Translations under genes and position numbers: made by a program
Part shown: positions 1 to 64,000 of the stretch, one piece after another
Layout of the letters: each line of letters begins with the position of its first letter
Numbering within the stretch: position 1 is the first letter of the stretch
From: Candidatus Microgenomates bacterium
GTDB taxonomy: Bacteria > Patescibacteriota > Microgenomatia > UBA8517
Direction of reading: 5' to 3'
Length of the DNA: 64,000 nucleotides
NCBI GenBank assembly: GCA_049519355.1
Contig: JBEKQV010000003.1
Coordinates: 19,646 to 83,645 of the forward strand
Notes under the pieces: generated by a model
Database searches by the model: none
What the model saw: only the letters and a program-made list of their open reading frames with translations
What the model was told of the DNA's origin: nothing

Positions 1-1172
1 TTCTGCCGATATTTTCCTCTCTGGTGAAAGCAGCATTGGTTATAATTAGTGTGGTTTTTTTAGGGAAAATTGCAGTTCCTTATTTTGTTCATAAACTTGC
101 AGGAACAAACTCACGCGAACTTCTTCTTTTGTCATCAATTGCAGCGGCTTTGGGTACAGCGGCTGTAACTTCATACTTTGGAATTTCACCTGCTCTTGGG
201 GCTTTTTTGGCGGGAGTGGTTATCTCTGAAAGTCAGGAAAATCATGCGGTTTTTGCGGAAATACGTCCCCTGAGGGACTTGTTTGTGGCTTTATTTTTTG
301 TAACATTGGGATTCCTGGTTAACCCTGCCGTAATTATATCAAAACTGTTTTTAATTGTAGCTTTGGCCTTGATTATCCTGGTTTTAAAGGCCGTTGTTGT
401 TTTTGGGGTAAGTACGGCATTTGGTTATAAGGGAAGGACTGCGATTTCCGAAAGCTTTGGTTTATCCCAGGTTGGCGAGTTTGCCTTTGTCATTTTTTCT
501 TCTGCAATGCTTTTAAAACTAATGAGTTCTCAGGAAACTTCCATTGGCATTTCCGTGACTTTATTGACGCTAATTATTTCTCCGATTCTTTATAACTGGG
601 CAACTCCGTTTTGGCAGAAAATGCGTACTATCACCTCCAAGTCAAAACTGCTTTCGGGACTGTTTCTTGCCGGGGAGAAGCGGCAGCAGGGAGACGCGGA
701 ATTTAGTGATCACATAATAATTTGCGGTTACGGAAGGGTGGGAAAATGGATTGGCAAGGCTTTCCAGGAATTCGGAATTCCATTTGTTGTAATTGATTAT
801 AACCAGAATATTGTCCGCGAGCTAAAAAACGAAAACACTCCGGTCTTGTACGGAGATCCTACCGAGCCGGAGATTCTTGAAGCCGCTGGAATCAGAAATT
901 CAAAAGCGGTAATTTTGGCAATTCCGGATAGAGTTGCTCAGGAAACTTTAATTGCTTATGTTCAGACAGTTGCCCCAAATACTAAAATAATTTCCAGGGC
1001 TCATCAAGATATTGATTGGGATAAGCTAAAAGGCTTAAGAGTTGATAAAGTTGTTCAACCTGAGTTTGAAGCGGCAATCGCAATTATCCGGAACGTTACC
1101 CAATCGATGGGCAAATCAAAAGAAGAAATATCTGCCGTAACAAAAAGTTTAAGATTGTCTCGTTCGCGTTAA
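1..1172 (+). CDS. Cation:proton antiporter (CPA2/KefB-like) with C-terminal TrkA-N/KTN domain. 5' end truncated by the window edge.
   Basis: The frame is open from the window start. Hydrophobic TM segments are followed by a Rossmann GxGxxG motif (IIICGYGRVGKWIGKAF) typical of KTN/TrkA_N regulatory domains of K+/H+ antiporters. Confidence 0.7.
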   Translation, partial: LPIFSSLVKAALVIISVVFLGKIAVPYFVHKLAGTNSRELLLLSSIAAALGTAAVTSYFGISPALGAFLAGVVISESQENHAVFAEIRPLRDLFVALFFVTLGFLVNPAVIISKLFLIVALALIILVLKAVVVFGVSTAFGYKGRTAISESFGLSQVGEFAFVIFSSAMLLKLMSSQETSIGISVTLLTLIISPILYNWATPFWQKMRTITSKSKLLSGLFLAGEKRQQGDAEFSDHIIICGYGRVGKWIGKAFQEFGIPFVVIDYNQNIVRELKNENTPVLYGDPTEPEILEAAGIRNSKAVILAIPDRVAQETLIAYVQTVAPNTKIISRAHQDIDWDKLKGLRVDKVVQPEFEAAIAIIRNVTQSMGKSKEEISAVTKSLRLSRSR

Positions 1173-1218
1173 ATTTCTTTGCCGCAACTTTCTTTTTTAA
1201 AGAAAGTGCGAAAGGTGT

Positions 1219-2148
1219 ATGAAATCTGCCCGAAGACGTGCGTTTATTGAACGAAAGAGAAAAAAGGGAAAATTCTTTGGAATTCTTGTCAAAGTTTTTA
1301 CCCCCGTTTTTTTGATTCTTGCGATCTTTGTCTTTATAAGGATCAGTACCCGCTATTGGAACGGACACGACAAAGTCAGCGTTGCATTCAGAGAGGCAAA
1401 TGGGGACGCGGCCATAACGGTAATGGATCCAAAGCTTGATGAAGTAACTACATTTACTATACCGGGCGATACGCAAGTTGAAGTAGCGCGGAATTTCGGG
1501 ACCTTCCGGATTAAAAATGTCTGGCAGCTCGGGATTGATCAAAAAGCCGGCGGAAGTTTGCTGCCGGAGACGATTAGAAATAATTTTCTTTTTCCGGTAT
1601 TTCTTTGGAGCGAGAGCAGTGCAGAAAGTTTAGGAACCGGAAACATGGGCGGAATTTTGCATTTTATTTTTCTTCCAAAAACAACAAATATTCCCTTTGG
1701 GGACAGACTTTCAATGGGAGTTTTTGCTTTTCGTATACAGGATCTTGGCAGAAGTGAGATAGATCTTGGCCAAAGTCAGTTTGTGACAAAGGAAACACTA
1801 AATGACGGGCAAATCGGTTATGTAATTAACGGCCCGATTTCTCAAAGATTAACTGTTTATTTTTCCGATAATGATATTGCGGATGAAAATCTTAGGGTCA
1901 ATATTGTTGATGCTACAGGGGCTCCAGGTGTTTCGGATAATGTCGGGGAAATTTTGGAGGTAATGGGAGGCAAGGTTGTATCGGTTGATAAGAAGTTAAG
2001 TGCCGAAAACTCGGACTGTAGTGTTACCGGAAACAACTCCGAGATTATCCGAAAAGTTTCAGATCTTTTTTCCTGCCGGGTCGTTAAAGGACAGACCGAT
2101 TTTGATCTTGAAATTCAGCTTGGGCAAAAGTTTGCCGCCAGGTTTTAA
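1219..2148 (+). CDS. Membrane-anchored LytR_C-domain protein (LCP/LytR cell-envelope related)
   Basis: N-terminal basic stretch plus TM helix. The C-terminal VNIVDATGAPGVSDNVGEILEVMGGKVVSV segment matches the LytR_C domain pattern. ATG at 1219. Confidence 0.45.
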   Translation: MKSARRRAFIERKRKKGKFFGILVKVFTPVFLILAIFVFIRISTRYWNGHDKVSVAFREANGDAAITVMDPKLDEVTTFTIPGDTQVEVARNFGTFRIKNVWQLGIDQKAGGSLLPETIRNNFLFPVFLWSESSAESLGTGNMGGILHFIFLPKTTNIPFGDRLSMGVFAFRIQDLGRSEIDLGQSQFVTKETLNDGQIGYVINGPISQRLTVYFSDNDIADENLRVNIVDATGAPGVSDNVGEILEVMGGKVVSVDKKLSAENSDCSVTGNNSEIIRKVSDLFSCRVVKGQTDFDLEIQLGQKFAARF

Positions 2149-2150
2149 AT

Positions 2151-2843
2151 TTACTCTGGAGTTTCTTCCGTAGCCTCGACGATGGGTGTATCTTTATGAA
2201 TCAGTTCTGGGGAAGTAAAGGCAACATAATCTATTTTTTCCGTTGGGAAAGAAGAAATATCCGGGGCTTTGGGGCCGCGTTCAATTTCTCTGATAAAAAC
2301 AGCGACCTCTTTCGGTTCAACTGATTTAATTAAGGTTTGGTATTTATTACCGGCCTTTATTAGATTTCTAAGCCTTGCGGCGATATCGTCGGGGAGGCTT
2401 CCGATGTGTTTCCCGTCAAGTGTGTTTATTGTAACTTTGTGGGGATAGGAAACTAGTTTTACTTCTTCCCCGGGATCGAGATTTGTAAAAACAGAACTAT
2501 CTCCCAAATTAAGGAGCGTTATAAGTCTGGTTTTTCCCGGCTCTTCCAGAAAAGATTCTGAAGAAGTAGGAGTAGAGAACTCACCACTGACTTTTTTTGC
2601 GGTTTTAAGTTTCTCAATAACTTTTAATGCTATCGGGTTAACCGCATCAATTTTTAAAACTTTTTTTGCCATTTCCCTTGCTTGGGAGATTTTTCCAAGT
2701 TCCGTGTAAGCTCGAGCAAGACGATTTAAGGCATCAACATCTTCGGAATTTTCCGAGAGTATTTCGAGATTAATTTTGACTGCCTCGGTCCAGTTTCCGG
2801 AGAGAGCTAAATTGATCGCAAGTTGGGCGGGAGAAGTATCCAT
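2151..2843 (-). CDS. TPR-like helical repeat protein
   Basis: N-terminal region has TPR-like helix-pair periodicity (ALNRLARAYTELGKISQAREMAKKVLKID). No catalytic motifs seen. Confidence 0.35.
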   Translation of the reverse strand: MDTSPAQLAINLALSGNWTEAVKINLEILSENSEDVDALNRLARAYTELGKISQAREMAKKVLKIDAVNPIALKVIEKLKTAKKVSGEFSTPTSSESFLEEPGKTRLITLLNLGDSSVFTNLDPGEEVKLVSYPHKVTINTLDGKHIGSLPDDIAARLRNLIKAGNKYQTLIKSVEPKEVAVFIREIERGPKAPDISSFPTEKIDYVAFTSPELIHKDTPIVEATEETPE

Positions 2844-2888
2844 GTATAAGTTAAGCTGTTATTGAGTATAGGGAGCGGGAGATTAATG

Positions 2889-3515
2889 TCAATAGGTTTT
2901 GAATAGGAGTTTTAGTGTAGATTTTGTCATAAGTATCAGGGTGAACCACATTATAGATAAGTCAGTAACGGCAGAGCCGTTTTCCACATAATTGCGGTCA
3001 AGTTTCATCCATTCCTTGAAAGAAAGCCTGTGTGATCCGTTTACAACCCAATTACTGGTTATACCGGGATTGACAAGTTCTCTAACTTTCTCTCCACGGT
3101 TAAGCTTTCGTGCCTCACCAATGGGGAATGGTCTCGGCCCAACGATACTCATTTCGCCCTTGAGGACGTTTATTATTTGGGGTAGTTCGTCAAAACCGGT
3201 TCTTGAAAGGGCCTTCCCAAATTTTGTAAACCTGGGATCATCTTTAATTTTAAAAACAGGTCCGTCAGCTTCGTTGAGTTTTTTGAGCAGGGATTGTTTT
3301 TGGGAAGCACTAGGCGTCATCGTCCTGAATTTGAATATTTTAAATATTTTTCCGTTTTTGCCAACACGGTTTTGAAGAAAAAAAATATCACCTTTCTCAG
3401 TGAGTTTAATTGCCAGTGATGTTAGAGACGCAATAGGAAGTGTAACAATGAGGATAATTATAGAAACCGAAACATCCAAAAACTTTTTTGCAAATGAGGT
3501 GTGATAATCATTCAT
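2889..3515 (-). CDS. Small PglC/WbaP-type initiating sugar phosphotransferase (polyprenyl-phosphate hexose-1-phosphate transferase)
   Basis: Single N-terminal TM helix followed by the hallmark bacterial sugar transferase motifs FKFRTM, DELPQ and GEMSIVGPRP. Length ~208 aa matches PglC-like monotopic PGTs. Confidence 0.85.
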   Translation of the reverse strand: MNDYHTSFAKKFLDVSVSIIILIVTLPIASLTSLAIKLTEKGDIFFLQNRVGKNGKIFKIFKFRTMTPSASQKQSLLKKLNEADGPVFKIKDDPRFTKFGKALSRTGFDELPQIINVLKGEMSIVGPRPFPIGEARKLNRGEKVRELVNPGITSNWVVNGSHRLSFKEWMKLDRNYVENGSAVTDLSIMWFTLILMTKSTLKLLFKTY

Positions 3516-3520
3516 TTAGG

Positions 3521-4510
3521 TCAGAATAAGTTGGCCCAGATAATCATTGCCTCTTTTAGTTTCTTGAAATATATTCCTTTCGGAAATTTAATTTTCTGAG
3601 CCAGTTCAATATAACATGATTTCGGGTTGTTTCCTTTCAAATTTAATTCCTCGACAGATTTCCATAGAATCTCATTAATTTTCATTCCTTTCAGCTCTTT
3701 TGTACGGTTATGTCCCGTGATTGAGGCTTTTTTGTGATTAACGAAAGGGGATCCATTGACAACACCGGTTTTCAGGTGATCCATTATTTTTTTTGAAAAT
3801 ATTCCGGCCCAAATGTCGTCGTATCTGTCATAACTCCATAGTTTTCCTTTGGGATCAGTTCCCATCATTGGGAAAAACATAATCGGTGTCACCTCCCGTT
3901 TAAACGCAAGGTTCATACTACACATCGGATAAAAAAGTCCAAATGGAATAAATTGGGTTAATGGTGGATAATTCTTCTCGTTCAAAATTTTTGGAAGTTT
4001 GATTTCTGTTTTTGCATCCAGGTCAAGTGCTCCGGACCATAGGCCGTGACTTACACTTACGGAATGAACATCTCTATTTTTGTAGGGGAAACCACGGGTG
4101 AACATCCATTTGGGGTTAGGATATGTTGCTTGCCAACCCACCGGTATTTTCCTTCTTAGATTCTCCAAGTGTTTTTTGACAAAATCTTTTTCGGCAGGGT
4201 AGCAGTCATCGTCAATCGTAATGATTACGTCCGCTCCGGCATTATAGGCTTCCCAGAAGCCAAAGGAACGAATTCCTGCATTTTTTCGGGAAAATATCCA
4301 CGATTTTTTACCAAATTCTTCTTCAATATCTTTGTGGGAGAAGACGGTAACTGAGGAAAACTTTAAATCTGGAATTTTGGCTTTTTTCTCCCACCGGTCT
4401 TCAACAATAATCAGGTGACAACCTGAAAATTCATTCTTCCATCTATTTAGAAATGACAAATTTCTTATTGTAGGAATAACAACGAATACTTTTATTCTTT
4501 CATTCTTCAT
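3521..4510 (-). CDS. GT75 family protein (reversibly glycosylated polypeptide / UDP-arabinopyranose mutase-like)
   Basis: VVIPTIRNLSFLNRWKNEF...HLIIVEDR and IITIDDDCYPAEKD align closely with plant RGP1 (IVIPTIRNLDFLEMWRPFF...HLIIVQDGD and IFTIDDDCFVAKD). The ORF-track start at 4531 is TTG; I use the internal ATG at 4510 (MKNERIKVF), which removes the overlap with the next gene. Confidence 0.7.
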   Translation of the reverse strand: MKNERIKVFVVIPTIRNLSFLNRWKNEFSGCHLIIVEDRWEKKAKIPDLKFSSVTVFSHKDIEEEFGKKSWIFSRKNAGIRSFGFWEAYNAGADVIITIDDDCYPAEKDFVKKHLENLRRKIPVGWQATYPNPKWMFTRGFPYKNRDVHSVSVSHGLWSGALDLDAKTEIKLPKILNEKNYPPLTQFIPFGLFYPMCSMNLAFKREVTPIMFFPMMGTDPKGKLWSYDRYDDIWAGIFSKKIMDHLKTGVVNGSPFVNHKKASITGHNRTKELKGMKINEILWKSVEELNLKGNNPKSCYIELAQKIKFPKGIYFKKLKEAMIIWANLF

Positions 4511-4522
4511 GGTATATATTCT

Positions 4523-5344
4523 ATGCACCAAGTTGGTAAACTTGATATAACACTTGCATTAGGCGAATTTATCATGACACGAATCGAAACACAACAATTT
4601 TTTGAGCTTCTCTGGGGGATGACCGAAAGAGAACTTCGGGCAAGGTATAAATATACTGTTTTCGGATTTTTGTGGATTGTATTGAACCCTGCATTTCAAA
4701 TGTTAATAATTGGTTTCATCTTCAGGTTTTTTATGAAAGAGCCAGTTCAGAATTATTACTATTTTCTTTTTATTGGACTTTTGATTTGGAATTTTTTCTC
4801 TTTATCTTTATCGAAAGCAACTCCCTCAATAGTTTTTGAAAGGACGCTTATAAAGAAAGCGAAGTTCTCGCGTTCGATTATCCCCCTGGCAATTGTTTTT
4901 TCTAATTTTGTTCATTTAATGGTCGCGATGGTTCTTCTTACCGTTCCGGTACTTTTTCTTAACACAATGACCATTACGAGTATTTTCTATATTTTAATCG
5001 CATTTGTTCTACTTCTTGTATTTACGTCGGGTATAAGCCTTCTTTGCGCAGCTTTAGATGTCAGATTTCGTGATGTTAATTTTTTTGTACAGGCATTTAT
5101 AATTTTTTGGTTTTATGCAACGCCGATAATATATCCATTATCAATTGTCCCTTATCAGTATTATTGGCTTTGGCGTTTTAATCCGATGACTGAGATGCTT
5201 CAATTTCTTCAGCACGGTTTCTTGGGGATGCCGCTTCCCGGAACGGCGATGATTATTATAAATACTATGCTAATAATAACCGTGGCGGCTGCGGGGATAT
5301 GGGTTTTCGGTAAAGAAAGTAAAAATTTTGACGATTGGGTATAA
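4523..5344 (+). CDS. ABC-2 type polysaccharide exporter permease (Wzm/TagG/KpsM-like)
   Basis: Six predicted TM segments and a conserved N-terminal ELLWGMTERELRARYKYTVFGFLW motif typical of Wzm/TagG. Immediately upstream of an ABC ATPase. Confidence 0.8.
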   Translation: MHQVGKLDITLALGEFIMTRIETQQFFELLWGMTERELRARYKYTVFGFLWIVLNPAFQMLIIGFIFRFFMKEPVQNYYYFLFIGLLIWNFFSLSLSKATPSIVFERTLIKKAKFSRSIIPLAIVFSNFVHLMVAMVLLTVPVLFLNTMTITSIFYILIAFVLLLVFTSGISLLCAALDVRFRDVNFFVQAFIIFWFYATPIIYPLSIVPYQYYWLWRFNPMTEMLQFLQHGFLGMPLPGTAMIIINTMLIITVAAAGIWVFGKESKNFDDWV

Positions 5345-5349
5345 ATAAT

Positions 5350-6060
5350 ATGAAAATAGATAAAGATTACGCTATTGAACTTTACGGAATTTCAAAAAAA
5401 TATACTATTCATCACGAAAAACCAACTCTTGTCGAGAAGTTTTTTAAGGGACGGGATGAAAAATTTTTGGCGCTTAATAATATTAATTTAAAAATAAATA
5501 GAGGAGAAAGTGTCGGAATAATCGGGGATAATGGTTCCGGCAAGACCACACTTCTAAAAATAATAGCCGGAATTACGGCTCCATCATCCGGTATTATAAA
5601 AGCCGGTGGCAGGGTTGTATCGATAATAGATCTCAATGCCGGTTTTCATGATGATTTGAGTGGGTTTCAGAATATATATCTGAATGGGATGTTTCTTGGC
5701 ATGACAAAAAAAGAAATTGATAGAAAATTAAGGGACATTATTATTTTTGCAGGAATCAGACAATTTATTGACGCGCCTCTTTTTACCTATTCTCAGGGGA
5801 TGAAATTACGTCTCGGTTTTTCCGTGGCCATACATAGCAATCCTGATATTTTACTTCTCGATGAGAATTTTTCTGTAGGAGATGAAAAATTCAAAAAAAA
5901 ATGCAGAGATATTATTAAAAAATTTAGAAAACAAAAGATGACATTATTAATCGCAAGTCACTGGAAACAGTTTATAGACCAAAACTGTGAACGGATAATC
6001 ACTTTAAAAAACGGAAAAATAATAAAAGATATCCATCCCGGTTTAAAGACAAAATCATGA
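5350..6060 (+). CDS. ABC transporter ATP-binding protein (Wzt/TagH/KpsT-like), short form without C-terminal carbohydrate-binding domain
   Basis: Walker A GDNGSGKTTLLKI, signature motif and Walker B LLLDE. The ORF-track start at 5335 is TTG; the ATG at 5350 follows the Wzm stop. Confidence 0.85.
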   Translation: MKIDKDYAIELYGISKKYTIHHEKPTLVEKFFKGRDEKFLALNNINLKINRGESVGIIGDNGSGKTTLLKIIAGITAPSSGIIKAGGRVVSIIDLNAGFHDDLSGFQNIYLNGMFLGMTKKEIDRKLRDIIIFAGIRQFIDAPLFTYSQGMKLRLGFSVAIHSNPDILLLDENFSVGDEKFKKKCRDIIKKFRKQKMTLLIASHWKQFIDQNCERIITLKNGKIIKDIHPGLKTKS

Positions 6061-6767
6061 AGGAGACAACTTTAAAAAAATTTCATTTGAGAAAGGCTTA
6101 TTCTATTTATCGAAACATAAAATGGTCCTTCTTCGACCACAGTTTAGTTAGAAAAGACATTGTTTATAGATTGATTAATCATTACGGAGGCGATTCAGGA
6201 CATAAGATAGAAACCCCCAGCGGCAATTTAGGTTTCGGGTTTATACATTATTGCATAATAAGGAATATCAGGCCGGCAAAAGTTTTATGTATAGGTTCAA
6301 GAATGGGTTTTGTTCCCGCGATATGTGCCTTAGCTTGTAAAGACAATCGATACGGTGTGGTGGAATTTGTTGATGCAGGGTTAGATGAGAGTGATAAGAA
6401 AAGCTGGTCGGGTATAGGTTTTTGGAAAAAAACGGATTTAAAGAAGCACTTCAATGTATCTAAGCTTAATAACTGGATTAATACTTACATAATGACATCA
6501 CAGTCTTTTGCGGATGCATACCCTAAGTGGAAATATGATTATATTTACATAGACGGTGACCATTCTTATGGTGGAGTAAAATTGGATTTCAAATTGTTTT
6601 GGCCGCGGCTTAATAAAAACGGGTTCATGGTGTTTCATGATGCAACAGTTAAAAATTGGGGATCTTTAAAAGGATTCGGTGTCTGGAAATTCCTTAAAGA
6701 AAATAAAAATAGACACAAAATAATTTTTCCTCTCAATGAATCCGGTCTGGCAATATTGCAAAAGTAA
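6057..6767 (+). CDS. Class I SAM-dependent methyltransferase, TylF/MycF-like (family 3 sugar O-methyltransferase; Methyltransf_24)
   Basis: SAM motif I VLCIGSRMGF and the YIDGDHSY motif characteristic of the TylF/MycF/CmcI family. Start ATGA overlaps the Wzt stop. Confidence 0.55.
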   Translation: MKETTLKKFHLRKAYSIYRNIKWSFFDHSLVRKDIVYRLINHYGGDSGHKIETPSGNLGFGFIHYCIIRNIRPAKVLCIGSRMGFVPAICALACKDNRYGVVEFVDAGLDESDKKSWSGIGFWKKTDLKKHFNVSKLNNWINTYIMTSQSFADAYPKWKYDYIYIDGDHSYGGVKLDFKLFWPRLNKNGFMVFHDATVKNWGSLKGFGVWKFLKENKNRHKIIFPLNESGLAILQK

Positions 6768-6776
6768 TGAATTAAA

Positions 6777-8027
6777 ATGTTCGGAATTAAAACTTTCATT
6801 CAAAAAAGAATTATTTACCCTTCGTATCTTTTTCCGGAAAAAAACGGTAAATTTCCGTCGAAGCCGGTTTCCCAAATAAAAATAAATTCCAGACTTTTTG
6901 CCTTAGAAAACAAACTAAAAGAACAAAGGAGTCTTTCGGGGTATGGCAATCTAATAACTTATCCGCGTCGAGATGCAATAAATGTTTGGAAAAGATTGAT
7001 TAACCTTAACCCCAACAATCTTGGTAATTGGTCTATTCGGGAAGTTGTTCCCGGACACGACGCGGCGGAAATTGAACGGGATTTAATTTTTAAAATGGTT
7101 GATCTTTATCATGGTGATAAGAAGAACCTTGAAGGATATGTAACCAGTGGAGGAACTGAAGCTAATATTTTTTCGGCTTGGGTCGGCTGCAAAAGTTTGC
7201 AAAAACGTGGTATCCAAAGACAACAAATGTGTTTAATAAAAACCAGCCTTACACATTATTCAGTCGGCAAAGCAGCAGATGTTGTAGGAGTACCAACCTA
7301 CGTAGTTGGTTTAGACGAGAAGGAGTGGTCCATGGACGTTAACGGTTTTGTTAAAAAGATCGAAAAGTTATCAAAAAGCGGTATGAAGGGTTTTCTCATT
7401 CCTTTGACACTGGGTTATACGGTTACGGGAACGGCGGACCCCTATGAAAGAATATGTATAGAGATCAAGAAACTTAAAGAACAATATGGAGTGGAGTTTT
7501 TTGTTTGGATGGATGCAGCCTTAAACGGGCTTATAGAACCATTTTTAAATAAAAAATTCAGCCCCTTTGAATTATCGGAAATTCAAATTTTTTTGACCGA
7601 TTTTCACAAATTTGGTTTTGTCCCGATTCCGTCCGGGGTAGTTTTATACCGGAGGAGACTACGAAATTTAATTGAAAAGCAAATTGACTATTTGGATGAA
7701 AAAGATAATACCTTGTTAGGATCGCGAAGCGGTATAGCTCCGGTTGCGTGTTGGACGATTATAAATACATTAGGCAAGAGTGGATTTAAGAAAATAATAA
7801 AACGTAATCTAAACAAGAAACAACAATTTATGAGTATATGCAAGAATAGACACCTTTCCATTATCAATAGTGAACGCAGTCTAAACTGTGGAATTATCTT
7901 AAAAGATATGGCTTTATTTGATAAGAAATTTTCAAATAAATACGGCCTTAACTTTAGGAAGATGAAGTTAATGTTTATATCAAAAAATTCTGAATATAAT
8001 ATTGCAAAAGCATTTTTTCTGAAGTAG
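6777..8027 (+). CDS. Group II PLP-dependent decarboxylase (MfnA / glutamate-decarboxylase-like)
   Basis: TSGGTEANIF matches the MfnA/GAD N-terminal motif. DFHKFGFVPIPSGVVLY matches the PLP-lysine region SGHKFGLAPLGCGWV of group II decarboxylases. Confidence 0.7.
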   Translation: MFGIKTFIQKRIIYPSYLFPEKNGKFPSKPVSQIKINSRLFALENKLKEQRSLSGYGNLITYPRRDAINVWKRLINLNPNNLGNWSIREVVPGHDAAEIERDLIFKMVDLYHGDKKNLEGYVTSGGTEANIFSAWVGCKSLQKRGIQRQQMCLIKTSLTHYSVGKAADVVGVPTYVVGLDEKEWSMDVNGFVKKIEKLSKSGMKGFLIPLTLGYTVTGTADPYERICIEIKKLKEQYGVEFFVWMDAALNGLIEPFLNKKFSPFELSEIQIFLTDFHKFGFVPIPSGVVLYRRRLRNLIEKQIDYLDEKDNTLLGSRSGIAPVACWTIINTLGKSGFKKIIKRNLNKKQQFMSICKNRHLSIINSERSLNCGIILKDMALFDKKFSNKYGLNFRKMKLMFISKNSEYNIAKAFFLK

Positions 8028-8059
8028 CTTAGCCATATTTCAAAAAGGCAATTATTATT

Positions 8060-8971
8060 ATGCTTATAACTTTCACAACGACTCAACCTAATATTCCCCT
8101 CAAAATCAAAGATTTAGAAAGAATCGGCAAGTTGGAAGTACTTAAAGGAGTTTATAATAAAAGTGCCAAAACAAAAGATATCCTTTCGAGAACAGAGATT
8201 TTACTTGCCAACCCTAAGTATTTTGGAGTTATTGACAGGAAGGTTATTAGTTTATTTAAAAATTTAAAATATCTTTTTTTAATGTCCTCGGGGTTTGACT
8301 GGGTGGATATCGATTATGCCAAATCCCGAAATATTATAGTTGGGGGAGCTAGGGGGACAACTTCTATAAGTGTTGCCGAACATGCTTGGGCTCTCGCTCT
8401 TACGTTGGCAAAATCTCTCCAAAATGTAACAACCAATTCCGCCGGAGTTATTAATACGCAGATTCATGGAAAAACAGTGGGGATATTTGGTTACGGATAC
8501 GTTGGAAAGGCAATAGCAAATATTGCACAAGGCTTCGGTGCCGAAGTTTGTTATACCTCAAGCCACAGATTAAAAGATTTGAGAAATAGACGATTTTTAA
8601 ATAAAGATGAACTATTAAGGAAATCCGACATAATATTTCTTTGTTTGCCATTAACAAAAGATACTAGAAATTATTTAAGTTCGGGTGAAATAGAATTATT
8701 AAAAAAGAATGCAATATTGATTAACACGGCAAGAGAAGATCTGGTAGAAAACAAACCGCTTTTTAAGGCATTGAAAACAGGTAGACTTTTTGGTTATGGG
8801 ATTGATACGGATAAACGAAATTCAACTTTCCTCAAAAAAAATAGGCAACTGCGCATTGTATCAACATTCCACGCGGCGTATCGGACCGCAGAAGCGCTTG
8901 AAGCAATATATTCCGATACTGCAAAAGATGTTGAAGCTTTTATAAAAGGGAAGCCGCTAAGTATTTTATAA
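8060..8971 (+). CDS. D-isomer-specific 2-hydroxyacid dehydrogenase (glycerate/phosphoglycerate dehydrogenase-like, no ACT domain)
   Basis: NAD-binding GKTVGIFGYGYVGKAIA...GAEV, catalytic Arg in ILINTARED and His in STFHAAYRT. Confidence 0.75.
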   Translation: MLITFTTTQPNIPLKIKDLERIGKLEVLKGVYNKSAKTKDILSRTEILLANPKYFGVIDRKVISLFKNLKYLFLMSSGFDWVDIDYAKSRNIIVGGARGTTSISVAEHAWALALTLAKSLQNVTTNSAGVINTQIHGKTVGIFGYGYVGKAIANIAQGFGAEVCYTSSHRLKDLRNRRFLNKDELLRKSDIIFLCLPLTKDTRNYLSSGEIELLKKNAILINTAREDLVENKPLFKALKTGRLFGYGIDTDKRNSTFLKKNRQLRIVSTFHAAYRTAEALEAIYSDTAKDVEAFIKGKPLSIL

Positions 8972-9683
8972 ATCTGGATCTCAGTAAATTTTCAAATCTC
9001 TTCAGATCGTGTATAAGAAGATTTATATTATTGTAGTTGAAATCACCAACATTATTTTTGCCCCAGTTATTTATAAAAATTGTTTTAAAACCGAGTTTAC
9101 CGGCAGGAACTATGTCCTGTTTTTCGGAGTCGCCGACATAAATTACATGGTCAGGAAGTATCCGGCCAAGGGATTTTAAAAGTAAATTAAAAGATTTTTT
9201 TGAGGGTTTAAGCTCGTCGAGGTCATTGGTGGTAATTATTTTGACGAAAACTTCCGACGGATTTTTTACTCCCAACTTATGAAGAGAGTTGAAAGTTTGT
9301 TGGATATCGGAATTTGTGAATAGAAAATTTTCCTTTGAACTTATTTTGAAATAGTTGGCCAATTTTAAGTTTTGACGAACGTATTTATCCTTTACGATTC
9401 CTTTTTCGATAGTAAACATAAGTTTTTTTGTATTTAAATTGCCGGTTTCCCGGATAATATCAATCCAATCCACCCCTTTTCTTTCGAGTTCAATAAAATT
9501 ATTTTTATTATTTTTGCTTTGCCTGACATAATACTGAATATATTTTTTACGAAGATGATTAATAAGCGAGGGATTAAAATACAAAGTACCGTCCAAATCC
9601 CAAACAATTATTTTTGCGTGCGAATAATCCTTCAGCAGCAAAAGCAAAGTTTTGTATCTTTTTAATTTTTTTGATAAAGTCAT
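8940..9683 (-). CDS. HAD-superfamily hydrolase (phosphatase)
   Basis: Motif I IIVWDLDGTL (DxDGT) and motif IV VIYVGDSEKQDIVPAGKLG. It is the lone minus-strand gene in a plus-strand run and overlaps the 3' end of the dehydrogenase gene by 32 bp. Confidence 0.65.
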   Translation of the reverse strand: MTLSKKLKRYKTLLLLLKDYSHAKIIVWDLDGTLYFNPSLINHLRKKYIQYYVRQSKNNKNNFIELERKGVDWIDIIRETGNLNTKKLMFTIEKGIVKDKYVRQNLKLANYFKISSKENFLFTNSDIQQTFNSLHKLGVKNPSEVFVKIITTNDLDELKPSKKSFNLLLKSLGRILPDHVIYVGDSEKQDIVPAGKLGFKTIFINNWGKNNVGDFNYNNINLLIHDLKRFENLLRSRFIKYLAASLL

Positions 9684-9802
9684 TTTTGCAAATCTGCCTA
9701 ATAATATTTGCTTCGCGGGAAATAAGCAAGAAAATGATTAATATAGAGATATAATGAGGTGGAAAATTTGCTCTCTCGGCGAGCATGCTAAATTATACAT
9801 AA

Positions 9803-10786
9803 ATGTCAGTGACTATAAAGCAAAAATTTAAAAAAATACTTGCCAGGCACTACGAAGATTTATCTGCAATAAAAAGCATTGAGACCTTTCTAAAGAAAAA
9901 AAGAGGCTATGTTATTCGTATGCCCAAGCCGGGATCAGACATAATACATTTGGTTTCAGGGGGAATGGATTCAATAACCACATGGGCGATTCTTATGGAA
10001 AAATATAAACTAAAGGTTCACCCCGTGGCTATAGAAACAGGCCAAGGTAAACACAAATCCGAACTAAGATCTCTTTCGTTTTATTCAAAAATGTTTAAGA
10101 AAAGATACCCCGATTTATACGTTGAGCCCTTTAAAATTACGTACCCCTCATCTCCTCCCGAGATAAAACAGATGCTAACGGTTGATTTAGAGAAAACCGT
10201 ACACCCGGATGTAATTAAAAAGTATTTTAATGCCAACAATAATACCGTTATATTAAAACGAAAATTTTTATATCCGGCATTTGTTGCCTTTCCAGCTGCA
10301 CGGGTTGCACTTTTCTTTGAAATGCAAAGGAATAAAAAAATCAGGGCTATTTCAACGGGAATTCTTCCGTCCGATGGTTATTACAATGAAAGCCAAACTT
10401 TGACAGCCTTACGTGGAGCCATGTTTGCTCTTTGTACATTTACTAATGATTACAATTGGCAGATATTCAGTTTGTGTTTTGAGAAAGAGATACACAGTCT
10501 TTATACAAAAGCCGATCTGGTTAAGTGGGCTTACGCAAACAATCTTCCGCTAGAAAACACATATAGCTGTCTGATGAACTTCGATAAAAACTGTGGGATT
10601 TGCGTCAATTGTCAGGTAAGAAAAAAAGCTTTTAAAAAAGCTGGCGTTAAGGATATCACTGAGTACGAAAGTGAAAGCATCTCCGTCCATAAGTTTATGA
10701 CACAAAAATTGGCAAAAACGCATAATCTGGTAAAATATAAACTTCTTCATAAAAAAAAGATAATTATTAAAGATTATACTCAATAA
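9803..10786 (+). CDS. QueC-like PP-loop ATP pyrophosphatase (ExsB/QueC/WbuX family; candidate sugar amidotransferase/amidoligase)
   Basis: PP-loop LVSGGMDS plus a C-terminal Zn-ribbon-like CLMNFDKNCGICVNCQVR, as in QueC. At 327 aa it is ~100 aa longer than QueC, with N- and C-terminal extensions. It sits in a glycan locus, not a queuosine locus. Confidence 0.6.
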   Translation: MSVTIKQKFKKILARHYEDLSAIKSIETFLKKKRGYVIRMPKPGSDIIHLVSGGMDSITTWAILMEKYKLKVHPVAIETGQGKHKSELRSLSFYSKMFKKRYPDLYVEPFKITYPSSPPEIKQMLTVDLEKTVHPDVIKKYFNANNNTVILKRKFLYPAFVAFPAARVALFFEMQRNKKIRAISTGILPSDGYYNESQTLTALRGAMFALCTFTNDYNWQIFSLCFEKEIHSLYTKADLVKWAYANNLPLENTYSCLMNFDKNCGICVNCQVRKKAFKKAGVKDITEYESESISVHKFMTQKLAKTHNLVKYKLLHKKKIIIKDYTQ

Positions 10787-10932
10787 AATATTGCGGCATT
10801 TTATGAAAGCGTACAGTTTACAATATGAATAAGAACTTAGGATATTTTACTGCTCTAGCTTTTTTTGACATAAACGGAAAAATTACGGCACGAGGGCTTG
10901 CATTTCAGAAGTTATTAGTTTATCCGTAAGTT

Positions 10933-11700
10933 ATGTCAAATTATTTTTTAAACATATTTGAAACCAGATTTAAAAAGTTATATGGCAATGGAATTTTCAA
11001 TTTAAACGACGATATATTGTCAAATGCTGAAGTATTGGATGCTATCGAAAAAATGCCTGATGACGGCACCAAGGAGATTGCTAAATTTGTTACGACCAGG
11101 TTTGGTTTAAACAAAAAAATAAAGAAAATAGTTATCTTGGGTTCCGGTAGCGGAAAATTAGGAACCCGACTGGCGGATTACTTTAAAAATTCAATAATTG
11201 TAGATATCGACAAAAGCAGTCCCGTTATAAAGAGATTAAAAAATATTTTTAATAGGGACAAATTAAGAATGCCAAAACTTGGTGACGCACGTAACATACC
11301 GCTTGAAAAGGGTAGCGTTGATTTAATAGTTGCCTATAGCACCCTGAGGTATATAAATGATAGACGCAAAGTAATAGAAAGTATCAATAAGATTTTAAAA
11401 TCTGGTGGCTATGCCGTAATTGTAGAGGCAAGAGCAATAGATGTGGTGGAGGATATTGAATCCACCCTGAAAAATAAAAGAATTGCTTTTACCCGTAATA
11501 CGGAAAATAATATTCTTTTTTCGAGAACAAGTTTTTTTTATTACCTGGTTCTGGAATCTTCTAAAAACAAGATTTTGAAAAACAGGATTGAAAAAGTTGA
11601 AAACAAGAACAATTCGAGTTTTTTGGAGGCGGCTTTGAAATGTGCAGGCAAGTATAAAGGCTCGCTTTATTATGTAAGCTGGCAAAAGAAAAATGGTTAA
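10933..11700 (+). CDS. Class I SAM-dependent methyltransferase (Methyltransf_11/25-like)
   Basis: Motif I VILGSGSGKLG, post-I acidic DID and motif II/III VDLIVAYSTLRYI...LKSGGYAVIVE. Confidence 0.7.
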   Translation: MSNYFLNIFETRFKKLYGNGIFNLNDDILSNAEVLDAIEKMPDDGTKEIAKFVTTRFGLNKKIKKIVILGSGSGKLGTRLADYFKNSIIVDIDKSSPVIKRLKNIFNRDKLRMPKLGDARNIPLEKGSVDLIVAYSTLRYINDRRKVIESINKILKSGGYAVIVEARAIDVVEDIESTLKNKRIAFTRNTENNILFSRTSFFYYLVLESSKNKILKNRIEKVENKNNSSFLEAALKCAGKYKGSLYYVSWQKKNG

Positions 11701-12799
11701 AGACTTTCACTTAAATTTTGTTGATATCGACAATAGGGAAGTAGAATCCGTTAGACGGGTGTTATTATCAAGGCACCTTGAACGGGGTTCTGTTACAAAA
11801 TTTGTTGAAAAAAAGTTAAAACATTTAATTAACGTTAAGAACGCAGTTTTAGTTAGTAATGCAACAGGAGCACTAATCGCTGGCCTAAAGGCATCGGGAA
11901 TAGGATTTGGAGATGAAGTTCTAACCACACCTTTTACATTCGCGGCCACAGTCAATGCGATTTCTTTAGTAGGAGCAGTTCCTGTTTATGTTGATATTGA
12001 CCCGGAGACTTTTAATCTGGACCCCGAAAAGATTGAAGAAAAAATATCCAGAAGGACGAAAGCAATATTGACTGTTGATCTTTTCGGACTTCCTTGCGAT
12101 TACGAAAAGATCGGCGTTATTGCCAAGAAACACAATTTGGTGGTTATTGCCGATTCGAGCCAAGCCTTCGGTTCTTTATTTAACAATAAGTACTTTTTTC
12201 CTAATGTAAGTTTGCAGGTTTTTTCATTCTTTATCTCGAAAGTTATAACTGCAGGGGAGGGAGGTTTGGCGATAACAAATAACAAGGAAATTGCCGATAA
12301 TTTCAATATATTTATCAACCATGGCCAGAAAAGAGGCAGTAAATATAAGTTCATTGCCTGTGGATGGAATTTCCGGCCAACCGATATCGAAGCGGCTATC
12401 ATTAAGAGCCAGTTGGGAAAATTAAACAGGATAATTTCAAAGAGGAAAAGGAACGCTAGATATCTTACGCAAAAACTTAAAAATACAAAAGGCCTTATTC
12501 TTCCCTCTGTTGGGATAAACCGGGAACATTCATTTTCCAGATATACGGTTAGGATTGGTAAAGATTTTAGGTCAACACGCGAACAAGTTATTAATTATTT
12601 GAGGAAAAATGGAGTTGAAACTGATGTTATCTATCCCAAACCTTTATATTTTTATAAACATTTATCTTTCGGGTTTGGCAAAGGAAGTTGTTTAGAATCC
12701 GAACGAGCTTCCCGTGAAGTTTTGACAATTCCTGTTCATCAAAATCTTACGAATAAGGATTTGGGCCACATTTGTAAATGCATTAAAGATAAAAGCTAG
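11693..12799 (+). CDS. DegT/DnrJ/EryC1/StrS-family PLP-dependent sugar aminotransferase
   Basis: N-terminal VLVSNATGALIAGLKA...GDEVLTTPFTFAATVNAI and the PLP-lysine region FSFFISKVITAGEGG. Start overlaps the preceding methyltransferase stop by 8 bp. Confidence 0.85.
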   Translation: MVKDFHLNFVDIDNREVESVRRVLLSRHLERGSVTKFVEKKLKHLINVKNAVLVSNATGALIAGLKASGIGFGDEVLTTPFTFAATVNAISLVGAVPVYVDIDPETFNLDPEKIEEKISRRTKAILTVDLFGLPCDYEKIGVIAKKHNLVVIADSSQAFGSLFNNKYFFPNVSLQVFSFFISKVITAGEGGLAITNNKEIADNFNIFINHGQKRGSKYKFIACGWNFRPTDIEAAIIKSQLGKLNRIISKRKRNARYLTQKLKNTKGLILPSVGINREHSFSRYTVRIGKDFRSTREQVINYLRKNGVETDVIYPKPLYFYKHLSFGFGKGSCLESERASREVLTIPVHQNLTNKDLGHICKCIKDKS

Positions 12800-12900
12800 T
12801 GAAATCGGGCGCCGGCTCCATTTTTGATACATCCGTCCGTGTTTGCCCGTAGATTGCATGCGAAATTGATTATATTTATAATGACGGATACCCGCGCGTG

Positions 12901-14004
12901 ATGTACAACAAAAAGACATTAATTCAGAAGTGCCCCATATTTTACAATTCGTTGTCTGTAACTAAATTTGACGGGTATTCATTTATATTTATTCACCACC
13001 TTACTCAAAGTAACGCTCCGTTTTTAGCGGCTTGGATAAAAAAGGTAAAAACAATTGGAGTTATTTCAATACCTTATTCGGAAGTAATGATGGTTAAAAA
13101 GAAGTTGGGCAGATTGGTTAAAGTATTTTCGCCAAAAAGCGTTGATCAAATTCCCAAATTGTTGTTGGAGCTTAGCCAAAGAAGTCCGAAGGAAAAAATT
13201 GTCCTTGTTGAAGTTGGCGGATATTCATCACTAGTTTCAGATAAGTTAAAAAATGTCGTTTTTGGAATTGAGGACACCTCACAAGGGCACTGGCTGCAAG
13301 TTAAAAACCACAATCTTAGGTATCCTGTTGTTAGTATTGCAGATACAAAAGCCAAAAGAATAGAAGATCGGTACGTAGGAGAGTCGATAGTAAGAACTAT
13401 CGATCACGTTTTAAAAAAGCATAATTCTGTTTTTGGAAACAAAGAGAAAATTTATTCGGTTTTGTCTTACGGAAGAATAGGCGAATCCGTTTGTCTTGCT
13501 CTGAGGGACAGAGGAGTGCGCCCTTACGTCTTTGACACAAATATTTTCAAAAGGGCCCTGGCTATCGCTGACGGATATTTGTCTTCGGAGCGAAGCAGGC
13601 TTCTTAGGATATCCGATGTAATAATAGGTTGTAGCGGTAGGCGAAGCATAACAAAAAACGATATTGGTCTACTTAAACCCGGAAGTTGTCTTTTTAGCGG
13701 TTCCTCCAAGCAAGTCGAATTTGAAGAGATTTTAAATTATATGGACCGCGACTCGGGCGATAACCAACTGAAAGTATTAGATTTCGGAAATAAAAAAAGT
13801 TGGATTGGATATTTTGGGCAACCGATCAACTTTTTAGATACCACAGATTCAGAGATGTTTGATGTACCGTTCGCCTTGCAGGTCGAGTGCTTCAACTACT
13901 GGAAATCAAGTAAGTTAGCGAATAAAGTTTACACTCTCCCGATGGTATATCAGCGAAAGATTCTGGATCTTTACGTTAAATTTAATAATCATAAACAGCT
14001 TTAG
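12901..14004 (+). CDS. Hypothetical NAD-binding Rossmann protein, distantly adenosylhomocysteinase-NAD-domain-like
   Basis: YGRIGESVCLALRDRGVRPYVFDTN...ALAIADGY...DVIIGCSGRRSIT resembles the SAHH NAD-binding domain pattern (GYGxVGKGxA...D...ALQA..G...DI.VT.TG). The first ORF-track codon is GTG; the ATG is at 12901. Confidence 0.3.
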   Translation: MYNKKTLIQKCPIFYNSLSVTKFDGYSFIFIHHLTQSNAPFLAAWIKKVKTIGVISIPYSEVMMVKKKLGRLVKVFSPKSVDQIPKLLLELSQRSPKEKIVLVEVGGYSSLVSDKLKNVVFGIEDTSQGHWLQVKNHNLRYPVVSIADTKAKRIEDRYVGESIVRTIDHVLKKHNSVFGNKEKIYSVLSYGRIGESVCLALRDRGVRPYVFDTNIFKRALAIADGYLSSERSRLLRISDVIIGCSGRRSITKNDIGLLKPGSCLFSGSSKQVEFEEILNYMDRDSGDNQLKVLDFGNKKSWIGYFGQPINFLDTTDSEMFDVPFALQVECFNYWKSSKLANKVYTLPMVYQRKILDLYVKFNNHKQL

Positions 14005-14006
14005 TT

Positions 14007-15395
14007 ATGTTTAAGAGTCAAAGAGTATTCAACAAAAAGATACAAATTTTTATATATATTGTCTATTTTACCTTTGCTTTTTTTGGTTTGAGGGAGATAT
14101 CAAATAAAACTGCCTATCAGCCAAATGAATATGATTATGTTGCTAGGGGAGCATACTTGGATTTATTTTCTCAGTACAACAACAAAAATTATCTATGGGA
14201 ATTGTACGATTCTTATGTTCAAGAAAAATTGCCTAGTTACATATACCAAATTTCATTAAAGGTCCAAAACGTACGCCCGATATTGGAAATTGACAACCTT
14301 AGCATAGCTCCGTCTTGGTGGTACGGAACTGGCAGCTGCCGCCCCCCTAATTATTCAGATATAAATTGTCAAACGATAACCTCAGGTAACTGGACGTGGT
14401 CTATAGACGGAGTTACGCCAAAAAAGGTCAGTCAAGAGATAAATGCCGGACTATTACCGTCACAGGCACCAACGGATTTGGTTTCGATTAATGCCGCGCG
14501 CAACGTTTCTTTAATATTTTCATTAGGATCTTTAATACTAATTTGCCTAATTGTGAACTATTTTTGGGGTTTCATTTCAAGTCTAATTGCGTCCAGTATT
14601 TTAATTTTTTCTCCTCTTTTTGAAACGTCGACGCTTAGGGCTCTTGGGGATACATTTCTTTTATTTTTTCTACTTTTATCCTTTTTTCTGACGGTGATTT
14701 GGTATAACAGGACAAAAAATCTGCGAATATCAAAAGCGGTGATGTTAAGTATTCCGATCGGTGTCAGCTTCGGTCTTGCTATGGCATCAAAATTAAATGG
14801 ATTTGTCAGTCTGATTTTCTTTTTTATATTATCGGTAATTTTATTTTACAAAATTCCAAAAATCAGGCTAAATTTATTTCTCTCTTTCATAACTGTTTCT
14901 GCGGTAATGCTTTCTGTTTTTGTAATTCTTAATCCCTTTGTTTGGAAAAATCCTATCGAAGGGACAGCTTTTATGGTTCAACACAGGTGGAATGAAACTT
15001 TATATTATCAGGTCCAGCCGGGTTTTAAACCGATTCTAACATTTGGAGAGCGTTTATATTTTCTATTGGCACGAACAATACTGCCGGGAGGAGACTATGT
15101 AATTCGAAATCATGGAACCCCTCTTGGTTTAATTTTGTTTTTGTTTGGCGGTTGGGGATTGTATTCCGATCTCAAATCCAAAAAAAATAAACTTAAAATT
15201 TTCGCAAAACTTATTCTGATTTATGGTCTGATGATGTGGATTGTAATGGGTATTTATTTGAAACTGGATTGGGATAGGTATTACTTACCATTTGTGCCCT
15301 TTGTTGTTATTGTTAGCTCCAGGGGGATTGTTAAAATTGTGGAATTTTTTAGGTGGTTTAAAAATAAATATCTGCAACGCGTCTTCCTAGAGTAA
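14007..15395 (+). CDS. Polytopic membrane protein, putative GT-C fold glycosyltransferase (ArnT/PMT_2-like)
   Basis: About 10 predicted TM helices. First extracytoplasmic loop has an NEYDYVARGAYLD motif resembling the DE..Y/ARE motif of ArnT/PMT GT-C enzymes. Confidence 0.45.
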   Translation: MFKSQRVFNKKIQIFIYIVYFTFAFFGLREISNKTAYQPNEYDYVARGAYLDLFSQYNNKNYLWELYDSYVQEKLPSYIYQISLKVQNVRPILEIDNLSIAPSWWYGTGSCRPPNYSDINCQTITSGNWTWSIDGVTPKKVSQEINAGLLPSQAPTDLVSINAARNVSLIFSLGSLILICLIVNYFWGFISSLIASSILIFSPLFETSTLRALGDTFLLFFLLLSFFLTVIWYNRTKNLRISKAVMLSIPIGVSFGLAMASKLNGFVSLIFFFILSVILFYKIPKIRLNLFLSFITVSAVMLSVFVILNPFVWKNPIEGTAFMVQHRWNETLYYQVQPGFKPILTFGERLYFLLARTILPGGDYVIRNHGTPLGLILFLFGGWGLYSDLKSKKNKLKIFAKLILIYGLMMWIVMGIYLKLDWDRYYLPFVPFVVIVSSRGIVKIVEFFRWFKNKYLQRVFLE

Positions 15396-16626
15396 CTGCG
15401 TAGTTTGTTTGACGGTCCCATGGATAAACTTGTTGTAAATTGGCAAGATAAACATTCTTAAGTGGGGTGACAAAAGGAAGGATCTTTCCGGAAAAGTTTA
15501 ATGTGACAACTGGTTGGGCGAACGGAACCTTAAATACCATTTTGTCGATAAGGTTGTCCTTAAAGTGCGGGTTAAGCATATTTAAATACGGCTCATACTC
15601 GTTTAGTAGGTCATCATCCGATAGCGAAAAATAGCGATGAGATGAACTTAGATAATTTCCTATGTATATTAAATGGTGATTATTGTAGTGTGACTTATCT
15701 ACAAAATTCGTATGTTCTACTACTGCTATAAATGGGTATTTTTTTTCGCACACGCTTAGCCAATAAACACCTGATGGGAAAAACGCTTTTTTGAGTTCAA
15801 TTATCATGGTTATTGCGCCAACTCCCTTAACGTCGAGCAGTTTTCGCTTATAGTCTTCAGGTAGTTGAGGAGACATTTTTGTAAAAGGCGCGTTTGGTAA
15901 AGTTATGATTAAACTGTCAAAGGAGTGTTCCCGGCTACTTGTATGTACAAGAACTTTGTTTTTTGGGATGTTAACAACTTTGATAACATTCGTATTATAG
16001 TGAATCAACCCACCCCTATCGATAATTTTTTCTGCTGTTTTGTTCGCTAAATTTTGGAATCCTCCTTCAGGATAGCCGAGACGGGCGGACCGGCTTTTAA
16101 TTCGAGCCCAGAACCAAGCCATGGAGATTTTCTTGGAGTTTTGGCCAAATTTAGAAATAAGGAGAGGCTTCCAAAATAGGTTGTAGGTGTGCCTGCCCAT
16201 CATTCTTGATAACCATTCTTCTGCCGAGACTTTCTCTAACGGCTTCCAGTTTGAAATAGATTTAAGATACCCGATAACAGCACCCATGCGGGATCGTTCA
16301 GATAAAGTTAGCTTCGGGAAACGTAGCAGTTTTAACGGTGAGTCAATTTGGAATATTTCCTTATCAATAAACCAAGATGTGTTGGGTAAAGAAAATGAAA
16401 ATTTTACGTTAACCTCATCGGCGAGTTTTTGTATATCCGTATCACCCGTAAAAATATGGTGGTAATGTTTTTCCAATGGCCAATTCCACCCCGCTTTTTT
16501 AAATCCGGTCGCCAAACCGCCGGGAAAGGATTCCTTTTCCAGTAGCGTAACTTTATGTCCTTTTTTTTGTAATTCTAAGGCTGCGCTGAGGCCGGTAAAA
16601 CCGGTTCCGATTATTCCTACATTCAT
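15358..16626 (-). CDS. FAD/NAD(P)-binding oxidoreductase (amine-oxidase / UDP-galactopyranose-mutase-like fold)
   Basis: N-terminal dinucleotide-binding MNVGIIGTGFTGLSAALEL...VTLLEK..FPGGL. A second in-frame ATG at 16626 avoids overlap with the upstream GT gene. The HHIF segment is loosely like the UGM GPHIFH motif. Confidence 0.55.
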   Translation of the reverse strand: MNVGIIGTGFTGLSAALELQKKGHKVTLLEKESFPGGLATGFKKAGWNWPLEKHYHHIFTGDTDIQKLADEVNVKFSFSLPNTSWFIDKEIFQIDSPLKLLRFPKLTLSERSRMGAVIGYLKSISNWKPLEKVSAEEWLSRMMGRHTYNLFWKPLLISKFGQNSKKISMAWFWARIKSRSARLGYPEGGFQNLANKTAEKIIDRGGLIHYNTNVIKVVNIPKNKVLVHTSSREHSFDSLIITLPNAPFTKMSPQLPEDYKRKLLDVKGVGAITMIIELKKAFFPSGVYWLSVCEKKYPFIAVVEHTNFVDKSHYNNHHLIYIGNYLSSSHRYFSLSDDDLLNEYEPYLNMLNPHFKDNLIDKMVFKVPFAQPVVTLNFSGKILPFVTPLKNVYLANLQQVYPWDRQTNYAVTLGRRVADIYF

Positions 16627-16630
16627 TTTT

Positions 16631-17788
16631 TTATAGTACATCTTTTTTTGGAGAGTTTATTTCCGGATTGCAGTATTTTAGAATCTCCTCGATCTTTCTT
16701 TGCCAGCTATTTTCTATAGCTAACCTTTTTTCTTGATGCTTGTATTTTTCTGGCCAAGGTTTGGATAAAAGATGCTTTATAGTTCTTTCCCAATCTTTGT
16801 AGTTGTTTTCTGTTTTAACGTAGTTGGGAAACTGTTTAAGTTCCTCGATGGGGGTAGAAATAACTGGTTTTCCTAGATAAAAATATTCAAAAAGTTTTGC
16901 AGGATAGCAATATTTATTAAAGTTTTGAGAAATATCATAGGGGATAATTCCGATGTCAAACTGTGAAATTATTTCGGGAATTTCTTCTTTTTTCCAACTT
17001 TCGCCCGCCGTTACATTTATTAGAGAAAGAATTTCTTTAATTTTTGGTTGGACTGTGGTGTCAGACTTGCCCCACTTTTGTATCGGACCCCAAATAACGA
17101 AATTCCATTTGGAATTATGTTTTATAAGTCGAAGTAATAAGTCAAAATTAAGTCTTTTGTTAACGCCTCCAACAAATCCAATAACTGGTTTTTTTAGTTT
17201 AAGGACAGTATGTTTATATTTCTTTTTTGCAAAATCTAAAATTCTAAACCCTTGAGGCACAAGTTTTACATTCTTTCTGAACTTCTGTAAATGGTTTTGA
17301 AGAATATGTGAATTGACAACTACCAAGTCAGCTTTTTTACAAAGCCACTGTTCATCATGCCCTCCAAAAAAATCGACACAATCATATAGAAGGAAATATT
17401 TTTTCCCAAAATATTTATAAATGGGGGAAAGATTTGGATCAAAGATCCAGAAAACTCTTTTTCTGCATTTTCTAAGGATGTAGACAATTTCGGTAAAAAA
17501 CCGCAAGAAAAGTAGGTTAGCGGAAAAATTTAATTTTTCAATAAATTTAAATCTGCGGAATGGGATAAAGTATATTGGGCGGACCAAGTAAATGTTCTTT
17601 GAATATTTACTTGTTTTTTTTGGAAAATCGTGGGCATGAATTTTTTCTTTTAAATATACAGTGTCTCCCCACAAATAACAGACGATAATGTTACCTTTTT
17701 TAGAGAGCTCGAAAGCTGTTTGATTTAAATAGTCTGTCGACCAATTCCAAGAGACATTAAACGGTATTACTATGATATTTTTTCTCAT
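16631..17788 (-). CDS. Glycosyltransferase, GT1/GT4-like (GT-B fold)
   Basis: C-terminal domain IGFVGGVNKRLNFDLL...FVIWGP and the EX7E-like AKLFEYFYLGKPVIST. Confidence 0.5.
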   Translation of the reverse strand: MRKNIIVIPFNVSWNWSTDYLNQTAFELSKKGNIIVCYLWGDTVYLKEKIHAHDFPKKTSKYSKNIYLVRPIYFIPFRRFKFIEKLNFSANLLFLRFFTEIVYILRKCRKRVFWIFDPNLSPIYKYFGKKYFLLYDCVDFFGGHDEQWLCKKADLVVVNSHILQNHLQKFRKNVKLVPQGFRILDFAKKKYKHTVLKLKKPVIGFVGGVNKRLNFDLLLRLIKHNSKWNFVIWGPIQKWGKSDTTVQPKIKEILSLINVTAGESWKKEEIPEIISQFDIGIIPYDISQNFNKYCYPAKLFEYFYLGKPVISTPIEELKQFPNYVKTENNYKDWERTIKHLLSKPWPEKYKHQEKRLAIENSWQRKIEEILKYCNPEINSPKKDVL

Positions 17789-17928
17789 TTTAAAGTTAAG
17801 TTTGCAAATCGTACCACTTTATACAATTAGGTGTAAAGATTTTCAAAATTTTTGGCATTTCAAGAAAACCATGCTTATATAGCATTTATATTGGATTATC
17901 TGTAAAATATAACCGCACAAAAATAGGT

Positions 17929-18081
17929 ATGGTTGAATCGATAAAACAACTTCTTTTATTGGTTAAGAACACAAAGAAAGACTGGTTAATTCCGGTTATT
18001 TTATTTTTTATTATCGTGGCTATGCTTATCATTGCTTCTCAAATTGTGCCAATACCATTCTTTATATATCCAATTGTATGA
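17929..18081 (+). CDS. Tiny membrane protein (50 aa), not in the ORF track
   Basis: ATG at 17929; translation MVESIKQLLLLVKNTKKDWLIPVILFFIIVAMLIIASQIVPIPFFIYPIV with one TM helix. Its stop overlaps the next start (ATGA). Such small ORFs commonly precede carbamoyltransferase genes. Confidence 0.4.
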   Translation: MVESIKQLLLLVKNTKKDWLIPVILFFIIVAMLIIASQIVPIPFFIYPIV

Positions 18082-18263
18082 AAAGATTAATCACAGCCAT
18101 AAATACTTTTATGATTCAAGTTATTTTGTTCTTCGTATATTTTGTAGCCATTGGAATCGCAGCCGCACTTTATAGACTACAGAAAGCAAGTTCAAAGAAT
18201 CACGGTTTATGGAATAAGAAAAATTTCCCAGCAAATCGAGATTATTTCCTGTCTCCTTATTGA
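18078..18263 (+). CDS. Small membrane protein (61 aa)
   Basis: One TM helix (VILFFVYFVAIGIAAALY). Translationally coupled between the 50-aa ORF and the carbamoyltransferase (stop at 18263, next ATG at 18265). Confidence 0.4.
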   Translation: MKRLITAINTFMIQVILFFVYFVAIGIAAALYRLQKASSKNHGLWNKKNFPANRDYFLSPY

Positions 18264-18264
18264 T

Positions 18265-19950
18265 ATGTATATTCTTGGAATCTCCGCGTTTTATCATGAT
18301 AGTGCAGCATCCTTACTAAAAGATGGAGTGGTAATAACTGCAGTAGAAGAGGAGAGGTTTACAAGAATTAAACATGACAATTCTTTTCCATACAAAGCCA
18401 TTGAATATTGTCTTGTTAGTAATAATCTATCTATTAAGGATATTAATTATGTGGCTTATTATGAAAAACCACTTTTGAAATTTGAGAGGATTTTGGAAAC
18501 TTTTGTTGAAACCTATCCTTTTTCATTATATCCGTTTATAAAAGCTATACCGGAATGGTTGGGTGAAAAGATAAAGGTTGGTGCAATTATAAAGAAGAAA
18601 CTTGGATATAAAGGTGAAATATATTATATTCCCCATCATTTATCTCACGCTTCTGCAGCATTCTTTACCTCTCCTTTCAAGAGAGCGGCGATATTAACTG
18701 TGGACGGGGTTGGAGATGTATCAACCACGGATATGTGGATGGGGGAGTTAGGTAAAATAACAAATGTTGGCGAAATTTTCTTCCCAAACTCTTTAGGACT
18801 TTTTTACTCTACATTAACTGCCTTTTTGGGTTTTAGAGTAAATAGTGATGAATACAAAGTGATGGGTCTCGGTGCTTACGGTAATCCTACCTATAAACAA
18901 AAACTAGCACGATTGATTAAAATTAATGACGATGGCAGTTTCGAATTAGATTTAAGCTATTTTGCATTTCGGGAATCTTTTCGGATGTGGAGCAGAAAAT
19001 TTGAATCAGAATTTGGAAGCCATCGAAATCCGGGGGAACCAATAACTCAGCGACATAAGGATATGGCTGCCAGTTTACAAGTAGTTACTGAGGACGTTTA
19101 TTTTGGAATTCTCAATAATTTGTATAAAAAAACGCATATCAAAAACTTATGTATAAGTGGAGGTGTTGCATTAAACTCTCTTGCAAACGGGAAGATTTAT
19201 AAAAATACTAAATTTAGAAATATTTACGATTTTGGACCCGCCGGGGACAGTGGAACTTCTCTTGGCGCGGCACTCTTTTTATATACAAGTGTTTTGAAAC
19301 ATCCAAGACCAAAAGCTGTCAAAACGCTTTGCTTAGGATCCGAATATGCCGAGAGTTATATAGAGCATGTTTTGGAAAAAAATGGTCTGAAGTATGAGAA
19401 AATTGACAACCAAAAGATGTTAATTGACAAAGTTGCGCATAACCTTAAAAAGAACGACGTAATCGGATGGTTTCAAGGAAGAATGGAGTTTGGCCCGAGG
19501 GCTTTAGGATCCCGATCCATTTTAGCAAACCCGAAATCTGCAGGCATGAAGGATGTTGTTAATAAAATTAAGAAACGCGAAAGCTTCCGTCCATTTGCGG
19601 CATCAGTGCTTCAGGAGAAAGTTCAAGAACTCTTTGATGTACCAGAAAAGAACCACAAGTCACCCTATATGAACTTTTGTTTTGAGGTAAAAGATGAAGC
19701 AAAAAGAAATATTGCGGCAATAGTTCATGAAGATGGTACATGCAGGATCCAAACGGTTTGTGAGGATAACGGCTTGTTTTATAAGTTAATAAAGCGATTC
19801 TATTTTCTAACTGGCATACCCTGCCTTTTAAATACAAGCTTTAATTTATCCGTTGAACCGATCGTTGAGAAACCGGAGCAGGCAATATATGATTTTACTA
19901 ATAGTTCTTTGGATGTGTTGGTGATAGGTAATTTTATTGTTACAAAGTGA
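18265..19950 (+). CDS. Carbamoyltransferase (NodU/CmcH/NovN family)
   Basis: N-terminal ILGISAFYHDSAASLLKDGVVITAVEEERFTRIKHD is the canonical Carbam_trans_N signature. ATG at 18265 (MYILGIS) rather than the upstream in-frame extension. Confidence 0.85.
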   Translation: MYILGISAFYHDSAASLLKDGVVITAVEEERFTRIKHDNSFPYKAIEYCLVSNNLSIKDINYVAYYEKPLLKFERILETFVETYPFSLYPFIKAIPEWLGEKIKVGAIIKKKLGYKGEIYYIPHHLSHASAAFFTSPFKRAAILTVDGVGDVSTTDMWMGELGKITNVGEIFFPNSLGLFYSTLTAFLGFRVNSDEYKVMGLGAYGNPTYKQKLARLIKINDDGSFELDLSYFAFRESFRMWSRKFESEFGSHRNPGEPITQRHKDMAASLQVVTEDVYFGILNNLYKKTHIKNLCISGGVALNSLANGKIYKNTKFRNIYDFGPAGDSGTSLGAALFLYTSVLKHPRPKAVKTLCLGSEYAESYIEHVLEKNGLKYEKIDNQKMLIDKVAHNLKKNDVIGWFQGRMEFGPRALGSRSILANPKSAGMKDVVNKIKKRESFRPFAASVLQEKVQELFDVPEKNHKSPYMNFCFEVKDEAKRNIAAIVHEDGTCRIQTVCEDNGLFYKLIKRFYFLTGIPCLLNTSFNLSVEPIVEKPEQAIYDFTNSSLDVLVIGNFIVTK

Positions 19951-19951
19951 T

Positions 19952-20947
19952 ATGAAATTAAACCGCAAAAAACTTGTAGGTATAATTACCGTCATTGAGA
20001 TTTTGGCGATTATAGGAATAGGCTTTTACATGTATAAACGGTGGGAGGCTGCAAAGTATGTTTTAAGTAAGGTGGTAGTTACGCCGATATCTAAAAACGT
20101 CCTACTTGATGAACCGACCTCTGAACTCAAATACTTTTATGAGTTGACGCCAAATAACAGTTGGAGCGATGAACCTTCGTGGTTGGGTTATAAAGCAGTA
20201 TATACGATTAATACAGATACGTTGAATGAACGTTACGATTATCAGTTGAAAAAACAGGACGGTGTTTTCCGGATTATAACTCTTGGAGACTCTTTTACTT
20301 TTGGGCAATATGTGAGTACGGCTGATAACTGGTCGGAGGTATTGGAAGACAGTTTAAACAGGTTGAACTGTAAAGGGATAAAAAAGTTTGAAGTAATTAA
20401 TTTAGGAGTACCAGGTTATGATGTTGAGTATATTGCACAAAGGTATGCAATAAGAGGGGAGAAGTATAACCCCGATTTAATTATTTGGCTCGAATCTGGC
20501 TCTGGTTTCAATCGGATTAATGAACTCCGTGTTCCCTATGAGCAGAAAATCGCCCAGACATTGACGCAACAGGAAATAGCTAACGCGCAAAAGCAGGGTG
20601 ATTACTGGTTAGCTTGGACTAAGGCAGATGGGGAAGTGTTTAAAAATTATACTGGTAGTCAGATAGCGGAAATTATTGGTAGGGCATGGCAAAAATTCTT
20701 TCTGTCGCGTGGAGATACGAAGGTTTTGGTTGCCACATTCCCCTACGTTACTACCGAACAACTGAAACAGTTGAATTTTTGGTTTCAGGGTCAGAAGAAT
20801 GTGTCAATATTTAACGATTTGCCCGATGTCCGTCTGTCAAATTTGCACGTAGCCGATGGCCATCCGAGTATAGAGGGTCATCAAATGATAGCGGAGAGCA
20901 TTCTAAATTACCTGAAGAATAGTTCTATTATTTCCTGCTCACCTTAA
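19952..20947 (+). CDS. SGNH/GDSL-family hydrolase, membrane anchored
   Basis: N-terminal TM helix, block I ITLGDSFTFG (GDS) and C-terminal DGHPSIEGH (DxxH catalytic dyad). The ORF-track start is TTG; the ATG is at 19952. Confidence 0.55.
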   Translation: MKLNRKKLVGIITVIEILAIIGIGFYMYKRWEAAKYVLSKVVVTPISKNVLLDEPTSELKYFYELTPNNSWSDEPSWLGYKAVYTINTDTLNERYDYQLKKQDGVFRIITLGDSFTFGQYVSTADNWSEVLEDSLNRLNCKGIKKFEVINLGVPGYDVEYIAQRYAIRGEKYNPDLIIWLESGSGFNRINELRVPYEQKIAQTLTQQEIANAQKQGDYWLAWTKADGEVFKNYTGSQIAEIIGRAWQKFFLSRGDTKVLVATFPYVTTEQLKQLNFWFQGQKNVSIFNDLPDVRLSNLHVADGHPSIEGHQMIAESILNYLKNSSIISCSP

Positions 20948-20951
20948 ATTT

Positions 20952-23900
20952 TTAATCAAGCTTAAATGATACATCAGTTGTAAAAGATGGGGATGTGACA
21001 TTGCATCTTATTGCCGGGCATTCTTCTGTCTTAATGATATTCCCGGTTGATGGATTAAACCACTGTATTTCTCCCTCACTTTTTGTGGATATTGTTAAAG
21101 TAAACGTTGTAGGGGTAAACGGGCTAGAATAGTGATAAAAATACCCCGCATTAATACTGTCTGAAATTAGTCCGTATCCTCTTACTCCAAATTTATCGAG
21201 TGCATATTGAACACTTTTTGAATCTAATGGAAATGATTGTGAGAAATTTTGGAGTATGCGGGTATATGACCGCTCTACATCTCCTAAATAAATATTTGCG
21301 TTTAAATTTTCCCCCACTTTTATGTTGGTGGAGTCGGATTGATTCCAAAACATAAGTATGCCTTGTTGAAAGAAAGCTGTCCATGCACGAATTCGCATAC
21401 GATCTGCAGACGTTTGATCGTCGTTGGATTGGTAATTGCCCTGCTCTGCAAAGACCACTGGCTTTGGATAATTTTCGAATTGTTGAATGTGCTGGACAGT
21501 CGTTAAATCGGACTGCGATATGTTTTCGGTTTCATACCAGTGTGGGGCGATAATGTCCGAATCTCCGTAGTTATAAGGTTCTGAGCTTATGCTTATTGGT
21601 CTGTTTTCATAGTCAAGTGACCTTATTTCATCGGTAAGAAGCGTTGAAGTTGAGTCGGGGACGATAACCTCGTTAGCCAATTCCCAAATGTCAACATATG
21701 CGCCATATCTTGCAAAAACATAACGTATGTAAGACGTAAGTAAATATTGGGTGGCGGGATCTTGTGAACCTTTGAAGGGTATATCAAATCCAAAAAGGGT
21801 TAACCATACGTGGATATCATTATTTCTTAAAGATTCGACAAGGGTATCTCCGATTTTACCCTGAAGAATTGAATATTCAGTTGGAAAACCGAATTCATTC
21901 CAAAGTCCCATAGATGAGTTCAGCAAACTCCAACGAAACATGTTGAACCCCGCGCCGGCCGGGCCGTATGCGGAAATGTAATCATTCAAAGAGTTAATTT
22001 TGTCGCTTCTAAAAGAATTTGTGTAGCCGAATCCGTTTGGATTGGCGAGTGGAGTGCTGTTTCCGATTGCCCAATCGTCTAGTGGGGTACCGTCGTAATT
22101 GAAATCAATCATCGTATCTCCTATGCCCAATCCGTTAAATATGGTTTTACCATCAGTTGTCAAACGTTTAGGATTTGTAAGATTTGTACGTAGGTAGAAA
22201 TTTGAGGTATCAGTTGTTGATGTCAATTCACCGGTTTTTGTTAAGGTTTTACCATGAGGCACCCAAATTATTTTCCACGTCCATTTTCCTTTAAGTGGAG
22301 GGTTGAAGCGGACTTTCCATATATTTTGATCGTAATAAAATCCCGGTATTTCAACCACTCTTCCTGATTCATGAGTAAATACTGCTGTTAAGTCCGCCTC
22401 CCGCCACGGATTTACAAAAGTTCCACTCGATTTTAACGTCAACTCAAAAACGTTAACACTTGCAATTTTTGTGAATGATTGGGAAACTTCAAATTGCTGA
22501 TCACCGGAAGTTAAATCCGGTAAGCCGGTATTATCATTGATCTTGTAAATTACGCCATCGGAAGTGGCAAAAAATATGTATTTGCCGCTTAGATACGGGT
22601 CTATGTTAGAACTTGTAGGGGCATTTGCAGAAAATTCCCAAGATGTTTTCCCTGTACCCCCGTTTATATAAAAAAGATCACCAGACTGATTGCTTACAAA
22701 ATAATCTGGTGTAAACGGGTTTAACCACCCAGGTATAAGTCCCGCTAACACGGGTTTAATAAGTGCTGGGCTATTAACAAAACCCAGGCTTGGTACTTCT
22801 GCTGATTTTTTCCCGGATGCAAGGGATAATGTGATAGCTTTTCCGTCTTGACTTGTCAGCATCGCTTTGGATTTCCAGAATGAGGGATAATTTAAACCTT
22901 GTCCGAGCTCGTCTGACTGCCAGATAATTGCTCCAGTTTTACCGTCTCTTCTAACAACCGTTCCGTCTTCATGCACCTCAAAATATGCAATTGGTCCTAT
23001 TGAAAACCAATTGTGAATATAGTTGTTTATATTGGCTAGGTATTGCAATATCGGGTTATCAGAGGTTGAGAAAGATGACATTACTGTTGTGGATGAAATC
23101 GGGGATCCGCTTGTAACTTCCCAGAGGATTTTACCGGTATATTTATCAAGGGCTATAGATTTGTTGGAATTTGTGGCTATAAAAAGATATTTGCCGTAAA
23201 GTTCAGGGCCGTTGGTCATAAGGTCACCAATATCGGTTTTCCATAAAATCTTGCCTGTATTTAGGCGAAGCGCATAAAGTGTTTTATCGCGGCTGGCAAC
23301 GTAAACAGTATTGTTTGCTACAGTTAAATCGCCGAAGTAATATATTCCCCAACCGTTAATTACGGAAGAGAGGGTATATAAAGGTTTTGGGGTAAATTTC
23401 CATAAGAGTTTTCCGTCGCTTAGTCTCAGAGCGCTTAATGAGCCGTCTTCGCTTGCAGCAAGGACGTAGTTTTTATAGATTGTAGCTTTTTGAAAAAAGT
23501 ACTGATTGTCTGTCGAAACCTGCCAAATCACTTTTTGATTTCCAATATTTATAAGCCAGACCTTATCGTCAGAAATTGCCAGGATGTTATTTCCGGATAT
23601 TGCTTGTGGTGTTACATTACCGTTTAGATCAAGAATTTGTGTTTTTCCTTGTATTGAGGTATTCGTGAAGTATAGTTTTTTATCATTCGTTCCAAAAATT
23701 AAAGTGTTATCCTTTTTAAACAGCTGACCTTGTATTTCACCATCAGCGACGAACGAGGACCATGTGTTTGAAGATCTTTCATGTATAAATAAAAATATAC
23801 CAAATAGGAGTAGACAAAATCCAAGAAGTGCAAGTATTTTATTATTGTACCTTTTGAAAAAGGTTGAGGTTTTGCGAGGCTTAGACATAAGGGTATTATA

Positions 23901-24974
23901 AACTGACAAGGTTTGCGTTGCCATTCTTTTCCAACTGAATTCTTTAGCTCTTTTTTTACCTCTGGTTATAAGTTTATTTCTTAAGGGTTGATCTGTGGTA
24001 ATTTTTAACATAGCGCTAAAGATTTCGCGGGTTGATGTGGGATTTATCAAGATGGCGGCGTTGCCAGCGACCTCTTTCGTGGCGCCATAGTTTGAAGTAA
24101 TGACGGGACAACCGCAATTCATTGCTTCCAAGATAGGAAGACCAAATCCTTCGTAAAGAGAGGGGTATAAAAAGCAAGTGGCTGATTGATACATTTTTTT
24201 TAATTCATTATCGTTGGGAGCTATTATTATTTTTATCCAATCAGATATTGAATAAATTTTAGCTTGTCGCAGAAAGTGCGCTGCCTCTTTTTTCGTTGAG
24301 ACTATTACTTTCAGTTTCTGTTTGTTTTTAAAATCTGGTGGAAATTGTGAATATGCGGAAAAAATGGTTTTTAAATTTTTTCTGGGAGAAAAATCGCCCA
24401 TGCATAAAAAGTACTTATTTTGAATTGCTTTACTTCCGGTGTCTGTAAAAATAGGGGAGACTGCTTCATGTATGACCCGTATATTTTTTCGCATTTTCCA
24501 TTTGCTTAGATATTTTTTCAAATCGCCCAGTGTATTTTTAGAAACAGAGATAAGAACTTTCGAATTTCGGAATAGAAAATATCTTGTTAACTCCGAATAA
24601 TATCTTTGTAGAAAATATTTAATACTTCTAAATGTAGGGTACACGGTTCCCAAATCCAGGTCATGTACCGTGGTAACTGTGTTTGGATATTTCCACAAAA
24701 TTGAGCCATATGGTTCGGTGTTGTGAAACACGTCTACCATTTCTTTTCGTACAGCAATCGGTAAAAAGAACTGACGTTTTAGTATTGGGAAATTTGGTAT
24801 CTTTACAGTTCTGAAATTCTTTTGATCGGGAATAACTATATTTTTTGATGCAAAAAGAATATATGTATTTATTTTATCTATAGAGGCGAGACCGTTTATA
24901 AGTTCTTCTACATAGCGTTTTGTCCCATGTTGATAAGGTCTTGTTAAAGCGTTTACATCTATACCTATTTTCAT
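20952..24974 (-). CDS. Multidomain 1340-aa protein: N-terminal GT4 glycosyltransferase, TM helix, PQQ-like beta-propeller repeats, C-terminal GH-A (GH5-like/DUF4038-like) glycoside hydrolase fold
   Basis: GT4 E-X7-E region YEGFGLPILEAMNCGCPVITS. Hydrophobic helix ILALLGFCLLLFGIFLFI. Repeated GK(I/L)LW(K/E) propeller blades. GH-A acid/base-like VDIWELANEV and nucleophile-like VVFAEQG motifs. Confidence 0.7.
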   Translation of the reverse strand: MKIGIDVNALTRPYQHGTKRYVEELINGLASIDKINTYILFASKNIVIPDQKNFRTVKIPNFPILKRQFFLPIAVRKEMVDVFHNTEPYGSILWKYPNTVTTVHDLDLGTVYPTFRSIKYFLQRYYSELTRYFLFRNSKVLISVSKNTLGDLKKYLSKWKMRKNIRVIHEAVSPIFTDTGSKAIQNKYFLCMGDFSPRKNLKTIFSAYSQFPPDFKNKQKLKVIVSTKKEAAHFLRQAKIYSISDWIKIIIAPNDNELKKMYQSATCFLYPSLYEGFGLPILEAMNCGCPVITSNYGATKEVAGNAAILINPTSTREIFSAMLKITTDQPLRNKLITRGKKRAKEFSWKRMATQTLSVYNTLMSKPRKTSTFFKRYNNKILALLGFCLLLFGIFLFIHERSSNTWSSFVADGEIQGQLFKKDNTLIFGTNDKKLYFTNTSIQGKTQILDLNGNVTPQAISGNNILAISDDKVWLINIGNQKVIWQVSTDNQYFFQKATIYKNYVLAASEDGSLSALRLSDGKLLWKFTPKPLYTLSSVINGWGIYYFGDLTVANNTVYVASRDKTLYALRLNTGKILWKTDIGDLMTNGPELYGKYLFIATNSNKSIALDKYTGKILWEVTSGSPISSTTVMSSFSTSDNPILQYLANINNYIHNWFSIGPIAYFEVHEDGTVVRRDGKTGAIIWQSDELGQGLNYPSFWKSKAMLTSQDGKAITLSLASGKKSAEVPSLGFVNSPALIKPVLAGLIPGWLNPFTPDYFVSNQSGDLFYINGGTGKTSWEFSANAPTSSNIDPYLSGKYIFFATSDGVIYKINDNTGLPDLTSGDQQFEVSQSFTKIASVNVFELTLKSSGTFVNPWREADLTAVFTHESGRVVEIPGFYYDQNIWKVRFNPPLKGKWTWKIIWVPHGKTLTKTGELTSTTDTSNFYLRTNLTNPKRLTTDGKTIFNGLGIGDTMIDFNYDGTPLDDWAIGNSTPLANPNGFGYTNSFRSDKINSLNDYISAYGPAGAGFNMFRWSLLNSSMGLWNEFGFPTEYSILQGKIGDTLVESLRNNDIHVWLTLFGFDIPFKGSQDPATQYLLTSYIRYVFARYGAYVDIWELANEVIVPDSTSTLLTDEIRSLDYENRPISISSEPYNYGDSDIIAPHWYETENISQSDLTTVQHIQQFENYPKPVVFAEQGNYQSNDDQTSADRMRIRAWTAFFQQGILMFWNQSDSTNIKVGENLNANIYLGDVERSYTRILQNFSQSFPLDSKSVQYALDKFGVRGYGLISDSINAGYFYHYSSPFTPTTFTLTISTKSEGEIQWFNPSTGNIIKTEECPAIRCNVTSPSFTTDVSFKLD

Positions 24975-26128
24975 AAATAAATATTCTTTATAACTTTTCC
25001 GAAAGAAGCTAAAGCCTGGGCTTCGGAAAATCTTTTAGCGAGTTTAATGGATCTCTTTCCCAATACTTTTCTGTTATTGGTCGGCATACTAAAAAATGTA
25101 TTTAGCTTAAGTAGGATTTCCTCCGGGGAATCGTTTTTAAGAATAAGGGTGCTGTCTAGTTTGCCGAGTAATTCCTTAAGATTTCCTACGGGTGTCCCAA
25201 TTACGGGAGTTCCTGAAGCAAGCGATTCTAAAACGACAAGCGGCGAATTTTCCAACTTTGACGGAAGTACTAATACATCTGAGTTTTTGTAGTATTGAAT
25301 TAAGTTGTGCTTCGGTGGATCTTTTTTAATTCTTGTGTTTTTTTTGACTCCAAGATGTTTGATTAGGGAAATCATCTTTCTTTCCATCCCCGGTTCGGCA
25401 CTTGAGGAAGGGTACACTACAAAGAGTAGAGCTTTTGAGTTTGTCTGAATAAATTTAGCGAAAGCTTTGATTAAATTGAGTACACCCTTATATTCAAACA
25501 GTCTTCCGGCATATAGAATTACGTGACGGCCCACCGGTACTTTGTTATTCCTGGAATAAAAACAATTGGTTACTATATTCTGAACTATATATATTTTTTT
25601 AGGATTTAGCAGTGGGTTATTGGTCAAAAGATATTGCTTTGCGTATAAGGACGGGACGATGACGGCATTTGAAAATGACCATGAGAATTTTTCAAAAAGT
25701 TTTGTAAAAATTTGTCGATAGTTATATTTTTGTATTCCGAGATCGGACACACTTCTTGTTCCGTGGAATGTAAATATCACCTTTGCATGTTTTCCTGAAA
25801 CGCTTATTGCCGACAACGCCGTTAGGTAATCGGCGCTCATAATAAAATTAATATTGTTTTGTTTAAGCGTTTGCTTTATTTGTTTTCGAACTTCTAAAAA
25901 ATTGTTGACGTTGTTTGGAAGAAAAGTAAACCTACCTTTTGAGTTAATTTTTTTTAGAAACGATTTTTCTCTGAAAAGCTTGAGATCCGGTTTAAATTTT
26001 TTCTTAAAGGCAATTAGATAAAAGTTGGATCCTGGGTTAGCTGCTTTAAATGCCTCATAAAGTCTTGTTAATGCCACCCATTCACCTCCTTCAGTCAGCT
26101 CGGCTAGAACAAGAAAATTATATTTCAT
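24971..26128 (-). CDS. GT4 glycosyltransferase (GT-B)
   Basis: PSKLENSPLVVLESLASGTPVIGTPVGNLKEL E-X7-E motif and typical N-terminal GT4 domain. Confidence 0.8.
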   Translation of the reverse strand: MKYNFLVLAELTEGGEWVALTRLYEAFKAANPGSNFYLIAFKKKFKPDLKLFREKSFLKKINSKGRFTFLPNNVNNFLEVRKQIKQTLKQNNINFIMSADYLTALSAISVSGKHAKVIFTFHGTRSVSDLGIQKYNYRQIFTKLFEKFSWSFSNAVIVPSLYAKQYLLTNNPLLNPKKIYIVQNIVTNCFYSRNNKVPVGRHVILYAGRLFEYKGVLNLIKAFAKFIQTNSKALLFVVYPSSSAEPGMERKMISLIKHLGVKKNTRIKKDPPKHNLIQYYKNSDVLVLPSKLENSPLVVLESLASGTPVIGTPVGNLKELLGKLDSTLILKNDSPEEILLKLNTFFSMPTNNRKVLGKRSIKLAKRFSEAQALASFGKVIKNIYL

Positions 26129-26152
26129 TGCGATATAATGCCCCTAGCATAA

Positions 26153-27676
26153 ATGAAGTCGGCAATTTTAACAAGTTTAAAAAGGCGAATTCTATCAAGT
26201 TCTGAAAACTATATTTTATTTGTTTTTTTTCTTGCGGACCTAACTTTTCTTATAAAAATTGTTGGCGGAAATGCATGGGTGACTATTTTTTTCTTTCTTC
26301 TTCTTATTGTATTGATTTGGATAAAAATACGTGACTGGGCGCTTAGTTCGTTACTTGTTACAATTTTCTCTTTTCAATTTTATCTACCGAATAAATATTA
26401 TCCCATTGAGGTTTTTAGACCATATGAACTGCAGCCGGGTTTTGGACCTTATTTTTTGAGTTACGGCATAAATTTGGAAAATATTTTTTTGTTAATTACG
26501 CTAATCCTGATTATCAGGAATCTAATTTTAAAAAAGTCGGTTTTTCCAAAAAAAAGTATAACTTACATTTTACCGGCGATATTTTCCGCGATATTGTTTT
26601 TTCTTATTTCTCTTTATTCCTCTCTTAGATTTTCGCCATATTCAAGTTTGTCAGTAACATGGCTTTTACAGGACATACAGTTGTTTTTAGTTGGTTTTTC
26701 GGTATTTTATGTATTTTTTAAAAAACGCAGTGATTTAAAATTGATTTCTCCTGTAATTCTTTCATCCATAGTTCTTCAATCAGCCGTTTCGATTATCCAA
26801 TTTGTAAAACAATCTTGGGCGGGTTTACCTATTGAGAGCTTTATTGTTGAAACGATTTATTACGGGTCTCCTGATGCTGTGCATTCGTATTTTCGTGTTG
26901 CCGGAACATTCGGACATCCGAATCAATTGGCATTAATTCTTTGCGCAATGCTTGTTTTAATTCTCCCGCAAGTTATAGGAGAGAGAAAACCTGTTTATAT
27001 ATTGGGGTCATTTATTACCGTTTTGGTAATTCTTTTGACCCAAAGCCGTTCGGGGTGGTTGGCTCTTTTTGTGGTTATTCTTCTTACGACAATCATTTAT
27101 AGAAATGAATTGTTAAAACCCGTTTCCAAACTGGCGATTAGACGAATAGCTGTCTCGATTACACTTGTGATTGCGGTGACGCTTGCGGTTGCTGTTCCCC
27201 GGATTGTTGCAAGTTTTAACGCGTTTTATCAAAATGCCGGTTTTCCTCTAAGAATTGAAATGGCTAAAGAAGCAATCTTGGCAATAGCTCAAAACCCTTG
27301 GCTGGGGTATGGGATGGGTACCAATGAACCGGTTTTGTTCAGGTTATTTCCAATGGGTTACATTTATTCATTTCCAGCACCCATTCATATGGCATATTTA
27401 CAAATGATTTTGGAGAGTGGTATTCTTGGATTTCTTTTCTTTATGTTTCCTTTTGTTTATATAATCAGGTGTATAATCAACCGGTTCTTGTTATACGGAG
27501 CTAAAAAAATAGCAAGGGCCAAAAATTATATTTTTATTACACTCGCGGGGATTTCAGCTTTTGGTTCTTTTTATCTTTTCCTCCCATATGAGGGATTCAG
27601 GGAGTTTGCATATCTGGGGATAATATTCGGTTATGGTATGATATGTCTCCAGCCATTTAAAGCTTTTCCAAAATGA
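26153..27676 (+). CDS. O-antigen ligase / Wzy-like polytopic membrane protein
   Basis: About 12 TM helices and the Wzy_C-type motif LTQSRSGWLALFVVILL in a periplasmic loop. Confidence 0.55.
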   Translation: MKSAILTSLKRRILSSSENYILFVFFLADLTFLIKIVGGNAWVTIFFFLLLIVLIWIKIRDWALSSLLVTIFSFQFYLPNKYYPIEVFRPYELQPGFGPYFLSYGINLENIFLLITLILIIRNLILKKSVFPKKSITYILPAIFSAILFFLISLYSSLRFSPYSSLSVTWLLQDIQLFLVGFSVFYVFFKKRSDLKLISPVILSSIVLQSAVSIIQFVKQSWAGLPIESFIVETIYYGSPDAVHSYFRVAGTFGHPNQLALILCAMLVLILPQVIGERKPVYILGSFITVLVILLTQSRSGWLALFVVILLTTIIYRNELLKPVSKLAIRRIAVSITLVIAVTLAVAVPRIVASFNAFYQNAGFPLRIEMAKEAILAIAQNPWLGYGMGTNEPVLFRLFPMGYIYSFPAPIHMAYLQMILESGILGFLFFMFPFVYIIRCIINRFLLYGAKKIARAKNYIFITLAGISAFGSFYLFLPYEGFREFAYLGIIFGYGMICLQPFKAFPK

Positions 27677-28506
27677 AACACATAACTATCTTTAAGAGAA
27701 AAGTGACGTATTTTGATTTTATTTTGGGAGGCGTATTTATAATAGTAATGCTTGGGGTTTTCCTGTTTTTATATAGAAAAAACGAATACGTAAATATCCG
27801 TGTAAAAGTAACGGATCAGGATGTTCTTTACGCATCTACCGATCCAAAAAGCTGGTATGCTAACCGATTTGAAGTGGGGGATATTGAATTGGACGAACTT
27901 GGGAGGACGATAAGCCAGATAACCGGCGTTGAAACTTTTAATATGAGTCCGGATACAAAAGCTGTTTATCTGGACATTAAGATTAAAGCGGTTTATGACA
28001 GACGTACAAAATTGTATTCGGCGCGGGGAATCAATCTAACTTTTGGAAACACGATCAGATTTAATTTTTCTAACGCCTCTTTTTATGCATTGATTACAGA
28101 ATCGCCTGGCACATTAAATCAAAAAGATCTAACGGTTGAGGAAAAGGAAATAACCGTTTTGGAACGGGGGCCTGCTTTAAACTCTTCAGCCGATTCGATT
28201 GAACCCGAAGTTTTGGAAAAGATTAAAAAGGGAGATGAGATTACCGATTCAAACGGAGATACCTTGGCGGAGGTCGAAAACGTGGTCCTTAGGCCCGGCC
28301 AACGGGTTGTACAAAACGCTGCTGGAAACCTTCTTCTCAGATATGACCCTTACTACAAGGATGCAATAATTACACTTAAAATACGGGTTGAAAAATATAA
28401 AGGAGATGAATTTGTTTTTGATAATGTTCCTTTAAAGCTCGGTTCCTATTTACCGTTAAATTTCACTTATGAAAGTATCTGGCCTGTTATAACGGATATT
28501 AAATAA
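27673..28506 (+). CDS. Hypothetical membrane-anchored protein
   Basis: N-terminal TM helix, no recognisable catalytic motifs. Embedded in the GT locus and start-stop coupled to the preceding gene. Confidence 0.3.
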   Translation: MKHITIFKRKVTYFDFILGGVFIIVMLGVFLFLYRKNEYVNIRVKVTDQDVLYASTDPKSWYANRFEVGDIELDELGRTISQITGVETFNMSPDTKAVYLDIKIKAVYDRRTKLYSARGINLTFGNTIRFNFSNASFYALITESPGTLNQKDLTVEEKEITVLERGPALNSSADSIEPEVLEKIKKGDEITDSNGDTLAEVENVVLRPGQRVVQNAAGNLLLRYDPYYKDAIITLKIRVEKYKGDEFVFDNVPLKLGSYLPLNFTYESIWPVITDIK

Positions 28507-29637
28507 CTCTTCCAGAATTTTAATATACTTTGTGAGGATTTTTTCTTGGAGAAAGTCGGCCGCCCTAATTTTTGCCATGTTAGAGTAATGTTTGCGCTTC
28601 GTTCCGTCGCTTAGAAGTTTAACAATCGCTTCAGCTAGGGCGTTAGAGTTGCCGACGGGGACTAAGATACCGTATTTATTCTTGCCAATAATTTCAGAGG
28701 GCCCGTAATTGCAGTTTGAAGCAACTACCGGGATTCCTCCTGCCATTGCTTCCAAGATAGAAAGGGGAAGTCCTTCCCATTTTGTTGAAAGAACAAAAAC
28801 TTTTGAGCTGTCCAGTAGTTTTGTCGGATTTTGCACCCAACCGAAAAACTTAACTCTCTGGGATATACCGAGTTTTTCGGCTAGGGACTTTAACTGATTT
28901 TTTAAAGGACCATCCCCAACTAACCACAATTCCGAATTGGGTATTTTATTTGCAACAATTTTAAACGCCCTAAGAAGCGTCACGTGGTCTTTTTGCACAT
29001 CCAATCTGGCTGTTGAAATAACAATTTCTTTCCCGCGGGTTTCAACTGCCGTTCTCTTTTCAAAGTAGCGTGCAGGTAATATTTCTCCGATTGAGGTAGG
29101 GATTTTCCTCAATTTTAAGTCTCTGGAAAGGTCGCGCGACATTTTTTTTGCGACTGTCACAACAGCATCTGACTTATTCAGAAAAAGTGCCAAAGAATAT
29201 TTTACGGGTTTGCGTAAGTACTTACCCAGTCTGATGTTTATCACCTTTGTCAGGTTGTTGTGGATAACACTTATTGTTTTATATTTGAGATTGAACAGAG
29301 ACCTAACTGCTTCTGAAATTAGGATTGAATGCGGGTCTGAAGAAAGTACAATATCTGGCTTAAAATTTTGAACCGCTTTCTTGAACCACATTCCTTCTCT
29401 GATAAACATCTGTATATTTTTCCGGTTAAGACTGTATTTATCGGGAATTTCCCGTTTTTGTGAGAAAAACGAATATTCTCGGATATTGATAGTTCTAAAT
29501 AAGGGTTTTTCCAGAACAAGGACCTTCATAATTAGTTGACCCGGCTTAAACATTTTCTTTAGACCAAGGAGGCCTTCCGCATACGTTCCGGTTCCTCCGT
29601 CAACACTTCTTTGAAGAACTAATAGTTTTAACTTCAT
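28456..29637 (-). CDS. GT4 glycosyltransferase (GT-B)
   Basis: WEGLPLSILEAMAGGIPVVASNCNYGPSEII E-X7-E motif. Confidence 0.8.
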   Translation of the reverse strand: MKLKLLVLQRSVDGGTGTYAEGLLGLKKMFKPGQLIMKVLVLEKPLFRTINIREYSFFSQKREIPDKYSLNRKNIQMFIREGMWFKKAVQNFKPDIVLSSDPHSILISEAVRSLFNLKYKTISVIHNNLTKVINIRLGKYLRKPVKYSLALFLNKSDAVVTVAKKMSRDLSRDLKLRKIPTSIGEILPARYFEKRTAVETRGKEIVISTARLDVQKDHVTLLRAFKIVANKIPNSELWLVGDGPLKNQLKSLAEKLGISQRVKFFGWVQNPTKLLDSSKVFVLSTKWEGLPLSILEAMAGGIPVVASNCNYGPSEIIGKNKYGILVPVGNSNALAEAIVKLLSDGTKRKHYSNMAKIRAADFLQEKILTKYIKILEELFNIRYNRPDTFISEI

Positions 29638-30308
29638 TGACGGATTATATAATGTCCTTCCACTTCACTGTGTAAGTAACCGACCGGCTTGGGAATATTA
29701 AGTCTAATACTGTCGTTGCGGTATGCTTCACACAAAATATTTGCCCAGCCCTTGGTGAATTTCAGACAGTAATTCATTTCGCGGCTTACATCATCCGATT
29801 TGCCGACAGAAAAATAATAATTAATAAGCTCTGCATGAAACTCAGGGAATTCGGGATTATTATAGATGGCCTTGCTAAGTAGAGTAGGGGTTAACTCAGG
29901 GTGACCATTATTGTATGCGATTAAGGCTAAATTGTAATAAATTCGGCCCAGTCCCTGATCTTCGTTGTTTTTTAGATCACTGGCAGTAAGGCTCCCGAGA
30001 TAGTTTGTAAAAAGAATTTTAAGACTGTCATCGTTGGGAATTGTGAGGGCTTTGTCAAAATCTGCTGGAAGAAGATTACGGTATGGATCATATTCTCCAT
30101 ATATATTTATCCGCGATGCCAAAGACAACTCAGTCATTGCCTTTTCGAAGTTTCCGTTTTTGGCGTCGGATATTGTGTTTTCGATAAAATATTTATTTAA
30201 GAATATTGAGCTTTGTGAAGCGGGATCCGATAAATAATTGACGATTTCGGACACAAAAAAAAGGAGGGTAATACCCAGGATAATAAGGAATATTTTCATT
30301 TTAGTCAT
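29634..30308 (-). CDS. Hypothetical signal-anchored protein with helical (TPR-like) repeats
   Basis: N-terminal TM/signal MKIFLIILGITLLFFV. The rest is helical-repeat-like with no catalytic motif. Confidence 0.3.
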   Translation of the reverse strand: MTKMKIFLIILGITLLFFVSEIVNYLSDPASQSSIFLNKYFIENTISDAKNGNFEKAMTELSLASRINIYGEYDPYRNLLPADFDKALTIPNDDSLKILFTNYLGSLTASDLKNNEDQGLGRIYYNLALIAYNNGHPELTPTLLSKAIYNNPEFPEFHAELINYYFSVGKSDDVSREMNYCLKFTKGWANILCEAYRNDSIRLNIPKPVGYLHSEVEGHYIIRQ

Positions 30309-30333
30309 TCCAGCTATACTATACTTTAGTTAA

Positions 30334-31395
30334 ATGAGAATCCAATCGCGAATACATCCTTGGGACCACTTCTTTCTTGTCAGCACATTCATAATTTTAA
30401 TATTAATTGGAATCGGAATCGATACAAGTTTTATTTTGGTCCTGGTATTATTGAATGTTTTGGCTGCCCTTATTTATAAATATATAAATATTGGGAAAAT
30501 AGAAATTCCCAAAAACTACTTTCTTTACGTGATCTTTTTGTTGGTTTTGCTGGTTCATACTCGGCTTTTCCATGGCAATATCCTTTTTCTCCAGCTTTTG
30601 TCTATAGGCGGCTTATTGTGGCTTGAGGTTTATAATTTCAGAAGATTATTTGCGAAATATTTTGCTCCGATATTAATTACTCTGGGAATGCTGATGAGCG
30701 GAATATATATTTATTCTCTTAGATTTCCGGTAAATTTGCCCAATTTGTTGGCTTTATTCAAAGCGCCTCCAGATTTAGCCAGGCATGTTGTTATCGGTGA
30801 TCTCTGGGCCGTAATTTTGGTGGCAGTTTTTTATTTATTTTTTAGAAAGAAATCGTATTTTTACTTACCCCTTATTGGTTTGGGGCTGTACTTCCTGGCA
30901 ATTTCATATTCCCGCTCGGCGCTTCTTGCACTCGCTGTCGGGATTTTCTATATTTTTCAAAAGTCGGTAAACCGGAAAAAACTTAAGAATATAATTTTGG
31001 TTTTGTTTGTTATTATTACGGCTCTTTTTGTTTATTTCGCTACTGTAAAAAGTCTTTTGTTCTCACGCGTATACTTTTTTCAGGCAATAATCGGATTTTT
31101 CCGTTTTCCACTTGGAACGGGGATTGGTAACTTTACTTATTTGACCAACTTGGCGGATTTGGTGCATGATTTACCCCTCGAGGTATTTTCGGGGATGGGA
31201 ATTTTTTCGGTGGTTTTTCTGGTCTGGCTTTACAAGATTTTGAAGCAAATGTTAACGGTTAAGAAAATTAACGTAGAAGCGGTAGCTATATTTCTGGCGA
31301 TTTTAATTGATTTTTGTTTTTATACAACCTATACGATCCCTATATTTATCGGGATATGGTTCCTAAGTCTGGCGCTTACAGAAAATACCACCTAG
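30334..31395 (+). CDS. Second O-antigen ligase / Wzy-like polytopic membrane protein
   Basis: Multiple TM helices and ISYSRSALLALAVGIFY, similar to the Wzy_C motif in 26153..27676. Confidence 0.5.
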   Translation: MRIQSRIHPWDHFFLVSTFIILILIGIGIDTSFILVLVLLNVLAALIYKYINIGKIEIPKNYFLYVIFLLVLLVHTRLFHGNILFLQLLSIGGLLWLEVYNFRRLFAKYFAPILITLGMLMSGIYIYSLRFPVNLPNLLALFKAPPDLARHVVIGDLWAVILVAVFYLFFRKKSYFYLPLIGLGLYFLAISYSRSALLALAVGIFYIFQKSVNRKKLKNIILVLFVIITALFVYFATVKSLLFSRVYFFQAIIGFFRFPLGTGIGNFTYLTNLADLVHDLPLEVFSGMGIFSVVFLVWLYKILKQMLTVKKINVEAVAIFLAILIDFCFYTTYTIPIFIGIWFLSLALTENTT

Positions 31396-31404
31396 AGTGG
31401 GGGA

Positions 31405-31971
31405 CTAAGGATTAACTTTTAAAGGAATGATTTTTTCGGAGATTCCTTGCTCACCTTGGGTAGAAAGACCAAAAGTTATGTTAAAATCTCCGGCTTCTGT
31501 AGGAATACCCCCGATTGTACAAGTTACGTAAGAGTTTTTGGCTGCTATTTGTGAAATATCAGGGCTATTAAATACGGTTTGACATGAGGTTATTTGCAAA
31601 CCCTGAGGATATCCTGATATCAAACTGCCCGAAAGTTGTACATTGAGATTATAAATTGCACCAGATATTGTTGTCTCGTATTGTTGATTAACTGTTGCGG
31701 TTTGGAGTTGCGATGTGTACACAAAAGGGCCGTTATCACTAAGATTATTATTACTTTGAGGTACCGCGACCGGGGTTGGGTTATTTTGGCTCGTTGTGTT
31801 TTGATTTATAGCAGGTTTGCCGGTTCCGGTTCCTTTAATTTGGGTCAACAAGTAAAACGACACCAAAATCAGGACAATGACTAGAATGCCTAATAAAATA
31901 TATAGCCATTTTCTGTTGTTCCCGTTGCCGCTTTCTGTCGTATTCATTGGAGTGGGGTAGGTGTTTTCCAT
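31405..31971 (-). CDS. Hypothetical secreted/signal-anchored protein
   Basis: N-terminal Asn-rich segment then TM helix WLYILLGILVIVLILVSFYLL. Extracellular domain without recognisable motifs. Confidence 0.3.
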   Translation of the reverse strand: MENTYPTPMNTTESGNGNNRKWLYILLGILVIVLILVSFYLLTQIKGTGTGKPAINQNTTSQNNPTPVAVPQSNNNLSDNGPFVYTSQLQTATVNQQYETTISGAIYNLNVQLSGSLISGYPQGLQITSCQTVFNSPDISQIAAKNSYVTCTIGGIPTEAGDFNITFGLSTQGEQGISEKIIPLKVNP

Positions 31972-32056
31972 AACTTCCTACTAATAATATAGCACAACCA
32001 CATCTTTTTCTACCCAGCTTGCGCTACGTGCTTTAGGTTTGTATTATAAGAGTATA

Positions 32057-33439
32057 ATGTCTGGTGTTATGACCAAGGAGGAAGAGTCGGTTACTATCCA
32101 ACCAATCAGGAGGATGGACGCCTTCGGCTTTGTGCCTGATATAATTCTTGAGCTTCCGGCACCGGAGAAAAAGGTGTCTGCCGCTATTGATAAAGAAGCC
32201 GGTAAATTGTCCCGAGCCATCGATCCCAACCCTGTTTTAATGTATCTGGTTCTAGAATCTAACCCCACACTTAGGGGATTGATGGAATCCGTAGGGAAAG
32301 TAGACCGTCCTCCAGAGTTTCAAAATCTGGACTTAATGAGTCCCAAAGATCGTGCTCAAAATGCGGCCTTTGCTTTAGGAACAATACGTGCAGCGGTAAA
32401 CTCAACTGCAAACACGGATTTTAAAAAAGAGCTAGAAGCGGTTGATAAAGAAATAACAGCAGGAACCGGAGCCGTAGTTTCCGGAACGAATATTGAAACT
32501 CACAAAAAAGGATCGGGTTTTATGAATAGAGCTCTTCGTAAATTACCCATAAAAGTTTTGGGTTTGACTACCATTGCAGCTTTTCTGGCAGGATGTGCCG
32601 GAACCGCGGTAGCATCAAAGACCCATGAACCTGGAGGAACGAGTACACAAACTAGTGAAGTTTCATTAACCCCAACGGGTGTTGCGACAACTCCGGCCCC
32701 CAGTGAAACGCCAACTAATACATCTACTCCACCTTCTACGGAAACTTCAACTGCGACAGAAGTACCATTTGAACAACTGGTTTTGCAAACAAACCCGGAA
32801 AATTTTGCTAATTATACTGAAATTACACTCGACGATATTCAATCCGGCCGCGCAAGTTATTGGGAACATCAAGCTTATACAAAAGGCGAGCTTAAACAAT
32901 TTGGGCCAGATGTAAACTTCACGCCAATAATTTCATCCGAATATGACAATAGTGACTTGGGTGGGGGAAAATTTGATGAAGCAGTGCCAAACCCTGACGC
33001 TCTCAAGGGAACACCAGAACTTTTTACAATGATACCTGAAACATTTTATGTTATGAAAACTGACAAAGGTGATATGTGGGTTATGGGTATGGCTGTTTTA
33101 AACCAAGATAATTCCGTTTCTTTTATGCATCTCCTGTTCGATCCTAAAGTTTGGAATGGATCGGATGTAATGAAGCAGCAGTATTTAAATGTTGCTAAAG
33201 GCACGAGAATGGTAAGTATTTATTACCGCCCAACTAATTGCGATAAGGCTCCCTCAACATGGATAGCTTTTCATCCAATTTATGGTAGCTACGATCTTTC
33301 TAGGACTTGCCCTGTGTATCAGAGTCAAGATAATCATGAAAGTATAGATAATGCGCTTGACTCCTGGGCTTCATCAGGACAAGTATCCTCTGATATGGAA
33401 AAAGACCTCTTCATTGCGGGGTGGGCTTTTCAGCCATAA
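32057..33439 (+). CDS. Hypothetical Thr/Pro-linker protein with an internal lipoprotein-like signal (possible true start at 32522)
   Basis: The long ORF has an internal MNRALRKLPIKVLGLTTIAAFLAGC lipobox-like signal preceded by AAAGGA. Upstream 160 codons are open but lack convincing start context (TTG at 32039; ATG at 32057/32069). Confidence 0.35.
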   Translation: MSGVMTKEEESVTIQPIRRMDAFGFVPDIILELPAPEKKVSAAIDKEAGKLSRAIDPNPVLMYLVLESNPTLRGLMESVGKVDRPPEFQNLDLMSPKDRAQNAAFALGTIRAAVNSTANTDFKKELEAVDKEITAGTGAVVSGTNIETHKKGSGFMNRALRKLPIKVLGLTTIAAFLAGCAGTAVASKTHEPGGTSTQTSEVSLTPTGVATTPAPSETPTNTSTPPSTETSTATEVPFEQLVLQTNPENFANYTEITLDDIQSGRASYWEHQAYTKGELKQFGPDVNFTPIISSEYDNSDLGGGKFDEAVPNPDALKGTPELFTMIPETFYVMKTDKGDMWVMGMAVLNQDNSVSFMHLLFDPKVWNGSDVMKQQYLNVAKGTRMVSIYYRPTNCDKAPSTWIAFHPIYGSYDLSRTCPVYQSQDNHESIDNALDSWASSGQVSSDMEKDLFIAGWAFQP

Positions 33440-33472
33440 AAATTTGCTTCAAAAAGTGCTAATATTTAGCTG

Positions 33473-35665
33473 ATGACCACTGCCAAAAATATACTAAAAT
33501 CATTCAATCTGGTAAGATCTTCAGTAATTTTTCTGGTAGTTATTTGTTTATTTGTACTTTATAGCCTGAGCAGTTCATCTTTAGTTTATAGTTGCGGTCC
33601 TCTTCATTGCAGTCAAGGATCTCAATGCTCCAGCTGTTGCACCGGTAAAGCAAGCTGTACTTATGCTTGCAATACTAATACAGGAAATTGTTCCTGGAGT
33701 GTCGGTAACGCATGCACGAGTTGGTGTGCTTGTGGTGCGTGCAGTGGTGGTTATTGCGGGGAATTTTGCTGTGACGGTGTACATAACGCTGACTATCGAA
33801 TTCTGACATGTTGTGTACCGAAATGGGGTAATTGCAGTGTTTCTTGTGGCGGGGGAACGGAAAGCGATGGTTGCGGGCACTCCAGAGGGTGTAATCCTCA
33901 ACCATGTTGTACTGCTCCCTCCACCCCTACCGTGACTCAAGTTTCAACGAATAACTGGACGGTAACCTGGACAAAAGGAGCCTCGGGTAAAAACCAGGCG
34001 ATTTATATCGGAACGGATGAAACCGCTGTTTCAAAAAGTTGTCCTAATGGCACGGGAGAGGGGACGGGTTGTGTAGTCAAGAACGAAAGTTTGGATCCAA
34101 ACGCCCAGAGTTACAGTGTAACCGGTTTAGCGGCGGGGACATTTTACTATTTTATGTTGAAAGAGTCCTGTGGCAGTGCCTCCGCAGTTACCTCTTTGCT
34201 TACCTCTTGTGATTTATCTCCAAGTAGTTTGACGCTTAATTTTGGACAAACAGCTACAGTTTATACAAACGTTGTTTCCTCTCCAAACATTACAGAGGTT
34301 GACTATTCCGTTTCTACAGTAAAGCAGACGGTAGATCCGAATTGTGGTCAGTATTCAGATGCCCACAGTTGTTCGCAAAACACTCACTGTAATTGGGTAA
34401 CAACAGGTGGATCATGTTCAGGACCTCAGAATTGTACGAACTACATGGATTCAACTTCATGCCAGAATCCGCCCGCAATTTGTTCGGGTACAACCGGGAC
34501 GTGCATCGGCGGGGGAACGTGCAGTTCCCAGCGGACTTCGGTTTCCTGCACTAGTGTTAAAGGTTGTAATTGGGAAATAATGGACTGTGGTGTTTATCGG
34601 GGAAGTCAGGCAACATGTATTCAACATCAATCATGTCAATGGTTAGCCAATTATTGTCAATGGCACGCCACAAGTGATTGTGAGGGAAACCCATATTCGG
34701 TTCAGGTACCTGGTGCTGTCAGTGTTAGTCCGACTGCCGACCGATCATATGCTTATCAAACCACAGCAACAGGGGTAAGAGTCGATCCTAGCGGTTCAAA
34801 CACAATCACGAGCTATGTTTATAACGGGGTTACTCCTATTTGTTCCAGTGTTATACACGTAAGCGTTTTACCGCCCAACGCTTGGTGGCAAGTCAAAGAC
34901 GGAGACGTAATAACAAACGGAGATCTAAAAGCTAGCCTTCCTGATTATGGGAATCCATTATTTGATGTTGCCGGCGGAGGAGGCTTTCCGGGGGTTCCAA
35001 GTTATGGTGGTTCGACAGATTTGACTGCTGCAAATGTATCTTCAAAAAGTTGGTTAGTAAATTCAGATTATTCTTCGACCAAACTTTATAATTCGACTTT
35101 CTTTTTGAACGCTATTCCCCCCGACGTAAAAATAAATAATCTTGGTTCAACGTTCGATCAAATAGCATTTAATAATGCAACCGCTGATTCGGACGGCTAT
35201 GTTTGGTTTGAGTACGACGGTTCTCAAAACGGGGGGCTCGACTTGACTATACCTTCGAATTTGGATTTCGGAAGCAATAAAGTGGTTTTGCTTGTGAAAA
35301 ACGCAGATCTTGATATTAGCGGAGATATTAATTATACCGACGGGCAGGGATTTTTCCTTGGAGTTACGACGGGAAATATCGTTGTTGATCCTTCTGTCGG
35401 GGGTGGGGGAGCACCCAACCTCGAGGGGGTTTATGTTGCTGATGGGGAGTTTGTCACGGGAACAACAGGCGCCCAGGACGATTCTCAACTTTGGATTCGA
35501 GGTAGTGTCGCCGCATATGGGGGTTTCAATTTGGAAAGAGACCTTGGCCCTGATCTTAACGGAACGACTCCATCCGAACTTTTTGAATATGCTCCCGAGG
35601 TGGACTTGATGTTTCCAGCCAAACTCGGGGGATACATTATTAACTGGAGAGAAGCGGCTCCATAG
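33473..35665 (+). CDS. Secreted Cys-rich surface protein with TSP1-like repeat, FN3-like domain and Cys-rich modules
   Basis: Signal-anchor, then a Cys-dense region including KWGNCSVSCGGGTESDGCG (W-x2-CS-x-SCGGG, as in thrombospondin type-1 repeats). An FN3-like segment follows (WTVTWTKG...YSVTGLAAGTFYYF), then further CxxxC-rich repeats. Confidence 0.5.
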   Translation: MTTAKNILKSFNLVRSSVIFLVVICLFVLYSLSSSSLVYSCGPLHCSQGSQCSSCCTGKASCTYACNTNTGNCSWSVGNACTSWCACGACSGGYCGEFCCDGVHNADYRILTCCVPKWGNCSVSCGGGTESDGCGHSRGCNPQPCCTAPSTPTVTQVSTNNWTVTWTKGASGKNQAIYIGTDETAVSKSCPNGTGEGTGCVVKNESLDPNAQSYSVTGLAAGTFYYFMLKESCGSASAVTSLLTSCDLSPSSLTLNFGQTATVYTNVVSSPNITEVDYSVSTVKQTVDPNCGQYSDAHSCSQNTHCNWVTTGGSCSGPQNCTNYMDSTSCQNPPAICSGTTGTCIGGGTCSSQRTSVSCTSVKGCNWEIMDCGVYRGSQATCIQHQSCQWLANYCQWHATSDCEGNPYSVQVPGAVSVSPTADRSYAYQTTATGVRVDPSGSNTITSYVYNGVTPICSSVIHVSVLPPNAWWQVKDGDVITNGDLKASLPDYGNPLFDVAGGGGFPGVPSYGGSTDLTAANVSSKSWLVNSDYSSTKLYNSTFFLNAIPPDVKINNLGSTFDQIAFNNATADSDGYVWFEYDGSQNGGLDLTIPSNLDFGSNKVVLLVKNADLDISGDINYTDGQGFFLGVTTGNIVVDPSVGGGGAPNLEGVYVADGEFVTGTTGAQDDSQLWIRGSVAAYGGFNLERDLGPDLNGTTPSELFEYAPEVDLMFPAKLGGYIINWREAAP

Positions 35666-36455
35666 AATCAAGAAATTTTGCTAAAACTTTAACTTCATTG
35701 TTATTCAATTGGGAGAAGGATTTATTTAGAATTTCATCCGGTAGGCCAATGGCCCTTACTTTTCTCCGTGCCTCATTTTTGGTAATATTTTTGTCGAAAA
35801 CTTTCATCAAAACATTTTTAATCATGCCGCCGTACTTTTGGGATAGAATTAATTTTTGATTTACGGAGATTTGGGCTTTTGGCGAGAATTTCAAGATAAT
35901 TGAATCAGTTCCGGGTACAGGCCAAAAAGCTTCTTTGGTAACTTCGGCAATTTTGGATATATTAAAAAAAGCGTTGCAGACGAAGGACAATTCACTATAA
36001 TTAGGATCTTCAGGGTTTTTTAGTTGAGATTGAATTCCAAATTTCTTTCCGACCATTAGAATCATTTTAATTTTCGGAAAGCGTACGATTTTATTAATGA
36101 ACGGCTCCGTGATGTGGTAGGGGAGATTGGATACAATCCAGACGTTTTTACCGGATTCCTTTTTGATAACTCCGTCGAGAATTCCCGATAACGCATCGCC
36201 GAAAAGGACCTCGACATTATTATGCTTTTTAGCCAGTTCTTCCAGAGGTTTTTCAAACCTTTTATCAATTTCTGTTGCTATTACCTTTTTGGCATTTTGC
36301 GATAAAACTTCGGTTAAACGCCCCGTTCCTGCACCGATTTCAATAACTGTCGAATCCTTTTCAACAGTCCGAGACAAGATATTTAGGACTGAGTTATCGC
36401 TAATAAAATGCTGGCCCAAAAGCGGGTTCGGTTTGAAATTTTTGTCAGTTTTCAT
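35640..36455 (-). CDS. ksgA: 16S rRNA (adenine1518/1519-N6)-dimethyltransferase KsgA/RsmA
   Basis: LLGQHFISD, SAM motif VIEIGAGTGRLT and the NLPY motif (VSNLPYHITEP). The ORF-track N-terminal 165-aa extension is rejected; the start is the internal ATG at 36455 (MKTDKNFKPNPLLGQHF). Confidence 0.85.
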   Translation of the reverse strand: MKTDKNFKPNPLLGQHFISDNSVLNILSRTVEKDSTVIEIGAGTGRLTEVLSQNAKKVIATEIDKRFEKPLEELAKKHNNVEVLFGDALSGILDGVIKKESGKNVWIVSNLPYHITEPFINKIVRFPKIKMILMVGKKFGIQSQLKNPEDPNYSELSFVCNAFFNISKIAEVTKEAFWPVPGTDSIILKFSPKAQISVNQKLILSQKYGGMIKNVLMKVFDKNITKNEARRKVRAIGLPDEILNKSFSQLNNNEVKVLAKFLDSMEPLLSS

Positions 36456-36489
36456 TCCACCAGTATAGTCTATTTTGCAGCCAAAATTC

Positions 36490-36498
36490 TGATATAAT
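36490..36498 (+). promoter_or_regulatory. Extended -10 promoter element (TGaTATAAT) 8 nt upstream of the yebC ATG; possible leaderless transcript
   Basis: tgatataat at 36490..36498, ATG at 36507, and no SD sequence in between. Confidence 0.35.
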
Positions 36499-36506
36499 AC
36501 AAATCG

Positions 36507-37247
36507 ATGAGCGGACATTCTCACTACGCCACAATCAAAAGACAGAAGGCTACTAATGATGCGGCCAAAGGAAATCTTTTTTCCAAAATGGCCAGGGCAA
36601 TCATGATTGCCGCCAAGGGCGGACCGGATCCCGATATGAACTTCAGGCTCCGCTTTGAAATAGATAAAGCGAGGGCTATAAGCATGCCCAAAGAAAATAT
36701 CGAAAGAGCAATTGCTAAAGCAACTACCGAGGCAGCAAACCTTGAGGAAATTACCTATGAAGGTTTCGGACCGGGTGGAATATCCGTAATGGTAGAGGTA
36801 ATGAGTGATAATAAAAATAGAACCGCCCAGGAAATAAAAAATGTTTTTGAGCGGGGTGGGGGTACACTTGCCGGACCTAATGCTGTTGCATTTAACTTTG
36901 AGAGTAGGGGCTTTATGCTTGTCAAAAAGGCCGCCGATGCCGATGCACAAATGCTTTCATTGATCGATTCGGGGGCAGACGATATTCAAGAGTCGGACGG
37001 GGAGCTTGAGGTCTATGTTGCTCCAGGTATGTTGGCTCAAATTCACAAGAAAATTACGGAAAGCGGTTTTGAAGTTACAAGCGCCGAACTAATCATGAAA
37101 CCCAAGATTTTTCAGGAGATTACCGACCCGGCAACTGCAGGAAAGGCTATCAAATTTATTGAGGAGATTGAAAGTCACGATGATGTTCAGAACGTTTTTA
37201 CAAATTTAGATATTCCGGATAGTGTGATGCAAAAAATTCCTGCTTAA
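36507..37247 (+). CDS. yebC: YebC/PmpR-family transcriptional regulator
   Basis: MSGHSHYATIKRQKATNDAAKGNLFSKMARAIMIAAKGGPDPDMNFRLRFEIDKAR is the highly conserved YebC/TACO1 N-terminus. Confidence 0.9.
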   Translation: MSGHSHYATIKRQKATNDAAKGNLFSKMARAIMIAAKGGPDPDMNFRLRFEIDKARAISMPKENIERAIAKATTEAANLEEITYEGFGPGGISVMVEVMSDNKNRTAQEIKNVFERGGGTLAGPNAVAFNFESRGFMLVKKAADADAQMLSLIDSGADDIQESDGELEVYVAPGMLAQIHKKITESGFEVTSAELIMKPKIFQEITDPATAGKAIKFIEEIESHDDVQNVFTNLDIPDSVMQKIPA

Positions 37248-37248
37248 A

Positions 37249-38019
37249 ATGACCAAACGCCGCCGTTTCGTTATAATTTCAATACTCCTTTCGCTAGGTT
37301 TTATAGGTATTCAGTTTTTAACCGATCAGAACAGATTCTGGGCAATTGGGGGATTAGGAATTGTAACGGCAATTCTTTTTTATTGGGCGCTTTTTGAAAC
37401 AATCGGAAAGAACATGACTGTCTTGACTTTGGTTCTTCCCGTAATTTTTACATTGGGTGTAGGAGTTTTCTGGTTTCTTCTCCCCGCCAATATTTTTGCC
37501 CGGATCCCGGTCGTCATTTTTTATGCCATCGGAATTTATATTTTATGTCTGACTGCAAATATTTATTCCGTTGCATCAGTTCGGACGATTGCTCTTCTTA
37601 GGGCGGCTAGGGGAGTTGGTTTTGTACTCACACTACTCACTTCTTTTCTTGTTTACGACGCGTTGTTGTCACTAAGAACGGAGATTTATATTCTCATTCC
37701 TTTGGTTCTTGCTATCTCCTTTCCTTTATATCTTCAGGGTTTCTGGACTACTTTACTTGAACCTAATTTATCGAGGGATTTGCTGGTTCTTTCCGGATGC
37801 GCATCCTTAATTACTGCTGAAGCCGTGGCGACTTTATATTTTTGGCCGGTAACAGTAACAGTGGGTTCGCTTTTTCTGACGGTCAGTTTCTATATGCTTT
37901 TGGGCCTCGGGCAGGCAAAAATTGACGGCAGGCTTTTTGCCTCAACGGTTAGGGAACACCTTACTGTGGGAGGCCTGGTTTTTATTGCCATGTTCGTGGC
38001 TACTCACTGGGGCGTTTAG
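37249..38019 (+). CDS. Hypothetical polytopic membrane protein
   Basis: About 7 predicted TM helices, no motifs. Start-stop coupled to yebC. Confidence 0.4.
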   Translation: MTKRRRFVIISILLSLGFIGIQFLTDQNRFWAIGGLGIVTAILFYWALFETIGKNMTVLTLVLPVIFTLGVGVFWFLLPANIFARIPVVIFYAIGIYILCLTANIYSVASVRTIALLRAARGVGFVLTLLTSFLVYDALLSLRTEIYILIPLVLAISFPLYLQGFWTTLLEPNLSRDLLVLSGCASLITAEAVATLYFWPVTVTVGSLFLTVSFYMLLGLGQAKIDGRLFASTVREHLTVGGLVFIAMFVATHWGV

Positions 38020-38116
38020 CTTCAAAATATTAAATAATAAGTTAATATACAGAAAAATTTATGAGATGCCCAGGCAGGGGAGGAGGGTGGTACATACCCG
38101 TAATTATAGGGTAGTG

Positions 38117-38139
38117 TCCGTGCCTAGGCACGATTTTTT
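38117..38139 (+). terminator. Rho-independent terminator-like hairpin downstream of the membrane-protein gene
   Basis: Perfect palindrome cgtgcctaggcacg (38119..38132) followed by a ttttttc run. Confidence 0.4.
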
Positions 38140-38826
38140 CACGAAAATTATAGGGTGTTTTCACGATTTGCGACATAGGAATCAAGACGAAGAAAAACCG
38201 AACACAAAATTTACAGAGGATATGTATAGTTTGATATAGTTGTCAATCTTGAAGAGATGATTATTATGGCTCTTCCCAAGCGTGTGTGGATAACTAATTA
38301 GTGACACATGTAGTTAAGACAGCGCCCTACGAGAGAAGGGGTCTCCCGGAACCTTGAGGTAATGTGGACATCGATGAACCCCCCTAGAAGCATAAGTGGT
38401 AATGTGGACACAGAAGTCCCTGGGGAAGCTATTTATACTAGGTCGCACAATGTAACTTTTGCGACGCAAACCAAAGCTGGTGCCGGAGTGTAGTGTTTTT
38501 ATTAATCTCTTACGGACGCCATGGTTTTTATTTTTTATGGCAAGTTATTTTTATTTAATTACCCCTTTTTAGATATACGTCGAAAATTGTCCTTCCGAAC
38601 AAACACCGTAACGAATTTTTCGCTTATTTCGCCACTTCCCCGCTTTTCATTAAATGTTTAGGAAAATCAAGAATTTAAGGTAATTATTTTTATTCCGTAT
38701 TTTCGGCTTAAAGGAAGACGACCTCTTATATGTCTTTTTATTTAGACAGGCCTTAAAATCGATTTGGTGAAGCCACTTTTTGAGTTGATTTTACTGTGCT
38801 ATAGAGATTAGACTTAGCTTATACAA

Positions 38827-39051
38827 ATGGAGATAAACGAAAGCGTTGAATCTGTTGAACCGTCAGAAGGAATATCTTTGTCCGACAAATTACAAAACAT
38901 TGCATTAAAAGTGCATGTCGATAAAGATATGCTGATTGCAACCACAGCGGTCGTAGTGGCAGTTGCAGTAGGAATAAACGCGCACCTAAGTCTTTTATGG
39001 CTTCAGCAAGGTATCAGTATATTTGAGGATAGACTTAAAGGAAACCACTAG
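38827..39051 (+). CDS. Hypothetical small protein (74 aa)
   Basis: ATG start, acidic N-terminus, one hydrophobic stretch (TTAVVVAVAVGINAHL). No homology recognised. Confidence 0.25.
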   Translation: MEINESVESVEPSEGISLSDKLQNIALKVHVDKDMLIATTAVVVAVAVGINAHLSLLWLQQGISIFEDRLKGNH

Positions 39052-39099
39052 CCCGTATTAACTTAATGTCGTACAATATTGCTCTTGTCCCCAAATATT

Positions 39100-39987
39100 A
39101 TGTCGATAGAAAATAAATACCTTCAGACTGTTCGATCAATATATCGTGGTATAACTTCTCCGAAAGATGATCATCTTAAAGAGATTGTCGGTATGCGTAC
39201 ACCCAGAGAAGAATGTACAAGATTTAATCCCCCACCCGAGCGACTCTTACCGGAAATTGTGAAAGTACTCGAATCGAGAAAAGATATTAGTTTGTCTAAT
39301 CTTAAGTCAGATTTGGGAATAAAGAGATCGGATGTAATGACTCTTTTTGCAAGTTTTATCGATCACCATAAGATTGAGCGTGTTAAAGTTTTTTCGCCGT
39401 ATACGGAAGGCGCCGTCGCAGTTATTAATGGGGTTATGGAAAAGCAATTGCCGGTTACAATACCCGAACAATTTGGTATGGCTCTAGGCCGTTCAGAAGG
39501 TAATATCAGTTTAGCCGTAATATACCTTTCATTGGCAACCAGAATGATGGCAAGGAATTCAGATTCCCGGATTTTCCCTATTAGTTTTAGTGATAACGCC
39601 ATATTTTTATGGAAAAATAAAGTTGCACCGTTCGGTTGGGTAGAAAATGATTCCGATGAGGATCCGGCCGGTGACACATATCATCTTTGGCTTGCGGCGC
39701 TTGCCGGAATCAGTCGGGAAGAAAAATCCGATCCGGGACCAATTAATAAAGCAAAACAATTTGTGTGTGACAATACTTATCCTCATGTAGCCGGGGTAAC
39801 TCAAATTTTAAGACACGAATTTTTCTTTGGTATTCAGGGTTTGGTTGGGCATAAGACGGATGATAGTGAATTGCAAGATAAGATTGAATGGCCCACCCAC
39901 GGAGTAGTTGATAGGGTTGGTTATAATCTCGGACGCTACACGGTAAATTTTTATGAGTCGCACAATCATATTGACAACCCTCTCTAG
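39100..39987 (+). CDS. Hypothetical protein (295 aa) of unknown function, upstream of the recombinase
   Basis: The ORF-track start at 39079 is TTG; the ATG is at 39100 (MSIENKYLQ). No recognisable motifs. Confidence 0.35.
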   Translation: MSIENKYLQTVRSIYRGITSPKDDHLKEIVGMRTPREECTRFNPPPERLLPEIVKVLESRKDISLSNLKSDLGIKRSDVMTLFASFIDHHKIERVKVFSPYTEGAVAVINGVMEKQLPVTIPEQFGMALGRSEGNISLAVIYLSLATRMMARNSDSRIFPISFSDNAIFLWKNKVAPFGWVENDSDEDPAGDTYHLWLAALAGISREEKSDPGPINKAKQFVCDNTYPHVAGVTQILRHEFFFGIQGLVGHKTDDSELQDKIEWPTHGVVDRVGYNLGRYTVNFYESHNHIDNPL

Positions 39988-40016
39988 CCGAGCTACATTG
40001 AATTAATTAACATTTA

Positions 40017-40970
40017 ATGCCTGCGCCCACAACTAATCATTCCGAGATAGCCCAAAAGGCTAACGAGTTTTTAGAATATCTTCAAGTTGAGCGTGGTGCC
40101 TCTCCCCTAACGATTCGAAATTACCGGCATTATTTGACGAGATTTATGAATTGGATGGAATCGCAAGGAATCCGTGAGGATCTAAAAGATATTAACCCCG
40201 ATGTTGTCAGGAGTTTCAGAGTTTATCTTTCCAATCTTCCCGGAGAAAATAAGGCGCAGATGGCGAGGCGGACTCAGGGCTATCACGTTATTGCCATGAG
40301 GAGCTTTCTCAAGTGGCTAATCAAAAACGATTATTCGGTTATGGCGCCTGACAAAATCGAACTGCCGAAAGTTGAGGAAAGGCAGGTTAAGTTTTTAAAC
40401 GGCGAACAGGTGGACAGACTCCTAAATGCACCGAGTTTATCGACAATTCAGGGTAAAAGGGATAAAGCAATTCTGGAAGTTCTTTTTTCAACAGGGCTTC
40501 GTGTTTCGGAGTTAACTAAACTTAACCGCGACACAATTGATCTTGACCGTCGGGAGTTTGGAATAATCGGAAAAGGTGGAAAAGCCCGGGTTGTATTTCT
40601 ATCCCAAAGGGCGGCCGACTGGCTGATTAAATATATTAATGGACGCGATGATCACTTTAAACCACTCTTTATTCACCACAAGGGTATTGCCGGTCCGGGT
40701 ACGCCTGATGAAAAAATGCGTCTTACTCCCCGATCGGTTCAAAGAATGGTGAAAAAGTATTCCCATAAAATGAAACTACCGGTTGAAGTGACTCCCCACG
40801 TAATGCGCCATAGTTTTGCAACGGACTTGCTTATGGCCGGGGCGGATATTCGGTCGGTTCAAGAAATGTTGGGACATAAAAACATCTCTACAACCCAAAT
40901 CTACACTCATGTTACAAACAAGCAATTAAGAGATGTCCATGAAGCATTCCATGGAAAAGGAGGAAACTAA
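40017..40970 (+). CDS. Tyrosine site-specific recombinase, XerC/XerD type
   Basis: N-terminal SAM-like core-binding domain. C-terminal catalytic R...HxxR...Y: GLRVSEL, HVMRHSFATDLLMAGADIRSVQEMLGHKNISTTQIYTHV. Confidence 0.85.
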   Translation: MPAPTTNHSEIAQKANEFLEYLQVERGASPLTIRNYRHYLTRFMNWMESQGIREDLKDINPDVVRSFRVYLSNLPGENKAQMARRTQGYHVIAMRSFLKWLIKNDYSVMAPDKIELPKVEERQVKFLNGEQVDRLLNAPSLSTIQGKRDKAILEVLFSTGLRVSELTKLNRDTIDLDRREFGIIGKGGKARVVFLSQRAADWLIKYINGRDDHFKPLFIHHKGIAGPGTPDEKMRLTPRSVQRMVKKYSHKMKLPVEVTPHVMRHSFATDLLMAGADIRSVQEMLGHKNISTTQIYTHVTNKQLRDVHEAFHGKGGN

Positions 40971-42028
40971 TCTTCAATTTTTTCCCAGGGAAATCCTGGC
41001 CGGCCGAAGTGACCGTATGAAGCGGTAGCTTGGTAAATCGGATTTCTTAAACCAAGTCTTTGAATAATAGCAAGCGGCCTGAAGTCATAATTTTTAGTAA
41101 CATACTTCGACATATCTTTTCCTTTTTCATCCGTTGCCGTAAGCATTAATGGTTCAGCTTTTCCAATTGCATAAGCAACCGAGACCAAACAGCTTTTTGC
41201 TAAGCCTTTTGCTACAATATTTTTGGCGACAAACCTGCACATATAGGCGCCACTTCTATCAACCTTTGTCGGGTCTTTTCCGGAGAAGCACCCACCTCCG
41301 TGCGGAATAAGCCCGCCGTAAGTATCAACCATAATTTTTCTTCCGGTTAAACCAGTATCGGCAACAAATCCACCAACCTCAAATTTCCCCGTCGGATTAA
41401 CCAAAATATCAATCCCCTTTATATTCCCCACTACTTTTTTAATTAATTTATCGGCAATTTCGCGTCTGATGGTTTCAATGGGAATCCCCTTTTTGTGCTG
41501 GGCCGAAACCAAGACGGTTTTAATTTTTCCGTTTTGCATAGTTATCTGGGCTTTGCCGTCGGGAAGAAGCCAACTAATTTTTTTGCTTCTTCTTAAATCT
41601 TCCAATCCTTTGGTAAGTTTGTGAACCATAGCCACCGCTTTAGGTAGATATTCCGGGGTTTCGTTAGTGGCAAAGCCGTACATTATTCCCTGATCGCCCG
41701 CCCCCCCGGTATCAACCCCCATGGCAATGTCGGGAGATTGTTTAACAATATTTGTGATAATACGCAGTTTATCGGTATGTCCGATATCTCTATAAACTTT
41801 TCTGGCAATTTTGGCGGCATCGAACTTTGCATGGGTTGTAACTTCCCCGCCGATAACAAAAAGGCCATGAGCTCCAAAACTTTCTATGGCAACCCTGGAT
41901 TTTGGGTCTTGAGTCAAACACGCGTCAAGAATTGCATCCGAGACCTGGTCGCAAATTTTATCGGGATGTCCGCTGGTTACGGATTCAACTGTATAATTTT
42001 TGAAGGAATTTGAAAAAATATTACTCAT
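40967..42028 (-). CDS. metK: S-adenosylmethionine synthetase
   Basis: ESVTSGHPDKICDQVSDAILDA, GGGAFSGKD and the other MetK signature blocks. The ORF-track start is GTG; the ATG at 42028 (MSNIFS) matches the usual MetK N-terminus spacing. Confidence 0.9.
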   Translation of the reverse strand: MSNIFSNSFKNYTVESVTSGHPDKICDQVSDAILDACLTQDPKSRVAIESFGAHGLFVIGGEVTTHAKFDAAKIARKVYRDIGHTDKLRIITNIVKQSPDIAMGVDTGGAGDQGIMYGFATNETPEYLPKAVAMVHKLTKGLEDLRRSKKISWLLPDGKAQITMQNGKIKTVLVSAQHKKGIPIETIRREIADKLIKKVVGNIKGIDILVNPTGKFEVGGFVADTGLTGRKIMVDTYGGLIPHGGGCFSGKDPTKVDRSGAYMCRFVAKNIVAKGLAKSCLVSVAYAIGKAEPLMLTATDEKGKDMSKYVTKNYDFRPLAIIQRLGLRNPIYQATASYGHFGRPGFPWEKIED

Positions 42029-42114
42029 ATCGTTTGTCAGCTTTAGCACCTTTCCTGAACTTTTACTTCAGGGGGCTGTTGGCGGATCATTAGGCTGACT
42101 CCCTCCCCGCGCTC

Positions 42115-42693
42115 TTGATACTAAAACCTATTTTAAACGCAATAGGACCTGAGTCAATAGGAATTTGCTATAATAATTCCGTGGTAACGATAATTCTTCC
42201 CGGAGCATCAGTGCAGAATAAGGAATGGCTGGAAGAAACGGCAAAGAAAATTAACGTTGATGGTGAAATCAGGCCGATTTATTGGGATCACTGGACAGAC
42301 CCTTCAAAAGAATTTAACAAGGAAGAGAAAGCAAGACTGATTAATGATATTGTCGGAATGAGAGTAGTCGATATTGTCGCCAAATCAATCGGAACTCTGG
42401 TTGCAGCTTACATGATTCAGAAAGCTCCCGAAAAGATCCATAAAATAGTTTTTAACGGTATTTGCCTAAACGATTTGAACGAGGATGAAAAGGAAGTAAT
42501 TAAATCCGCTCTAAAACTGATTTCCCCTGAAAATATTATGTGTTATCAGAATGAAGAAGATCCCCATGGGAGCTTTGATCAGGCGAAAAAGTTTTTGTCC
42601 GAAGTTAGTCCGGATATAAAAATAATTTCAAAGGAGAGAGGTGATCACGAATATCCATACTTTGAAGAGTTCCACAATTTTCTTCTGGAGTAA
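42115..42693 (+). CDS. Hypothetical small alpha/beta-hydrolase-like protein (start uncertain)
   Basis: AKSIGT nucleophile-elbow-like motif and C-terminal GDHEYPYF. TTG at 42115; an in-frame GTG at 42181 is an alternative start. Confidence 0.3.
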   Translation: MILKPILNAIGPESIGICYNNSVVTIILPGASVQNKEWLEETAKKINVDGEIRPIYWDHWTDPSKEFNKEEKARLINDIVGMRVVDIVAKSIGTLVAAYMIQKAPEKIHKIVFNGICLNDLNEDEKEVIKSALKLISPENIMCYQNEEDPHGSFDQAKKFLSEVSPDIKIISKERGDHEYPYFEEFHNFLLE

Positions 42694-43452
42694 TTATCTA
42701 ATCTCGTAGGATAGCGAAATTGTTACGTCTATTTCCGTTGTCCCGGGCTGAACGCTCGGAGGTGTAACCGATTTTTGTGTAACTCCCCCGCCGGAAACTG
42801 GAAAGGCAAGGGGCTGAATATTGGAAGGAGTTTCTTCGGATACATTAATTATTTTTCCAAGTGAAATTCCTGCTGCTTTTGCAAGGCCTTCGGCATCAGT
42901 TTTTGCCTGGCTGACAGCCTGTTCGCGTGCGGTCTGAAGCGCCTGGTTCTTGGCTGTCTCGCTTAAGTCAAAACTTACTCCGCTTATATTATTCGCTCCG
43001 TAACTCGTTGCCGTTGCCAGGAGGTCGTTAATTTTAGTGAAATCACGGATGGTGACTTCATAATTTGTCGAAACGTCGTAACCCGTTATCCTTTGAGTCG
43101 GGGTCGTATAGTCGTATTGTGGATTAACTGAGTAAGAAGTTGTCTGAATGTCGGCTGCCGCAATCCCCAACTTTTTTATCTGGTTTACGAGGTCTTGGGA
43201 CTTTTGGTTTACGGAATTTTGAACGGTTTTCAAATCGGTTCCCGTTTGCTCAATTCCGAAGTCTATTTTGGCAATATCTGGGGTAACAATTATCTTTCCA
43301 GTTCCCTGAACAACAAACGGTTGACCGACTGTTTGTGTACTTGTTGAGAAATTAATCGATGGTCCATATTTGGCAAAGATAAAAAGAAGGATGAAGAATG
43401 AAAGCATTAAGACTAATGCATGACCAAAGGGGTCGTGAAGTTTATTTTCCAT
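42694..43452 (-). CDS. SIMPL-domain (DUF541 / BP26-like) periplasmic protein
   Basis: N-terminal signal-anchor, then GTGKIIVTPDIAKIDFGIEQTGTDLKTVQNSVNQKSQDLVNQIKKLGIAAADIQTTSYSVNPQYDY, typical of SIMPL/BP26. Confidence 0.65.
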   Translation of the reverse strand: MENKLHDPFGHALVLMLSFFILLFIFAKYGPSINFSTSTQTVGQPFVVQGTGKIIVTPDIAKIDFGIEQTGTDLKTVQNSVNQKSQDLVNQIKKLGIAAADIQTTSYSVNPQYDYTTPTQRITGYDVSTNYEVTIRDFTKINDLLATATSYGANNISGVSFDLSETAKNQALQTAREQAVSQAKTDAEGLAKAAGISLGKIINVSEETPSNIQPLAFPVSGGGVTQKSVTPPSVQPGTTEIDVTISLSYEIR

Positions 43453-43461
43453 TACTATTTA

Positions 43462-46110
43462 TTATACTCCCTCTTCCTCTTCTTCCCCGCCTTTTTCAAG
43501 TACGGCGGCTGCGGCAACAGAATCGGCCTTATCGGCAAAGCGCATAAGAATAACACCTTGAGTAGCACGACCAAGCTGGGGAATATTTTTAAGCGGAAGC
43601 TTAATTACTTGTCCCATCTTGCTGGTAATAATCACTTGGTCAAAACTTTGGGTGACCATAATTGCTGTTTTAAGATTTCCGGTTTTCGGGCTGACGACGG
43701 AAGCCTTAACGCCCTTACCGGCGCGTTTTTGTACAGGGAAAAGATGAATCGGGGTGCGCTTTCCCAAGCCCTTTTCCGCAATTGTCAAAATATCCCTGAA
43801 CACTTTCTTTCTTTTATCGGCGGGAATCGTTTCTTTGCCCGGGAAAACCTCCATATCTATAAGTTCGTCACCCTTTTCCAGTTTTATTCCCGTAACTCCC
43901 GTGGTGGCACGTCCCATCGGTCTGACATTCGCTTCAGGGAATCTTATCGATTTTGCATTCCTGGTTAAAAGAATAATATGATCATTTCCTGTTGTCGGAT
44001 GGACAGAAACGAGCTCGTCACCTGTCCTAAGCTTTATGGCGATTAATCCCGAAGCTCTCAAATTGTCAAATTCGGAAATGGATGTCTTTTTTATTACACC
44101 AGTCATGGTTGCCATAATCAGGTGTTTTACTCCGGATTCTTTGGACAAAGGAAGCATGCTTCGTATTTCTTCCCCTTGTTCAAGATTCAAAAGATTTACG
44201 AGTGCCTGACCTTTTGCCTGGCGGGAGCTCTCCGGGATTTCCCAGGCTTTGAGTCCGAAAACACGGCCTTTATTGGTGAAGAATAAAATTGTATCGTGTG
44301 TTGTGGCGTCAATCAAATGTTCAATTTCGTCTTCTTCTTTTGTAGCCATTCCGATGACACCCTTGCCTCCCCTTCTCTGGGCCCTATAGGCGCCGGCCGA
44401 AAGCCGTTTAATGTATCCCGTTTTGGTAACAGTTATTAAGGTTTCCTCTTTGGCGACCAAGTCTTCTTCACTGAACTCTCCTATGGCGTGTTTATAAATT
44501 TTTGTTCTACGGGCATCGCCGTATTTTTCTTTCAACTCTGCAAGTTCTTTAACAATAATTTCCAGAACTTTTTGGGGATCTCTCAAAATTGCGGTTAGAT
44601 CATCAATAATTTTCTTAATTTCTTGATATTCTTTTTCAATTTTTTCGCGCTCCAGTGCAGCAAGACGCCGTAATTGCATATCCAAAATTGCGGTTGCCTG
44701 AATATCACTTAAGCCGAATTTTCGGATTAAGTTGGACTTGGCATCTTCCTGGGTTTTACTTTCCCTGATGGTTTTTATTACGGCATCAAGGTTATCAAGA
44801 GCAATTTTAAGTCCTTCCAAAATGTGGGCTCTCTTTTTGGCTTCGGTAAGATCAAAAATAGTTCTTCGGGTAACAACTCGTTGTCTATGTTTAACATACT
44901 CAACTAAAATCGTTTTTAGATTCAAGGTGTGAGGAGTACCGTCGACTAGGGCAACAAAGTTTGCGGGGAAACTGCTTTGAAGTTTGGTATGTTTGAAAAT
45001 ATTGTTAAGGACCGCTTTTGGTTTTGCGTCGCGCTTAAGATCAACAACAACTCTCATTCCGTCTTTATCGCTTTCATCCCGGAGGTCGGCAATTCCCACA
45101 ATCCTTTTATCCCTGACAAGTTCGGCGATTTTGGCGACAAGTTCGGCCTTATTTACTTGGTATGGAAGTTCGGTTATTACAATTTGCTGTTTGCCTTTGG
45201 CGCCTTCGGTAATTTCCGCAATACCTCGGACTACTATTCGGCCCCGCCCGGTTGCATAAACTTCATTCATGGAAGCGGCATCATAAATTGCTCCTCCGGT
45301 TGGGAAATCAGGCCCAGGAATAAATTTAATAAGATCTTCAATCGTGGTGTCACTTTCAAAACTGATTTCACTGGGTGTTACTTCCTCTTGAGTCAAAGCC
45401 TTTTCGGCACCGCTTGCGACGAGATTGATTTTTTTGATTATAAAATCGGTGTGAGTTTCCTGATTTTTGGTTTCGGGAGTTTCAGGTTGAGTCCTAATTA
45501 CATGACCTTTATTAATGACTTCAACTATTGCATCAACGACTTCCGTTAAGTTGTGAGGAGGAATTTTGGTGGCCATTCCGACCGCAATCCCTTCGGAACC
45601 CATTAAAAGCAAATTGGGAAGAAGCGCCGGTAGATAGACAGGTTCTTTAAGAGTCGCGTCGAAATTGTCTATGAAATCGACCGTTTCCTTTTCGATATCG
45701 GTTAAGACAAAGTCGGCAATTTTGGCAAGTTTCACTTCGGTATAACGCATAGCTGCTGGCGGATCCCCATCAACTGAGCCAAAGTTACCTTGACCATGAA
45801 CAAGCGGGTAACGCATGGAGAAATCCTGCGCCAAACGAACCATTGCATCATAAACCGCCATGTCTCCGTGCGGATGGTATTTTCCTAAAACCTCTCCGAC
45901 AACTTTAGCGGATTTCGTGGTTCCCGATTGTGAATAATGAAGCCCCATAAGGTGCATTGCGTAAAGAATGCGTCTGTGAACAGGTTTCATTCCGTCACGT
46001 ACATCCGGAAGTGCCCGGGCAACGATAACGCTCATTGCGTAATCAAGATATGAAGTTGAGAGTTCGGAAGTTATTTCAGTTGATAGTAATTTACCGATTT
46101 CTGTAGACAT
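43462..46110 (-). CDS. gyrA: DNA gyrase subunit A
   Basis: N-terminal [29 protein letters not shown], active-site Tyr region, C-terminal beta-pinwheel repeats and an acidic tail. Contains a lineage-specific insertion (~aa 200-260). Confidence 0.9.
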
Positions 46111-46218
46111 AAAATGAGGCTAATTCAGCCTCAACACATTTTACCCTCTTGGAAACCAAGAAGCAATGGCTATTGAGGAAGGACTTGACATTCCATTTCA
46201 CAAGATTGAATATTAGTT

Positions 46219-46941
46219 ATGGATTCATCATTAGCTGCCAAAAAGAAAAGTCTGACCACACTTATATTGGTTATAGGACTATTAGTAATAGCTGGCGGAA
46301 CAATAATTTTAAGTAAGACCGGACTATCTTTCATTTTTCAAAACAAGGCTGCTGCTCCGCCTACAACTGCTACGGGTTTACTTCAAACAATGAATACGTC
46401 GAATTGTAGAACAATAGTTCCTAAGCAGTTTGCGGTTGCTCCCTATGTGCTTGAGGGAAATTTTCTTTATCTAACACCGGCCAAACCGGCTCCTACTCCC
46501 AATTCTTTACCAAAGACAAGTTTTATCGGTATAGCTGAGGCAGCTTCTCTTCCGACACCGGTTACAAAACCGATGCCAATCTCGGTTCCTGTCAGGACCC
46601 CAGTTCCTGTTAAGACCTCGGTTCCAACACCAACTCCGATGCCGACTCCGAATTATAGTTACCTCCGTAATTGTCTGCCGGTTTACGCAAATAATTCTAT
46701 GGTTTCGGGTTTGATCGGTAGAATGGTTATTGTTACAGGGCCTTTTGATAATGGCTCTATCTACGCTTCAAGCATTAGATTAGTTGCTACTCCGTCTCCC
46801 AGGACTCCTCCTCCCCCGACTCCTATACCTAATCCAAAAAAGACTCCTGTGATAGTAATTGGAACGCCGATCCCGGTTCCTTATCACCCAACTCCAACTC
46901 CGATTCGCGCGACACCAAACACAAGGGCTTATAATTATTAA
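46219..46941 (+). CDS. Secreted Pro/Thr-rich hypothetical protein
   Basis: N-terminal TM/signal LTTLILVIGLLVIAGGTIIL. Low-complexity PTP-rich regions. Confidence 0.3.
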   Translation: MDSSLAAKKKSLTTLILVIGLLVIAGGTIILSKTGLSFIFQNKAAAPPTTATGLLQTMNTSNCRTIVPKQFAVAPYVLEGNFLYLTPAKPAPTPNSLPKTSFIGIAEAASLPTPVTKPMPISVPVRTPVPVKTSVPTPTPMPTPNYSYLRNCLPVYANNSMVSGLIGRMVIVTGPFDNGSIYASSIRLVATPSPRTPPPPTPIPNPKKTPVIVIGTPIPVPYHPTPTPIRATPNTRAYNY

Positions 46942-46967
46942 AAGTTAAAGCTTACTAAAAAGAAGTT

Positions 46968-47270
46968 TTACTCTTCCTTGGGGGTTTGGTCGTTTGAAGA
47001 TGTTTGCTCTTCGGCTTTAGGTGGCTCTTCCGATTTAGTTTCGTTTGTTGGAGGAGAATTTTTGCCTTTCTTGGCAGCTAAATAAATTATGTAAGCGACA
47101 ACCAAAACTACTACAATGATTCCCAAGTCGATTTTCTTATGTGTCATTATCCAGTTTTGTGGAACGGGGGTTGGAACCGGTGTTGCAGCAATTGTAGGAA
47201 TTGCGCTGGGTGTTGGGCTTAGGGAAGGTGATGCTTTAGTTGTTGCTGCCAAAACCGTAAAAGTTGTCAT
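46968..47270 (-). CDS. Small Pro/Thr-rich membrane-anchored protein
   Basis: ATG start. TPVPTPVP low-complexity region, one TM helix followed by a KKGK tail, acidic C-terminus. Confidence 0.25.
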   Translation of the reverse strand: MTTFTVLAATTKASPSLSPTPSAIPTIAATPVPTPVPQNWIMTHKKIDLGIIVVVLVVAYIIYLAAKKGKNSPPTNETKSEEPPKAEEQTSSNDQTPKEE

Positions 47271-47321
47271 TTAATTTAGAACTAACTAGGATTATACATG
47301 CGAAGATGAGTCTGTCAAGTT

Positions 47322-47909
47322 TTATGTCGGTTTGGCTTTGATTACCGCTCTTTCGCTGTCAAAGAGTCCCCAGCAGGTATAAATTGTAAGTTCCGATGTA
47401 TTTGTCGGGGAAACCAAGTCTACCCTATCCGGACCGACGAAGAATTTTTGATCGGCAATGTAATTATAAATTTTCCCGCTTTTGGTTTTGACAATTATCT
47501 TTTGTCCGAGACTTAAATACGGGAGGCTGCCGAAGATTGCTTTTTTGTTATGTCCGTAAATAACGGTGTTTCCCTCACCTCCCGGAGCTACCGATGTATC
47601 AAGAAAAGTTGCGGTCGAATCTGAGATTTGCCAAACGCCGTCTTTGATTTGTCCCTGCTCGACTTTCAAGTCAACATTGATTGAAGGAATGATGATTTCG
47701 ACGGGGATATCAATATTTTGCGTTGCATTGGCTGCCGCTTCCGGAACTTTTGAAAAAGAAAGAATCCTGACTCTGTAATAATTAATTGCCCCAAAAGAAA
47801 AAATTACAAGCCCTATAAAAATCAATAGAAGTGAGGAGCCGTTATTTTGAAGAAACTTTCCTAACCTTTTTGAAACTTTTGATACCTTTGAATGTGAATA
47901 TTCCACCAA
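47322..47909 (-). CDS. Sortase (cysteine transpeptidase)
   Basis: N-terminal membrane anchor, catalytic His region VIYGHNK and the TLxTC-type motif ELTIYTCWG. The start codon in the track is TTG. Confidence 0.75.
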   Translation of the reverse strand: MVEYSHSKVSKVSKRLGKFLQNNGSSLLLIFIGLVIFSFGAINYYRVRILSFSKVPEAAANATQNIDIPVEIIIPSINVDLKVEQGQIKDGVWQISDSTATFLDTSVAPGGEGNTVIYGHNKKAIFGSLPYLSLGQKIIVKTKSGKIYNYIADQKFFVGPDRVDLVSPTNTSELTIYTCWGLFDSERAVIKAKPT

Positions 47910-48528
47910 TACCCATTATAGCTTGATAGAAAGTCAGATCAAAGCTTCCCGTGCCTGCCATTGTTGAGGCGCCTAAAACTTGTCCTTGGGGAGGAGTTGG
48001 GTGGGTGCTGCAATCGTGAACGGCACATCCTAATCCGTCGCCACCATCGTTGCCGCCACTACTATTATTGTCAGTCGGAACCGGTGTTACGGTTGCCTCT
48101 GGTGTGGCTATCGGGCTTTCTGAGGGCACAGGAGTTGCTGTCGGGCACTGGTGGTCTTCATTGGGTATGCAAGGTGTAGACGTAGGAGTTGGGGTTATGG
48201 TTGGCGTTGGCGAAGGACTTTGACAATCTTTGTCGCCGTGGTCTTCGTCATGATCGTAATCCTTTTTATCACATGGATCGTGTGTTGGGGTTGGTGTAGG
48301 TGTTGGAGTTGGGGTAGATTTATGGCAATCTTTATCATCCCAGTTATTGCCATAGCCATGATTATCACAGGGCTTTTGGGTGGGAGTTGGTGTAGGTGTG
48401 GGAGTGCTATGGTGGTCATTATCGTGAGCAAACGCAGAAGTTAGAGTTTTGCTCAGAAGTATAGAAACAACTCCTGTAACGATTATTAAGCCTAGAAGCG
48501 AAGCTTTTCCTGCATCAAATTTAATCAT
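47842..48528 (-). CDS. Secreted Thr-Pro-repeat / Cys-pair protein with a C-terminal sorting-signal-like tail
   Basis: Signal peptide. Three (TP)n-C-x12-16-C units rich in His/Asp. C-terminal MAGTG followed by hydrophobic AIMGIGGIFTF and basic KGIKSFKKVRKVSSK resembles an LAxTG-type sortase signal. 3' end overlaps the sortase ORF. Confidence 0.45.
   Translation of the reverse strand: MIKFDAGKASLLGLIIVTGVVSILLSKTLTSAFAHDNDHHSTPTPTPTPTQKPCDNHGYGNNWDDKDCHKSTPTPTPTPTPTHDPCDKKDYDHDEDHGDKDCQSPSPTPTITPTPTSTPCIPNEDHQCPTATPVPSESPIATPEATVTPVPTDNNSSGGNDGGDGLGCAVHDCSTHPTPPQGQVLGASTMAGTGSFDLTFYQAIMGIGGIFTFKGIKSFKKVRKVSSK
48168..48423 (-). repeat. Tandem low-complexity (ACN-CCN)n repeats encoding TPTPTP linkers
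   Basis: Three runs of Thr-Pro codons separating Cys-pair modules. Spurious antisense ORFs (48151..48444 and 48195..48431) arise from this repetitiveness. Confidence 0.5.
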
Positions 48529-48579
48529 ATTTTTGAGCAGGTAGAGGCAGTCTATCAGCGTTTTCTCAGGTTGTCAAAT

Positions 48580-50232
48580 CTAACCTAAGAACCTCTTCCA
48601 GAAGATCACGGCGGTCGCGACGACCACAAGGAGTCCTCCTGCAAATGCCGTCCTTCTCTTTTTGAAGAATCCTATTAATGTTGGAGAAACGAGCGGTTGG
48701 CCTTGCAGCCTTCTTCTGGCGATGACTATCAGCAAATATGTAAGTGTGAGTGACGGAAATATAAAGGCATTAAAATTTTTTACATTTATAGGTGTATTTT
48801 GGGTGCTGAGGCCTAAGACTGCGGGGGAACCGCCCGAACCCTGACTGATTGTGCTACCGATAACGGGAGGTGTAATAAATCCTCCGGCGCCTGCGGGTAA
48901 TTCTACCAGGAAATCGGACTGGGCGAGGTTTGAGGTCGAAGAATCCCCCGATTCGGATTTTCCCGTCGCTGAGGCCTCAAAAATATATTTTCCGGCAACG
49001 GAATCTTTGGGAATTGTCACATTAAAACTGATTTTTACTTTACCGCTTGGTTTAATATCCCCCACCTGCCAGGAAAGAGGCGCAATAATTTTTCCGTCCG
49101 GATCTTTGATGCCGCCGTTGACAACTAAGCTGCGGGCAAATACCGAACTATTATTGTGTACGGTAATGGTTGCCCAAAAAGTATCACCTGGATAAATGAA
49201 TGCTCCCACACTATCCCAAATATCCGTTTCCAGACTTGGAGTTTGGGTATTTGGACCGGGATCGGCGGGCAGTATTACATTTGTGGTGTCGGTACCCGTA
49301 TCGCCGTTTGAGGAGTCCTGTGTGTCGGTTGTTGAACCGGTGGCACTTGCCAGAAGGTCGGTACCGATAGGCGCCGAATCTGAAACATGTCCGGCCAAAT
49401 TAAATGTTTGAGTTTGCCCAGGGTTAAGATTTCCTAAATTCCAAAAAGTGTTAATTGGACCATCCGGAATCACAAGACCCGGAAAGTTAAAGTTAAGATT
49501 AACTCCATTTGCAATTGCGTGTCCCGCATTTGTAATCGTGACGGTATAGTTTTCGGCTCCTCCCGGATAAACGGTATCTTGGTTATCAGTTACCGAGACT
49601 CGGAGTTCAGGATAGGCTGCAATTATATTTCCGCCCCAGTTGCCCAAAATATTAATAATTCCAAAGAAGAATCCTCCTCCAACGCCTGTGAGGTTAGCCA
49701 GAGTAAAGTTATTTGCCAAAGATACGGCATTGCCGGTTAGTAAACTCAGGTTTTTTCCTGTTTGCGAATTGCCGCCGGTATTGGCATTTGAAGATACGTT
49801 GGTAGTGACGGTTGCTTCCTGATTGGAAGTTACGTTGGTTGTTCCCTCTCCCCCCGTAGTTCCCGGGTTTCCGTATTCCGTGGTAAGGTTATAAGTTCCC
49901 GGATCAAAAGTTTGGCTACTTCCCGGTGTACTCCAATTTATAAGACTTCCGGTCCAGTTTCCCGAATAATTTATAATCAGAAAACCTAAACCGTTGCCGA
50001 TTTCTACGACGTTTGCGACTGTTCCGGAACTTGCGGACGAAACGGAATTGCCCGTTGTGATAGTTGTACTTCCTCCGGTTTGATAATTACCTCCCGTGCT
50101 GGCTGTACTTGTGGTTGTTGATGAAACCTCCGCAATTTGGTTCGAATTTACGTTGACATTTCCTGAAGATTCTGTCGGGAGAGAGAGCTGAGTTCCGTTT
50201 GGGAGGATTATATTTCCGTTCCAATCGGCCAA
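48580..50232 (-). CDS. Large repetitive cell-surface protein (DUF11-like beta-sandwich repeats), possibly 5'-truncated
   Basis: Gly/Thr/Asn-rich repeats (NPGQTQTFNLAGHV) and C-terminal hydrophobic segments with an ARRR tail. The first codon is TTG and the N-terminus has no signal peptide. The 5' end abuts the IS200-like element. Confidence 0.45.
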   Translation of the reverse strand: MADWNGNIILPNGTQLSLPTESSGNVNVNSNQIAEVSSTTTSTASTGGNYQTGGSTTITTGNSVSSASSGTVANVVEIGNGLGFLIINYSGNWTGSLINWSTPGSSQTFDPGTYNLTTEYGNPGTTGGEGTTNVTSNQEATVTTNVSSNANTGGNSQTGKNLSLLTGNAVSLANNFTLANLTGVGGGFFFGIINILGNWGGNIIAAYPELRVSVTDNQDTVYPGGAENYTVTITNAGHAIANGVNLNFNFPGLVIPDGPINTFWNLGNLNPGQTQTFNLAGHVSDSAPIGTDLLASATGSTTDTQDSSNGDTGTDTTNVILPADPGPNTQTPSLETDIWDSVGAFIYPGDTFWATITVHNNSSVFARSLVVNGGIKDPDGKIIAPLSWQVGDIKPSGKVKISFNVTIPKDSVAGKYIFEASATGKSESGDSSTSNLAQSDFLVELPAGAGGFITPPVIGSTISQGSGGSPAVLGLSTQNTPINVKNFNAFIFPSLTLTYLLIVIARRRLQGQPLVSPTLIGFFKKRRTAFAGGLLVVVATAVIFWKRFLG

Positions 50233-50239
50233 TATATTT

Positions 50240-50760
50240 ATAATGTCTTAAGCGGCTATCCACCGCGTTATCAACGCGGGGCAGCAAAGCTCTTTGACGA
50301 TTAATCACTAAATGCGTAGACTGAAGGCATGAAATGCCTGAAGTCTACAGCTCATACTAGGTACGATCTAAGATATCACTTTGTCTTTCTCCCGCATTAC
50401 AGAAAGCGAGTACTGACAGGCAAAGTGGCAAGAAGTATTGAGGGAATGATTAGGTTTGCATCTCAAATCAATGATTGGGAAATATACGAGCTTGCTGTAA
50501 TGCAAGATCACGTACATTTATACCTTGGGGCAAGCCCAAAATGGAGCCCATCCCAGATTATGAAAATAGTTAAAGGTGGGACAAGCAAAAAAATTACAAA
50601 AATGTATCCAAATCTCGATGAAATATACTGGGGCTCCAACTTTTGGGCCGTTGGTTATATGGTTAAATCAGTTGGTGAGGCGACAGACAAAGTGATATCT
50701 GACTACGTTAGAAAACAGAAAGGAGAAATCCTTACGAAAACAACGGACTTTTAGTCCGTT
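50240..50760 (+). mobile_element. IS200/IS605-family insertion sequence (tnpA only); boundaries approximate
   Basis: Y1 HuH transposase gene, preceded by two subterminal hairpins (50263..50279 ccgcgtt-atc-aacgcgg; 50316..50348 gtagac...gtctac). The tnpA ATG sits in the second hairpin's loop, as in IS200. Confidence 0.6.
50329..50754 (+). CDS. tnpA: IS200/IS605 family transposase TnpA (Y1 HuH)
   Basis: YDLRYHFVFLPHYRK, HuH motif HVHLYL, and the catalytic Tyr region near the C-terminus. Length 141 aa. Confidence 0.85.
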   Translation: MKCLKSTAHTRYDLRYHFVFLPHYRKRVLTGKVARSIEGMIRFASQINDWEIYELAVMQDHVHLYLGASPKWSPSQIMKIVKGGTSKKITKMYPNLDEIYWGSNFWAVGYMVKSVGEATDKVISDYVRKQKGEILTKTTDF

Positions 50761-50790
50761 GAAGTTTATTTGCTCCAAGAGGAACATAAC

Positions 50791-50994
50791 ATGAGTTTTC
50801 AACAAGATATAGCCAAAATTTTTAAAGAAGCCAGAGAAAAAGCCGGTCTTACTCAGGCTGAAGTAGCAAAAAAGGCAGGAATTCATGCTAATTATTATGC
50901 CCGCGTTGAAAGAGCAGATCCAGCGGCTAGTGGGGTTATCCTAAATAAGATAGCAAAAGCGTTAGGACTTAAAATTAAACTGCCTCTCGAGTAA
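50791..50994 (+). CDS. XRE-family helix-turn-helix DNA-binding protein (67 aa)
   Basis: KAGLTQAEVAKKAGIHANYYARVERADPAASGVILNKIAKALG is a classic HTH_XRE. ATG at 50791 preceded by AAGAGGA; the ORF-track start is TTG. Confidence 0.6.
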   Translation: MSFQQDIAKIFKEAREKAGLTQAEVAKKAGIHANYYARVERADPAASGVILNKIAKALGLKIKLPLE

Positions 50995-51172
50995 ACAGAT
51001 TTTCGCTTCTGAATCTATCTTTTAGTTCAATTTTTTCGTATAATAAGCTTCGGAAAACCCAGTGTGTTTTGGTTGAAAGAGATTGTTTTCTAGCTCTTTT
51101 TGATCTTGGTACGCAAGCATGAGGTTGTGAATCCAAGGCAGAAAAAGTTCGACCAGAAATGCACCCTGGGCA

Positions 51173-52498
51173 CTACTCTTTGTGTTTTTCTTCCCTTCCG
51201 TAGAACTTAATTCTGTCCCCCTTGAAGTGAAGAGGAATACTTTTCAAAGGACCATTTCTATGCTTGGCGATATCAAGCATCATGTTTTCGGAGTTATCAT
51301 CATCTTCTCGCCAAAGAAACATAACCACGTCAGCATCTTGTTCAATTGATCCCGAATCCCGGAGGTCCGAAAGTTGGGGCTTTTTACCACCTCTGGTTTC
51401 AACCGCACGGGATAGCTGTGATATTCCAAGTACAGGAATCTTGAGTTCGCGCGCAAGGTTTTTAAGCCCCTGGGAAATTTCCGAGACTTCCTGGACCCTG
51501 TTTTCCAAATTCCGGCTCCTCGCCAACTGCAAATAATCGACAACAAGAAGATCCAATCCGTTCTCAACCTGAAGTCTCCTGGCTTTTGTTCTCATTTCAA
51601 GAATCGAAAGGGCCGGAGTATCGTCGATAAACAATGGCGCTTCAGCAAGTTCTCCCATAGCATTACTTAACTTTGTAAAATCCTCCTCGGAAAGTTTGCC
51701 AGTTTTAAGCTTCCAGGCATCGATGTCCGCTTGCGAAACCAAGAGTCTGTCTACAAGTTCTTCCCGGCTCATCTCAAGCGAGAAAAATCCAACCGGCCGC
51801 TTAAGCTCTACAGCAACATATTGGCAAATATTCATAGCAAGCGAAGTCTTTCCGACTCCCGGACGGGCCGCCAAAACAATGAGGTTGCTTTTCTGCATTC
51901 CGGCAAGGGCGTCATCGAGGTCGGGAAACCCGGTGGCAACGCCGCGGATACCTTCCCCGCTTTTATGAAGTTCATCAAGCCTATCAAAGCTTTCGGCAAG
52001 AGTATCCCTGACCGAAGTAAAGGCTTTAGTCAAACTCTTCTGGCTAAGTGAAAATATTTCCCTTTCGGCTTCATCCAGCACCTCGGTTGCCCCCATCCCT
52101 TCATCCATCGAAATTTCAACCAACCGGGTGGCCGCACTCATTAAGGCACGTTTTGTTGCGGTATCTTTTACAATCCGGCCATAGTGTTCAACATGCGCGG
52201 CGGTAGGAACTTTATTAGCCAAATCCGCCAGAAATGAAGATGACCCGACCGACTTAAGTGACTTTCTTTTCTTAAGCCTTTCCGTAACAGTGAGGACATC
52301 AATAGGAAGCCTTTCTTCATATAAAGTCAGACAAGCTTCATAAACCTCTTTCAGCCGCTCGTCATAAAAATTTTCTGGAAGTAAAAACTCTGCAACAGCG
52401 ATAACCGCATCCTTATCAATAAGCATTGCCCCAATTACGCTTTCTTCGGCTTCTTGCGAGTGAGGCGGAACCCTAGCTTGATTCGGTTGTGCTGCCAT
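51173..52498 (-). CDS. dnaB: Replicative DNA helicase
   Basis: N-terminal PHSQEAEESVIGAMLID, Walker A LAARPGVGKTSLAMN, RecA-like C-terminal domain. Confidence 0.9.
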   Translation of the reverse strand: MAAQPNQARVPPHSQEAEESVIGAMLIDKDAVIAVAEFLLPENFYDERLKEVYEACLTLYEERLPIDVLTVTERLKKRKSLKSVGSSSFLADLANKVPTAAHVEHYGRIVKDTATKRALMSAATRLVEISMDEGMGATEVLDEAEREIFSLSQKSLTKAFTSVRDTLAESFDRLDELHKSGEGIRGVATGFPDLDDALAGMQKSNLIVLAARPGVGKTSLAMNICQYVAVELKRPVGFFSLEMSREELVDRLLVSQADIDAWKLKTGKLSEEDFTKLSNAMGELAEAPLFIDDTPALSILEMRTKARRLQVENGLDLLVVDYLQLARSRNLENRVQEVSEISQGLKNLARELKIPVLGISQLSRAVETRGGKKPQLSDLRDSGSIEQDADVVMFLWREDDDNSENMMLDIAKHRNGPLKSIPLHFKGDRIKFYGREEKHKE

Positions 52499-52543
52499 AT
52501 TTATTACTTATATAGACTTCCCCGGGCAGCGTGTAAAGAAGGA

Positions 52544-53197
52544 CTATTTTTTCTCCAGGACAATTACCTTTGTGCTTTGATCTTCCAAAATATCTTCGCG
52601 CCTCAACGTAAATTTCGGTAGATTCTCAACTGTCATACCGATTTCTTTCAAAAATGTATCGAGCGGTTCAACACCGGAAAAAGCCTGAGCATTCATTTCG
52701 GCAGTTTTATAATGCATCGGGATAATAAAATACGGATCAATCTTCCCCACAACCTCAACCGCCTCTTTTGGTCCGATTGTGAACTTTCCGCCGACCGGAA
52801 CCATAAGAACATCAACTGAACCTATCTGATTGACCAGATCGTCACTAAGTGTATGGCCGAGATCCCCAAGATGTGCAACTCTAAGTCCTTCCGATTCGAT
52901 TATGTAAATAGTGTTCTTGCCTCTTTCCGCTCCTTCTTTAGCATCGTGAAACGACGGATAACCAATTATTGAAACTCCCATTATCTCGTACTCGCCCGGA
53001 CCCTCGACAACTTTTTTAACACCCGCAACTTTATCAACTGCGTTATGATCACGGTGAGCATGAGAAACTGTTACTATTTCGCCTTCCACTCCGGAATATT
53101 TGAGACCGACCATTTGAGGATCAAAAGGATCTGTAATAACCGTCGCGGTTTTTGTTTTAATTTTAAAAGAAGAGTGTCCTAAATAAGTAATATCCAT
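52544..53197 (-). CDS. MBL-fold metal-dependent hydrolase (UPF0173-like)
   Basis: MDITYLGHSSFKIKT...DPF and the HxHxDH motif VSHAHRDHNAV. Confidence 0.75.
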   Translation of the reverse strand: MDITYLGHSSFKIKTKTATVITDPFDPQMVGLKYSGVEGEIVTVSHAHRDHNAVDKVAGVKKVVEGPGEYEIMGVSIIGYPSFHDAKEGAERGKNTIYIIESEGLRVAHLGDLGHTLSDDLVNQIGSVDVLMVPVGGKFTIGPKEAVEVVGKIDPYFIIPMHYKTAEMNAQAFSGVEPLDTFLKEIGMTVENLPKFTLRREDILEDQSTKVIVLEKK

Positions 53198-53255
53198 TAC
53201 TCATGCACTCTATCAAATTGACAAAAATTTGGCAATAACGTATATTGACGGCTGC

Positions 53256-54269
53256 ATGAGAAAAGAAGTTTATTGGGCTATCGCAATTGGAATTTTATTT
53301 GGACTTGCGGTGGCGTTCGGCGCATGGCGCATTAATTACTCATTAAAATCAAAAACTCCGGCTCCAACTCCAACACCCGGCATTCAAAACACCAACACGT
53401 CCTCAATCACGCTTGATAAACCCGAAAATAATGACGTCGTAACCGTAACTCCACTAACCGTTACCGGAATTACAAAACCTCTTAGCTGGGTTACCGTTTC
53501 CGGAGAAAAGGGAGATTACATTACCCAAAGTGATGAAACAGGAGTTTTTTCGCAAGATGTTGATTTGACACCTGGTGCAAATCAAATTAAAGTCACTTCT
53601 TTGGACTCTCAGGGAAATGAGTCTTCTCAAAAAGTATTGGTTGTTTATTCGGCATCCTTTCAACTAACCCCAAGTTCATCCCCCGTTCCGACAAGCGCAA
53701 CAAGCGAATCCGAGATAAATCAGGAAGTAGCTCAGCAAGTTGCCGAGGCATCAAAAAACCCCAAAGCTTACATCGGAACCGTTACCGATATCGCCGATTC
53801 CACAATACAAATAAAATCAACCGACAGCCAGATACAACAAATATCAATTAGTGCCCCCGGCATCGGTGTCGTAAATCTTAAAGGAACAAATAATAATCAG
53901 ATAAAACTAACTGACATCGCCATTGGAGATTTTATCATCGCGATGGGATATGTTAATTCAAACTCCGTTCTTGATGCACAACGTATCCTGGTTACAGACC
54001 CCCTGGCTCAAGCCCAAATCAACGCGTCCGTAGCCGAGGTTGCAGGCATTTCTAAAAAAACCATAACCGTAACCGATATTAAAAGCGGTACTCAAAGTAC
54101 GCTTACTCCCGACAAAAATACGGATATCGAGTCGTATACCAATGGGAAGGAAAGAGGCTTAAAGATTGCCTCGATAAATCAAAACGACTTGGTAATTATT
54201 GTTCTTGATCAATCGGGTACTCCCGTAATCCTCCGTTCCGTTTTTGACATCGGCGCCTCACAAGGTTAA
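53256..54269 (+). CDS. Signal-anchored hypothetical protein with Ig-like/beta-rich extracellular region
   Basis: ATG at 53256 gives MRKEVYWAIAIGILFGLAVAFGAW (TM), then a PTPTP linker and beta-rich sequence. The ORF-track start is TTG. Confidence 0.3.
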   Translation: MRKEVYWAIAIGILFGLAVAFGAWRINYSLKSKTPAPTPTPGIQNTNTSSITLDKPENNDVVTVTPLTVTGITKPLSWVTVSGEKGDYITQSDETGVFSQDVDLTPGANQIKVTSLDSQGNESSQKVLVVYSASFQLTPSSSPVPTSATSESEINQEVAQQVAEASKNPKAYIGTVTDIADSTIQIKSTDSQIQQISISAPGIGVVNLKGTNNNQIKLTDIAIGDFIIAMGYVNSNSVLDAQRILVTDPLAQAQINASVAEVAGISKKTITVTDIKSGTQSTLTPDKNTDIESYTNGKERGLKIASINQNDLVIIVLDQSGTPVILRSVFDIGASQG

Positions 54270-54274
54270 GCGAC

Positions 54275-54302
54275 TTGACAGGCCGAAATATCGGCATATA
54301 AT
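54275..54302 (+). promoter_or_regulatory. Sigma70-like promoter (TTGACA - 16 bp - TATAAT)
   Basis: ttgaca at 54275..54280 and tataat at 54297..54302, both consensus hexamers. Confidence 0.4.
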
Positions 54303-54319
54303 ACCTTTTGTTAGTCCAG

Positions 54320-54374
54320 CCTCTCGTTCCTTGCTCACCTATATTGGGTGAGCAACGACCGGGAGGTTTTTTTG
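54320..54374 (+). terminator. Strong intrinsic-terminator-like hairpin plus U7 (terminator of the upstream gene and/or leader attenuator or small RNA)
   Basis: Inner stem ttgctcacc / ggtgagcaa (9 bp). Outer stem cctctcgttcc / cgaccgggagg (~9 of 11 pairs). Followed by ttttttt at 54367..54374. It lies between the promoter at 54275 and the hisS-like ATG at 54399. Confidence 0.45.
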
Positions 54375-54398
54375 TTTGCGAAATGTTAGAATATTGCT

Positions 54399-55310
54399 AT
54401 GTCAGCTAAGGGTCCGGTTACACCAAAAGGCTTCGGCGACATTATGCCGGAGGAAGCTCTGAAGCGGCGTGTTATGATAAACGCCATTGTTCCCGTGCTT
54501 GAAAAATACGGGTTTAAACCTCTCGAAACTCCTACCGTTGAGTTCGCCGAGACTCTCCTTGGAAAATACGGCGAAGAAGAGAAACTCGTTTACCAATTTG
54601 AAGATAAAGGCGGAAGAAAGTTGGCCTTAAGATACGACCTAACCGTTCCCCTGGCCCGATTCGTAGCCAATAATTTAGGGCTTTTAAAACCGACATTTTC
54701 CCGCTACCAAGTTGGACAATGCTTCCGTGCCGAGAATCCTCAAAAAGGCAGACGGCGTGAGTTTACACAGTTTGATTTCGATACGGTTGGTTCGGATAGT
54801 GTTGGTGAGGATATTCGCGTAATTTCGGCCGCAATTGAAGGAGCCCGTGCAATTGGTTTGAAAGATGCAGTTATGCAAATAAACGACAGAGGGCTTTTTG
54901 ACAAAATCGGTTTTTCTAAAGAAGCAATAACTGCCATAGATAAAATCGATAGAATTGGTAAAAATGCAGTTATCGAGCTTCTCAAAACTATTGATCTGAA
55001 GGAAGCTGAAAGCAAGTTTGAAAAGTTGGAAATGGCCAAGGAAACAGATAGACTCTCACAAATCTTTATGGAGTTGGCAGCCAGGGGTTTTAAAAAGGGT
55101 GAAGATTTTACTTTTGATCCTTACTTAGCCCGTGGACTAAATTACTACACCTCGACAATTTTCGAATTGAAACTTGATAAAACTCCGGGTGGGCTTTCGG
55201 TTGGCGGCGGTGGAAGATATGATGATTTGATCGGAATGTTTGCAGGCAAACCTATCCCCGCTGTAGGATTTTCATTTGGAATTGACCGAATTATCGATCT
55301 TATACCCTAG
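54399..55310 (+). CDS. Histidyl-tRNA synthetase-like class II catalytic domain protein lacking the anticodon-binding domain (HisZ-like / HisRS paralog)
   Basis: Motif 1 LRYDLTVPLARFVA, motif 2 CFRAENPQKGRRREFTQFDFD and motif 3 GGGRYDDL are all present. The protein ends ~30 aa after motif 3 (303 aa versus ~420 for HisRS). Confidence 0.7.
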   Translation: MSAKGPVTPKGFGDIMPEEALKRRVMINAIVPVLEKYGFKPLETPTVEFAETLLGKYGEEEKLVYQFEDKGGRKLALRYDLTVPLARFVANNLGLLKPTFSRYQVGQCFRAENPQKGRRREFTQFDFDTVGSDSVGEDIRVISAAIEGARAIGLKDAVMQINDRGLFDKIGFSKEAITAIDKIDRIGKNAVIELLKTIDLKEAESKFEKLEMAKETDRLSQIFMELAARGFKKGEDFTFDPYLARGLNYYTSTIFELKLDKTPGGLSVGGGGRYDDLIGMFAGKPIPAVGFSFGIDRIIDLIP

Positions 55311-55312
55311 TT

Positions 55313-56236
55313 ATGAATCCTGCCAGAAAGCGTGCCTATCTTGAACTAATTTTGGTTGCCGCAATTTGGGGTATTGCCTCCGCCGTAATAAAATTCGGCC
55401 TTCGGGAGCTCACTCCATTTCTATTTCTGACTTACAGATTTTTTCTGACAATCTTAATCTTGCTGCCTTTTTATCTTTTTTCCAAAAACAAAAGTTTCGG
55501 CGGAATAAAAAAACTTCCTCTCATTCTTTTAATCTCGGTTTTGACAACGACCCTAAACCTTGGCCTCCTCTTTCTGGGTACTAATTTGACTACTGCCCTT
55601 GATCAATCAATAATCGCCGCCTCTTCCCCGATTCTTGTAATATTCGGCGGCTGGTTAATTCTCCACGAACACGTAACCAAGCGTGAACAGTTGGGAATTC
55701 TAATTACGATTCTCGGCACAATAATTATCACAATCCAACCACTCTTGCATACAACCAGCGAAATGGGAAACCTATTGGGAAATTTATTGGTTTTCGGCTC
55801 AAACTTTGCCTGGGTCGGCTACGCCCTTCTGGCCAAGAAAGCTCTGAGAGAGGGCATCTCACCTTTTAACTTGACCTTTGTTTCTTTTATTGTGGGTTTC
55901 ATCACCTGCCTACCCTTGGCTTTTTTGGAAGTCAAAAACTTTAATCTTATAGCACCAATTGTAAAAATTACCCTCTCGGCCCATTTGGCTGTCTTATATA
56001 TGGCGGCTTTGTCCGGAGGGCTGGCATACTATCTTTACACCAAGGCTCAAAAGACTATCGAAACCTCGGAAGCCTCACTTTTTATATATTTGCAGCCGAT
56101 TTTTACTGCACCCGTGGCCTTCTTCTGGCTGGGTGAGAAATTTACCTGGGTATTTATCCTGGGATCGGTAATAGTTGCCGCAGGTGTTATTCTTGCCGAA
56201 TGGAAGAAAAAAAGGTATAATTCTTCCTCAGTATAA
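55313..56236 (+). CDS. EamA/DMT-family transporter
   Basis: Ten TM helices in two EamA repeats. N-terminal [21 protein letters not shown]. Confidence 0.8.
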
Positions 56237-56243
56237 GAAACAT

Positions 56244-56552
56244 ATGAAAGCTAAAATCCATCCTACATGGTTCCCGGAAGCGAAGGTTATTTGTGCCTGT
56301 GGAAATACATTCACGACAGGGGCAACCGTGCCGGAAATTCATGTTGAAATTTGCTACAACTGCCATCCTTTTTATACAGGCACAATGAAATTTGTTGACA
56401 CTGCCGGACGCGTTGATGCCTTTAAGGCTAAAATGGCCGGCGCCGTAAAACATATCAGCAAAACCGAAAAAAGGAGAGCCAAAAAGCTTAAGAAACTTGC
56501 AGAAGAGGCAGCTCGTCCGGAGTCGCTTGCTGAGCTCAGAAAGCAAGTTTAA
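56244..56552 (+). CDS. rpmE: 50S ribosomal protein L31 with a basic C-terminal extension
   Basis: [23 protein letters not shown]...[10 protein letters not shown] is the canonical L31 zinc-ribbon signature. ATG at 56244; the upstream in-frame ORF-track extension is rejected. Confidence 0.85.
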
Positions 56553-56562
56553 TTAACCGTTC

Positions 56563-57255
56563 ATGGAACCTCAAACTGCATACTTGGAAATAAGAGGTGC
56601 GACAGGTGGCGATGAAGCCAAACTTTGGGGACAGGATCTTCTCCGCATGTACATCCGCTTTGTTCAGAAAAAAGGCTGGAAAGTGCTCCAAGTGGCCGAT
56701 TCGGTAATAAAAATAACGGGCCCCGGAGTCTTTGACAGTCTTAAAAATGAATCGGGAGTTCATAGAGTCCAGCGCGTGCCGGTAACTGAAAAACGCGGTA
56801 GAATCCACACCTCCACAGCCACGGTTGTTGTTCTTCCCGAAATTAAGGAAAACGAAATCCAAATTAGTCCAAATGACCTTGAGTGGAGTTTCACCAGAGC
56901 TGGAGGTCATGGAGGTCAAAATGTAAACAAAGTTTCGACTGCAGTCAGACTAATTCATAAACCAACCGGTACCGTTGTAGAAGCCCGCGAGGAACGTTTC
57001 CAGGAGCAAAACCGCCAGATAGCCCTTTCGCTACTTAGATCCAAGCTTTGGGAAAAACAGGAAGAGGAAAAAATGCAGACAGTTGCAGGCTACAGAAGCG
57101 TAATCGGGCACGGAATGAGAGCCGAAAAGATACGCACTTACAACTTCCCGCAGGACAGGGTTACCGACCACCGGATAGGCAAAAGCTGGGGCAAGCTGGA
57201 AACAATAATGGATGGGAATTTAGACCGTGTTATAGAGCTTACCAAGAACATTTAA
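56563..57255 (+). CDS. prfA: Class-I peptide chain release factor, RF1-type (PVT motif), lacking N-terminal domain 1
   Basis: GGQ motif [12 protein letters not shown] and codon-recognition tripeptide PVT (RF1 PxT type). The protein begins at the equivalent of E. coli RF1 residue ~105 ([12 protein letters not shown]). There is no room upstream for domain 1, since rpmE ends at 56552. Confidence 0.75.
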
Positions 57256-57363
57256 CCCTCAAAGAATTGACTTTTGACTCCAAATTTGTTACTATAGGGC
57301 AGATTCAAATTGCTGGAATCACAACTTTTTATTCTGTTCACACTAACCTAAGGAGGCGGTGTA

Positions 57364-57795
57364 ATGAGAAGGCTGATCGGTTTGCTCGTTATCACGGTAC
57401 TTGGTTTATTTTCAACGGGGTGTGCTACGGTGAAGCAGGACATAAAAACAGACGAGGCGCTCAACCATGTCATTATTACCATGGATCCTTGCCCCGCCGG
57501 CTCGGGCCTGAAAGGCATCTGCATTCACAGACACACAGCGGAAAGTCTGGTCCTGAACTCTGGAGATTTAATCGGACTTACTGCTACGGGTTTCCCCTAC
57601 GCAGTCATTTCCGGACCATCAGGATCGGATTTCGGTTTCTTGAGAGACCAAGGCAATACGGCCGTAGTTTCGTCTGACGGTAAGCTCGTTCTTACTCACA
57701 AAGATGGAATTGAGTCCGTCAGCTTCTGGGTTACCAAATGCCCGGAAGATTGTCCGATCATCGTGGACATAGACAACTACGGTCCATCGAAGTGA
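57364..57795 (+). CDS. Putative lipoprotein (143 aa)
   Basis: Strong SD AAGGAGG 7 nt upstream of the ATG. Signal peptide with lipobox-like LFSTGC. The overlapping out-of-frame ORF 57048..57677 is rejected. Confidence 0.5.
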   Translation: MRRLIGLLVITVLGLFSTGCATVKQDIKTDEALNHVIITMDPCPAGSGLKGICIHRHTAESLVLNSGDLIGLTATGFPYAVISGPSGSDFGFLRDQGNTAVVSSDGKLVLTHKDGIESVSFWVTKCPEDCPIIVDIDNYGPSK

Positions 57796-57801
57796 GAAAC
57801 A

Positions 57802-57858
57802 GGGCGTACCTGGCATGCAATTATTTTTTATTTTTGCAATTATCCGCCAGGTACGCCC
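57802..57858. terminator. Bidirectional terminator-like perfect 13-bp inverted repeat between convergent genes
   Basis: gggcgtacctggc (57802..57814) and gccaggtacgccc (57846..57858), separated by a 31-nt AT-rich spacer. It sits between the lipoprotein gene (+) and htrA (-). Confidence 0.4.
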
Positions 57859-57885
57859 AGCTCCACCCACTTTTTGCTTCAAAAT

Positions 57886-59034
57886 TTATTGAGGAGATTC
57901 CGAAAGAGTAACTTTAATAGTAACAGTTTGACCGTTTCTCCAAACCGTAAGCGTTAGAGTATCTCCGGGTTTTTTTGCCGAAATTATTGTCCCTAAGCCA
58001 CCCGAGGAATCATTAATCGAATTTCCGTCAACTTTGTAAATAACGTCCCCTACTTCTATCCCCGCCTTTTCCGCCGGAGACCCCGAAACTACACTAACCA
58101 CATCCGCTCCCTGCGGAACCGAATTCAAAAGTGCAATTTGTTGAGTCAGCATTTGATACTCAACTCCCAAGTAGGCTTTAACAGGAAACTTCCCTGTTGC
58201 AGCGTAAGAGGCCACATCGGACTTAACAGTATTAATCGGAATGGAAAAGCCGATATTTTGTGCGCCTTGGGCAACAGCAACATTAATTCCTATAACCTGG
58301 CCTGCGGAATTAAGAAGAGGGCCACCAGAATTACCCGGGTTAATCGCGGCATCAGTCTGGATTACATTATCAAGCTGCTCAACATAACCTTGAAACTCAT
58401 CCCCTGCCGAAATTCCCCTCCCGAGTCCCGAAATAACCCCAGTTGTAACCGTATTTCTAAACTGCCCCAAAGCTGTACCTATGGCAATTACATATTGCCC
58501 TACTTGTAAATTCGACGAGTCGCCAAGCTGAACCGGTGTAAGCCCTGTAGCGTCAATCTTTATAACGGCAATGTCATTATTCGGATCCCTGCTAATTTGT
58601 TTTGCATCGTAAGTTTTTCCATCCGAAGTTGAGACTTTATATGTAAGAGTCGTATCGGCCACTACATGTTTATTGGTCACAATAAGTCCGTCGGAAGAAA
58701 CCACAAATCCGCTTCCGATATCAGACACGGTTCCACCCTGGGTCCCCTGAGTAAAACCGCCAAAAGGAGAAAATTGAATCACCTGTTGAGCAGGCGTCTG
58801 GGCCGAAACGGTAACCACAGAAGGACCGACATTTTTTACAACATCTATTACGTCACTTTGTTCATTGACAACCTTCTCCTGAAGAATTGTATTTGCTCTC
58901 GGGAAGAACTTATCAAGAGGTGCAAAACCATAAAGCCGATCAAGAGTCGCGCCGGAAAGTAAAACCGCAACAAGAAAAACCAAAACTGCAACTGCTATAG
59001 CCAACTTTTTCAAATTGACCTTTGCCTTCTTCAT
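57886..59034 (-). CDS. htrA: HtrA/DegP-family trypsin-like serine protease with C-terminal PDZ domain
   Basis: N-terminal TM anchor. Catalytic His (LIVTNKHVV), Asp and Ser (GNSGGPLLN). C-terminal PDZ (GAEKAGIEVGDVI). Confidence 0.85.
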   Translation of the reverse strand: MKKAKVNLKKLAIAVAVLVFLVAVLLSGATLDRLYGFAPLDKFFPRANTILQEKVVNEQSDVIDVVKNVGPSVVTVSAQTPAQQVIQFSPFGGFTQGTQGGTVSDIGSGFVVSSDGLIVTNKHVVADTTLTYKVSTSDGKTYDAKQISRDPNNDIAVIKIDATGLTPVQLGDSSNLQVGQYVIAIGTALGQFRNTVTTGVISGLGRGISAGDEFQGYVEQLDNVIQTDAAINPGNSGGPLLNSAGQVIGINVAVAQGAQNIGFSIPINTVKSDVASYAATGKFPVKAYLGVEYQMLTQQIALLNSVPQGADVVSVVSGSPAEKAGIEVGDVIYKVDGNSINDSSGGLGTIISAKKPGDTLTLTVWRNGQTVTIKVTLSESPQ

Positions 59035-59069
59035 ATTAATATATTTACTTCAGCTCTCTGAAAATTTAC

Positions 59070-60305
59070 TTAAAATGTATTTATTGCTCCCTGGAGCTGG
59101 GTATCGGTTGTATCCGTGTCCTTTGGAACAATTGTAACGTCGGGTGTCAAACCTACTCCGTGTACCCAAGTTCCGTCAGGTGTCAGCCACTTGGCGGTAG
59201 TAACATGCAGGCCGCTTCCTCCTGTAATATCAATCGGTTCCTGAATTGTACCCTTACCAAAACTTTTTTGGCCGATTAGTTTTATTCCCCTGTCATCACG
59301 GAGTGCTCCCGATAAAATTTCTGAAGCCGAAGCGCTTCCGCCATTTATCAGAACTACAACTTTATAATTCAAAAGTCTGGGAGCTCTATCTGAATTATAA
59401 TCCTGCTTACTTCCGTCACCGTTTTGCTGAATAACAACTGTCGCACCCGAAGAAACAAAGTCGGAGGCAATATCAACCGCCGATTGTAAATATCCACCGG
59501 GGTTATTTCTAAGGTCAACGATAATTCCTTGGACGTTTTGTTTGGCCAGAATTTGTGTTACCGCTTTATTCCACTCATCACTGGAAGTCGAATCAAAAGT
59601 AGAAATTCTAACATCAGCAATATTTGAATTCTTGCCCACCCATGAAAGTGTGACGGACGGGACAATAAGTTTGGCCCGCGTTAAAGAAACCACAATCGGA
59701 TTAGGGTCGCCATCGCGCATGATGGTTAAAGTCACAACAGTCCCCGCCGTTCCGCGGATATCATCAACTGCCGTCGAAAGATCCATGGTTTGAGAATCAA
59801 CGTTAATTCCTTTTTGGGTATCTGTAATGTGAACAATATAATCTCCTGGTTTAATTCCCGCTTTTTCGGCAGGAGAATCAGGCAGAGGTGCAATAACGGC
59901 AAGACGGGTATCCTTATAGCCAATTTCAATTCCCACCCCTTCAAAAGAGCCGCTTAGGTCGTCATTAACAATTTTATTTTGATCCGGCGGCAAATACATT
60001 GTGTATGGGTCCCCTACGGCAGCAACCATTCCCTGGATAGCACCATAAATCATCTTGGAAGGAACAAGTTTAGATTTGTCGTAATACTTGGCACTTAACG
60101 TGTCCCAAACCTGCCAAAAAAGCGAGAAGTCTACTTTTTGATCTTCCGGAGGAACCTGACGGGAAAAACTTATTTGAAGACTTTTGGTTACCCCCGCTTT
60201 ATAACCCTGAACTCCTAGAAAGTATCCGCCTGTAAAAATTGCGGCTACGACGATCACTCCTAAAATCAAATTCCGCACTTTGCCAAAACTCAATTTAATA
60301 CGCAT
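59070..60305 (-). CDS. ctp: C-terminal processing peptidase (S41 family) with PDZ domain
   Basis: PDZ PAEKAGIKPGDYI. S41 catalytic region GIIVDLRNNPGGYL and GGSASASEILSGALRD...KSFGKGTIQ. The ATG at 60305 is used; the ORF-track start is TTG. Confidence 0.85.
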   Translation of the reverse strand: MRIKLSFGKVRNLILGVIVVAAIFTGGYFLGVQGYKAGVTKSLQISFSRQVPPEDQKVDFSLFWQVWDTLSAKYYDKSKLVPSKMIYGAIQGMVAAVGDPYTMYLPPDQNKIVNDDLSGSFEGVGIEIGYKDTRLAVIAPLPDSPAEKAGIKPGDYIVHITDTQKGINVDSQTMDLSTAVDDIRGTAGTVVTLTIMRDGDPNPIVVSLTRAKLIVPSVTLSWVGKNSNIADVRISTFDSTSSDEWNKAVTQILAKQNVQGIIVDLRNNPGGYLQSAVDIASDFVSSGATVVIQQNGDGSKQDYNSDRAPRLLNYKVVVLINGGSASASEILSGALRDDRGIKLIGQKSFGKGTIQEPIDITGGSGLHVTTAKWLTPDGTWVHGVGLTPDVTIVPKDTDTTDTQLQGAINTF

Positions 60306-60344
60306 ATGAAAGATGATACTCAGTGAAAACGGTATACTCAAGCG

Positions 60345-60605
60345 TTAATTTAACGACGGGATGTAAGGAAGAAGGCCAAGGTGCCTTGCACGCTTTATCG
60401 CTTGAGACAACCTTCTTTGGTGTTTGGAACAAATTCCGGTTCTATCCTTACCCAAAACTTTGGCTCTGTCGCTCATATATCTTGACAGTGTCTCAACATC
60501 TTTATAATCCGGCTCGGTTCCGTTTTTATCAAACGGACAATTTACCGGTACCGGCTGTTCCTTAACCACCCTTCGTCTTTTTTTATTGTCTTTTTTCTTT
60601 GCCAT
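60345..60605 (-). CDS. rpsR: 30S ribosomal protein S18
   Basis: Conserved C-terminal ICSKHQRRLSQAIKRARHLGLLPY. Confidence 0.9.
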   Translation of the reverse strand: MAKKKDNKKRRRVVKEQPVPVNCPFDKNGTEPDYKDVETLSRYMSDRAKVLGKDRTGICSKHQRRLSQAIKRARHLGLLPYIPSLN

Positions 60606-60608
60606 TTT

Positions 60609-61112
60609 TTAAAAGGGTATATCTTCCTCACTTGGCTCTTCCGCTTTTTCCTCTTTTTCCTCTTCTTTTTTCTCTTCAGTCTTCTTTACCTTCTTTGCCG
60701 GTTTTTCGGCAACTTCCTCCGGCGAAACTTGCGGCTCGGTTCCAACTTCAGGAATTTCAATTCCCCCTTCGGATTGATCTTTCTTATCAAGAATCACCAT
60801 ATCGTTTATTACAACTTCAGTACGCTGTTTTTGGGTTCCGTCCTGCCCTTGCCAGCTTCGGGTCTGAAGTCTGCCTTCCACATAAACTTTTCTGCCTTTC
60901 TTCAAAAGTTGGGCACAAATCTCAGCAAGTTTATTCCAGGCAACAACGTTATGAAACTCCACATCTTCCTTTTTCTCACCGCTTTCGGTGGTCCAACTTC
61001 TATTTGTGGCGACACCAAAAGTACAGACTGCCGTTCCTTGTGGTGTGTAGCGCATCTCAGGATCTCTTGTGAGATTCCCTATAAGCATTACTTTGTTTAA
61101 ACTCCGTGCCAT
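60609..61112 (-). CDS. ssb: Single-stranded DNA-binding protein
   Basis: OB-fold N-terminus LNKVMLIGNLTRDPEMRYTPQG, acidic tail ending DIPF. Confidence 0.9.
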   Translation of the reverse strand: MARSLNKVMLIGNLTRDPEMRYTPQGTAVCTFGVATNRSWTTESGEKKEDVEFHNVVAWNKLAEICAQLLKKGRKVYVEGRLQTRSWQGQDGTQKQRTEVVINDMVILDKKDQSEGGIEIPEVGTEPQVSPEEVAEKPAKKVKKTEEKKEEEKEEKAEEPSEEDIPF

Positions 61113-61399
61113 TATTTGTCTTTTCTAATTAAAAGAAATCTTATCAAATCAGGATCGGTTCTGAGCTTATCATTCAAGGCCTTTACTCCGGCCGGGTCGA
61201 GTTCAATCTCAAAATAAAGGTAAAGCCCTGTGTCACTTTTGCCGATTTTATAAGCCAATTCCTTTACTCCCCACTCTTTAGTCTCTGTAACTACTCCCTT
61301 GAAAAGTTTCAAAACTTTGTCCAAATTTTCGGTCACTTTTTTCTTCTTGGCGGCTCCGGCTTTGCCATCCAGAACCAAGGTCAATTCGTATTTATTCAT
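61112..61399 (-). CDS. rpsF: 30S ribosomal protein S6
   Basis: MNKYELTLVLD... is a typical S6 N-terminus. The internal ATG at 61399 is used; the upstream extension is rejected. Part of the conserved rpsF-ssb-rpsR operon. Confidence 0.85.
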   Translation of the reverse strand: MNKYELTLVLDGKAGAAKKKKVTENLDKVLKLFKGVVTETKEWGVKELAYKIGKSDTGLYLYFEIELDPAGVKALNDKLRTDPDLIRFLLIRKDK

Positions 61400-61415
61400 A
61401 TCAGGGGAAATTATA

Positions 61416-62519
61416 TCAGCTTCCAATCTTGAACTCAACCACATCCCCGTCTCTCATTATGTAGTCACGGCCCTCAGACCTAACTTTGCCGAGCTCGCGG
61501 CAGGCTTTCCAACCGCCTGCCATAATGAACTCCTCAAAGTCAACAACGTCAGCCATAATAAAATTTTTGATAAAGTCGGTATGGATTACTCCGGCGGCTT
61601 CCTGGGCATTAATTCCCTTTTTGATAGTCCAAGCCCTGACTTCCTTCTCCCCTGCCGTAAGGAATGTAATCAGTCCCAGGGTCGCAAAAGCTTTTTGGAT
61701 TAATCTTTCTAAACCCGATTTTTTAATTCCCAGATCCTGCATATAAACTTTTTGGTCCTCTTCCGACAGTTCAGAAAGCTCGGACTCGGTTTTGGCACAA
61801 ATGGCCACAATTTGGTTTTTTTCGACCTTAAACTCTTCCGCATATTTGCTTTCCAGAAAGTCAGCGTCCTTAAGGGTACTTTCATCAACATTCAAAACGA
61901 CCAGAATCGGTTTACTGGTGAGAAGACTCAAACTTTTTGCAATTTTCTCTTCCTCCTCCGTTAATCCCGCCTCCCTGGCAGGAATCCCTTTTTGCAAAGC
62001 GTCTTTTAGTTTAATCACCACAGCCCACCATTTAATTAAATCCTTATCGGGAGTATTACCCGGATCTTTTTGCTTTTCCAAAGTTTGGAAATCGGCAAGA
62101 GCCAGTTCAGTTTCTACAACTTCAAAATCGGTTTTTGGATCCGTTACTCCTTGCTTAACAATATCGGGGTCGGTAAAAGCTCTGACAACATGACAAACCG
62201 CAGAAGTTTCGCGTATGTGAGAGAGGAATTTATTTCCGAGACCCTCGCCTTTGCTCGCCCCGGCAATTAGACCCGCAATATCTACAAACTCAACCGTTGC
62301 GGGAACTTCGGGTGGAAGACTTGTCATATTTTCGGCTTTTTTTGTCACCTCAGCAAGTTTTTTTAACCTTTCGTCAGGTACCGGCACAACTCCGATATTC
62401 GGCTCAATTGTGGCAAAGGGAAAGTTTGCCACATACGCCTGCTGCTTTTTCAGAAGTGCATTAAAAAGCGTTGACTTGCCTACGTTTGGTAAACCCACGA
62501 TTCCGACAGATAAACCCAT
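61416..62519 (-). CDS. ychF: Ribosome-binding ATPase YchF (Obg-family GTPase)
   Basis: G1 GIVGLPNVGKSTLFNAL, the YchF-specific region and a TGS domain at the C-terminus. Confidence 0.9.
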   Translation of the reverse strand: MGLSVGIVGLPNVGKSTLFNALLKKQQAYVANFPFATIEPNIGVVPVPDERLKKLAEVTKKAENMTSLPPEVPATVEFVDIAGLIAGASKGEGLGNKFLSHIRETSAVCHVVRAFTDPDIVKQGVTDPKTDFEVVETELALADFQTLEKQKDPGNTPDKDLIKWWAVVIKLKDALQKGIPAREAGLTEEEEKIAKSLSLLTSKPILVVLNVDESTLKDADFLESKYAEEFKVEKNQIVAICAKTESELSELSEEDQKVYMQDLGIKKSGLERLIQKAFATLGLITFLTAGEKEVRAWTIKKGINAQEAAGVIHTDFIKNFIMADVVDFEEFIMAGGWKACRELGKVRSEGRDYIMRDGDVVEFKIGS

Positions 62520-62588
62520 GAAGCTATTTTAACATTTTGCTTTCAATAAAACATTGAACTGGTGTGGATGTATAATCGGAATAAATAA

Positions 62589-63242
62589 ATGAACAAAATT
62601 AAACTGGCTACCTTATCTTCGTTGCAAAACTTATCACCAACATTTGCAACACTTTTACAACAGTTACAAATAATAAACCCTCAGTGGGTTTTGCTAGTAA
62701 GCTTCGGTGCGGGATTACTGGGAGTTTTCAGGGATCTGGCTGATGAGCGGGGTGTGGAATTGCTTGAATTCATAAAGCAATATAAAAGTGAGTTCTCGAA
62801 ATCTGTAATTTCAACGCCAGAATTTAAAGATGCTTTTGTCAACGTCTGGGAAATGCAAATACGGGAAAGTTCTAGCAGTAAAAGAAAAAGACTTCGGAAC
62901 TTTCTTTTAAATTTGGGGCGCGGTAAAACAATTGAATCTGACTTGCACACCAAAATATATACTATAGTTGAACAGATGACCGATGATGAAGCGAAAGTTT
63001 TTGGAATAATAATTCGAAACTCAAATCCAGAAAGTTTCAAGCAAATGAACTTAAATCCAACGGGCATAAATGAACTAAAAGGTTATCCTGAATACAATTT
63101 AATAGATATATGCAACTCTCTTAACGCATATCGGCTAATAACGATTCGGGACAATGCCACGATAGGATCTATGGTTTCAATTCAACAAATTACTCCTTTT
63201 GGGGAACTTTTTTATAATTTTGTTTGTAACGAAGGTTGCTAA
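62589..63242 (+). CDS. Hypothetical protein (217 aa)
   Basis: ATG start, one N-terminal hydrophobic segment, no recognisable motifs. Confidence 0.3.
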   Translation: MNKIKLATLSSLQNLSPTFATLLQQLQIINPQWVLLVSFGAGLLGVFRDLADERGVELLEFIKQYKSEFSKSVISTPEFKDAFVNVWEMQIRESSSSKRKRLRNFLLNLGRGKTIESDLHTKIYTIVEQMTDDEAKVFGIIIRNSNPESFKQMNLNPTGINELKGYPEYNLIDICNSLNAYRLITIRDNATIGSMVSIQQITPFGELFYNFVCNEGC

Positions 63243-63250
63243 AGTCAATA

Positions 63251-63706
63251 TTAATTTTGTTGAATTAATAATTGAGTTTTTTCAGCTTTCAATTGTTGAT
63301 CTTGATTTAGAAGGTTCTCTAGCATATTAGCAAGATCGGTCATACCAACCAGGCATGAGGTAGTTTTACAATTCTGGCCCTGTTGCATAGAACTTGATAT
63401 TTTTTGTTCCGCTTGAGAGTTTGTTACTAACTGCTGATCAATTTCATTAATCCTGTTTTGAATTGCTGGATTCGGTGTTGATGTTGCCTTATAAACTACC
63501 TTAATAGTAGGTTTTGGACTAGGTGTGGGGGTAACCTCAGGAGTTTGGGTAGGAGAAATAGCGGTTGGAGTTGGTGTTGGCTTAAATATACTTATACCGA
63601 AGACAAAGCCTTGATTGCTAATTAGGTTAGCAAAAAGCAACACAATAACTATTATCAGAAGTATTTGAGTCAGATGCTTCTTTACAAACTTCAACGTCTT
63701 TTTCAT
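63251..63706 (-). CDS. Hypothetical signal-anchored Pro/Thr-rich protein with C-terminal coiled-coil
   Basis: TM helix ILLIIVIVLLFANLI, PTPTPT linker, Q-rich helical C-terminus. Confidence 0.3.
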   Translation of the reverse strand: MKKTLKFVKKHLTQILLIIVIVLLFANLISNQGFVFGISIFKPTPTPTAISPTQTPEVTPTPSPKPTIKVVYKATSTPNPAIQNRINEIDQQLVTNSQAEQKISSSMQQGQNCKTTSCLVGMTDLANMLENLLNQDQQLKAEKTQLLIQQN

Positions 63707-64000
63707 CTCATTTTACATAGTTTACCACTATATCGCCTACTTAAATCATCTACGAAGACTGTTTACGGCAACTATACAGAAATAACATCTATTCATTTCT
63801 CATATTCTAGGATTCATAGCCGCTTTTTTAGCATATATAGTAGGAGTTTTTCTCTCAGAATAATCACATTTCTTCCTTGACATCTTTTCACGGATATCTT
63901 ATAAATAATTAAGGTTACGAATTTGTAACACTCGTTAATCTGATCTGTAGAGGGGGTGATTTAAATGAAAGATGAACAGATGATGGGAAAGCACCACGGA

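Follow-up and report, generated by a model that had tools for sequence, protein, structure and literature searches.

A chromosomal surface-glycan locus of Candidatus Microgenomates combining an ABC exporter with a predicted Wzy_C-type ligase

In a Candidatus Microgenomates bacterium (CPR/Patescibacteria), about 25 contiguous glycan genes occupy 28.5 kb at positions 2889-31395 of the window, the whole stretch of 64,000 nucleotides that was analysed. We interpret them as one chromosomal surface-glycan locus following an ABC-dependent scheme, in which the glycan would be built inside the cell, exported and then ligated to an acceptor, most likely a protein. We put the probability of this reading at roughly 0.6.

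Integrity and composition of the locus

Twelve independent assembly segments (loci L001-L006 and L050-L055, from JGI, ENA and Logan assemblies) were collinear with window positions 1693-37676 at 99.99-100% identity. The locus is therefore correctly assembled and not chimeric, a concern raised by the earlier note. All ten proteins queried at NCBI carry the name 'Candidatus Microgenomates bacterium'. The locus amounts to about 3.3% of the longest contig carrying its proteins (872,458 bp), and its GC content is 0.34-0.40, compared to 0.41-0.47 across most of the remaining window.

Gene content confirmed a previous description of one large, heavily tailored glycan locus in a reduced CPR genome. 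Every gene class named in that description was recovered in place with Pfam and NCBIfam models, including the PglC-like phosphoglycosyltransferase (PGT), Wzm/Wzt, the GT-C enzyme and several GT4s (four domains by Pfam), while Pfam scores also supported DegT, the carbamoyltransferase and the decarboxylase/QueC-like pair. Genes absent from it were a GT75/RGP mutase, a 2-hydroxyacid dehydrogenase, a HAD hydrolase, an adenosylhomocysteinase-like protein, an FAD oxidoreductase, DUF5989 and DUF4330 proteins, and the extracytoplasmic beta-propeller and GH5-like part of a 1340-aa protein.

The ABC exporter and the Wzy_C proteins

Wzm (4523-5344, + strand) forms the ABC-2 permease part of an exporter for lipid-linked glycan (Pfam ABC2_membrane, 60 bits; NCBIfam galactan Wzm/RfbD, 71 bits, under cutoff). 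Its seven PDB matches at E<=1 all belonged to ABC permeases of polysaccharide/teichoic-acid type or to entries titled simply 'transport permease'; they include 6oih, 6m96, TarG (6jbh) and an O-antigen permease (9qfx), the latter two under these names. The 241-aa ATPase Wzt (5335-6060, + strand; Pfam ABC_tran) had its best NCBIfam scores with TagH (181 bits), then galactan Wzt (166.6 bits), with DrrA behind them (122.5 bits). These matches establish the family assignment of Wzm/Wzt and suggest a lipid-linked glycan as the substrate. Wzt carries neither a C-terminal carbohydrate-binding (cap-binding) domain nor any other extra domain, which is a point against the proposed pathway.

The earlier note had listed two Wzy/ligase-like proteins. 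The first, a 507-aa membrane protein of WaaL/PglL type (26153-27676, + strand), was confirmed by Pfam Wzy_C (74.2 bits, cutoff 31.7), the O-antigen-ligase family. In the PDB, a profile of this protein and its CPR relatives (alignment A3) matched 9rmk ('Oligosaccharyltransferase', E 6.9e-8) and WaaL (7tpg, E 1e-7) and nothing else. Residues R299, R367 and H412 are invariant; the invariant His of the profile aligns with His349 of 9rmk, and the SR(S/T), R, PxxGxGxG and HN motifs align as well. When checked for a WaaL-type as opposed to a Wzy signature, the profile gave ligase-type matches. The catalytic His is conserved, as are the two Arg residues, and we predict from sequence that the 507-aa protein is a glycan ligase or O-oligosaccharyltransferase.

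The second protein (353 aa, about 10 TM segments; 30334-31395, + strand) had no Pfam or NCBIfam match of its own, and its place among the Wzy_C-like proteins, as a remote WaaL/PglL-like paralogue, rests on its family and on hhalign. Nine of its 14 homologues matched Wzy_C (best E 1.1e-5). Aligned against five CPR Wzy_C proteins it gave 98.3% probability (E 1.3e-14, 239 columns), with R194, R245 and H278 opposite R299, R367 and H412 of the 507-aa protein. The Wzy_C family also includes polymerases, which motifs alone cannot separate from ligases, and one of the two proteins could act as a polymerase.

The gene for a membrane-anchored DUF4330 protein (27673-28506, + strand; 36.1 bits) begins just before the Wzy_C gene ends. 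This pair is conserved in L010/L011, L012, L044 and L045, and DUF4330 alone occurs in L015. In L044 and L045 the layout of Wzy_C, DUF4330, GT4s and then a 353-aa-type gene is also kept. Just upstream of the 353-aa gene lies a 224-aa protein with one N-terminal TM segment (29634-30308, - strand), which gave no Pfam family match above noise and did not resemble the TPR tail of the Wzy_C-TPR protein in L007.

ABC-dependent pathways normally finish with a Wzy_C-type ligase, as WaaL does for O-antigen and WsaB for the S-layer glycan of Geobacillus. Comparison across relatives showed the exporter and Wzy_C together in other CPR loci (L009-L013): Wzm/Wzt directly abut Wzy_C-DUF4330 in a Shapirobacteria locus (L010/L011), and the two sets lie no more than about 10 kb apart in L012 and L013, and within about 10 kb in L009. 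No Wzx-type (MOP) flippase or Wzz was found among any ORF of at least 80 aa. Given this absence, the ligase-type PDB matches and the retained catalytic residues, the locus most likely has an ordinary export-then-ligate design, and the suggestion that the combination is unusual and needs a special explanation was not supported. Of the two explanations proposed for it, the better fit is an oligosaccharyl-ligase step onto protein or lipid, given the 9rmk and 7tpg matches and the His349 alignment. The other, that the locus makes two glycans, is less probable, since there is a single PGT and neither MOP/Wzx nor Wzz, and since wzm/wzt and Wzy_C-DUF4330 are adjacent or within about 10 kb of each other in related loci.

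Priming, sugar supply and tailoring genes

The sole priming enzyme of the locus is a small monotopic polyprenyl-phosphate glycosylphosphotransferase of 208 aa (2889-3515, - strand; Pfam Bac_transf, 186.8 bits; NCBIfam EPS_sugtrans C-terminal domain, 221.7 bits), with a single N-terminal hydrophobic helix and the GFDELPQ...GPRP motifs. Beside it, a GT75/RGP-type NDP-pyranose-furanose mutase homologue (3521-4531, - strand) matched nearly the full Pfam RGP model (176.7 bits), as well as UDP-arabinopyranose mutase (8cid, E 1e-27) and MtdL (7xpr, E 2.5e-14). It keeps the DDD motif (107-109) and carries Arg146 where the autoglycosylated Arg is expected, the roles of both being described in PMC9937993. 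We predict that it provides a furanosyl sugar nucleotide.

Three GT4 glycosyltransferases, all on the - strand, lie at 16631-17788 (TuaH-like; Pfam Glyco_trans_1_4 and Glycos_transf_1, about 30 bits; NCBIfam TuaH, 91.7 bits, under cutoff), 24971-26128 (Glycos_transf_1, 102.3 bits) and 28456-29637 (137.3 bits). The fourth GT4 domain (Pfam) forms the N-terminus of a 1340-aa fusion (20952-24974, - strand). By Pfam matches and its TM segment, a single TM helix (about residues 380-398) joins the cytoplasmic GT4 to a PQQ-like beta-propeller outside the membrane, which is followed by an Ig-like DUF5060, a TIM barrel of GH5-like type (clan GH-A) and, at the C-terminus, a beta-sandwich. In nine relatives the region of the C-terminal 941 aa makes up a separate protein of about 970 aa, and in one other it is fused to a GT4; WELANE and AEQG are invariant (NE and E motifs). 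The best Foldseek matches of its AF2 model (pLDDT 69.8) were the GH5 mannanase 9gmj (E 2.8e-22, TM 0.65) and 4n0r, and the outer domain is thus predicted to be GH5-like. A GT-C (PMT/ArnT-like) enzyme dependent on polyprenyl-phosphate sugars and predicted to act at the membrane's outer face (14007-15395, + strand; Pfam PMT, 33.9 bits, cutoff 22.7), has at least seven TM segments and carries the NCBI name 'phospholipid carrier-dependent glycosyltransferase'; no polyprenyl-phosphate-sugar synthase to feed it was found. The locus also has no nucleotide-sugar dehydratase, pyrophosphorylase or uronate-forming dehydrogenase.

Of the two to three methyltransferases previously proposed, two stood and a third was not found in the locus with Pfam. 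The Methyltransf_24 SAM methyltransferase (6057-6767, + strand; 57.2 bits) has homologues of 44-59% identity in L009, L010 and L012-L016, and is present in L047 and L049. Its gene adjoins wzt and occurs with the QueC-like gene in seven of nine related loci, which makes the enzyme a candidate O-methylase of the chain end or of a sugar. The class I SAM enzyme Methyltransf_11 (10933-11700, + strand; 53.4 bits) belongs to a QueC-like/MT_11/DegT run whose gene order is kept in L007, L012, L013 and L014. DegT itself is a PseC-like sugar-nucleotide aminotransferase (11693-12799, + strand; Pfam DegT_DnrJ_EryC1, 321.9 bits; NCBIfam PseC, 257.8 bits, under cutoff). Homologues of the NAD-dependent D-isomer-specific 2-hydroxyacid dehydrogenase (8060-8971, + strand; Pfam 2-Hacid_dh_C, 118 bits) follow the run in L007, L012 and L014.

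A HAD-family hydrolase (8940-9683, - strand; HAD_2, 44.5 bits) is probably a phosphatase. The 368-aa adenosylhomocysteinase-like NAD-binding protein (12898-14004, + strand) matched PDB adenosylhomocysteinases down to E 2.1e-13, with no Pfam match above threshold and 48.7 bits in NCBIfam (cutoff 275). It might act in SAH recycling or in the oxidation of a sugar. An FAD-dependent oxidoreductase of amine-oxidase fold (15358-16641, - strand) belongs to the PRK07233 family (NF005560, 412 bits, cutoff 252; Pfam Amino_oxidase, 96.3 bits). The 50-aa DUF5989 protein (17929-18081, + strand; 31.9 bits, cutoff 27), called as a gene in independent assemblies, lies just upstream of the NodU/CmcH-type O-carbamoyltransferase (18151-19950, + strand; Carbam_trans_N, 266.8 bits; Carbam_trans_C, 220 bits). 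Other gene callers place the start of the latter 114 nt downstream in identical DNA, and its true start is probably 18265 (561 aa). The gene proposed for an SGNH hydrolase is present (19937-20947, + strand) and encodes an N-terminal TM segment, whereas the family call fell short (Lipase_GDSL_2, 28.9 bits, cutoff 32.9); this membrane-anchored SGNH/GDSL-like protein is possibly an O-acyl esterase or transferase.

The group II PLP-dependent amino-acid decarboxylase (6777-8027, + strand; Pyridoxal_deC, 51.6 bits; NCBIfam histidine decarboxylase, 158.5 bits, and MfnA, 128.3 bits, both under cutoff) is predicted to make an amine. Its orthologues adjoin the QueC-like gene in L010, L016, L018 and L048, and a group IV Orn/Arg decarboxylase replaces it in L009 and L047. 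The QueC-like PP-loop ATPase (327 aa; 9803-10786, + strand; Pfam QueC, 49.1 bits) matched Cap9 (9nto, 2.5e-8) and QueC (3bl5, 5e-5), with the PP-loop and Zn-Cys motifs SGGxDS and C(x)7CGxCxxC invariant in family alignment A1. Its family comprises 229 representative clusters at E<=1e-30, and the gene adjoins wzm/wzt in nearly all contexts seen. Canonical QueC identity was rejected (TIGR00364, 38.8 bits, cutoff 150.3); the protein belongs to a small undescribed clade. We predict that it uses ATP to activate a carboxylate and forms an amide, and the module might add an amide to the glycan. A simple sugar-tailoring reading is complicated by the PqqD and S24/S26-peptidase domains that accompany the cassette in relatives. 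Together with one relative located in a YcaO/RiPP-like cluster, these peptide-handling domains indicate that the substrate may be a peptide and not a sugar.

Proposed pathway and candidate acceptors

In the pathway that we propose, the PGT would prime polyprenyl phosphate with a sugar-1-phosphate, maybe a DegT-made amino sugar. In the cytoplasm, the four GT4 domains would lengthen the chain, the GT75 mutase would provide a furanosyl nucleotide sugar, DegT and the NAD/FAD oxidoreductases would give amino sugars, and the two methyltransferases and the carbamoyltransferase would decorate the glycan. The QueC-like enzyme would adenylate a carboxylate, either a uronate or the 2-hydroxy acid that the 2-hydroxyacid dehydrogenase would make, and form an amide with an amine from the PLP decarboxylase or a DegT product. 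Wzm/Wzt would then export the finished lipid-linked glycan, which the 507-aa Wzy_C enzyme and its DUF4330 partner would transfer en bloc onto the acceptor at the outer face; the 353-aa paralogue may serve a second acceptor or glycan form. Also at the outer face, the GT-C enzyme would add sugars from polyprenyl-phosphate donors, and the SGNH-like protein and the propeller/GH5-like domain of the fusion may modify or trim the exported polymer. The ligation step would resemble that of PglL and WsaB, with O-oligosaccharyltransferase activity onto protein.

Other parts of the window encode a sortase and TP-rich anchored proteins, which suggests a wall of Gram-positive style. A CPR genome paper reported no lipid A/LPS genes and proposed glycoproteins or a glycosylated S-layer (PMC5220378). 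Because CPR bacteria studied so far have no lipid A (PMC5220378), a surface protein is the most likely acceptor. A check for an S-layer or pilin target found neither gene in the window, and a pilin motif scan was empty. Three adjacent predicted surface proteins just outside the locus (31405-35665) may be acceptors, judging from their translations and a scan for S/T/P tracts. One of 188 aa is anchored by a TM segment and has an N/S/T/P-rich linker (31405-31971, - strand); in one of 466 aa, a lipoprotein-like signal precedes a 40-aa stretch with 70% S/T/P (32039-33439, + strand); the third is a 730-aa Cys-rich secreted protein (33473-35665, + strand) with a weak, sub-threshold fn3 match (20.2 bits).

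The plan of this locus, with a glycan built on lipid, exported by an ABC transporter and attached by a ligase, is already known. The GT75 mutase, the GT4-propeller-GH5-like fusion, the Wzy_C-DUF4330 pair and the QueC-like clade are the parts newly recognised or explored here, and several of the enzyme families in the locus have never been studied in such a role.

Gene content and putative tailoring enzymes of the glycan locus

About 25 densely packed genes on both strands make up the locus at window positions 2889–31395, and nearly all of them carry glycan-related domains (ORFs, Pfam, NCBIfam). The left part encodes a PGT (208 aa), a GT75/RGP-type mutase, the ABC exporter proteins Wzm and Wzt, a Methyltransf_24 protein (MT_24), a group II PLP decarboxylase, a 2-hydroxyacid dehydrogenase, a HAD hydrolase, a QueC-like PP-loop protein, a Methyltransf_11 protein (MT_11) and DegT. 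The middle part follows with an adenosylhomocysteinase-like protein, a PMT-like GT-C, an FAD oxidoreductase (PRK07233, 412 bits), a TuaH-like GT4, DUF5989, a NodU-type carbamoyltransferase and a sub-threshold SGNH-like protein. In the right part, a multidomain protein of 1340 aa is followed by a GT4, the Wzy_C protein (507 aa), DUF4330 and a further GT4, and the last two genes encode an unknown protein of 224 aa and one of 353 aa with some 10 TM segments. Domain scores and collinear assemblies confirm the glycan locus and the gene classes that an earlier note on this DNA had listed, and we favor reading these genes as parts of a single pathway.

The tailoring had been described as unusually heavy, with amino, methyl, carbamoyl, acyl and amide modifications. 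Domain scores bear out the amino (DegT), methyl (two methyltransferases) and carbamoyl parts; the acyl part depends on the sub-threshold SGNH match, and the amide part on the activity that we would assign to the QueC-like protein. A divergent adenosylhomocysteinase-like gene (12898–14004) lies between DegT and GT-C, with MetK (40967–42049) 27 kb away. None of the related loci yielded a homologue of the adenosylhomocysteinase-like gene.

The GT75 protein, whose gene has a TTG start, has a full-length GT75/RGP domain (176.7 bits against a cutoff of 23.8), and its DDD motif at 107–109 and R146 align to the plant enzyme. In GT75 mutases DDD is the Mn-binding motif and the Arg is the nucleophile (PMC9937993). 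The domain, the DDD and the conserved Arg are shared with plant UAM/RGP as well as with MtdL and Hyg20, and plant UDP-arabinopyranose mutase (100.6 bits) is a closer match than MtdL (56.5 bits). Among bacterial GT75 enzymes, just MtdL and Hyg20 have been characterized, both in antibiotic pathways and with GDP-sugars (PMC9937993), whereas the gene described here lies in a surface-glycan locus. From this putative mutase, a furanose sugar is predicted in the glycan.

In the 1340-aa protein, a single TM helix connects a cytoplasmic GT4 with an outer part made up of a beta-propeller, DUF5060 and a GH5-like barrel. An alignment of the C-terminal part (A4) showed N267-E268 (in WELANE) and E343 (in AEQG) to be invariant. 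An AF2 model of moderate quality (pLDDT 69.8) matched a GH5 mannanase in Foldseek (E 2.8e-22, TM 0.65), so that the C-terminus shows the TIM barrel, Asn-Glu acid/base and Glu nucleophile of clan GH-A (GH5-like). The GH5 likeness came from this fold search: Pfam gave no GH match above threshold for the C-terminus, and a PDB sequence search with it was marginal (4n0r, E 0.071). In nine relatives the outer part is a stand-alone protein. Glycosidases trim or remodel the polymer in many exopolysaccharide loci, and the outer domain probably has such a role, in trimming or remodeling the exported polymer.

The QueC-like protein and its cassette

The QueC-like protein (327 aa; 9803–10786, + strand) shares with QueC, Cap9 and QatC an SGGxDS PP-loop and a C-terminal four-Cys zinc motif, which are invariant in an alignment of its family (A1) as S52-G-G-x-D-S57 and C256/C264/C267/C270. 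Its best PDB matches are Cap9 and QueC. QueC acts in preQ0 synthesis, and Cap9 and QatC in protein deazaguanylation in phage defence. Compared to canonical QueC, the protein is about 100 aa longer, and it scores only 38.8 bits against the QueC equivalog TIGR00364 (cutoff 150.3). Furthermore, the YPDC substrate motif is not conserved in A1, and the gene has no queD or queE neighbors, its neighbors being glycan genes. The name '7-cyano-7-deazaguanine synthase' that the protein bears at NCBI and JGI is therefore probably an over-annotation. The partners of QatC (qatA/B/D) and Cap9 (a CD-NTase and Cap10) are absent, and PADLOC returned domain-level QueC/QatC matches only. As no system was called by PADLOC, we rejected both the QueC-like gene and the 'GT4-conflict' matches as marks of a defence island.

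The NCBIfam models of WbpG/WbuX N-acetyl sugar amidotransferases gave no match at E<=0.001, and the motif order of the QueC-like protein is canonical, whereas that of the WbpG cluster is reversed (YPDC and VPxRN are the QueC substrate motifs; PMC13329287). The clade of the QueC-like protein is not described in a 2026 survey of PF06508 (PMC13329287). Its family is small, with 16 matches in a word-indexed search and 229 representative clusters at E<=1e-30 in an exhaustive profile search. The glucuronamide module of C. jejuni HS:2 follows an ethanolamine/serinol logic with a decarboxylase, a phosphatase and an amidoligase of different fold. The locus resembles this module and WbpG/WbuX/PseA in having an ATP-dependent carboxylate- or amide-directed enzyme among glycan genes, and its PLP decarboxylase and HAD phosphatase, co-encoded as in HS:2, could supply an amine. 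Besides the motif order of its QueC-like protein, it differs from these systems in that HisH/HisF-like ammonia donors are missing and that relatives carry PqqD or S24/S26 domains. Our best guess for the QueC-like protein is ATP-dependent amide formation, in which the amine would be the decarboxylase product or the DegT amino sugar and the carboxylate would come from a uronate or a 2-hydroxy acid.

In nearly all readable contexts, 11 in number, the QueC-like gene stands beside or close to wzm/wzt, usually with MT_24, in glycan loci of the CPR type. Two sub-architectures recur among these related loci. The first consists of QueC-like, MT_11, DegT and 2-hydroxyacid dehydrogenase genes (L007, L012 and L014; L013 has only the first three), and the second of MT_24, decarboxylase, QueC-like and PqqD genes (L009, L010, L016 and L047; L049 is without the decarboxylase). 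The window combines elements of both, but it contains neither PqqD nor an S24/S26 domain. The PqqD (RRE-like) genes beside QueC-like genes are at L009:9705-10007, L010:5307-5570, L016:2713-2985, L047:4622-4882 and L049:4751-5011. Four relatives also have a long Wzt with a C-terminal S24/S26 peptidase-like domain (L009:12680-13717, L010:5584-6591, L016:1656-2702 and L047:4900-5895), in which the SipW/Sec11-like pattern Ser...His-Arg...GD is found. The homologue P0061 is a QueC-like protein fused to an S24/S26 domain (Peptidase_S24 at 26.1 bits, above the cutoff; blastp E 1.6e-17 to the L010 Wzt tail). QueC-PqqD fusions are also numerous in the family (at least 390 aa in 43 of the 150 best family representatives), for example P0103 (L046:8001-9248), whose context is RiPP-like, with YcaO, a nitroreductase, a second PqqD and 'ScmC', and with a Wzy_C gene 6 kb away. 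Our literature searches found no publication on a QueC-PqqD association. The peptide-related domains suggest a peptide substrate for the QueC-like enzyme, in relatives at least.

The MT_24/decarboxylase/QueC-like cassette, possibly together with the ABC-2 exporter, could then, rather than tailor sugars, amidate and export peptides (RiPP-like) or small molecules and share no more than a location with the CPR glycan loci. We regard this as possible, if doubtful. The PqqD genes that adjoin the QueC-like gene in five relatives, the QueC-PqqD fusions with the surroundings of P0103, and the S24/S26 domains of four Wzt proteins and P0061 are all consistent with it. However, neither PqqD nor S24/S26 occurs in the window, where the QueC-like gene is instead followed by MT_11 and DegT, with the 2-hydroxyacid dehydrogenase close by, as in L007, L012 and L014. 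In addition, the permease and ATPase are Wzm/TarG- and Wzt/TagH-like rather than like peptide exporters, and the loci that carry the cassette have a PGT, glycosyltransferases and Wzy_C but no other flippase. A further tentative proposal, about as doubtful, is that the cassette (in relatives with the peptide-binding protein PqqD and S24/S26) represents a system not yet described and largely confined to CPR, which would attach an amine or a ribosomal peptide to the glycan exported by the ABC transporter or to its chain end. If this were true, the cassette would combine peptide maturation in the manner of RiPPs with the export of a lipid-linked glycan, and the QueC family would gain a new class of reaction.

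The ABC exporter and the two Wzy_C-like proteins

The wzm and wzt genes overlap at 5335–5344. Wzm is an ABC-2 permease (Pfam ABC2_membrane, 60 bits) that matched only seven PDB sequences, all of them Wzm/TarG-type or unnamed 'transport permease'; among them are TarG (6jbh), the mycobacterial permease 9qfx of O-antigen/LPS type, and the unnamed 6oih and 6m96, which we take to be Aquifex Wzm. In NCBIfam, Wzt scored best against TagH (181 bits), followed by galactan Wzt (166.6 bits), in each case below the equivalog cutoff. Pfam and NCBIfam revealed no C-terminal cap-binding or other extra domain in the 241 aa of Wzt. A chain terminator and a C-terminal cap-binding domain on Wzt are features of only some ABC-dependent systems, and MT_24, encoded beside wzt, is only a candidate capping enzyme.

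The locus contains a single polyprenyl-phosphate priming enzyme, the Bac_transf PGT (186.8 bits). No ORF of the locus matched a Wzx (MOP/Polysacc_synt) flippase in Pfam or the TM scan, nor a Wzz/PCP chain-length regulator in Pfam, and its only multi-TM proteins are Wzm, GT-C and the two Wzy_C-like proteins. In the Shapirobacteria locus L010/L011, wzt/wzm directly abut Wzy_C, DUF4330 and GT4 genes, and the exporter and Wzy_C gene sets lie within about 10 kb of each other in L012, L013 and L009. With one PGT, no Wzx or Wzz, and linkage of exporter and Wzy_C in CPR loci, we favor a single pathway over two. According to the usual ABC-dependent logic, export of the completed lipid-linked glycan comes first and its transfer by a ligase of the Wzy_C family second; the presence of both an ABC exporter and Wzy/ligase-like proteins is therefore not anomalous. 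The earlier note had seen an oddity here and offered either two glycans or an oligosaccharyl-ligase step; the oddity does not hold, and the ligase option is the one favored.

The 507-aa protein (26153–27676, + strand) is a clear member of Wzy_C (Pfam 74.2 bits, cutoff 31.7). A profile of this protein and four CPR homologues (A3) had exactly two PDB matches, 9rmk, an 'Oligosaccharyltransferase' (E 6.9e-8), and the WaaL structure 7tpg (E 1e-7), with both of which its SR(S/T), R, PxxGxGxG and HN motifs align. R299, R367 and H412 are invariant in A3, and H412 aligns with His349 of 9rmk, presumably the essential His of PglL. The 353-aa protein (30334–31395, + strand) has no Pfam match of its own, while 9 of 14 homologues match Wzy_C. 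In hhalign its family aligned to A3 at 98.3% (E 1.3e-14, 239 columns), a link that emerged only against this five-sequence Wzy_C alignment, the probability against the single 507-aa sequence being 1%. In this alignment R194, R245 and H278 of the 353-aa protein occupy the positions of R299, R367 and H412. The Wzy_C profile links and the ligase/OTase-type residues in both proteins indicate that the locus had rightly been credited with two Wzy/ligase-like proteins, the 353-aa one as a putative remote member. A model of the 353-aa protein, with pLDDT <50 in the catalytic loop (239–288), gave no Foldseek match in the PDB at E<=0.001, nor did a profile of its family (A2) find anything there. Single-sequence PDB searches with the 507-aa, 353-aa and GT-C proteins gave no useful matches.

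Wzy_C and DUF4330 form a conserved, translationally overlapping gene pair in several CPR lineages (window 26153–28506; L010, L012, L044 and L045). DUF4330, about 280 aa long and anchored by a TM segment, may be a partner of the ligase. The right-hand block of Wzy_C, DUF4330, GT4s and the 353-aa gene recurs in L044 and L045, where the 353-aa homologue is near pilin or PilN genes, the pilin genes of L044 being a few kb away. The 224-aa and 230-aa proteins show no similarity to the TPR tail of a Wzy_C-TPR fusion, and we rejected them as split-off tails of this kind. No publication on O-antigen ligases in CPR was found in literature searches.

The locus could also encode two glycans, with an ABC-exported product of the left half (2.9–20 kb) and a Wzy-type product of the right half (20–31 kb), the 507-aa protein being the polymerase and DUF4330 a co-polymerase or chain-length factor. 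Such a division would fit the presence of a pair of Wzy_C-type proteins and of GT4 genes in two groups, as well as the QueC-like/wzm/wzt block without nearby DUF4330 in L007 and L014 and the right-hand block without ABC genes in the 10 kb shown of L044 and L045. However, L044 and L045 begin at the Wzy_C gene, so that ABC genes upstream could be out of view. The single PGT, the lack of Wzx, Wzz or a second exporter in the locus, the abutting genes of L010/L011, and the matches of the Wzy_C profile to an oligosaccharyltransferase and to WaaL, in which the ligase-type His is kept, all argue against two glycans, which we consider unlikely.

Acceptor, envelope and genomic setting

Candidate acceptors for a glycan made by one export-and-ligation pathway are encoded directly downstream of the locus. 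Within 31405–35665 lie a TM-anchored protein with an N/S/T/P linker, a 466-aa ORF with an internal lipoprotein-like signal (MNRALRKLPIKVLGLTTIAAFLAG and then C) followed by 40 aa that are 70% S/T/P, and an extremely Cys-rich 730-aa secreted protein. From their sequences, it is plausible but unproven that these three surface proteins are glycan acceptors. S/T/P- or TP-rich linkers right behind the membrane anchor are seen in several predicted surface proteins, at 31405–35665 and 53229–54269. A motif scan found no prepilin motif anywhere in the window, and a pilin as adjacent acceptor was rejected on this ground. A paper on CPR genomes reports that lipid A/LPS genes are lacking and calls the envelope of CPR bacteria unclear (PMC5220378). 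If lipid A is missing here as well, the likely acceptor is a protein, modified via a PglL/WsaB-like O-oligosaccharyltransferase.

Gene content of this kind is found in the slg cluster of Geobacillus stearothermophilus NRS 2004/3a, which serves O-glycosylation of the S-layer protein with WsaP, Wzm/Wzt, WsaE and WsaB. Common to both are a monoderm-type organism, a PGT primer, cytoplasmic assembly, a methyltransferase by the exporter, Wzm/Wzt, and an enzyme with a Wzy_C domain, which in slg (WsaB) transfers the finished glycan to a surface protein. In contrast to slg, the locus has no rml genes, no recognizable S-layer target and no extra C-terminal domain on Wzt; it has two Wzy_C-like paralogues, a conserved DUF4330 partner, and additional GT75 mutase, carbamoyl, QueC-like, GT-C and outer GH5-like functions. 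ABC-dependent O-antigen systems with WaaL (E. coli O9a, Klebsiella O2a) are similar in that Wzm is nearest to 6oih/6m96, that the Wzy_C profile reaches WaaL 7tpg (Cupriavidus) with Arg/Arg/His, and that Wzx and Wzz are lacking. They differ in that priming here is by a PGT, not WecA, in that there is neither a WbdD-like terminator nor a carbohydrate-binding domain on Wzt, and in that the lipid A-core acceptor is missing if CPR are as reported (PMC5220378). The Neisseria pgl system (PglB/C/D, PglA/E, PglF and PglL; PilO/TfpO in Pseudomonas) shares a small PGT, DegT, GT4s and a PglL-type Wzy_C enzyme, and the S/T/P-rich tracts of the nearby surface proteins resemble PglL acceptor regions. Unlike pgl, the locus uses ABC-2 export rather than a PglF/Wzx flippase and has no 4,6-dehydratase/acetyltransferase for a bacillosamine-type sugar, and the window has no pilin genes.

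A sortase gene (77.5 bits) adjoins that of a protein of 228 aa that has a TPTPTPTPT tract and whose C-terminal tail is hydrophobic/basic (47322–50232), and a 550-aa DUF11 surface protein follows this pair in the same interval. The sortase and C-terminally anchored TP-repeat proteins fit a Gram-positive-style wall. The locus might make a secondary cell-wall polymer (teichuronic- or teichoic-acid-like), with TagGH-like export, attachment to peptidoglycan by an LCP enzyme whose gene lies elsewhere, and Wzy_C as polymerase or lipid-anchor ligase. TagH as the best curated match of Wzt, TarG among the PDB matches of Wzm, the TuaH-like GT4, the thick Gram-positive-type wall suggested by the sortase and wall-anchored proteins, and an upstream 309-aa gene (1219–2148) with a weak LytR_C match (E 0.0058) point in this direction. 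However, Pfam identified neither a LytR_cpsA_psr catalytic domain nor TagF/TagD-type polyol-phosphate enzymes nor a UDP-glucose dehydrogenase in the locus, which moreover has two WaaL/PglL-like ligase candidates conserved with the exporter in other CPR loci. A wall polymer is thus improbable, and we retain a glycan ligated to protein as the preferred product.

All 12 segments that were fetched from independent JGI, ENA and Logan assemblies are 99.99–100% identical and collinear over 1693–37676, a span that includes the whole locus and both of its junctions with housekeeping flanks. Chimerism across contigs, which the earlier note had named as a refutation, is therefore excluded. The exact DegT and Wzy_C proteins were each found on >20 contigs in these three collections, and all ten proteins looked up in NCBI are named 'MAG: ... 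[Candidatus Microgenomates bacterium]'. Peat samples, among them JGI 3300017940 and 3300038429, contain this population. On both sides the locus is bordered by housekeeping genes of the chromosome (KsgA, YebC, MetK, GyrA, DnaB, YchF and HisZ-like). The locus has a GC content of 0.34–0.40 against 0.41–0.47 across most of the remaining window, but an assembly chimera or mis-binned fragment is extremely improbable, since low GC is usual for variable surface-glycan loci and islands, the independent segments agree across both junctions, and GyrA and DnaB are encoded on the long contigs that also bear the locus proteins. The longest contig with locus proteins measures 872,458 bp, of which the locus is about 3.3%, in keeping with the remark that the genome is small and reduced.

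Some assemblies show a split SGNH gene and a shorter carbamoyltransferase, which are gene-caller differences on identical DNA. We therefore rejected the assembly segments L005/L006 as strain variants without the carbamoyltransferase: their DNA agrees at 100%, the differences being confined to the gene calls. The mechanical ORFs 18151–19950 and 35640–36950 are probably over-extended at the 5' end; on identical DNA, the carbamoyltransferase begins at 18265 (561 aa) according to other gene callers, and KsgA has about 271 aa. A XerC/D-like gene is present at 40017–40970, and tRNA and Rfam scans of the window found nothing. The records of L013–L016 and L019 are titled 'uncultured Gammaproteobacteria' or 'Pseudomonadales' (TPA); their proteins are 39–52% identical to those of this locus, and the taxonomic labels look doubtful.

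The core logic of the locus is known and nothing in the window itself breaks a known rule, while several component families are uncharacterized. New enzymology is offered by an enzyme of the QueC family that glycan loci have recruited, by a GT75 mutase found neither in a plant nor in an antibiotic pathway, and by a fusion of glycosyltransferase and glycosidase that spans the membrane. Assays of the ligases and of the QueC-like enzyme, in E. coli or in vitro, would not require the organism in culture. CPR surfaces are thought to mediate attachment to host cells. Collectively, the exporter, two candidate ligases, DUF4330 partner and neighboring candidate acceptors provide a testable parts list for a CPR surface glycoconjugate, and the locus thereby bears on the poorly known CPR envelope (PMC5220378).

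What the first reader, a model, noticed from the sequence alone, without database searches (positions are those of the whole stretch)
3521..4510. Bacterial homolog of plant reversibly glycosylated polypeptide / UDP-arabinopyranose mutase (GT75)
The N-terminus (VVIPTIRNLSFLNRWKNEF...HLIIVEDR) and the DDDC motif block (IITIDDDCYPAEKD) match the plant RGP1/UAM signature almost residue for residue. GT75 proteins are overwhelmingly eukaryotic (plants, some protists); bacterial members are rare. This one sits directly between the PglC-like initiating transferase and the Wzm/Wzt exporter. That placement suggests either a UDP-Arap to UDP-Araf mutase feeding arabinofuranose into the glycan, or a self-glycosylating primer protein.
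Basis: partly seen in the sequence, partly recalled or inferred. Interest (0 to 1): 0.6.

Follow-up and report, generated by a model that had tools for sequence, protein, structure and literature searches.

The report
Flavin-free sugar-ring mutase in CPR glycan locus
The gene is a real bacterial relative of the plant UDP-arabinopyranose mutase with a complete catalytic site; such genes are common in uncultured bacteria, and here it most likely makes a five-membered-ring (furanose) sugar donor for a cell-surface polymer, doing the job usually done by a flavin enzyme.

Summary
**Observation:** confirmed. The ORF at 3521-4510 (− strand, 329 aa) is a full-length GT75/RGP protein (Pfam PF03214, 176.9 bits; AF2 model TM 0.84 to rice UAM2 and 0.74 to MtdL).

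**Catalytic site:** every residue shown to be essential in MtdL and plant UAMs is present and invariant in relatives: DDD100-102, Arg139, Asp163, Arg229, Asp232, His259.

the claim of rarity. There are ≥1,236 clusters at 50% identity and ≥162 species genomes across many phyla, mostly Patescibacteria. CAZy already lists prokaryotic GT75 entries, and two bacterial members (MtdL, Hyg20) are characterised.

**Context:** the gene is translationally coupled to the initiating phosphoglycosyltransferase and divergent from Wzm/Wzt. Together with a TuaH-like glycosyltransferase, these form the constant module of a hypervariable glycan locus.

**New lead:** in sister loci the same TuaH-like GT sits next to either a GT75 mutase or a bona fide flavin UDP-galactopyranose mutase, never both. 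This suggests the GT75 enzyme is a flavin-free supplier of UDP-Galf, or of the stereo-analogous UDP-L-Araf.

**Limits:** the substrate is not proven. A self-glycosylating primer role is unlikely.

**Verdict:** new member of a known kind, of moderate interest.

The parts
3521..4510 (-). GT75/RGP-family NDP-sugar pyranose-furanose mutase (329 aa; an alternative TTG start at 4531 is unlikely)
   Evidence: Pfam PF03214 176.9 bits. PDB hits to OsUAM2 8CID and MtdL 7XPR/7YUA. AF2 model pLDDT 88.9, TM 0.84 and 0.74. Catalytic residues D100-102, R139, D163, R229, D232, H259 are invariant.
2889..3515 (-). Small polyprenyl-phosphate phosphoglycosyltransferase (PGT, Bac_transf) that initiates the glycan; its start lies 5 nt after the mutase stop, so the two are probably translationally coupled
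   Evidence: PF02397 186.8 bits; TIGR03025 221.7 bits, below the equivalog cutoff. Junction TGAcctaaATG. mutase-PGT synteny is conserved in L081-L084, L085, L086, L089 and L124; L028 and L048 have the reverse order, PGT-mutase.
4523..5344 (+). ABC-2 permease (Wzm/TagG-like), divergent from the mutase; the start may be the internal ATG at 4574
   Evidence: PF01061 60 bits; NF050109 galactan-export Wzm 71 bits, below cutoff. 57-72% identical and syntenic in L081 and L083. Sequence.
5335..6060 (+). ABC ATPase (Wzt/TagH-like, no C-terminal carbohydrate-binding domain)
   Evidence: PF00005 79.5 bits; teichoic-acid export 181 bits and galactan export Wzt 167 bits, both below cutoff. Syntenic.
16631..17788 (-). 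TuaH-like GT-B glycosyltransferase, the candidate furanosyltransferase that uses the mutase product
   Evidence: NF047676 TuaH 91.7 bits, below cutoff. It is the only GT conserved (49-51% identity) between the window, L081 and L083. It lies directly adjacent to the GT75 gene in 15 RGP-anchored loci (15 of 28 TuaH-like genes; 15 of 25 family members) and in 8 of 75 TuaH-anchored genes. Orthologs are adjacent to a flavin UGM in other loci.
6057..24974 (.). Strain-variable part of the glycan locus. It holds methyltransferases, a PLP decarboxylase, a 2-hydroxyacid dehydrogenase, a HAD hydrolase, a QueC-like protein, a DegT aminotransferase, a GT-C (PMT-like), an FAD oxidoreductase, a carbamoyltransferase, a GDSL protein and a GT4-PQQ fusion. 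The TuaH-like GT listed above is embedded in it.
   Evidence: Pfam and NCBIfam annotation. Apart from the TuaH-like GT, L081 and L083 have no counterpart beyond weak GT4-type matches (21-37% identity, partial). GC 0.34-0.36 versus 0.42-0.47 in the housekeeping part of the window.
24971..29637 (.). Distal semi-conserved end of the locus: GT4, Wzy_C/O-antigen-ligase-like membrane protein (26153-27676), DUF4330 (27673-28506), GT4
   Evidence: Pfam. Wzy_C and DUF4330 recur with the GT75 gene in 21-28 of 80 loci and lie at the far end of L081 and L083.
24..2843 (.). Conserved flank outside the pathway proper: Na+/H+ exchanger-TrkA fragment, a 309-aa LytR_C-like protein and a TPR protein
   Evidence: 60-85% identical and syntenic in L081 and L083. 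Pfam.

Best explanation
The gene encodes a catalytically competent, metal-dependent, flavin-independent GT75 NDP-sugar pyranose-to-furanose mutase.

Mechanism, inferred from MtdL and plant UAMs:
- D100-D102 and H259 hold Mn2+ or Mg2+ on the diphosphate, and R229 binds the beta-phosphate.
- R139 attacks C1 to give a transient Arg-sugar adduct.
- D232 and D163 promote ring opening and re-closure through O4.
- The NDP-furanose is then released.

Proposed pathway role, inferred:
- The cytoplasmic product is used on an undecaprenyl-phosphate-linked glycan that is started by the co-transcribed PGT.
- The glycan is extended by glycosyltransferases. The conserved TuaH-like GT is the best candidate furanosyltransferase.
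- It is exported by the divergently encoded Wzm/Wzt ABC transporter.
- It is then attached or polymerised outside the cell by the Wzy_C-like protein.

The mutase, PGT, Wzm/Wzt and TuaH-like GT form the constant module of an otherwise hypervariable surface-glycan locus of a Patescibacteria (CPR) bacterium.

The most likely product is UDP-galactofuranose, with the enzyme acting as a non-orthologous substitute for flavin UGM. The stereo-analogous UDP-L-arabinofuranose is the second choice. My estimates are P(active mutase) about 0.88, P(UDP-Galf) about 0.45 and P(UDP-L-Araf) about 0.2.
For: Shown:
- Family membership by HMM, sequence and fold.
- All residues whose mutation abolishes activity in MtdL or plant UAM are present and invariant in 27 homologs. 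These are D109/DDD, R159, D195, R257 and D260. The Mn2+ ligand H287, which is lost in inactive AtRGP5, is also present and invariant (PMC9937993). The class-2 inactive signature (DDN, no R257 or H287 equivalents, as in OsUAM2 8CID) is absent (PMC6861824).
- At the specificity positions the protein follows the UDP-type class-1 signature (P13, C112, M229, K289, S292), not the GDP-type MtdL signature (T13, S86-D87, N112, Q229, R289, H292).
- Operon structure.
- A glycan-assembly neighbourhood in 39 of 40 loci of the ≥45%-identity clades.
- A constant module set against variable content in the closest relatives.

Support for the UGM-equivalence inference:
- Starting from the TuaH-like GT, 16 of 75 genes have a GT75 gene in the locus (8 directly adjacent). 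Six loci (about 4 independent) instead have a verified UDP-galactopyranose mutase 35-50 bp away, or separated only by PIG-L (TIGR00031 325-338 bits against a cutoff of 303.75; Pfam GLF 195-200 bits). None has both.
- Glf-associated GTs nest at two places among GT75-associated GTs in an NJ tree.
- No Glf was found in the 84 GT75-anchored loci or in the window.
- In L071 a GalE/WbpP-type UDP-hexose 4-epimerase lies directly upstream of the GT75 gene.
- AtRGP2 and OsUAM1 can interconvert UDP-Galp and UDP-Galf in vitro (PMC9937993).
Against: - There are no biochemical data for any member of this clade.
- In this window the TuaH-like GT lies 12 kb from the mutase, not adjacent to it.
- The GT75 copies in the GT clades sister to the Glf-associated ones belong to signature class VSA/S/K. 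The window protein is NAG/S/K, so the UGM-equivalence argument reaches it only by extension. Intermediates exist, and NAG copies are also TuaH-adjacent in L003, L029, L043 and L121.
- The mutual exclusion of Glf and GT75 (0 observed, about 1.2 expected) is not statistically significant on its own.
- Both trees are NJ without support values.
- Only 10 kb on each side was visible, so a glf gene could lie elsewhere in these genomes.
- 22 of 32 large TuaH-anchored loci have neither mutase nearby.
- L056 (another subclade, TSA/G/R) has a UGD-family gene plus UXS/4-epimerase-like SDRs beside its GT75 genes, which favours UDP-Ara there.
- The L014-type SDR weakly resembles GDP-mannose 3,5-epimerase.
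- Positions 86-88 and 42 match neither characterised class.
Confidence: 0.62

Rival explanations
1. It is strictly a UDP-L-arabinopyranose to UDP-L-arabinofuranose mutase, as in plants, and puts L-Araf into the glycan.
For: The protein is closest to the eukaryotic class-1 UAM signature at 13 of 15 functional positions and 36-40% identical overall. In the Paceibacterota locus L056, GT75 genes lie beside a UGD-family gene and UXS/4-epimerase-like SDRs, and that copy shares S87-A88-G228 with plant UAM. L-Araf and D-Galf are stereochemically analogous, so the Glf-swap evidence does not exclude it.
Against: The 64-kb window has no UGD, UXS or any SDR. A UGD-family gene occurs in only 2 of about 160 loci. 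The window protein has N-A-G/S where plant UAM has D-S-A/G, and S91 and G216 substitutions affect AtRGP2 activity (PMC9937993). The first DxD motif, DGD in class 1, is EDR here. L-Araf is rare in bacterial glycans (general knowledge).
Confidence: 0.2
2. It is an MtdL/Hyg20-type GDP-L-galactose or GDP-L-fucose pyranose-furanose mutase, or acts on another NDP-sugar altogether.
For: [quoted passage not shown] The SDR near the GT75 gene in L014, in the window's subclade, weakly resembles GDP-mannose 3,5-epimerase (111 bits). Homologs in other phyla carry N42, T/S86, D87 and R289 like MtdL. At least five signature classes suggest several substrates.
Against: The window protein has P13, N77 and A78 where MtdL has T13, S86 and D87. 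T13P weakens GDP binding about 28-fold, S86D abolishes it, and D87S/N abolishes activity. It also has C112, M229, K289 and S292 as in UDP-type enzymes. It is only 28% identical to MtdL. The locus has no GDP-mannose pathway genes.
Confidence: 0.12
3. It is a conventional GT-A glycosyltransferase that transfers a sugar to the lipid-linked intermediate made by the adjacent PGT, not a mutase.
For: GT-A fold with a DXD motif; distant structural matches to UDP-dependent GT-A transferases; tight coupling to the PGT.
Against: No GT75 member is known to glycosylate anything but its own Arg. The mutase-specific residues R139, D163 and D232 are invariant. The gene's positional alternative in sister loci is a mutase (Glf), not a transferase.
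Confidence: 0.04
4. It is a self-glycosylating primer protein, or a non-catalytic class-2-like scaffold.
For: The historical RGP literature; class-2 plant UAMs are inactive (PMC6861824).
Against: Arg glycosylation is the covalent catalytic intermediate (PMC9937993; title of PDB 7YUA). The locus has a lipid-phosphate initiator. The class-2 hallmarks (DDN, loss of R257 and H287) are absent.
Confidence: 0.02

Closest known systems
Plant class-1 UDP-arabinopyranose mutases / reversibly glycosylated polypeptides (OsUAM1/3, AtRGP1-3; GT75, EC 5.4.99.30)
   Same: Same Pfam family over the full length and the same fold. DDD, the autoglycosylated Arg, D195/D260, R257 and H287 are all conserved. UDP-type residues at positions 13, 112, 229, 289 and 292. 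36-40% identity. Cytosolic, with no TM segment or signal peptide.
   Different: Prokaryotic, in a clade that is sister to the eukaryotic one, not nested inside it (NJ). The first DxD is EDR, not DGD; the third is DLD, not DYD. Sugar-contact residues are N-A-G/S versus D-S-A/G. It is encoded in a bacterial Und-P/ABC-transporter glycan operon. The substrate is probably not UDP-Ara.
MtdL (A201A pathway) and Hyg20 (hygromycin A pathway): bacterial GT75 GDP-L-galactose / GDP-L-fucose mutases
   Same: Bacterial, Mn2+-dependent GT75 mutases with the same catalytic residues. The solved structures (7XPR-7XPV, 7YUA) match the model with TM 0.74.
   Different: Only 28% identical. GDP-specific residues (T13, N42, S86, D87, N112, Q229, R289, H292) are replaced. 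They act in actinomycete antibiotic clusters, whereas this gene sits in a cell-surface glycan locus.
Flavin-dependent UDP-galactopyranose mutase (Glf/UGM, TIGR00031, PF03275)
   Same: Proposed same role: supply of a UDP-furanose to a surface-glycan pathway. It occupies the same position next to orthologous TuaH-like GTs in sister loci.
   Different: Unrelated fold and chemistry: FADH- nucleophile versus Arg nucleophile plus a divalent metal. There is no sequence similarity.
Mycobacterial galactan pathway (WecA, Glf, GlfT1/GlfT2, Wzm-Wzt, Lcp1) and Gram-positive wall teichoic/teichuronic acid pathways (TagO/TagA/TagF/TagGH, TuaH)
   Same: System-level analogy: a lipid-P-linked primer, cytoplasmic extension with a furanose donor, ABC-transporter export, then extracytoplasmic ligation. 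Wzm/Wzt give their best NCBIfam hits to galactan and teichoic-acid exporters. TagA-like, TagF-like and TuaH-like genes occur in related loci.
   Different: All matches are below the equivalog cutoffs. The initiator is a small PglC/WbaP-type PGT, not WecA/TagO. The mutase is GT75, not Glf. The polymer structure is unknown.

Membership tests
GT75 / RGP (Pfam PF03214) | Full-length match to the family HMM above the gathering threshold | tested here: met
   176.9 bits against a cutoff of 23.8, profile positions 5-336 of 342
GT75 / RGP (Pfam PF03214) | Central DDD (DXD) metal-binding motif (OsUAM1 position 110; MtdL D109-D111) | tested here: met
   D100-D101-D102, invariant in 27 homologs
GT75 / RGP (Pfam PF03214) | Conserved Arg that is autoglycosylated and acts as nucleophile (OsUAM1 R158; MtdL R159) | tested here: met
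   R139 in the RGFPY motif, invariant
GT75 / RGP (Pfam PF03214) | Residues that separate active enzymes from inactive class-2 proteins: the Mn2+ ligand His (MtdL H287), the beta-phosphate Arg (R257), and the acids D195 and D260 | tested here: met
   H259, R229, D163 and D232 are all invariant; OsUAM2 (8CID) has R, T and DDN instead
GT75 / RGP (Pfam PF03214) | GT-A domain plus the GT75-specific core and C-terminal helical domains | tested here: met
   AF2 model pLDDT 88.9, pTM 0.91. Foldseek TM 0.84 to 8CID and 0.74 to MtdL. The next hits are generic GT-A with TM ≤0.42.
GT75 / RGP (Pfam PF03214) | Metal-dependent NDP-pyranose/furanose mutase activity and reversible Arg glycosylation | not testable with these tools
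   Requires an enzyme assay
Plant class-1 UAM (UDP-L-Arap mutase) | Class-1 sequence hallmarks: first motif DGD, third motif DYD, D-S-A at MtdL positions 86-88, Gly at position 228 | tested here: not met
   The window protein has EDR, DLD, N-A-G and Ser198
Plant class-1 UAM (UDP-L-Arap mutase) | UDP-L-Ara as the physiological substrate, with a UDP-Xyl synthase and 4-epimerase available | tested here: inconclusive
   No UGD, UXS or SDR in the 64-kb window. The rest of the genome was not visible.
MtdL/Hyg20-type GDP-L-hexose mutase | Guanine- and sugar-specific residues T13, N42, S86, D87 (and N112, Q229, R289, H292) | tested here: not met
   P13, R39 or W40 (alignment-dependent), N77, A78, C103, M199, K261 and S263
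ABC-transporter-dependent Und-P glycan pathway (Wzm/Wzt or TagGH type) | Polyprenyl-P phosphoglycosyltransferase, ABC-2 permease and ABC ATPase encoded together with glycosyltransferases | tested here: met
   PF02397, PF01061 and PF00005 plus GT4/TuaH-like GTs. The arrangement is conserved in relatives.

The most novel reading that the evidence does not exclude
GT75 mutases are the physiological, flavin-independent source of UDP-galactofuranose (or of other furanose donors) in Patescibacteria and several other uncultured phyla. They have repeatedly replaced, or been replaced by, flavin UGM next to the same furanosyltransferase family. They belong to the constant initiation and export module of hypervariable cell-envelope glycan loci. 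They have diversified into at least five active-site classes with different NDP-sugar specificities. A more speculative extension is that the translationally coupled small PGT uses the furanose nucleotide itself, so that the glycan starts with a furanose-1-phosphate.
Probability: 0.4. Interest if true: 0.6.

Novelty: new member of a known kind. Interest (0 to 1): 0.45.

Why it matters
Furanose sugars are absent from mammals, and the enzymes that make them are drug targets and useful biocatalysts. The only known bacterial route to UDP-Galf is the flavoenzyme UGM. GT75 mutases are known in bacteria only from two antibiotic pathways.

If this clade supplies furanose donors for the cell envelope of CPR bacteria, three things follow:
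- It shows a second, cofactor-free route to surface furanosides, which would suit organisms with minimal cofactor metabolism.
- It gives a first functional handle on the largely unknown envelope glycans of Patescibacteria.
- It offers a set of natural active-site variants from which to learn how GT75 enzymes choose their sugar.

It also corrects the impression that GT75 is essentially a plant family.

Tried and rejected
- **Substrate from neighbouring SDRs:** ambiguous. L071's SDR is clearly GalE/WbpP-like. The L014 type is only weakly Pal/GME-like. NCBIfam gives near-equal sub-threshold scores to Fcl, LegB, RmlB and GalE.
- **Precursor genes in the window:** none. tblastn with GT2, SDR, TagA and PIG-L representatives and with Glf and UGD probes found nothing.
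- **Fusion proteins as Rosetta-stone clues:** the 740-927-aa fusions are eukaryote-type RGPs (Pfam about 440 bits) joined to GT2_4, GT47 or DUF3405 domains. They are not members of this clade.
- **8CID as the plant comparator:** rejected. It is rice UAM2, a non-catalytic class-2 protein. I used class-1-type database sequences instead, and used my recalled AtRGP1 sequence only as a lead.
- **Taxon names for cluster representatives:** mostly absent. Many NCBI labels ('uncultured Gammaproteobacteria/Pseudomonadales' for binchicken or PATE bins) look unreliable, and I left those loci unlabelled.
- **Promoter and terminator scan:** not above shuffled expectation.
- **Rfam:** no hits in the window.
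- **Literature on GT75 in CPR or other prokaryotic surface glycans:** none found.
- **Recent plant-to-bacterium transfer:** rejected. The prokaryotic sequences form a broad clade sister to all eukaryotic RGPs, and the window protein nests inside Patescibacteria (NJ only).
- **Strict dependence of the TuaH-like GT on GT75:** rejected. Only 9 of 32 large TuaH-anchored loci have a GT75 gene nearby.
Full report
**1. The observation**

The window has an ORF at 3521..4531 on the − strand. The ATG at 4510 gives a 329-aa protein whose length and N-terminus match about 120 close database homologs.

- Pfam RGP (PF03214) matches end to end: E 8.6e-52, 176.9 bits, gathering cutoff 23.8.
- NCBIfam has no model for the protein.
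- The PDB sequence search finds a 'UDP-arabinopyranose mutase' (8CID, E 1e-27; profile E 1e-37) and the MtdL series (7XPR, 7YUA and others, E 3e-14; profile E 3e-23).
- An AlphaFold2 model built on 27 homologs is confident (pLDDT 88.9, pTM 0.91). It superposes on 8CID (rice UAM2) with TM 0.84 and on MtdL with TM 0.74. All other hits are generic GT-A folds with TM ≤0.42.

**2. Is the active site intact?**

The MtdL structure paper (PMC9937993) and the UAM review (PMC6861824) define the functional residues:
- the DDD motif plus His287 for Mn2+;
- Arg159 (OsUAM1 Arg158), the autoglycosylated residue and proposed nucleophile;
- Arg257 for the beta-phosphate;
- Asp195 and Asp260 for catalysis.

Inactive class-2 proteins have DDN and lack Arg257 and His287.

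The numbering of chain 7YUA is the paper's numbering. Using the HMMER and MAFFT alignments, the window protein has D100-D102, R139, D163, R229, D232 and H259. All are invariant among 27 homologs of 55-77% identity. 8CID itself carries the class-2 signature (DDN, Thr and Arg at the R257 and H287 positions), so it is the wrong plant comparator.

At the positions the paper links to nucleotide and sugar choice, the window protein follows the UDP-type class-1 pattern (P13, C112, M229, K289, S292). It does not follow the GDP-type MtdL pattern (T13, S86-D87, N112, Q229, R289, H292). It differs from plant UAM at positions 86-88 and 228, with N-A-G/S against D-S-A/G.

Overall identity is 36-40% to class-1-type eukaryotic RGPs, 28.5% to OsUAM2 and 28% to MtdL. 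The plant-type sequences used were database proteins with Pfam RGP scores of about 440 bits. My recalled AtRGP1 sequence served only to pick them out.

**3. How rare is it?**

It is not rare.
- The word-indexed search returned 651 hits. The best 120 were 55-100% identical, and the named ones were all Patescibacteria.
- The exhaustive HMMER search of 1.84 billion representatives gave 1,236 clusters at 50% identity with E ≤1e-3, 731 with E ≤1e-10 and 262 with E ≤1e-30.
- A scan of one genome per species, limited to two peptide patterns, found 162 genomes. They include many Patescibacteria lineages: Gottesman-, Woese-, Roizman-, Chisholm- and Daviesbacteria, Paceibacterota and Saccharibacteria. 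They also include Chloroflexota, Acidobacteriota, Dormiibacterota, Armatimonadota, Melioribacteraceae, WOR-3, KSB1, Phycisphaerae, Methylacidiphilales and one Thermoplasmata archaeon.
- CAZy GT75 already held 9 bacterial and 43 archaeal entries in 2019 and 308 entries in total by 2023.
- An NJ tree rooted on MtdL puts eukaryotic class 1 and class 2 in one clade and the prokaryotic sequences in a sister clade. The window protein nests among Patescibacteria. This is NJ without support values, but it argues against a recent transfer from plants.

No paper in the searchable library discusses GT75 in CPR bacteria or in any prokaryotic surface-glycan pathway. MtdL and Hyg20 remain the only characterised bacterial members.

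**4. Context in the window**

- The mutase stop codon is 5 nt from the start of a small PGT (Bac_transf, 2889-3515, same strand; TGAcctaaATG).
- Wzm (4523-5344) and Wzt (5335-6060) are divergent. The two start codons are only 12-63 bp apart.
- Downstream, to about 30 kb, lies a large glycan locus of low GC (0.34-0.36 against 0.42-0.47 elsewhere). It holds methyltransferases, a PLP decarboxylase, a 2-hydroxyacid dehydrogenase, a HAD hydrolase, a QueC-like protein, DegT, a GT-C, an FAD oxidoreductase, a TuaH-like GT, a carbamoyltransferase, GDSL, a 1,340-aa GT4-PQQ-DUF5060 fusion, GT4s, Wzy_C and DUF4330.
- Beyond about 35 kb the genes are housekeeping: KsgA, XerC/D, MetK, GyrA.
- The whole window has no SDR epimerase/dehydratase, no GT2, no TagA, no UGD and no Glf.

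**5. Context elsewhere**

I clustered ORFs from 80 GT75-anchored genome loci. The recurrent neighbours were:

| Neighbour | Loci (of 80) |
|---|---|
| GT2 | 40 |
| Wzt | 32 |
| GT4 | 30 |
| DUF4330 | 28 |
| Wzm | 27 |
| 655-aa Wzy_C-like protein | 25 |
| TuaH-like GT | 23 (15 of its 25 genes directly adjacent) |
| SDR | 22 |
| Wzy_C | 21 |
| TagA/WecG | 17 |
| PGT | 13 (9 of its 13 genes directly adjacent) |

In the ≥45%-identity clades, 39 of 40 loci have a GT or PGT within 10 kb.

The closest relatives are L081 (mutase 75% identical) and L083 (71%, labelled Saccharimonadales). They share the flank Na/H exchanger – 309-aa protein – TPR – PGT – mutase | Wzm – Wzt at 57-85% protein identity, and the TuaH-like GT at 49-51%. 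Everything else between Wzt and Wzy_C differs between the three genomes. L083 has a TagF-like glycerophosphotransferase and a nucleotidyltransferase. L081 has an SDR, Mannosyl_trans3 and Methyltransf_21.

This is the architecture of a hypervariable, O-antigen-like or teichoic-acid-like locus. Its constant module is PGT + mutase + Wzm/Wzt + TuaH-like GT.

**6. The reciprocal test and the Glf swap**

I scanned metagenome contigs starting from the TuaH-like GT (alignment A2). This gave 78 loci.
- Of 75 TuaH-like genes, 16 have a GT75 gene in the locus, and 8 of those are within 300 bp.
- Six loci (L113, L134/L135, L137/L138, L153; about four independent) instead have a gene 35-50 bp from the GT, or separated from it only by PIG-L.
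- That gene is a bona fide UDP-galactopyranose mutase: TIGR00031 325-338 bits against a cutoff of 303.75, and Pfam GLF 195-200 bits.
- These loci have the same companions: Wzy_C, DUF4330, Wzm/Wzt, TagA, GT2, PIG-L and a QueC-like gene.
- No locus has both mutase types, and none of the 84 GT75-anchored loci has Glf.
- In an NJ tree of the GTs, the Glf-associated ones nest at two separate places among the GT75-associated ones.

The simplest reading is non-orthologous displacement. The two unrelated mutases supply the same kind of donor to the same GT family. That donor would be UDP-Galf, or the stereo-analogous UDP-L-Araf.

Caveats:
- With 16 and 6 loci out of 78, zero overlap is not significant (about 1.2 expected).
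- Only 10 kb on each side was visible.
- 22 of 32 large TuaH-anchored loci have neither mutase nearby.
- The GT75 copies next to the swap clades belong to signature class VSA/S/K. The window protein is NAG/S/K. Intermediates NSA and VSG exist, and NAG copies are also TuaH-adjacent in L003, L029, L043 and L121.

**7. Substrate diversity**

The family shows at least five signature classes at positions 86-88/228/289. L056 (Paceibacterota, class TSA/G/R, which shares S-A-G with plant UAM) has a UGD-family gene and two SDRs resembling UDP-GlcA decarboxylase or 4-epimerases next to two GT75 genes and GT2s. UDP-Ara is plausible there.

L071 has a GalE/WbpP-type 4-epimerase directly upstream of its GT75 gene. 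Homologs in non-CPR phyla have N42, T/S86, D87 and R289 as in MtdL.

For the window protein it is the second choice.

**8. Verdict**

- The finding is a true GT75 mutase with an intact active site. I put the probability that it is an active mutase at about 0.88.
- It is a new member of a known enzyme kind, not a rare oddity.
- Its likely role is to feed a furanosyl donor into a Und-P-initiated, ABC-exported envelope glycan of a CPR bacterium.
- A self-glycosylating primer role or an ordinary transferase role is unlikely.
- The part worth following up is the apparent interchange with flavin UGM, which makes a flavin-free bacterial route to UDP-Galf directly testable.

Noticed in passing
L015 (Roizmanbacteria MGAF01000022), about 3-18 kb; also L053, L017, L056, L068: L015 has four tandem GT75 paralogs, three of them alternating with two copies of an AAA_14/DUF4143 ATPase gene. 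Several other loci carry two divergent GT75 copies, which suggests paralog specialisation.
   Followed up: partly
L002, L004, L009, L010, L013, L053 (Gottesman-/Woesebacteria-type loci): In about 10 loci the GT75 gene lies immediately next to, and divergent from, dnaA-dnaN, that is at the replication origin. It is followed by a 655-aa Wzy_C-like membrane protein with a TPR-like tail.
   Followed up: no
P0201 and P0151 (representative proteins): One GT75 homolog is interrupted by an intein (Intein_splicing + LAGLIDADG_3). Another is fused to an N-terminal HNH endonuclease domain.
   Followed up: no
P0185, P0193, P0189, P0199, P0180: Eukaryote-type RGPs (Pfam about 440 bits) of 584-927 aa are fused to GT2_4, GT47 (exostosin) or DUF3405 domains. 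These look like natural mutase-glycosyltransferase fusions, presumably from protists or algae.
   Followed up: partly
window 6057-10786; also L048, L019, L138: A conserved sub-block follows the mutase or Wzt in several loci: Methyltransf_24, a PLP-dependent decarboxylase, a 2-hydroxyacid dehydrogenase, a HAD hydrolase and a QueC-like ATP-pyrophosphatase. It may make an amino-alcohol or amidated substituent for the glycan (speculation).
   Followed up: no
window 14007-16641: A GT-C (PMT-like) membrane glycosyltransferase (14007-15395, +) overlaps tail-to-tail with an FAD amine-oxidase-type protein (15358-16641, −). The latter passes the NCBIfam PRK07233 'hypothetical protein' equivalog (412 bits). 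It is not a GLF-type mutase.
   Followed up: partly
window 20952-24974 (−): A 1,340-aa fusion of a GT4 glycosyltransferase, a PQQ/BamB-like beta-propeller and DUF5060. Homologs recur in 8 related loci (component 17).
   Followed up: no
window 12898-14004 (+): A 368-aa protein with no Pfam hit and a weak match to the NAD-binding part of adenosylhomocysteinase (48.7 bits), sitting between DegT and the GT-C gene.
   Followed up: no
window 1-64000: No Rfam family, including tRNA or riboswitch families, reaches its gathering score anywhere in 64 kb. GC drops from 0.42-0.47 in the housekeeping part to 0.34-0.36 across the glycan locus, which is consistent with lateral exchange of the variable region.
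   Followed up: partly
window 43462-46110 (−): GyrA matches the DNA_topoisoIV domain in two separate stretches, which hints at an insertion within the catalytic domain.
   Followed up: no
record titles (e.g. L007, L008, L018, L039 'HK-STAS-PATE-15'): Many MAGs with typical Patescibacteria gene content and GT75 sequences are labelled 'uncultured Gammaproteobacteria' or 'Pseudomonadales' in their public records. These are probably mislabelled.
   Followed up: no

Follow-up and report, generated by a model that had tools for sequence, protein, structure and literature searches.

The capsule of Campylobacter jejuni carries ethanolamine and serinol amides on GlcA, which are made by a set of enzymes comprising a PLP decarboxylase, a PLP transaminase, an ATP-dependent ligase and an HAD phosphatase (PMC11800397). 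QueC and Cap9 activate the carboxylate of a small molecule, with the amine supplied by a partner. The second half-reaction of QueC is the activation of an amide carbonyl, and Cap9 and QatC modify protein N-termini. We analysed a 64,000-nucleotide stretch of DNA (the window) from an uncultured, ultra-small, Microgenomates-like bacterium of the CPR/Patescibacteria. A sequence-only reading had set a run of genes in this window beside Cj1435-1438 of C. jejuni. The chemistry that it cited for those proteins is as described (PMC11800397), and it was right that the families in the window are different ones. The window cassette would thus match the C. jejuni set in function without being homologous to it. 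Our tentative reading is that the cassette forms the decoration part of an ABC-transporter-dependent surface glycopolymer locus, in which a QueC-like ligase would link an amine derived from an amino acid through an amide bond.

Pfam and NCBIfam profile searches recovered all seven of the gene families claimed for this run at their coordinates. The cassette contains the following genes.

6057..6767, plus strand: Methyltransf_24 class I SAM-dependent methyltransferase (Pfam PF13578, 57 bits)
6777..8027, plus strand: group II PLP decarboxylase, Pyridoxal_deC (Pfam PF00282)
8060..8971, plus strand: D-isomer-specific 2-hydroxyacid dehydrogenase (Pfam PF02826, 2-Hacid_dh_C, 118 bits, and PF00389, 2-Hacid_dh, 64 bits)
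8940..9683, minus strand: HAD-IA phosphatase (Pfam HAD_2, 44.5 bits)
9803..10786, plus strand: QueC-family PP-loop ATP pyrophosphatase of the type-1 clade, 327 aa (motifs SGGMDS and C(x)7CxxCxxC)
10933..11700, plus strand: Methyltransf_11 class I SAM-dependent methyltransferase (Pfam PF08241, 53 bits)
11693..12799, plus strand: DegT/DnrJ/EryC1-family PLP aminotransferase (Pfam PF01041, 322 bits)
12898..14004, plus strand: divergent S-adenosylhomocysteine-hydrolase-fold (SAHH-fold) NAD protein (AF2 model, Foldseek)

The last of these is an eighth open reading frame within 6057-14004 that had previously gone unnamed.

The cassette lies within a genuine glycan locus, whose other genes include those listed here together with GT4 enzymes and a carbamoyltransferase.

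2889..3515, minus strand: Bac_transf small polyprenyl-phosphate sugar-phosphate transferase (Pfam PF02397, 187 bits)
3521..4531, minus strand: RGP-like protein of the reversibly glycosylated polypeptide / UDP-arabinopyranose mutase family (Pfam PF03214, 177 bits)
4523..5344, plus strand: ABC-2 type permease, Wzm/TagG-like (Pfam PF01061)
5335..6060, plus strand: ABC transporter ATPase, Wzt/TagH-like (Pfam ABC_tran)
14007..15395, plus strand: PMT-like GT-C membrane glycosyltransferase (Pfam PF02366, 34 bits)
16631..17788, minus strand: GT1-family glycosyltransferase (Pfam Glycos_transf_1)
26153..28506, plus strand: Wzy_C (O-antigen-ligase-like) gene and DUF4330 gene (Pfam)

The plus-strand operon begins with the ABC-2 permease gene and the run ends with the PMT-like gene. 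This setting is constant, with ABC-2, ABC, GT1, Wzy_C and DUF4330 genes recurring in the window and its relatives. Of 17 informative loci, 14 have the ABC-2 permease alongside the QueC-like gene. The ABC ATPase of the window (241 aa, lacking a C-terminal extra domain) has as its top NCBIfam matches TagH and Wzt, exporters of teichoic acid and galactan, every one of them below cutoff. Homologues of the GT1 gene adjoin the Methyltransf_24/decarboxylase cassette in L006, L007, L013, L017, L045, L047 and L048, and the downstream Wzy_C/DUF4330 pair is kept in L006, L007/L008, L010, L011 and L045. Bac_transf, presumably the enzyme that initiates the glycopolymer, has homologues in L005 and L045. RGP-like homologues occur in L006, L045 and L048 (47-61% identity), and in relatives this gene repeatedly adjoins the ABC-2 genes. 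Neither the window nor any related locus yielded a 4,6-dehydratase or another enzyme that would form a keto-sugar. The same was true of UDP-glucose dehydrogenase and any other uronic-acid-forming enzyme, so that the sugar carboxylate previously put forward as ligation partner is unsupported; DegT may instead make an amino sugar whose amine is then N-acylated.

A comparison of synteny across about 17 CPR loci revealed two conserved units, one consisting of Methyltransf_24, the decarboxylase and the QueC-like gene, and the other of the QueC-like gene with Methyltransf_11 and DegT, which a 2-hydroxyacid dehydrogenase usually accompanies. All nine type-1 loci have Methyltransf_11 directly 3' of the QueC-like gene, together with DegT, and in type-2 loci the decarboxylase and QueC-like genes are tightly coupled and DegT is missing. 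A PLP decarboxylase was found within 10 kb of the QueC-like gene in 11 of 14 informative loci, a count that leaves out three loci sampled via the decarboxylase. When decarboxylase homologues were sampled blind, by the length of their contigs alone (59, 58 and 44% identity), all three had Methyltransf_24 and QueC-family genes adjacent, some of the neighbours having overlapping stop and start codons. In nearly all related loci Methyltransf_24 directly precedes the decarboxylase, and the two genes are neighbours in the window, L005, L006, L007, L010-L012, L014, L045 and L047-L049. The closest relative, L045, is collinear with the window across 14 genes. Since independent CPR contigs contain this set of genes side by side again, their grouping goes far beyond chance, and the proposal that they form a functional module is borne out. 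Two type-1 loci, L001 and L003, have no decarboxylase within 10 kb, which indicates that the window's type-1 QueC-like enzyme is not strictly dependent on one. As for the trio of decarboxylase, QueC-like protein and HAD phosphatase whose co-occurrence had been proposed as a check, the first two do travel together but the phosphatase is confined to the window and L045; the conserved trio is instead Methyltransf_24, decarboxylase and QueC-like protein. Overall, the earlier interpretation is partly supported.

The first methyltransferase had been labelled TylF-like, but its family is PF13578 and not PF05711. It carries a DGDHSY / HD metal-type motif, and no sequence relative of it was found in the PDB. 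The decarboxylase is closest among NCBIfam models to histidine decarboxylase (158 bits, cutoff 305), followed by MfnA (128 bits, cutoff 299). In the PDB it matched the histidine decarboxylase 7erv at 95 bits and plant Ala/Ser decarboxylases at 73-82 bits. Its TSGGTEAN, THYS, DAAL and DFHK motifs are all present, and residues G125, E128, N130, H160, S162, D246, D275, H277 and K278 are invariant among 120 homologues, such that the catalytic residues, whose loss would have spoken against the idea, are intact. In four loci (L005 and L010-L012) this group II enzyme is swapped for a non-homologous fold-III decarboxylase, which comes closest to the models for LysA, for FslC (an N-citrylornithine decarboxylase) and for the exosortase-A EPS-associated decarboxylase TIGR03099. 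A second non-homologous displacement affects the 2-hydroxyacid dehydrogenase, which is present in seven of nine type-1 loci and whose slot in L011 is taken by an Ldh_2 enzyme (276 bits), bringing loci with a 2-oxo/2-hydroxy-acid dehydrogenase of either fold to eight of nine. All NCBIfam matches of the window's dehydrogenase fall below cutoff and its PDB matches are scattered over D-LDH, glyoxylate reductase, glycerate DH and PGDH, so by similarity its substrate type may be lactate, glycerate, glyoxylate or 3-phosphoglycerate. The HAD-IA phosphatase gene is convergent with the dehydrogenase gene, and the two share 32 nt at the 3' end of the latter. Its translation shows the DxDGT and GDSxxxD motifs, and its sole tblastn match is in L045 (49% identity), placing it outside the conserved set. 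The Metallophos protein carried by other relatives begins with a membrane or signal segment and is no equivalent of the cytoplasmic HAD phosphatase.

Downstream of the QueC-like gene, Methyltransf_11 runs into the start of DegT, which retains the PLP lysine motif SKVITAGEGG. DegT scored 258 bits against the NCBIfam model for PseC (cutoff 423), and perosamine synthetase was its best PDB match (202 bits), with WbpE and QdtB also matching. The eighth protein had no Pfam matches and reached 48.7 bits against the NCBIfam SAHH model, where the cutoff is 275. Its AF2 model nevertheless adopts the full S-adenosylhomocysteine hydrolase fold (pLDDT 89.5; Foldseek TM 0.81 to SAHH 3x2f), with Ser replacing the His of GHFxxEID. 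The gene occupies the same place in L045, and a homologue (P0025) lies amid nucleotide-metabolism genes. The protein probably clears SAH for both methyltransferases, or else is a housekeeping bystander.

The QueC-like protein, presumably an ATP-dependent ligase that forms amides (or amidines), falls in a CPR clade, previously undescribed, that comprises about 229 clusters. A WbpG/WbuX sugar amidotransferase identity was rejected for it. If it were a genuine 7-cyano-7-deazaguanine synthase (QueC) or a defence enzyme of the Cap9/QatC type, the remaining genes would be unrelated neighbours. Its predicted fold is indeed nearest to QueC and Cap9, and it weakly matches PF06508 and the PADLOC 'QueC' (Cap9) model at 49 bits each. 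However, it scored 38.8 against the QueC equivalog TIGR00364 (cutoff 150.3) and 34.6 against QatC (cutoff 280), and the QueC substrate motifs YxQxHxxE, VPxRN and YPDC are not conserved. Neither the window nor any of the about 17 loci contains queD, queE, TGT, CD-NTase or qatABD, and the neighbours persist between clades although identity is down to only 30-40%, a pattern that chance proximity would not be expected to give. We consider this explanation extremely improbable; the protein failed every test for bona fide QueC (score, substrate motifs, queD/queE), as the sequence-only reading had supposed. Formation of an acetamidino group, as by WbpG, WbuX or PseA, is very unlikely. Here the N-acetyl carbonyl of a DegT-made amino sugar would be adenylated and its oxygen replaced by ammonia or an alkylamine, Methyltransf_11 then yielding an N-methylacetamidino group. 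Such activation of an amide carbonyl corresponds to the second half-reaction of QueC, the Pfam family of the QueC-like protein includes WbpG-type sugar amidotransferases as remote relatives, a methyltransferase and DegT follow directly downstream, and in L001 a GNAT acetyltransferase gene lies directly 5' of the QueC-like gene.

In a sub-model of our preferred explanation acid and amine trade places and an amino sugar would be N-acylated; as an account of its own we regard this as unlikely. DegT would act on an intermediate linked to a nucleotide or lipid to make the amino sugar, the dehydrogenase would provide a 2-hydroxy acid (such as D-lactate or D-glycerate), the QueC-like enzyme would adenylate this small acid and transfer it to the sugar amine, and Methyltransf_11 would O- or N-methylate the product. 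The best matches of DegT, all nucleotide-sugar aminotransferases, argue for it, as do the constant association of the type-1 QueC-like gene with Methyltransf_11 and DegT, the dehydrogenases of two folds and the carboxylate activation by QueC and Cap9. It needs no uronic-acid enzyme, in keeping with the absence of such enzymes, and L001 and L003 work without a decarboxylase. On the other hand, a dehydratase or oxidase that would give DegT its keto-sugar is absent from every locus, and the decarboxylase and Methyltransf_24 would have to make a second, separate decoration, leaving the decarboxylase/QueC-like coupling in type-2 loci to another reaction. It is quite unlikely that the cassette is RiPP-like or protein-conjugating, with the QueC-like enzyme joining a unit derived from an amino acid to a protein or ribosomal peptide, the ABC-2 transporter exporting the peptide or glycopeptide, and the glycosyltransferases glycosylating it or being mere neighbours. 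Known QueC-like ligases do act on proteins, and 39 of 160 family representatives, in sister clades and not in the window, are fused to a C-terminal PqqD/RRE-like domain. Stand-alone PqqD genes adjoin the QueC-like genes in L005, L007/L008 and L014. The partner ABC ATPases of these same loci, and one member of the QueC-like family (P0172), bear a signal-peptidase-like domain of Sec11/S26 type (conserved motifs SM(E/L)P, VHR and TKGD) analogous to the leader-peptidase domains of bacteriocin exporters. In L005 and L007 the PqqD gene is preceded by short ORFs that have strong ribosome-binding sites, and L012, L013, L016 and L048 contain genes of the radical SAM/SPASM or B12-radical SAM type. The fusions point to putative peptide substrates in the sister clades, an alternative that had not been considered before. 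Together with the lack of a uronic-acid or keto-sugar enzyme they make a peptide, instead of a sugar polymer, a possible target of decoration. The window, however, has no PqqD gene, S26-like domain or conserved small ORF, the candidate short ORFs are mutually dissimilar, and Pfam gives the ABC peptidase domain weak support, with a match of 17 bits in L007 and no match in either L005 or L014. Moreover, the ABC ATPase is most like the TagH/Wzt glycan exporters, and glycosyltransferases and Wzy_C lie beside the cassette in almost all loci.

In our preferred explanation, amide decoration of a surface glycopolymer, 2-hydroxyacid dehydrogenase and DegT would interconvert the 2-hydroxy, 2-oxo and 2-amino forms of a small acid, and the Ldh_2 enzyme in the dehydrogenase slot of L011 supports small-acid chemistry of this kind; alternatively, DegT might supply an amino-sugar acceptor. 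The PLP decarboxylase would strip the alpha-carboxylate from an amino-acid unit to leave an amine. It would act either before ligation, giving a free amine, or on the ligated product in the way that FslC decarboxylates N-citrylornithine. The QueC-like ATPase, repurposed, would use adenylation to prepare a carboxylate (or an amide carbonyl) for attack by the amine, giving an amide, or less likely an amidine, that bears a side group derived from an amino acid. In the window's lineage the HAD enzyme would remove a phosphate, Methyltransf_24 and Methyltransf_11 would methylate the product, and the SAHH-like enzyme would clear SAH. The finished polymer would then be exported through the Wzm/Wzt-like transporter and ligated by the Wzy_C protein.

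An earlier sequence-only reading had named seven enzyme families in the interval 6057-14004, and all of them were recovered there by Pfam and NCBIfam searches, with a single relabelling: Pfam assigns the methyltransferase at 6057-6767, previously called TylF-like, to Methyltransf_24 (PF13578) and not to TylF proper. The interval also contains an eighth gene that the reading had passed over.

Genes of the interval (coordinates in the window, strand, assignment)
6057-6767, plus strand: Methyltransf_24 (PF13578) methyltransferase
6777-8027, plus strand: group II PLP decarboxylase
8060-8971, plus strand: D-2-hydroxyacid dehydrogenase
8940-9683, minus strand: HAD phosphatase, convergent, with a 32-nt overlap with the 3' end of the dehydrogenase gene
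9803-10786, plus strand: QueC-family PP-loop ATPase
10933-11700, plus strand: Methyltransf_11 methyltransferase
11693-12799, plus strand: DegT aminotransferase
12898-14004, plus strand: SAHH-fold ORF, the eighth gene, no Pfam match

The DegT translation carries SKVITAGEGG, and the HAD translation carries DxDGT and GDSxxxD. The surroundings of the cassette are a surface-glycan locus. On the 5' side stand Bac_transf and an RGP-like gene, both on the minus strand, and then, directly adjoining and in the same operon, ABC-2 genes of Wzm/Wzt-like type; a PMT-like GT-C lies directly 3', and GT1 and GT4 enzymes, a carbamoyltransferase, a GDSL protein, Wzy_C and DUF4330 follow further 3'. The remaining window genes are of the housekeeping kind (gyrA, dnaB, metK, ychF, integrase, proteases). 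The window corresponds to part of a 115-kb JGI metagenome contig (3300017940, Ga0187853_10000071), window positions being contig positions minus 2979. G+C content across the window is 34-47%, tRNA and Rfam scans of the window returned no match, and a promoter/terminator scan of positions 2500-18500 gave counts near the shuffled expectation. Homologues are assigned to Candidatus Shapirobacteria, Roizmanbacteria, Parcubacteria, Saccharibacteria or 'Patescibacteria group'; the source is a CPR bacterium and probably belongs to the Microgenomates.

Several features of this setting were recorded in their own right. The RGP-like gene (3521-4531, minus strand) belongs to the plant-type UDP-arabinopyranose mutase/reversibly glycosylated polypeptide family, stands beside ABC-2 genes also in the related loci L006, L045 and L048, and hints that the polymer contains a furanose, perhaps arabinofuranose. 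A 1340-aa fusion of a GT4 glycosyltransferase, a PQQ-like beta-propeller and DUF5060 is encoded at 20952-24974 (minus strand), with a 928-aa propeller/DUF5060 homologue at the equivalent position in L045. Two short hydrophobic ORFs (50 and 61 aa; 17929-18263, plus strand) lie 5' of the NodU/CmcH-type carbamoyltransferase (18151-19950, plus strand); since the 61-aa ORF overlaps the annotated TTG start of the carbamoyltransferase, the true start may be further downstream. In L012 a carbamoyltransferase 50% identical to that of the window adjoins the cassette. The stretch 40017-42049 holds a tyrosine-recombinase gene of the phage-integrase family and, convergent with it and overlapping it by 4 nt, the SAM synthetase gene metK, so that SAM supply is encoded about 26 kb from the methyltransferases.

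The PP-loop enzyme of the window is a new variant of the QueC family. With QueC it has in common the Rossmann-type PP-loop fold, the SGGxDS motif (SGGMDS at residues 52-57, invariant in sets of 14 and of 19 family sequences) and, presumably, ATP-dependent activation of a carboxylate or amide. Four cysteines stand at the C-terminal position of the zinc site, C256-x7-C264-xx-C267-xx-C270, with the spacing C(x)7CxxCxxC, where the motif of canonical QueC is C(x)8CxxCxxC. In length the window protein exceeds canonical QueC by about 100 residues; both of its termini are extended, and residues 105-160 form an insertion. The motifs YxQxHxxE, VPxRN and YPDC were defined by mutagenesis as substrate/catalytic motifs of QueC in a 2026 survey of PF06508 (PMC13329287), and all three are missing here. 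The region of the first reads T79-G-Q-(x)5-E87, in which the Tyr is lost and E87 alone is conserved across the family, and LPSDG stands in the region corresponding to the other two. The TIGR00364 match scored 38.8 bits against an equivalog cutoff of 150.3 and spans residues 48-151 only (NCBIfam), and neither queD nor queE was found in the 64-kb window or in about 17 related loci. Canonical QueC was therefore rejected on HMM score, substrate motifs and genomic context.

The WbpG/WbuX/PseA/LfnA enzymes (TIGR03573; PDB 8wex) are, like the window enzyme, PP-loop ATPases of surface-glycan loci, and they convert an acyl carbonyl to a nitrogen-substituted group. They are distant PF06508 members (cluster 5 of PMC13329287), and the WbpG/WbuX subgroup is marked by an SGGxDSxY P-loop and by CxxC(x)6CxC and YDC in an order reversed relative to QueC (PMC13329287). 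The window protein instead has the P-loop SGGMDSIT and a C-terminal Cys motif in canonical order, TIGR03573 gave no NCBIfam match at E<=0.001, and 8wex is not its closest structural neighbour. On score, motifs and structure we abandoned WbuX/WbpG-type membership for this protein, and we keep acetamidino chemistry as a minor rival. The Cap9-like minimal QueC fold and the Cap9 zinc-motif spacing are both present in the window protein. Its QatC score, however, was 34.6 against 280, the 7-deazaguanine-binding motifs are not conserved, and the setting is glycan biosynthesis, not a defence island. Since the PADLOC and NCBIfam matches were weak and confined to this one protein, and since no Cap9/QatC partner (CD-NTase, Cap10/TGT, QatA/QatB/QatD) was found in the window or the related loci, a Qat or type IV CBASS defence system was rejected.

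A word-indexed search returned only 14 close relatives of the QueC-like protein, and an exhaustive profile search returned 229 clusters at E<=1e-30 and 1288 at E<=1e-10 (clusters at 50% identity), which indicates a sizeable, undescribed family. Its branches are a type-1 clade, which includes the window protein, and a number of type-2 clades at 30-40% identity to type-1. The clade of the window enzyme is left untreated by the 2026 survey (PMC13329287).

Conservation of the cassette was followed across 17 informative loci on related CPR contigs (numbered with L) and short fragments. The closest relative, L045, shares a run of 14 collinear genes with the window (protein identity 38-68%), and both the HAD gene, again on the minus strand, and the SAHH-like gene are among them. 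A PLP decarboxylase lies at most 10 kb from the QueC-like gene in 11 of 14 loci, a count that leaves out three loci reached via the decarboxylase. In the reverse test, three decarboxylase homologues (59, 58 and 44% identity), picked solely for lying on long contigs, all had Methyltransf_24 immediately upstream and a QueC-family gene adjacent, and their loci also carry ABC-2 and ABC genes and a GT1. The order type-1 QueC-like, Methyltransf_11, DegT, with the genes overlapping, is kept in all nine type-1 loci and is followed by a 2-Hacid_dh gene in seven; in L001 and L003 this three-gene unit occurs without any decarboxylase nearby. The HAD phosphatase was found in the window and L045 only. The genes do form a conserved module. 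Its recurrent units are Methyltransf_24/decarboxylase/QueC-like and type-1 QueC-like/Methyltransf_11/DegT, and not the trio of decarboxylase, QueC-like enzyme and HAD phosphatase that had been proposed.

In most type-1 loci, the window not among them, the QueC-like/Methyltransf_11/DegT/dehydrogenase operon is closed by a Metallophos phosphoesterase with an N-terminal hydrophobic (signal/anchor) segment (L001 13955-14773; L003 12909-13850; L009 5667-6518; also L010-L012). These proteins are not obvious equivalents of the HAD phosphatase. Two further loci have unusual neighbours. In L016, from an uncultured Saccharibacteria (6896-12192), PNP/MTAP-like phosphorylase, APRT-like and HD-domain genes stand between the decarboxylase and QueC-like genes and a B12-binding radical SAM enzyme follows the pair; no glycosyltransferases are nearby, and the setting is nucleoside-flavoured. 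In L047 (11360-13810) a TauA/SsuA/OpuAC-type substrate-binding protein and an ABC importer, which may bring in the cassette substrate, lie directly beside the Methyltransf_24/decarboxylase/QueC-like cassette.

The catalytic motifs of the decarboxylase (TSGGTEAN, THYS, DAAL, DFHK) are intact. The HK lysine (K278), pyridine-N Asp (D246), ring-stacking His (H160) and GGTE(A/G/S)N loop (G125-N130) of group II enzymes are all present, and G125, E128, N130, H160, S162, D246, D275, H277 and K278 are invariant in 120 homologues. More than 120 homologues share at least 39% identity with it. All scores lay below the NCBIfam equivalog cutoffs, at 158 against 305 for HDC and 128 against 299 for MfnA. At the position after 'YP', taken from the plant Ser/Ala decarboxylases as specificity-determining (PMC11407765), the window has Arg; the position is variable across the 120 homologues and mostly His. 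In four related loci a fold-III (Orn/DAP/Arg-type) PLP decarboxylase replaces the group II enzyme beside Methyltransf_24.

Fold-III decarboxylases in the slot of the group II enzyme
L005, 13710-14861, minus strand
L010, 14733-15887, minus strand
L011, about 14930-15997, minus strand
L012, 16246-17406, minus strand

That an unrelated decarboxylase takes over this slot argues strongly for decarboxylation as such being needed. The best named models for the fold-III enzymes are LysA, followed by the N-citrylornithine decarboxylase FslC and the exosortase-A EPS-associated decarboxylase TIGR03099, all below cutoff. In the FslA/FslC rhizoferrin and TIGR03099 systems an amino acid is ligated via its side chain and the free alpha-amino-acid end is then decarboxylated, a logic that the cassette may share; their ligases, however, are NIS synthetases or acyl-CoA-ligase types and not PP-loop enzymes, and the window decarboxylase is of group II.

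A second displacement affects the dehydrogenase. Matches of the window enzyme in NCBIfam and the PDB divide evenly among D-LDH, glyoxylate reductase, glycerate DH and PGDH. In L011, the 2-Hacid_dh slot between DegT and Metallophos is occupied by an Ldh_2-family (PF02615) dehydrogenase (12914-13918, plus strand; 276 bits), and this exchange suggests that the substrate is a small 2-oxo/2-hydroxy acid and not a sugar. Methyltransf_24 has no sequence relative in the PDB. MccD/MccE provide a model for a 3-amino-3-carboxypropyl transferase that works with a decarboxylase; we did not adopt this role for Methyltransf_24 because its metal-type DGDHSY/HD motif looks like that of an ordinary O-methyltransferase.

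The AlphaFold (AF2) model of the SAHH-like ORF (pLDDT 89.5) predicts a complete two-domain SAHH fold with its NAD domain, and Foldseek matched it to 3x2f and 7r39 (TM 0.81, E 2e-19). Identity to known SAHHs is about 20%, and the family model gave 48.7 bits against a cutoff of 275. The catalytic His of GHFxxEID is replaced by Ser, within an invariant GSSKQVEF, so that the full SAHH catalytic set is lacking. A homologue in L046 (P0025, 46% identical) is encoded among dCMP deaminase, ThyX, thymidylate kinase, SHMT and FolD genes. From these nucleotide/folate neighbours, the ORF may not belong to the module at all but be the housekeeping hydrolase of SAH (or S-inosylhomocysteine) in CPR bacteria.

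One of the closest known counterparts is the glucuronamide module of the C. jejuni HS:2 capsule, in which Cj1435 is a HAD phosphatase, Cj1436 a phosphoserine decarboxylase and Cj1437 a DHAP transaminase, and in which the C-terminal domain of Cj1438 is an ATP-dependent amide ligase that gives ADP (PMC11800397). Both sets lie in an ABC-transporter-dependent surface-polysaccharide locus, and both combine a PLP decarboxylase, a PLP aminotransferase and an ATP-dependent ligase, joined in the window and L045, though in no other locus, by a HAD phosphatase. The expected product, by analogy, would likewise be a small amine in amide linkage. The parts differ: the ligase here is a PP-loop QueC-family protein, non-homologous to Cj1438C, which would give AMP and PPi, and the decarboxylase is group II (His/Ser-type) or fold-III. 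Beyond the C. jejuni parts there are the two methyltransferases, the 2-hydroxyacid dehydrogenase and the SAHH-like gene, and the HAD is not conserved. Among the window ORFs there is no ATP-grasp or Cj1438-like protein, and the PP-loop enzyme is the sole ATP-dependent candidate. The parallel to Cj1435-1438 that had been drawn is real in function, by a non-orthologous route; it is analogy, not homology.

QueC adenylates a carboxylate, converts it with ammonia to an amide and activates this amide in a second round, and in Cap9 and QatC the same chemistry joins 7-carboxy-7-deazaguanine to a protein N-terminus. Judged by fold and motifs, the window enzyme would adenylate a carboxylate (or an amide carbonyl) and take an amine. 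Its partners, the decarboxylase and, in the window clade, the aminotransferase with the 2-oxoacid dehydrogenase, lead us to infer that an amide-linked, amino-acid-derived amine is installed; the two methyltransferases would decorate the ligation product, and SAH would be cleared by the SAHH-like enzyme. Of the chemistries considered, amide formation has the best support. The sequence-only reading is borne out in part: the module is conserved, but the composition of its core is not the one proposed. We give slightly less than an even chance to the reading that the QueC-like cassette decorates the glycan. Two versions of the amide chemistry remain. The decarboxylase may yield an amine, possibly from serine/phosphoserine made by the dehydrogenase, DegT and HAD, that is joined to a glycan carboxylate; uronic-acid-forming enzymes, UDP-glucose 6-dehydrogenase (UDPG_MGDP_dh, the Cj1441 equivalent) among them, are however absent from the window and the examined related loci. 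Alternatively the DegT product may be an amino sugar that is N-acylated with a small acid, but keto-sugar-forming enzymes are absent from the same loci.

Sister clades of the QueC-like family carry parts that suggest a different acceptor. A C-terminal PqqD/RRE-like domain is present in 39 of 160 family representatives (P0211-P0300 being part of the set examined), and in three loci (L005, L007/L008 and L014) a separate PqqD gene abuts the QueC-like gene. A signal-peptidase-like domain is fused to the QueC-like protein P0172, and the same domain occurs on Wzt-like ABC ATPases.

PqqD genes abutting QueC-like genes, and Wzt-like ABC ATPases with the signal-peptidase-like domain
L005, 9705-10007: PqqD gene
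L007, 5307-5570: PqqD gene
L014, 2713-2985: PqqD gene
L007, 5584-6591, minus strand: Wzt-like ABC ATPase
L005, 12680-13717, plus strand: Wzt-like ABC ATPase
L014, 1656-2702, plus strand: Wzt-like ABC ATPase

This domain of about 100 aa is C-terminal and resembles Sec11/archaeal-type signal peptidase I, with conserved SM(E/L)P, VHR and TKGD and weak Pfam support. In the PqqD-bearing loci a predicted cytoplasmic peptidase-like domain sits on a glycan-type exporter. Radical SAM/SPASM or B12-radical SAM genes occur in several related loci. Since PqqD, the peptidase-like domain and radical SAM enzymes are peptide-handling parts, a ribosomal peptide may be the substrate in some clades. Neither tblastn nor a custom PqqD HMM detected a PqqD gene or precursor peptide in the window, which also lacks the signal-peptidase-like domain and every other peptide-handling part of this kind. 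A 34-aa ORF at 10825-10929, in the gap between the QueC-like and Methyltransf_11 genes, was rejected as a precursor: it has no counterpart in L045, where the gap is 5 nt. A literature search for QueC with PqqD/RRE returned no paper linking the two. We regard it as improbable that the CPR clade consists of new RRE-guided conjugating ligases, which would attach a decarboxylase/methyltransferase-built amine to a ribosomal peptide, protein or peptide-primed glycan, the product being processed by the Sec11-like domain on the ABC-2 exporter, and with the window as a derived version in which peptide-recognition parts were swapped for the aminotransferase/methyltransferase pair. If true, this would be a previously unseen peptide/glycopeptide maturation system in ultra-small bacteria.

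Since most CPR/Patescibacteria live as episymbionts, attachment to the host is presumably mediated by their surface chemistry, and to our knowledge almost nothing has been established about their envelope polymers. The cassette is a recurrent, lineage-typical, putative surface-decoration unit, and the displacements of its decarboxylase and dehydrogenase yield testable predictions as to which of its reactions are indispensable. Peptide-directed conjugation is a possibility raised by the PqqD and peptidase fusions of the sister clades. If the amide chemistry is true, the PP-loop ligase would be a third route to amide-linked amines on glycans, beside the Cj1438-type ligase and AsnB-type amidotransferases, and the repertoire of the QueC scaffold would reach beyond deazapurine chemistry.
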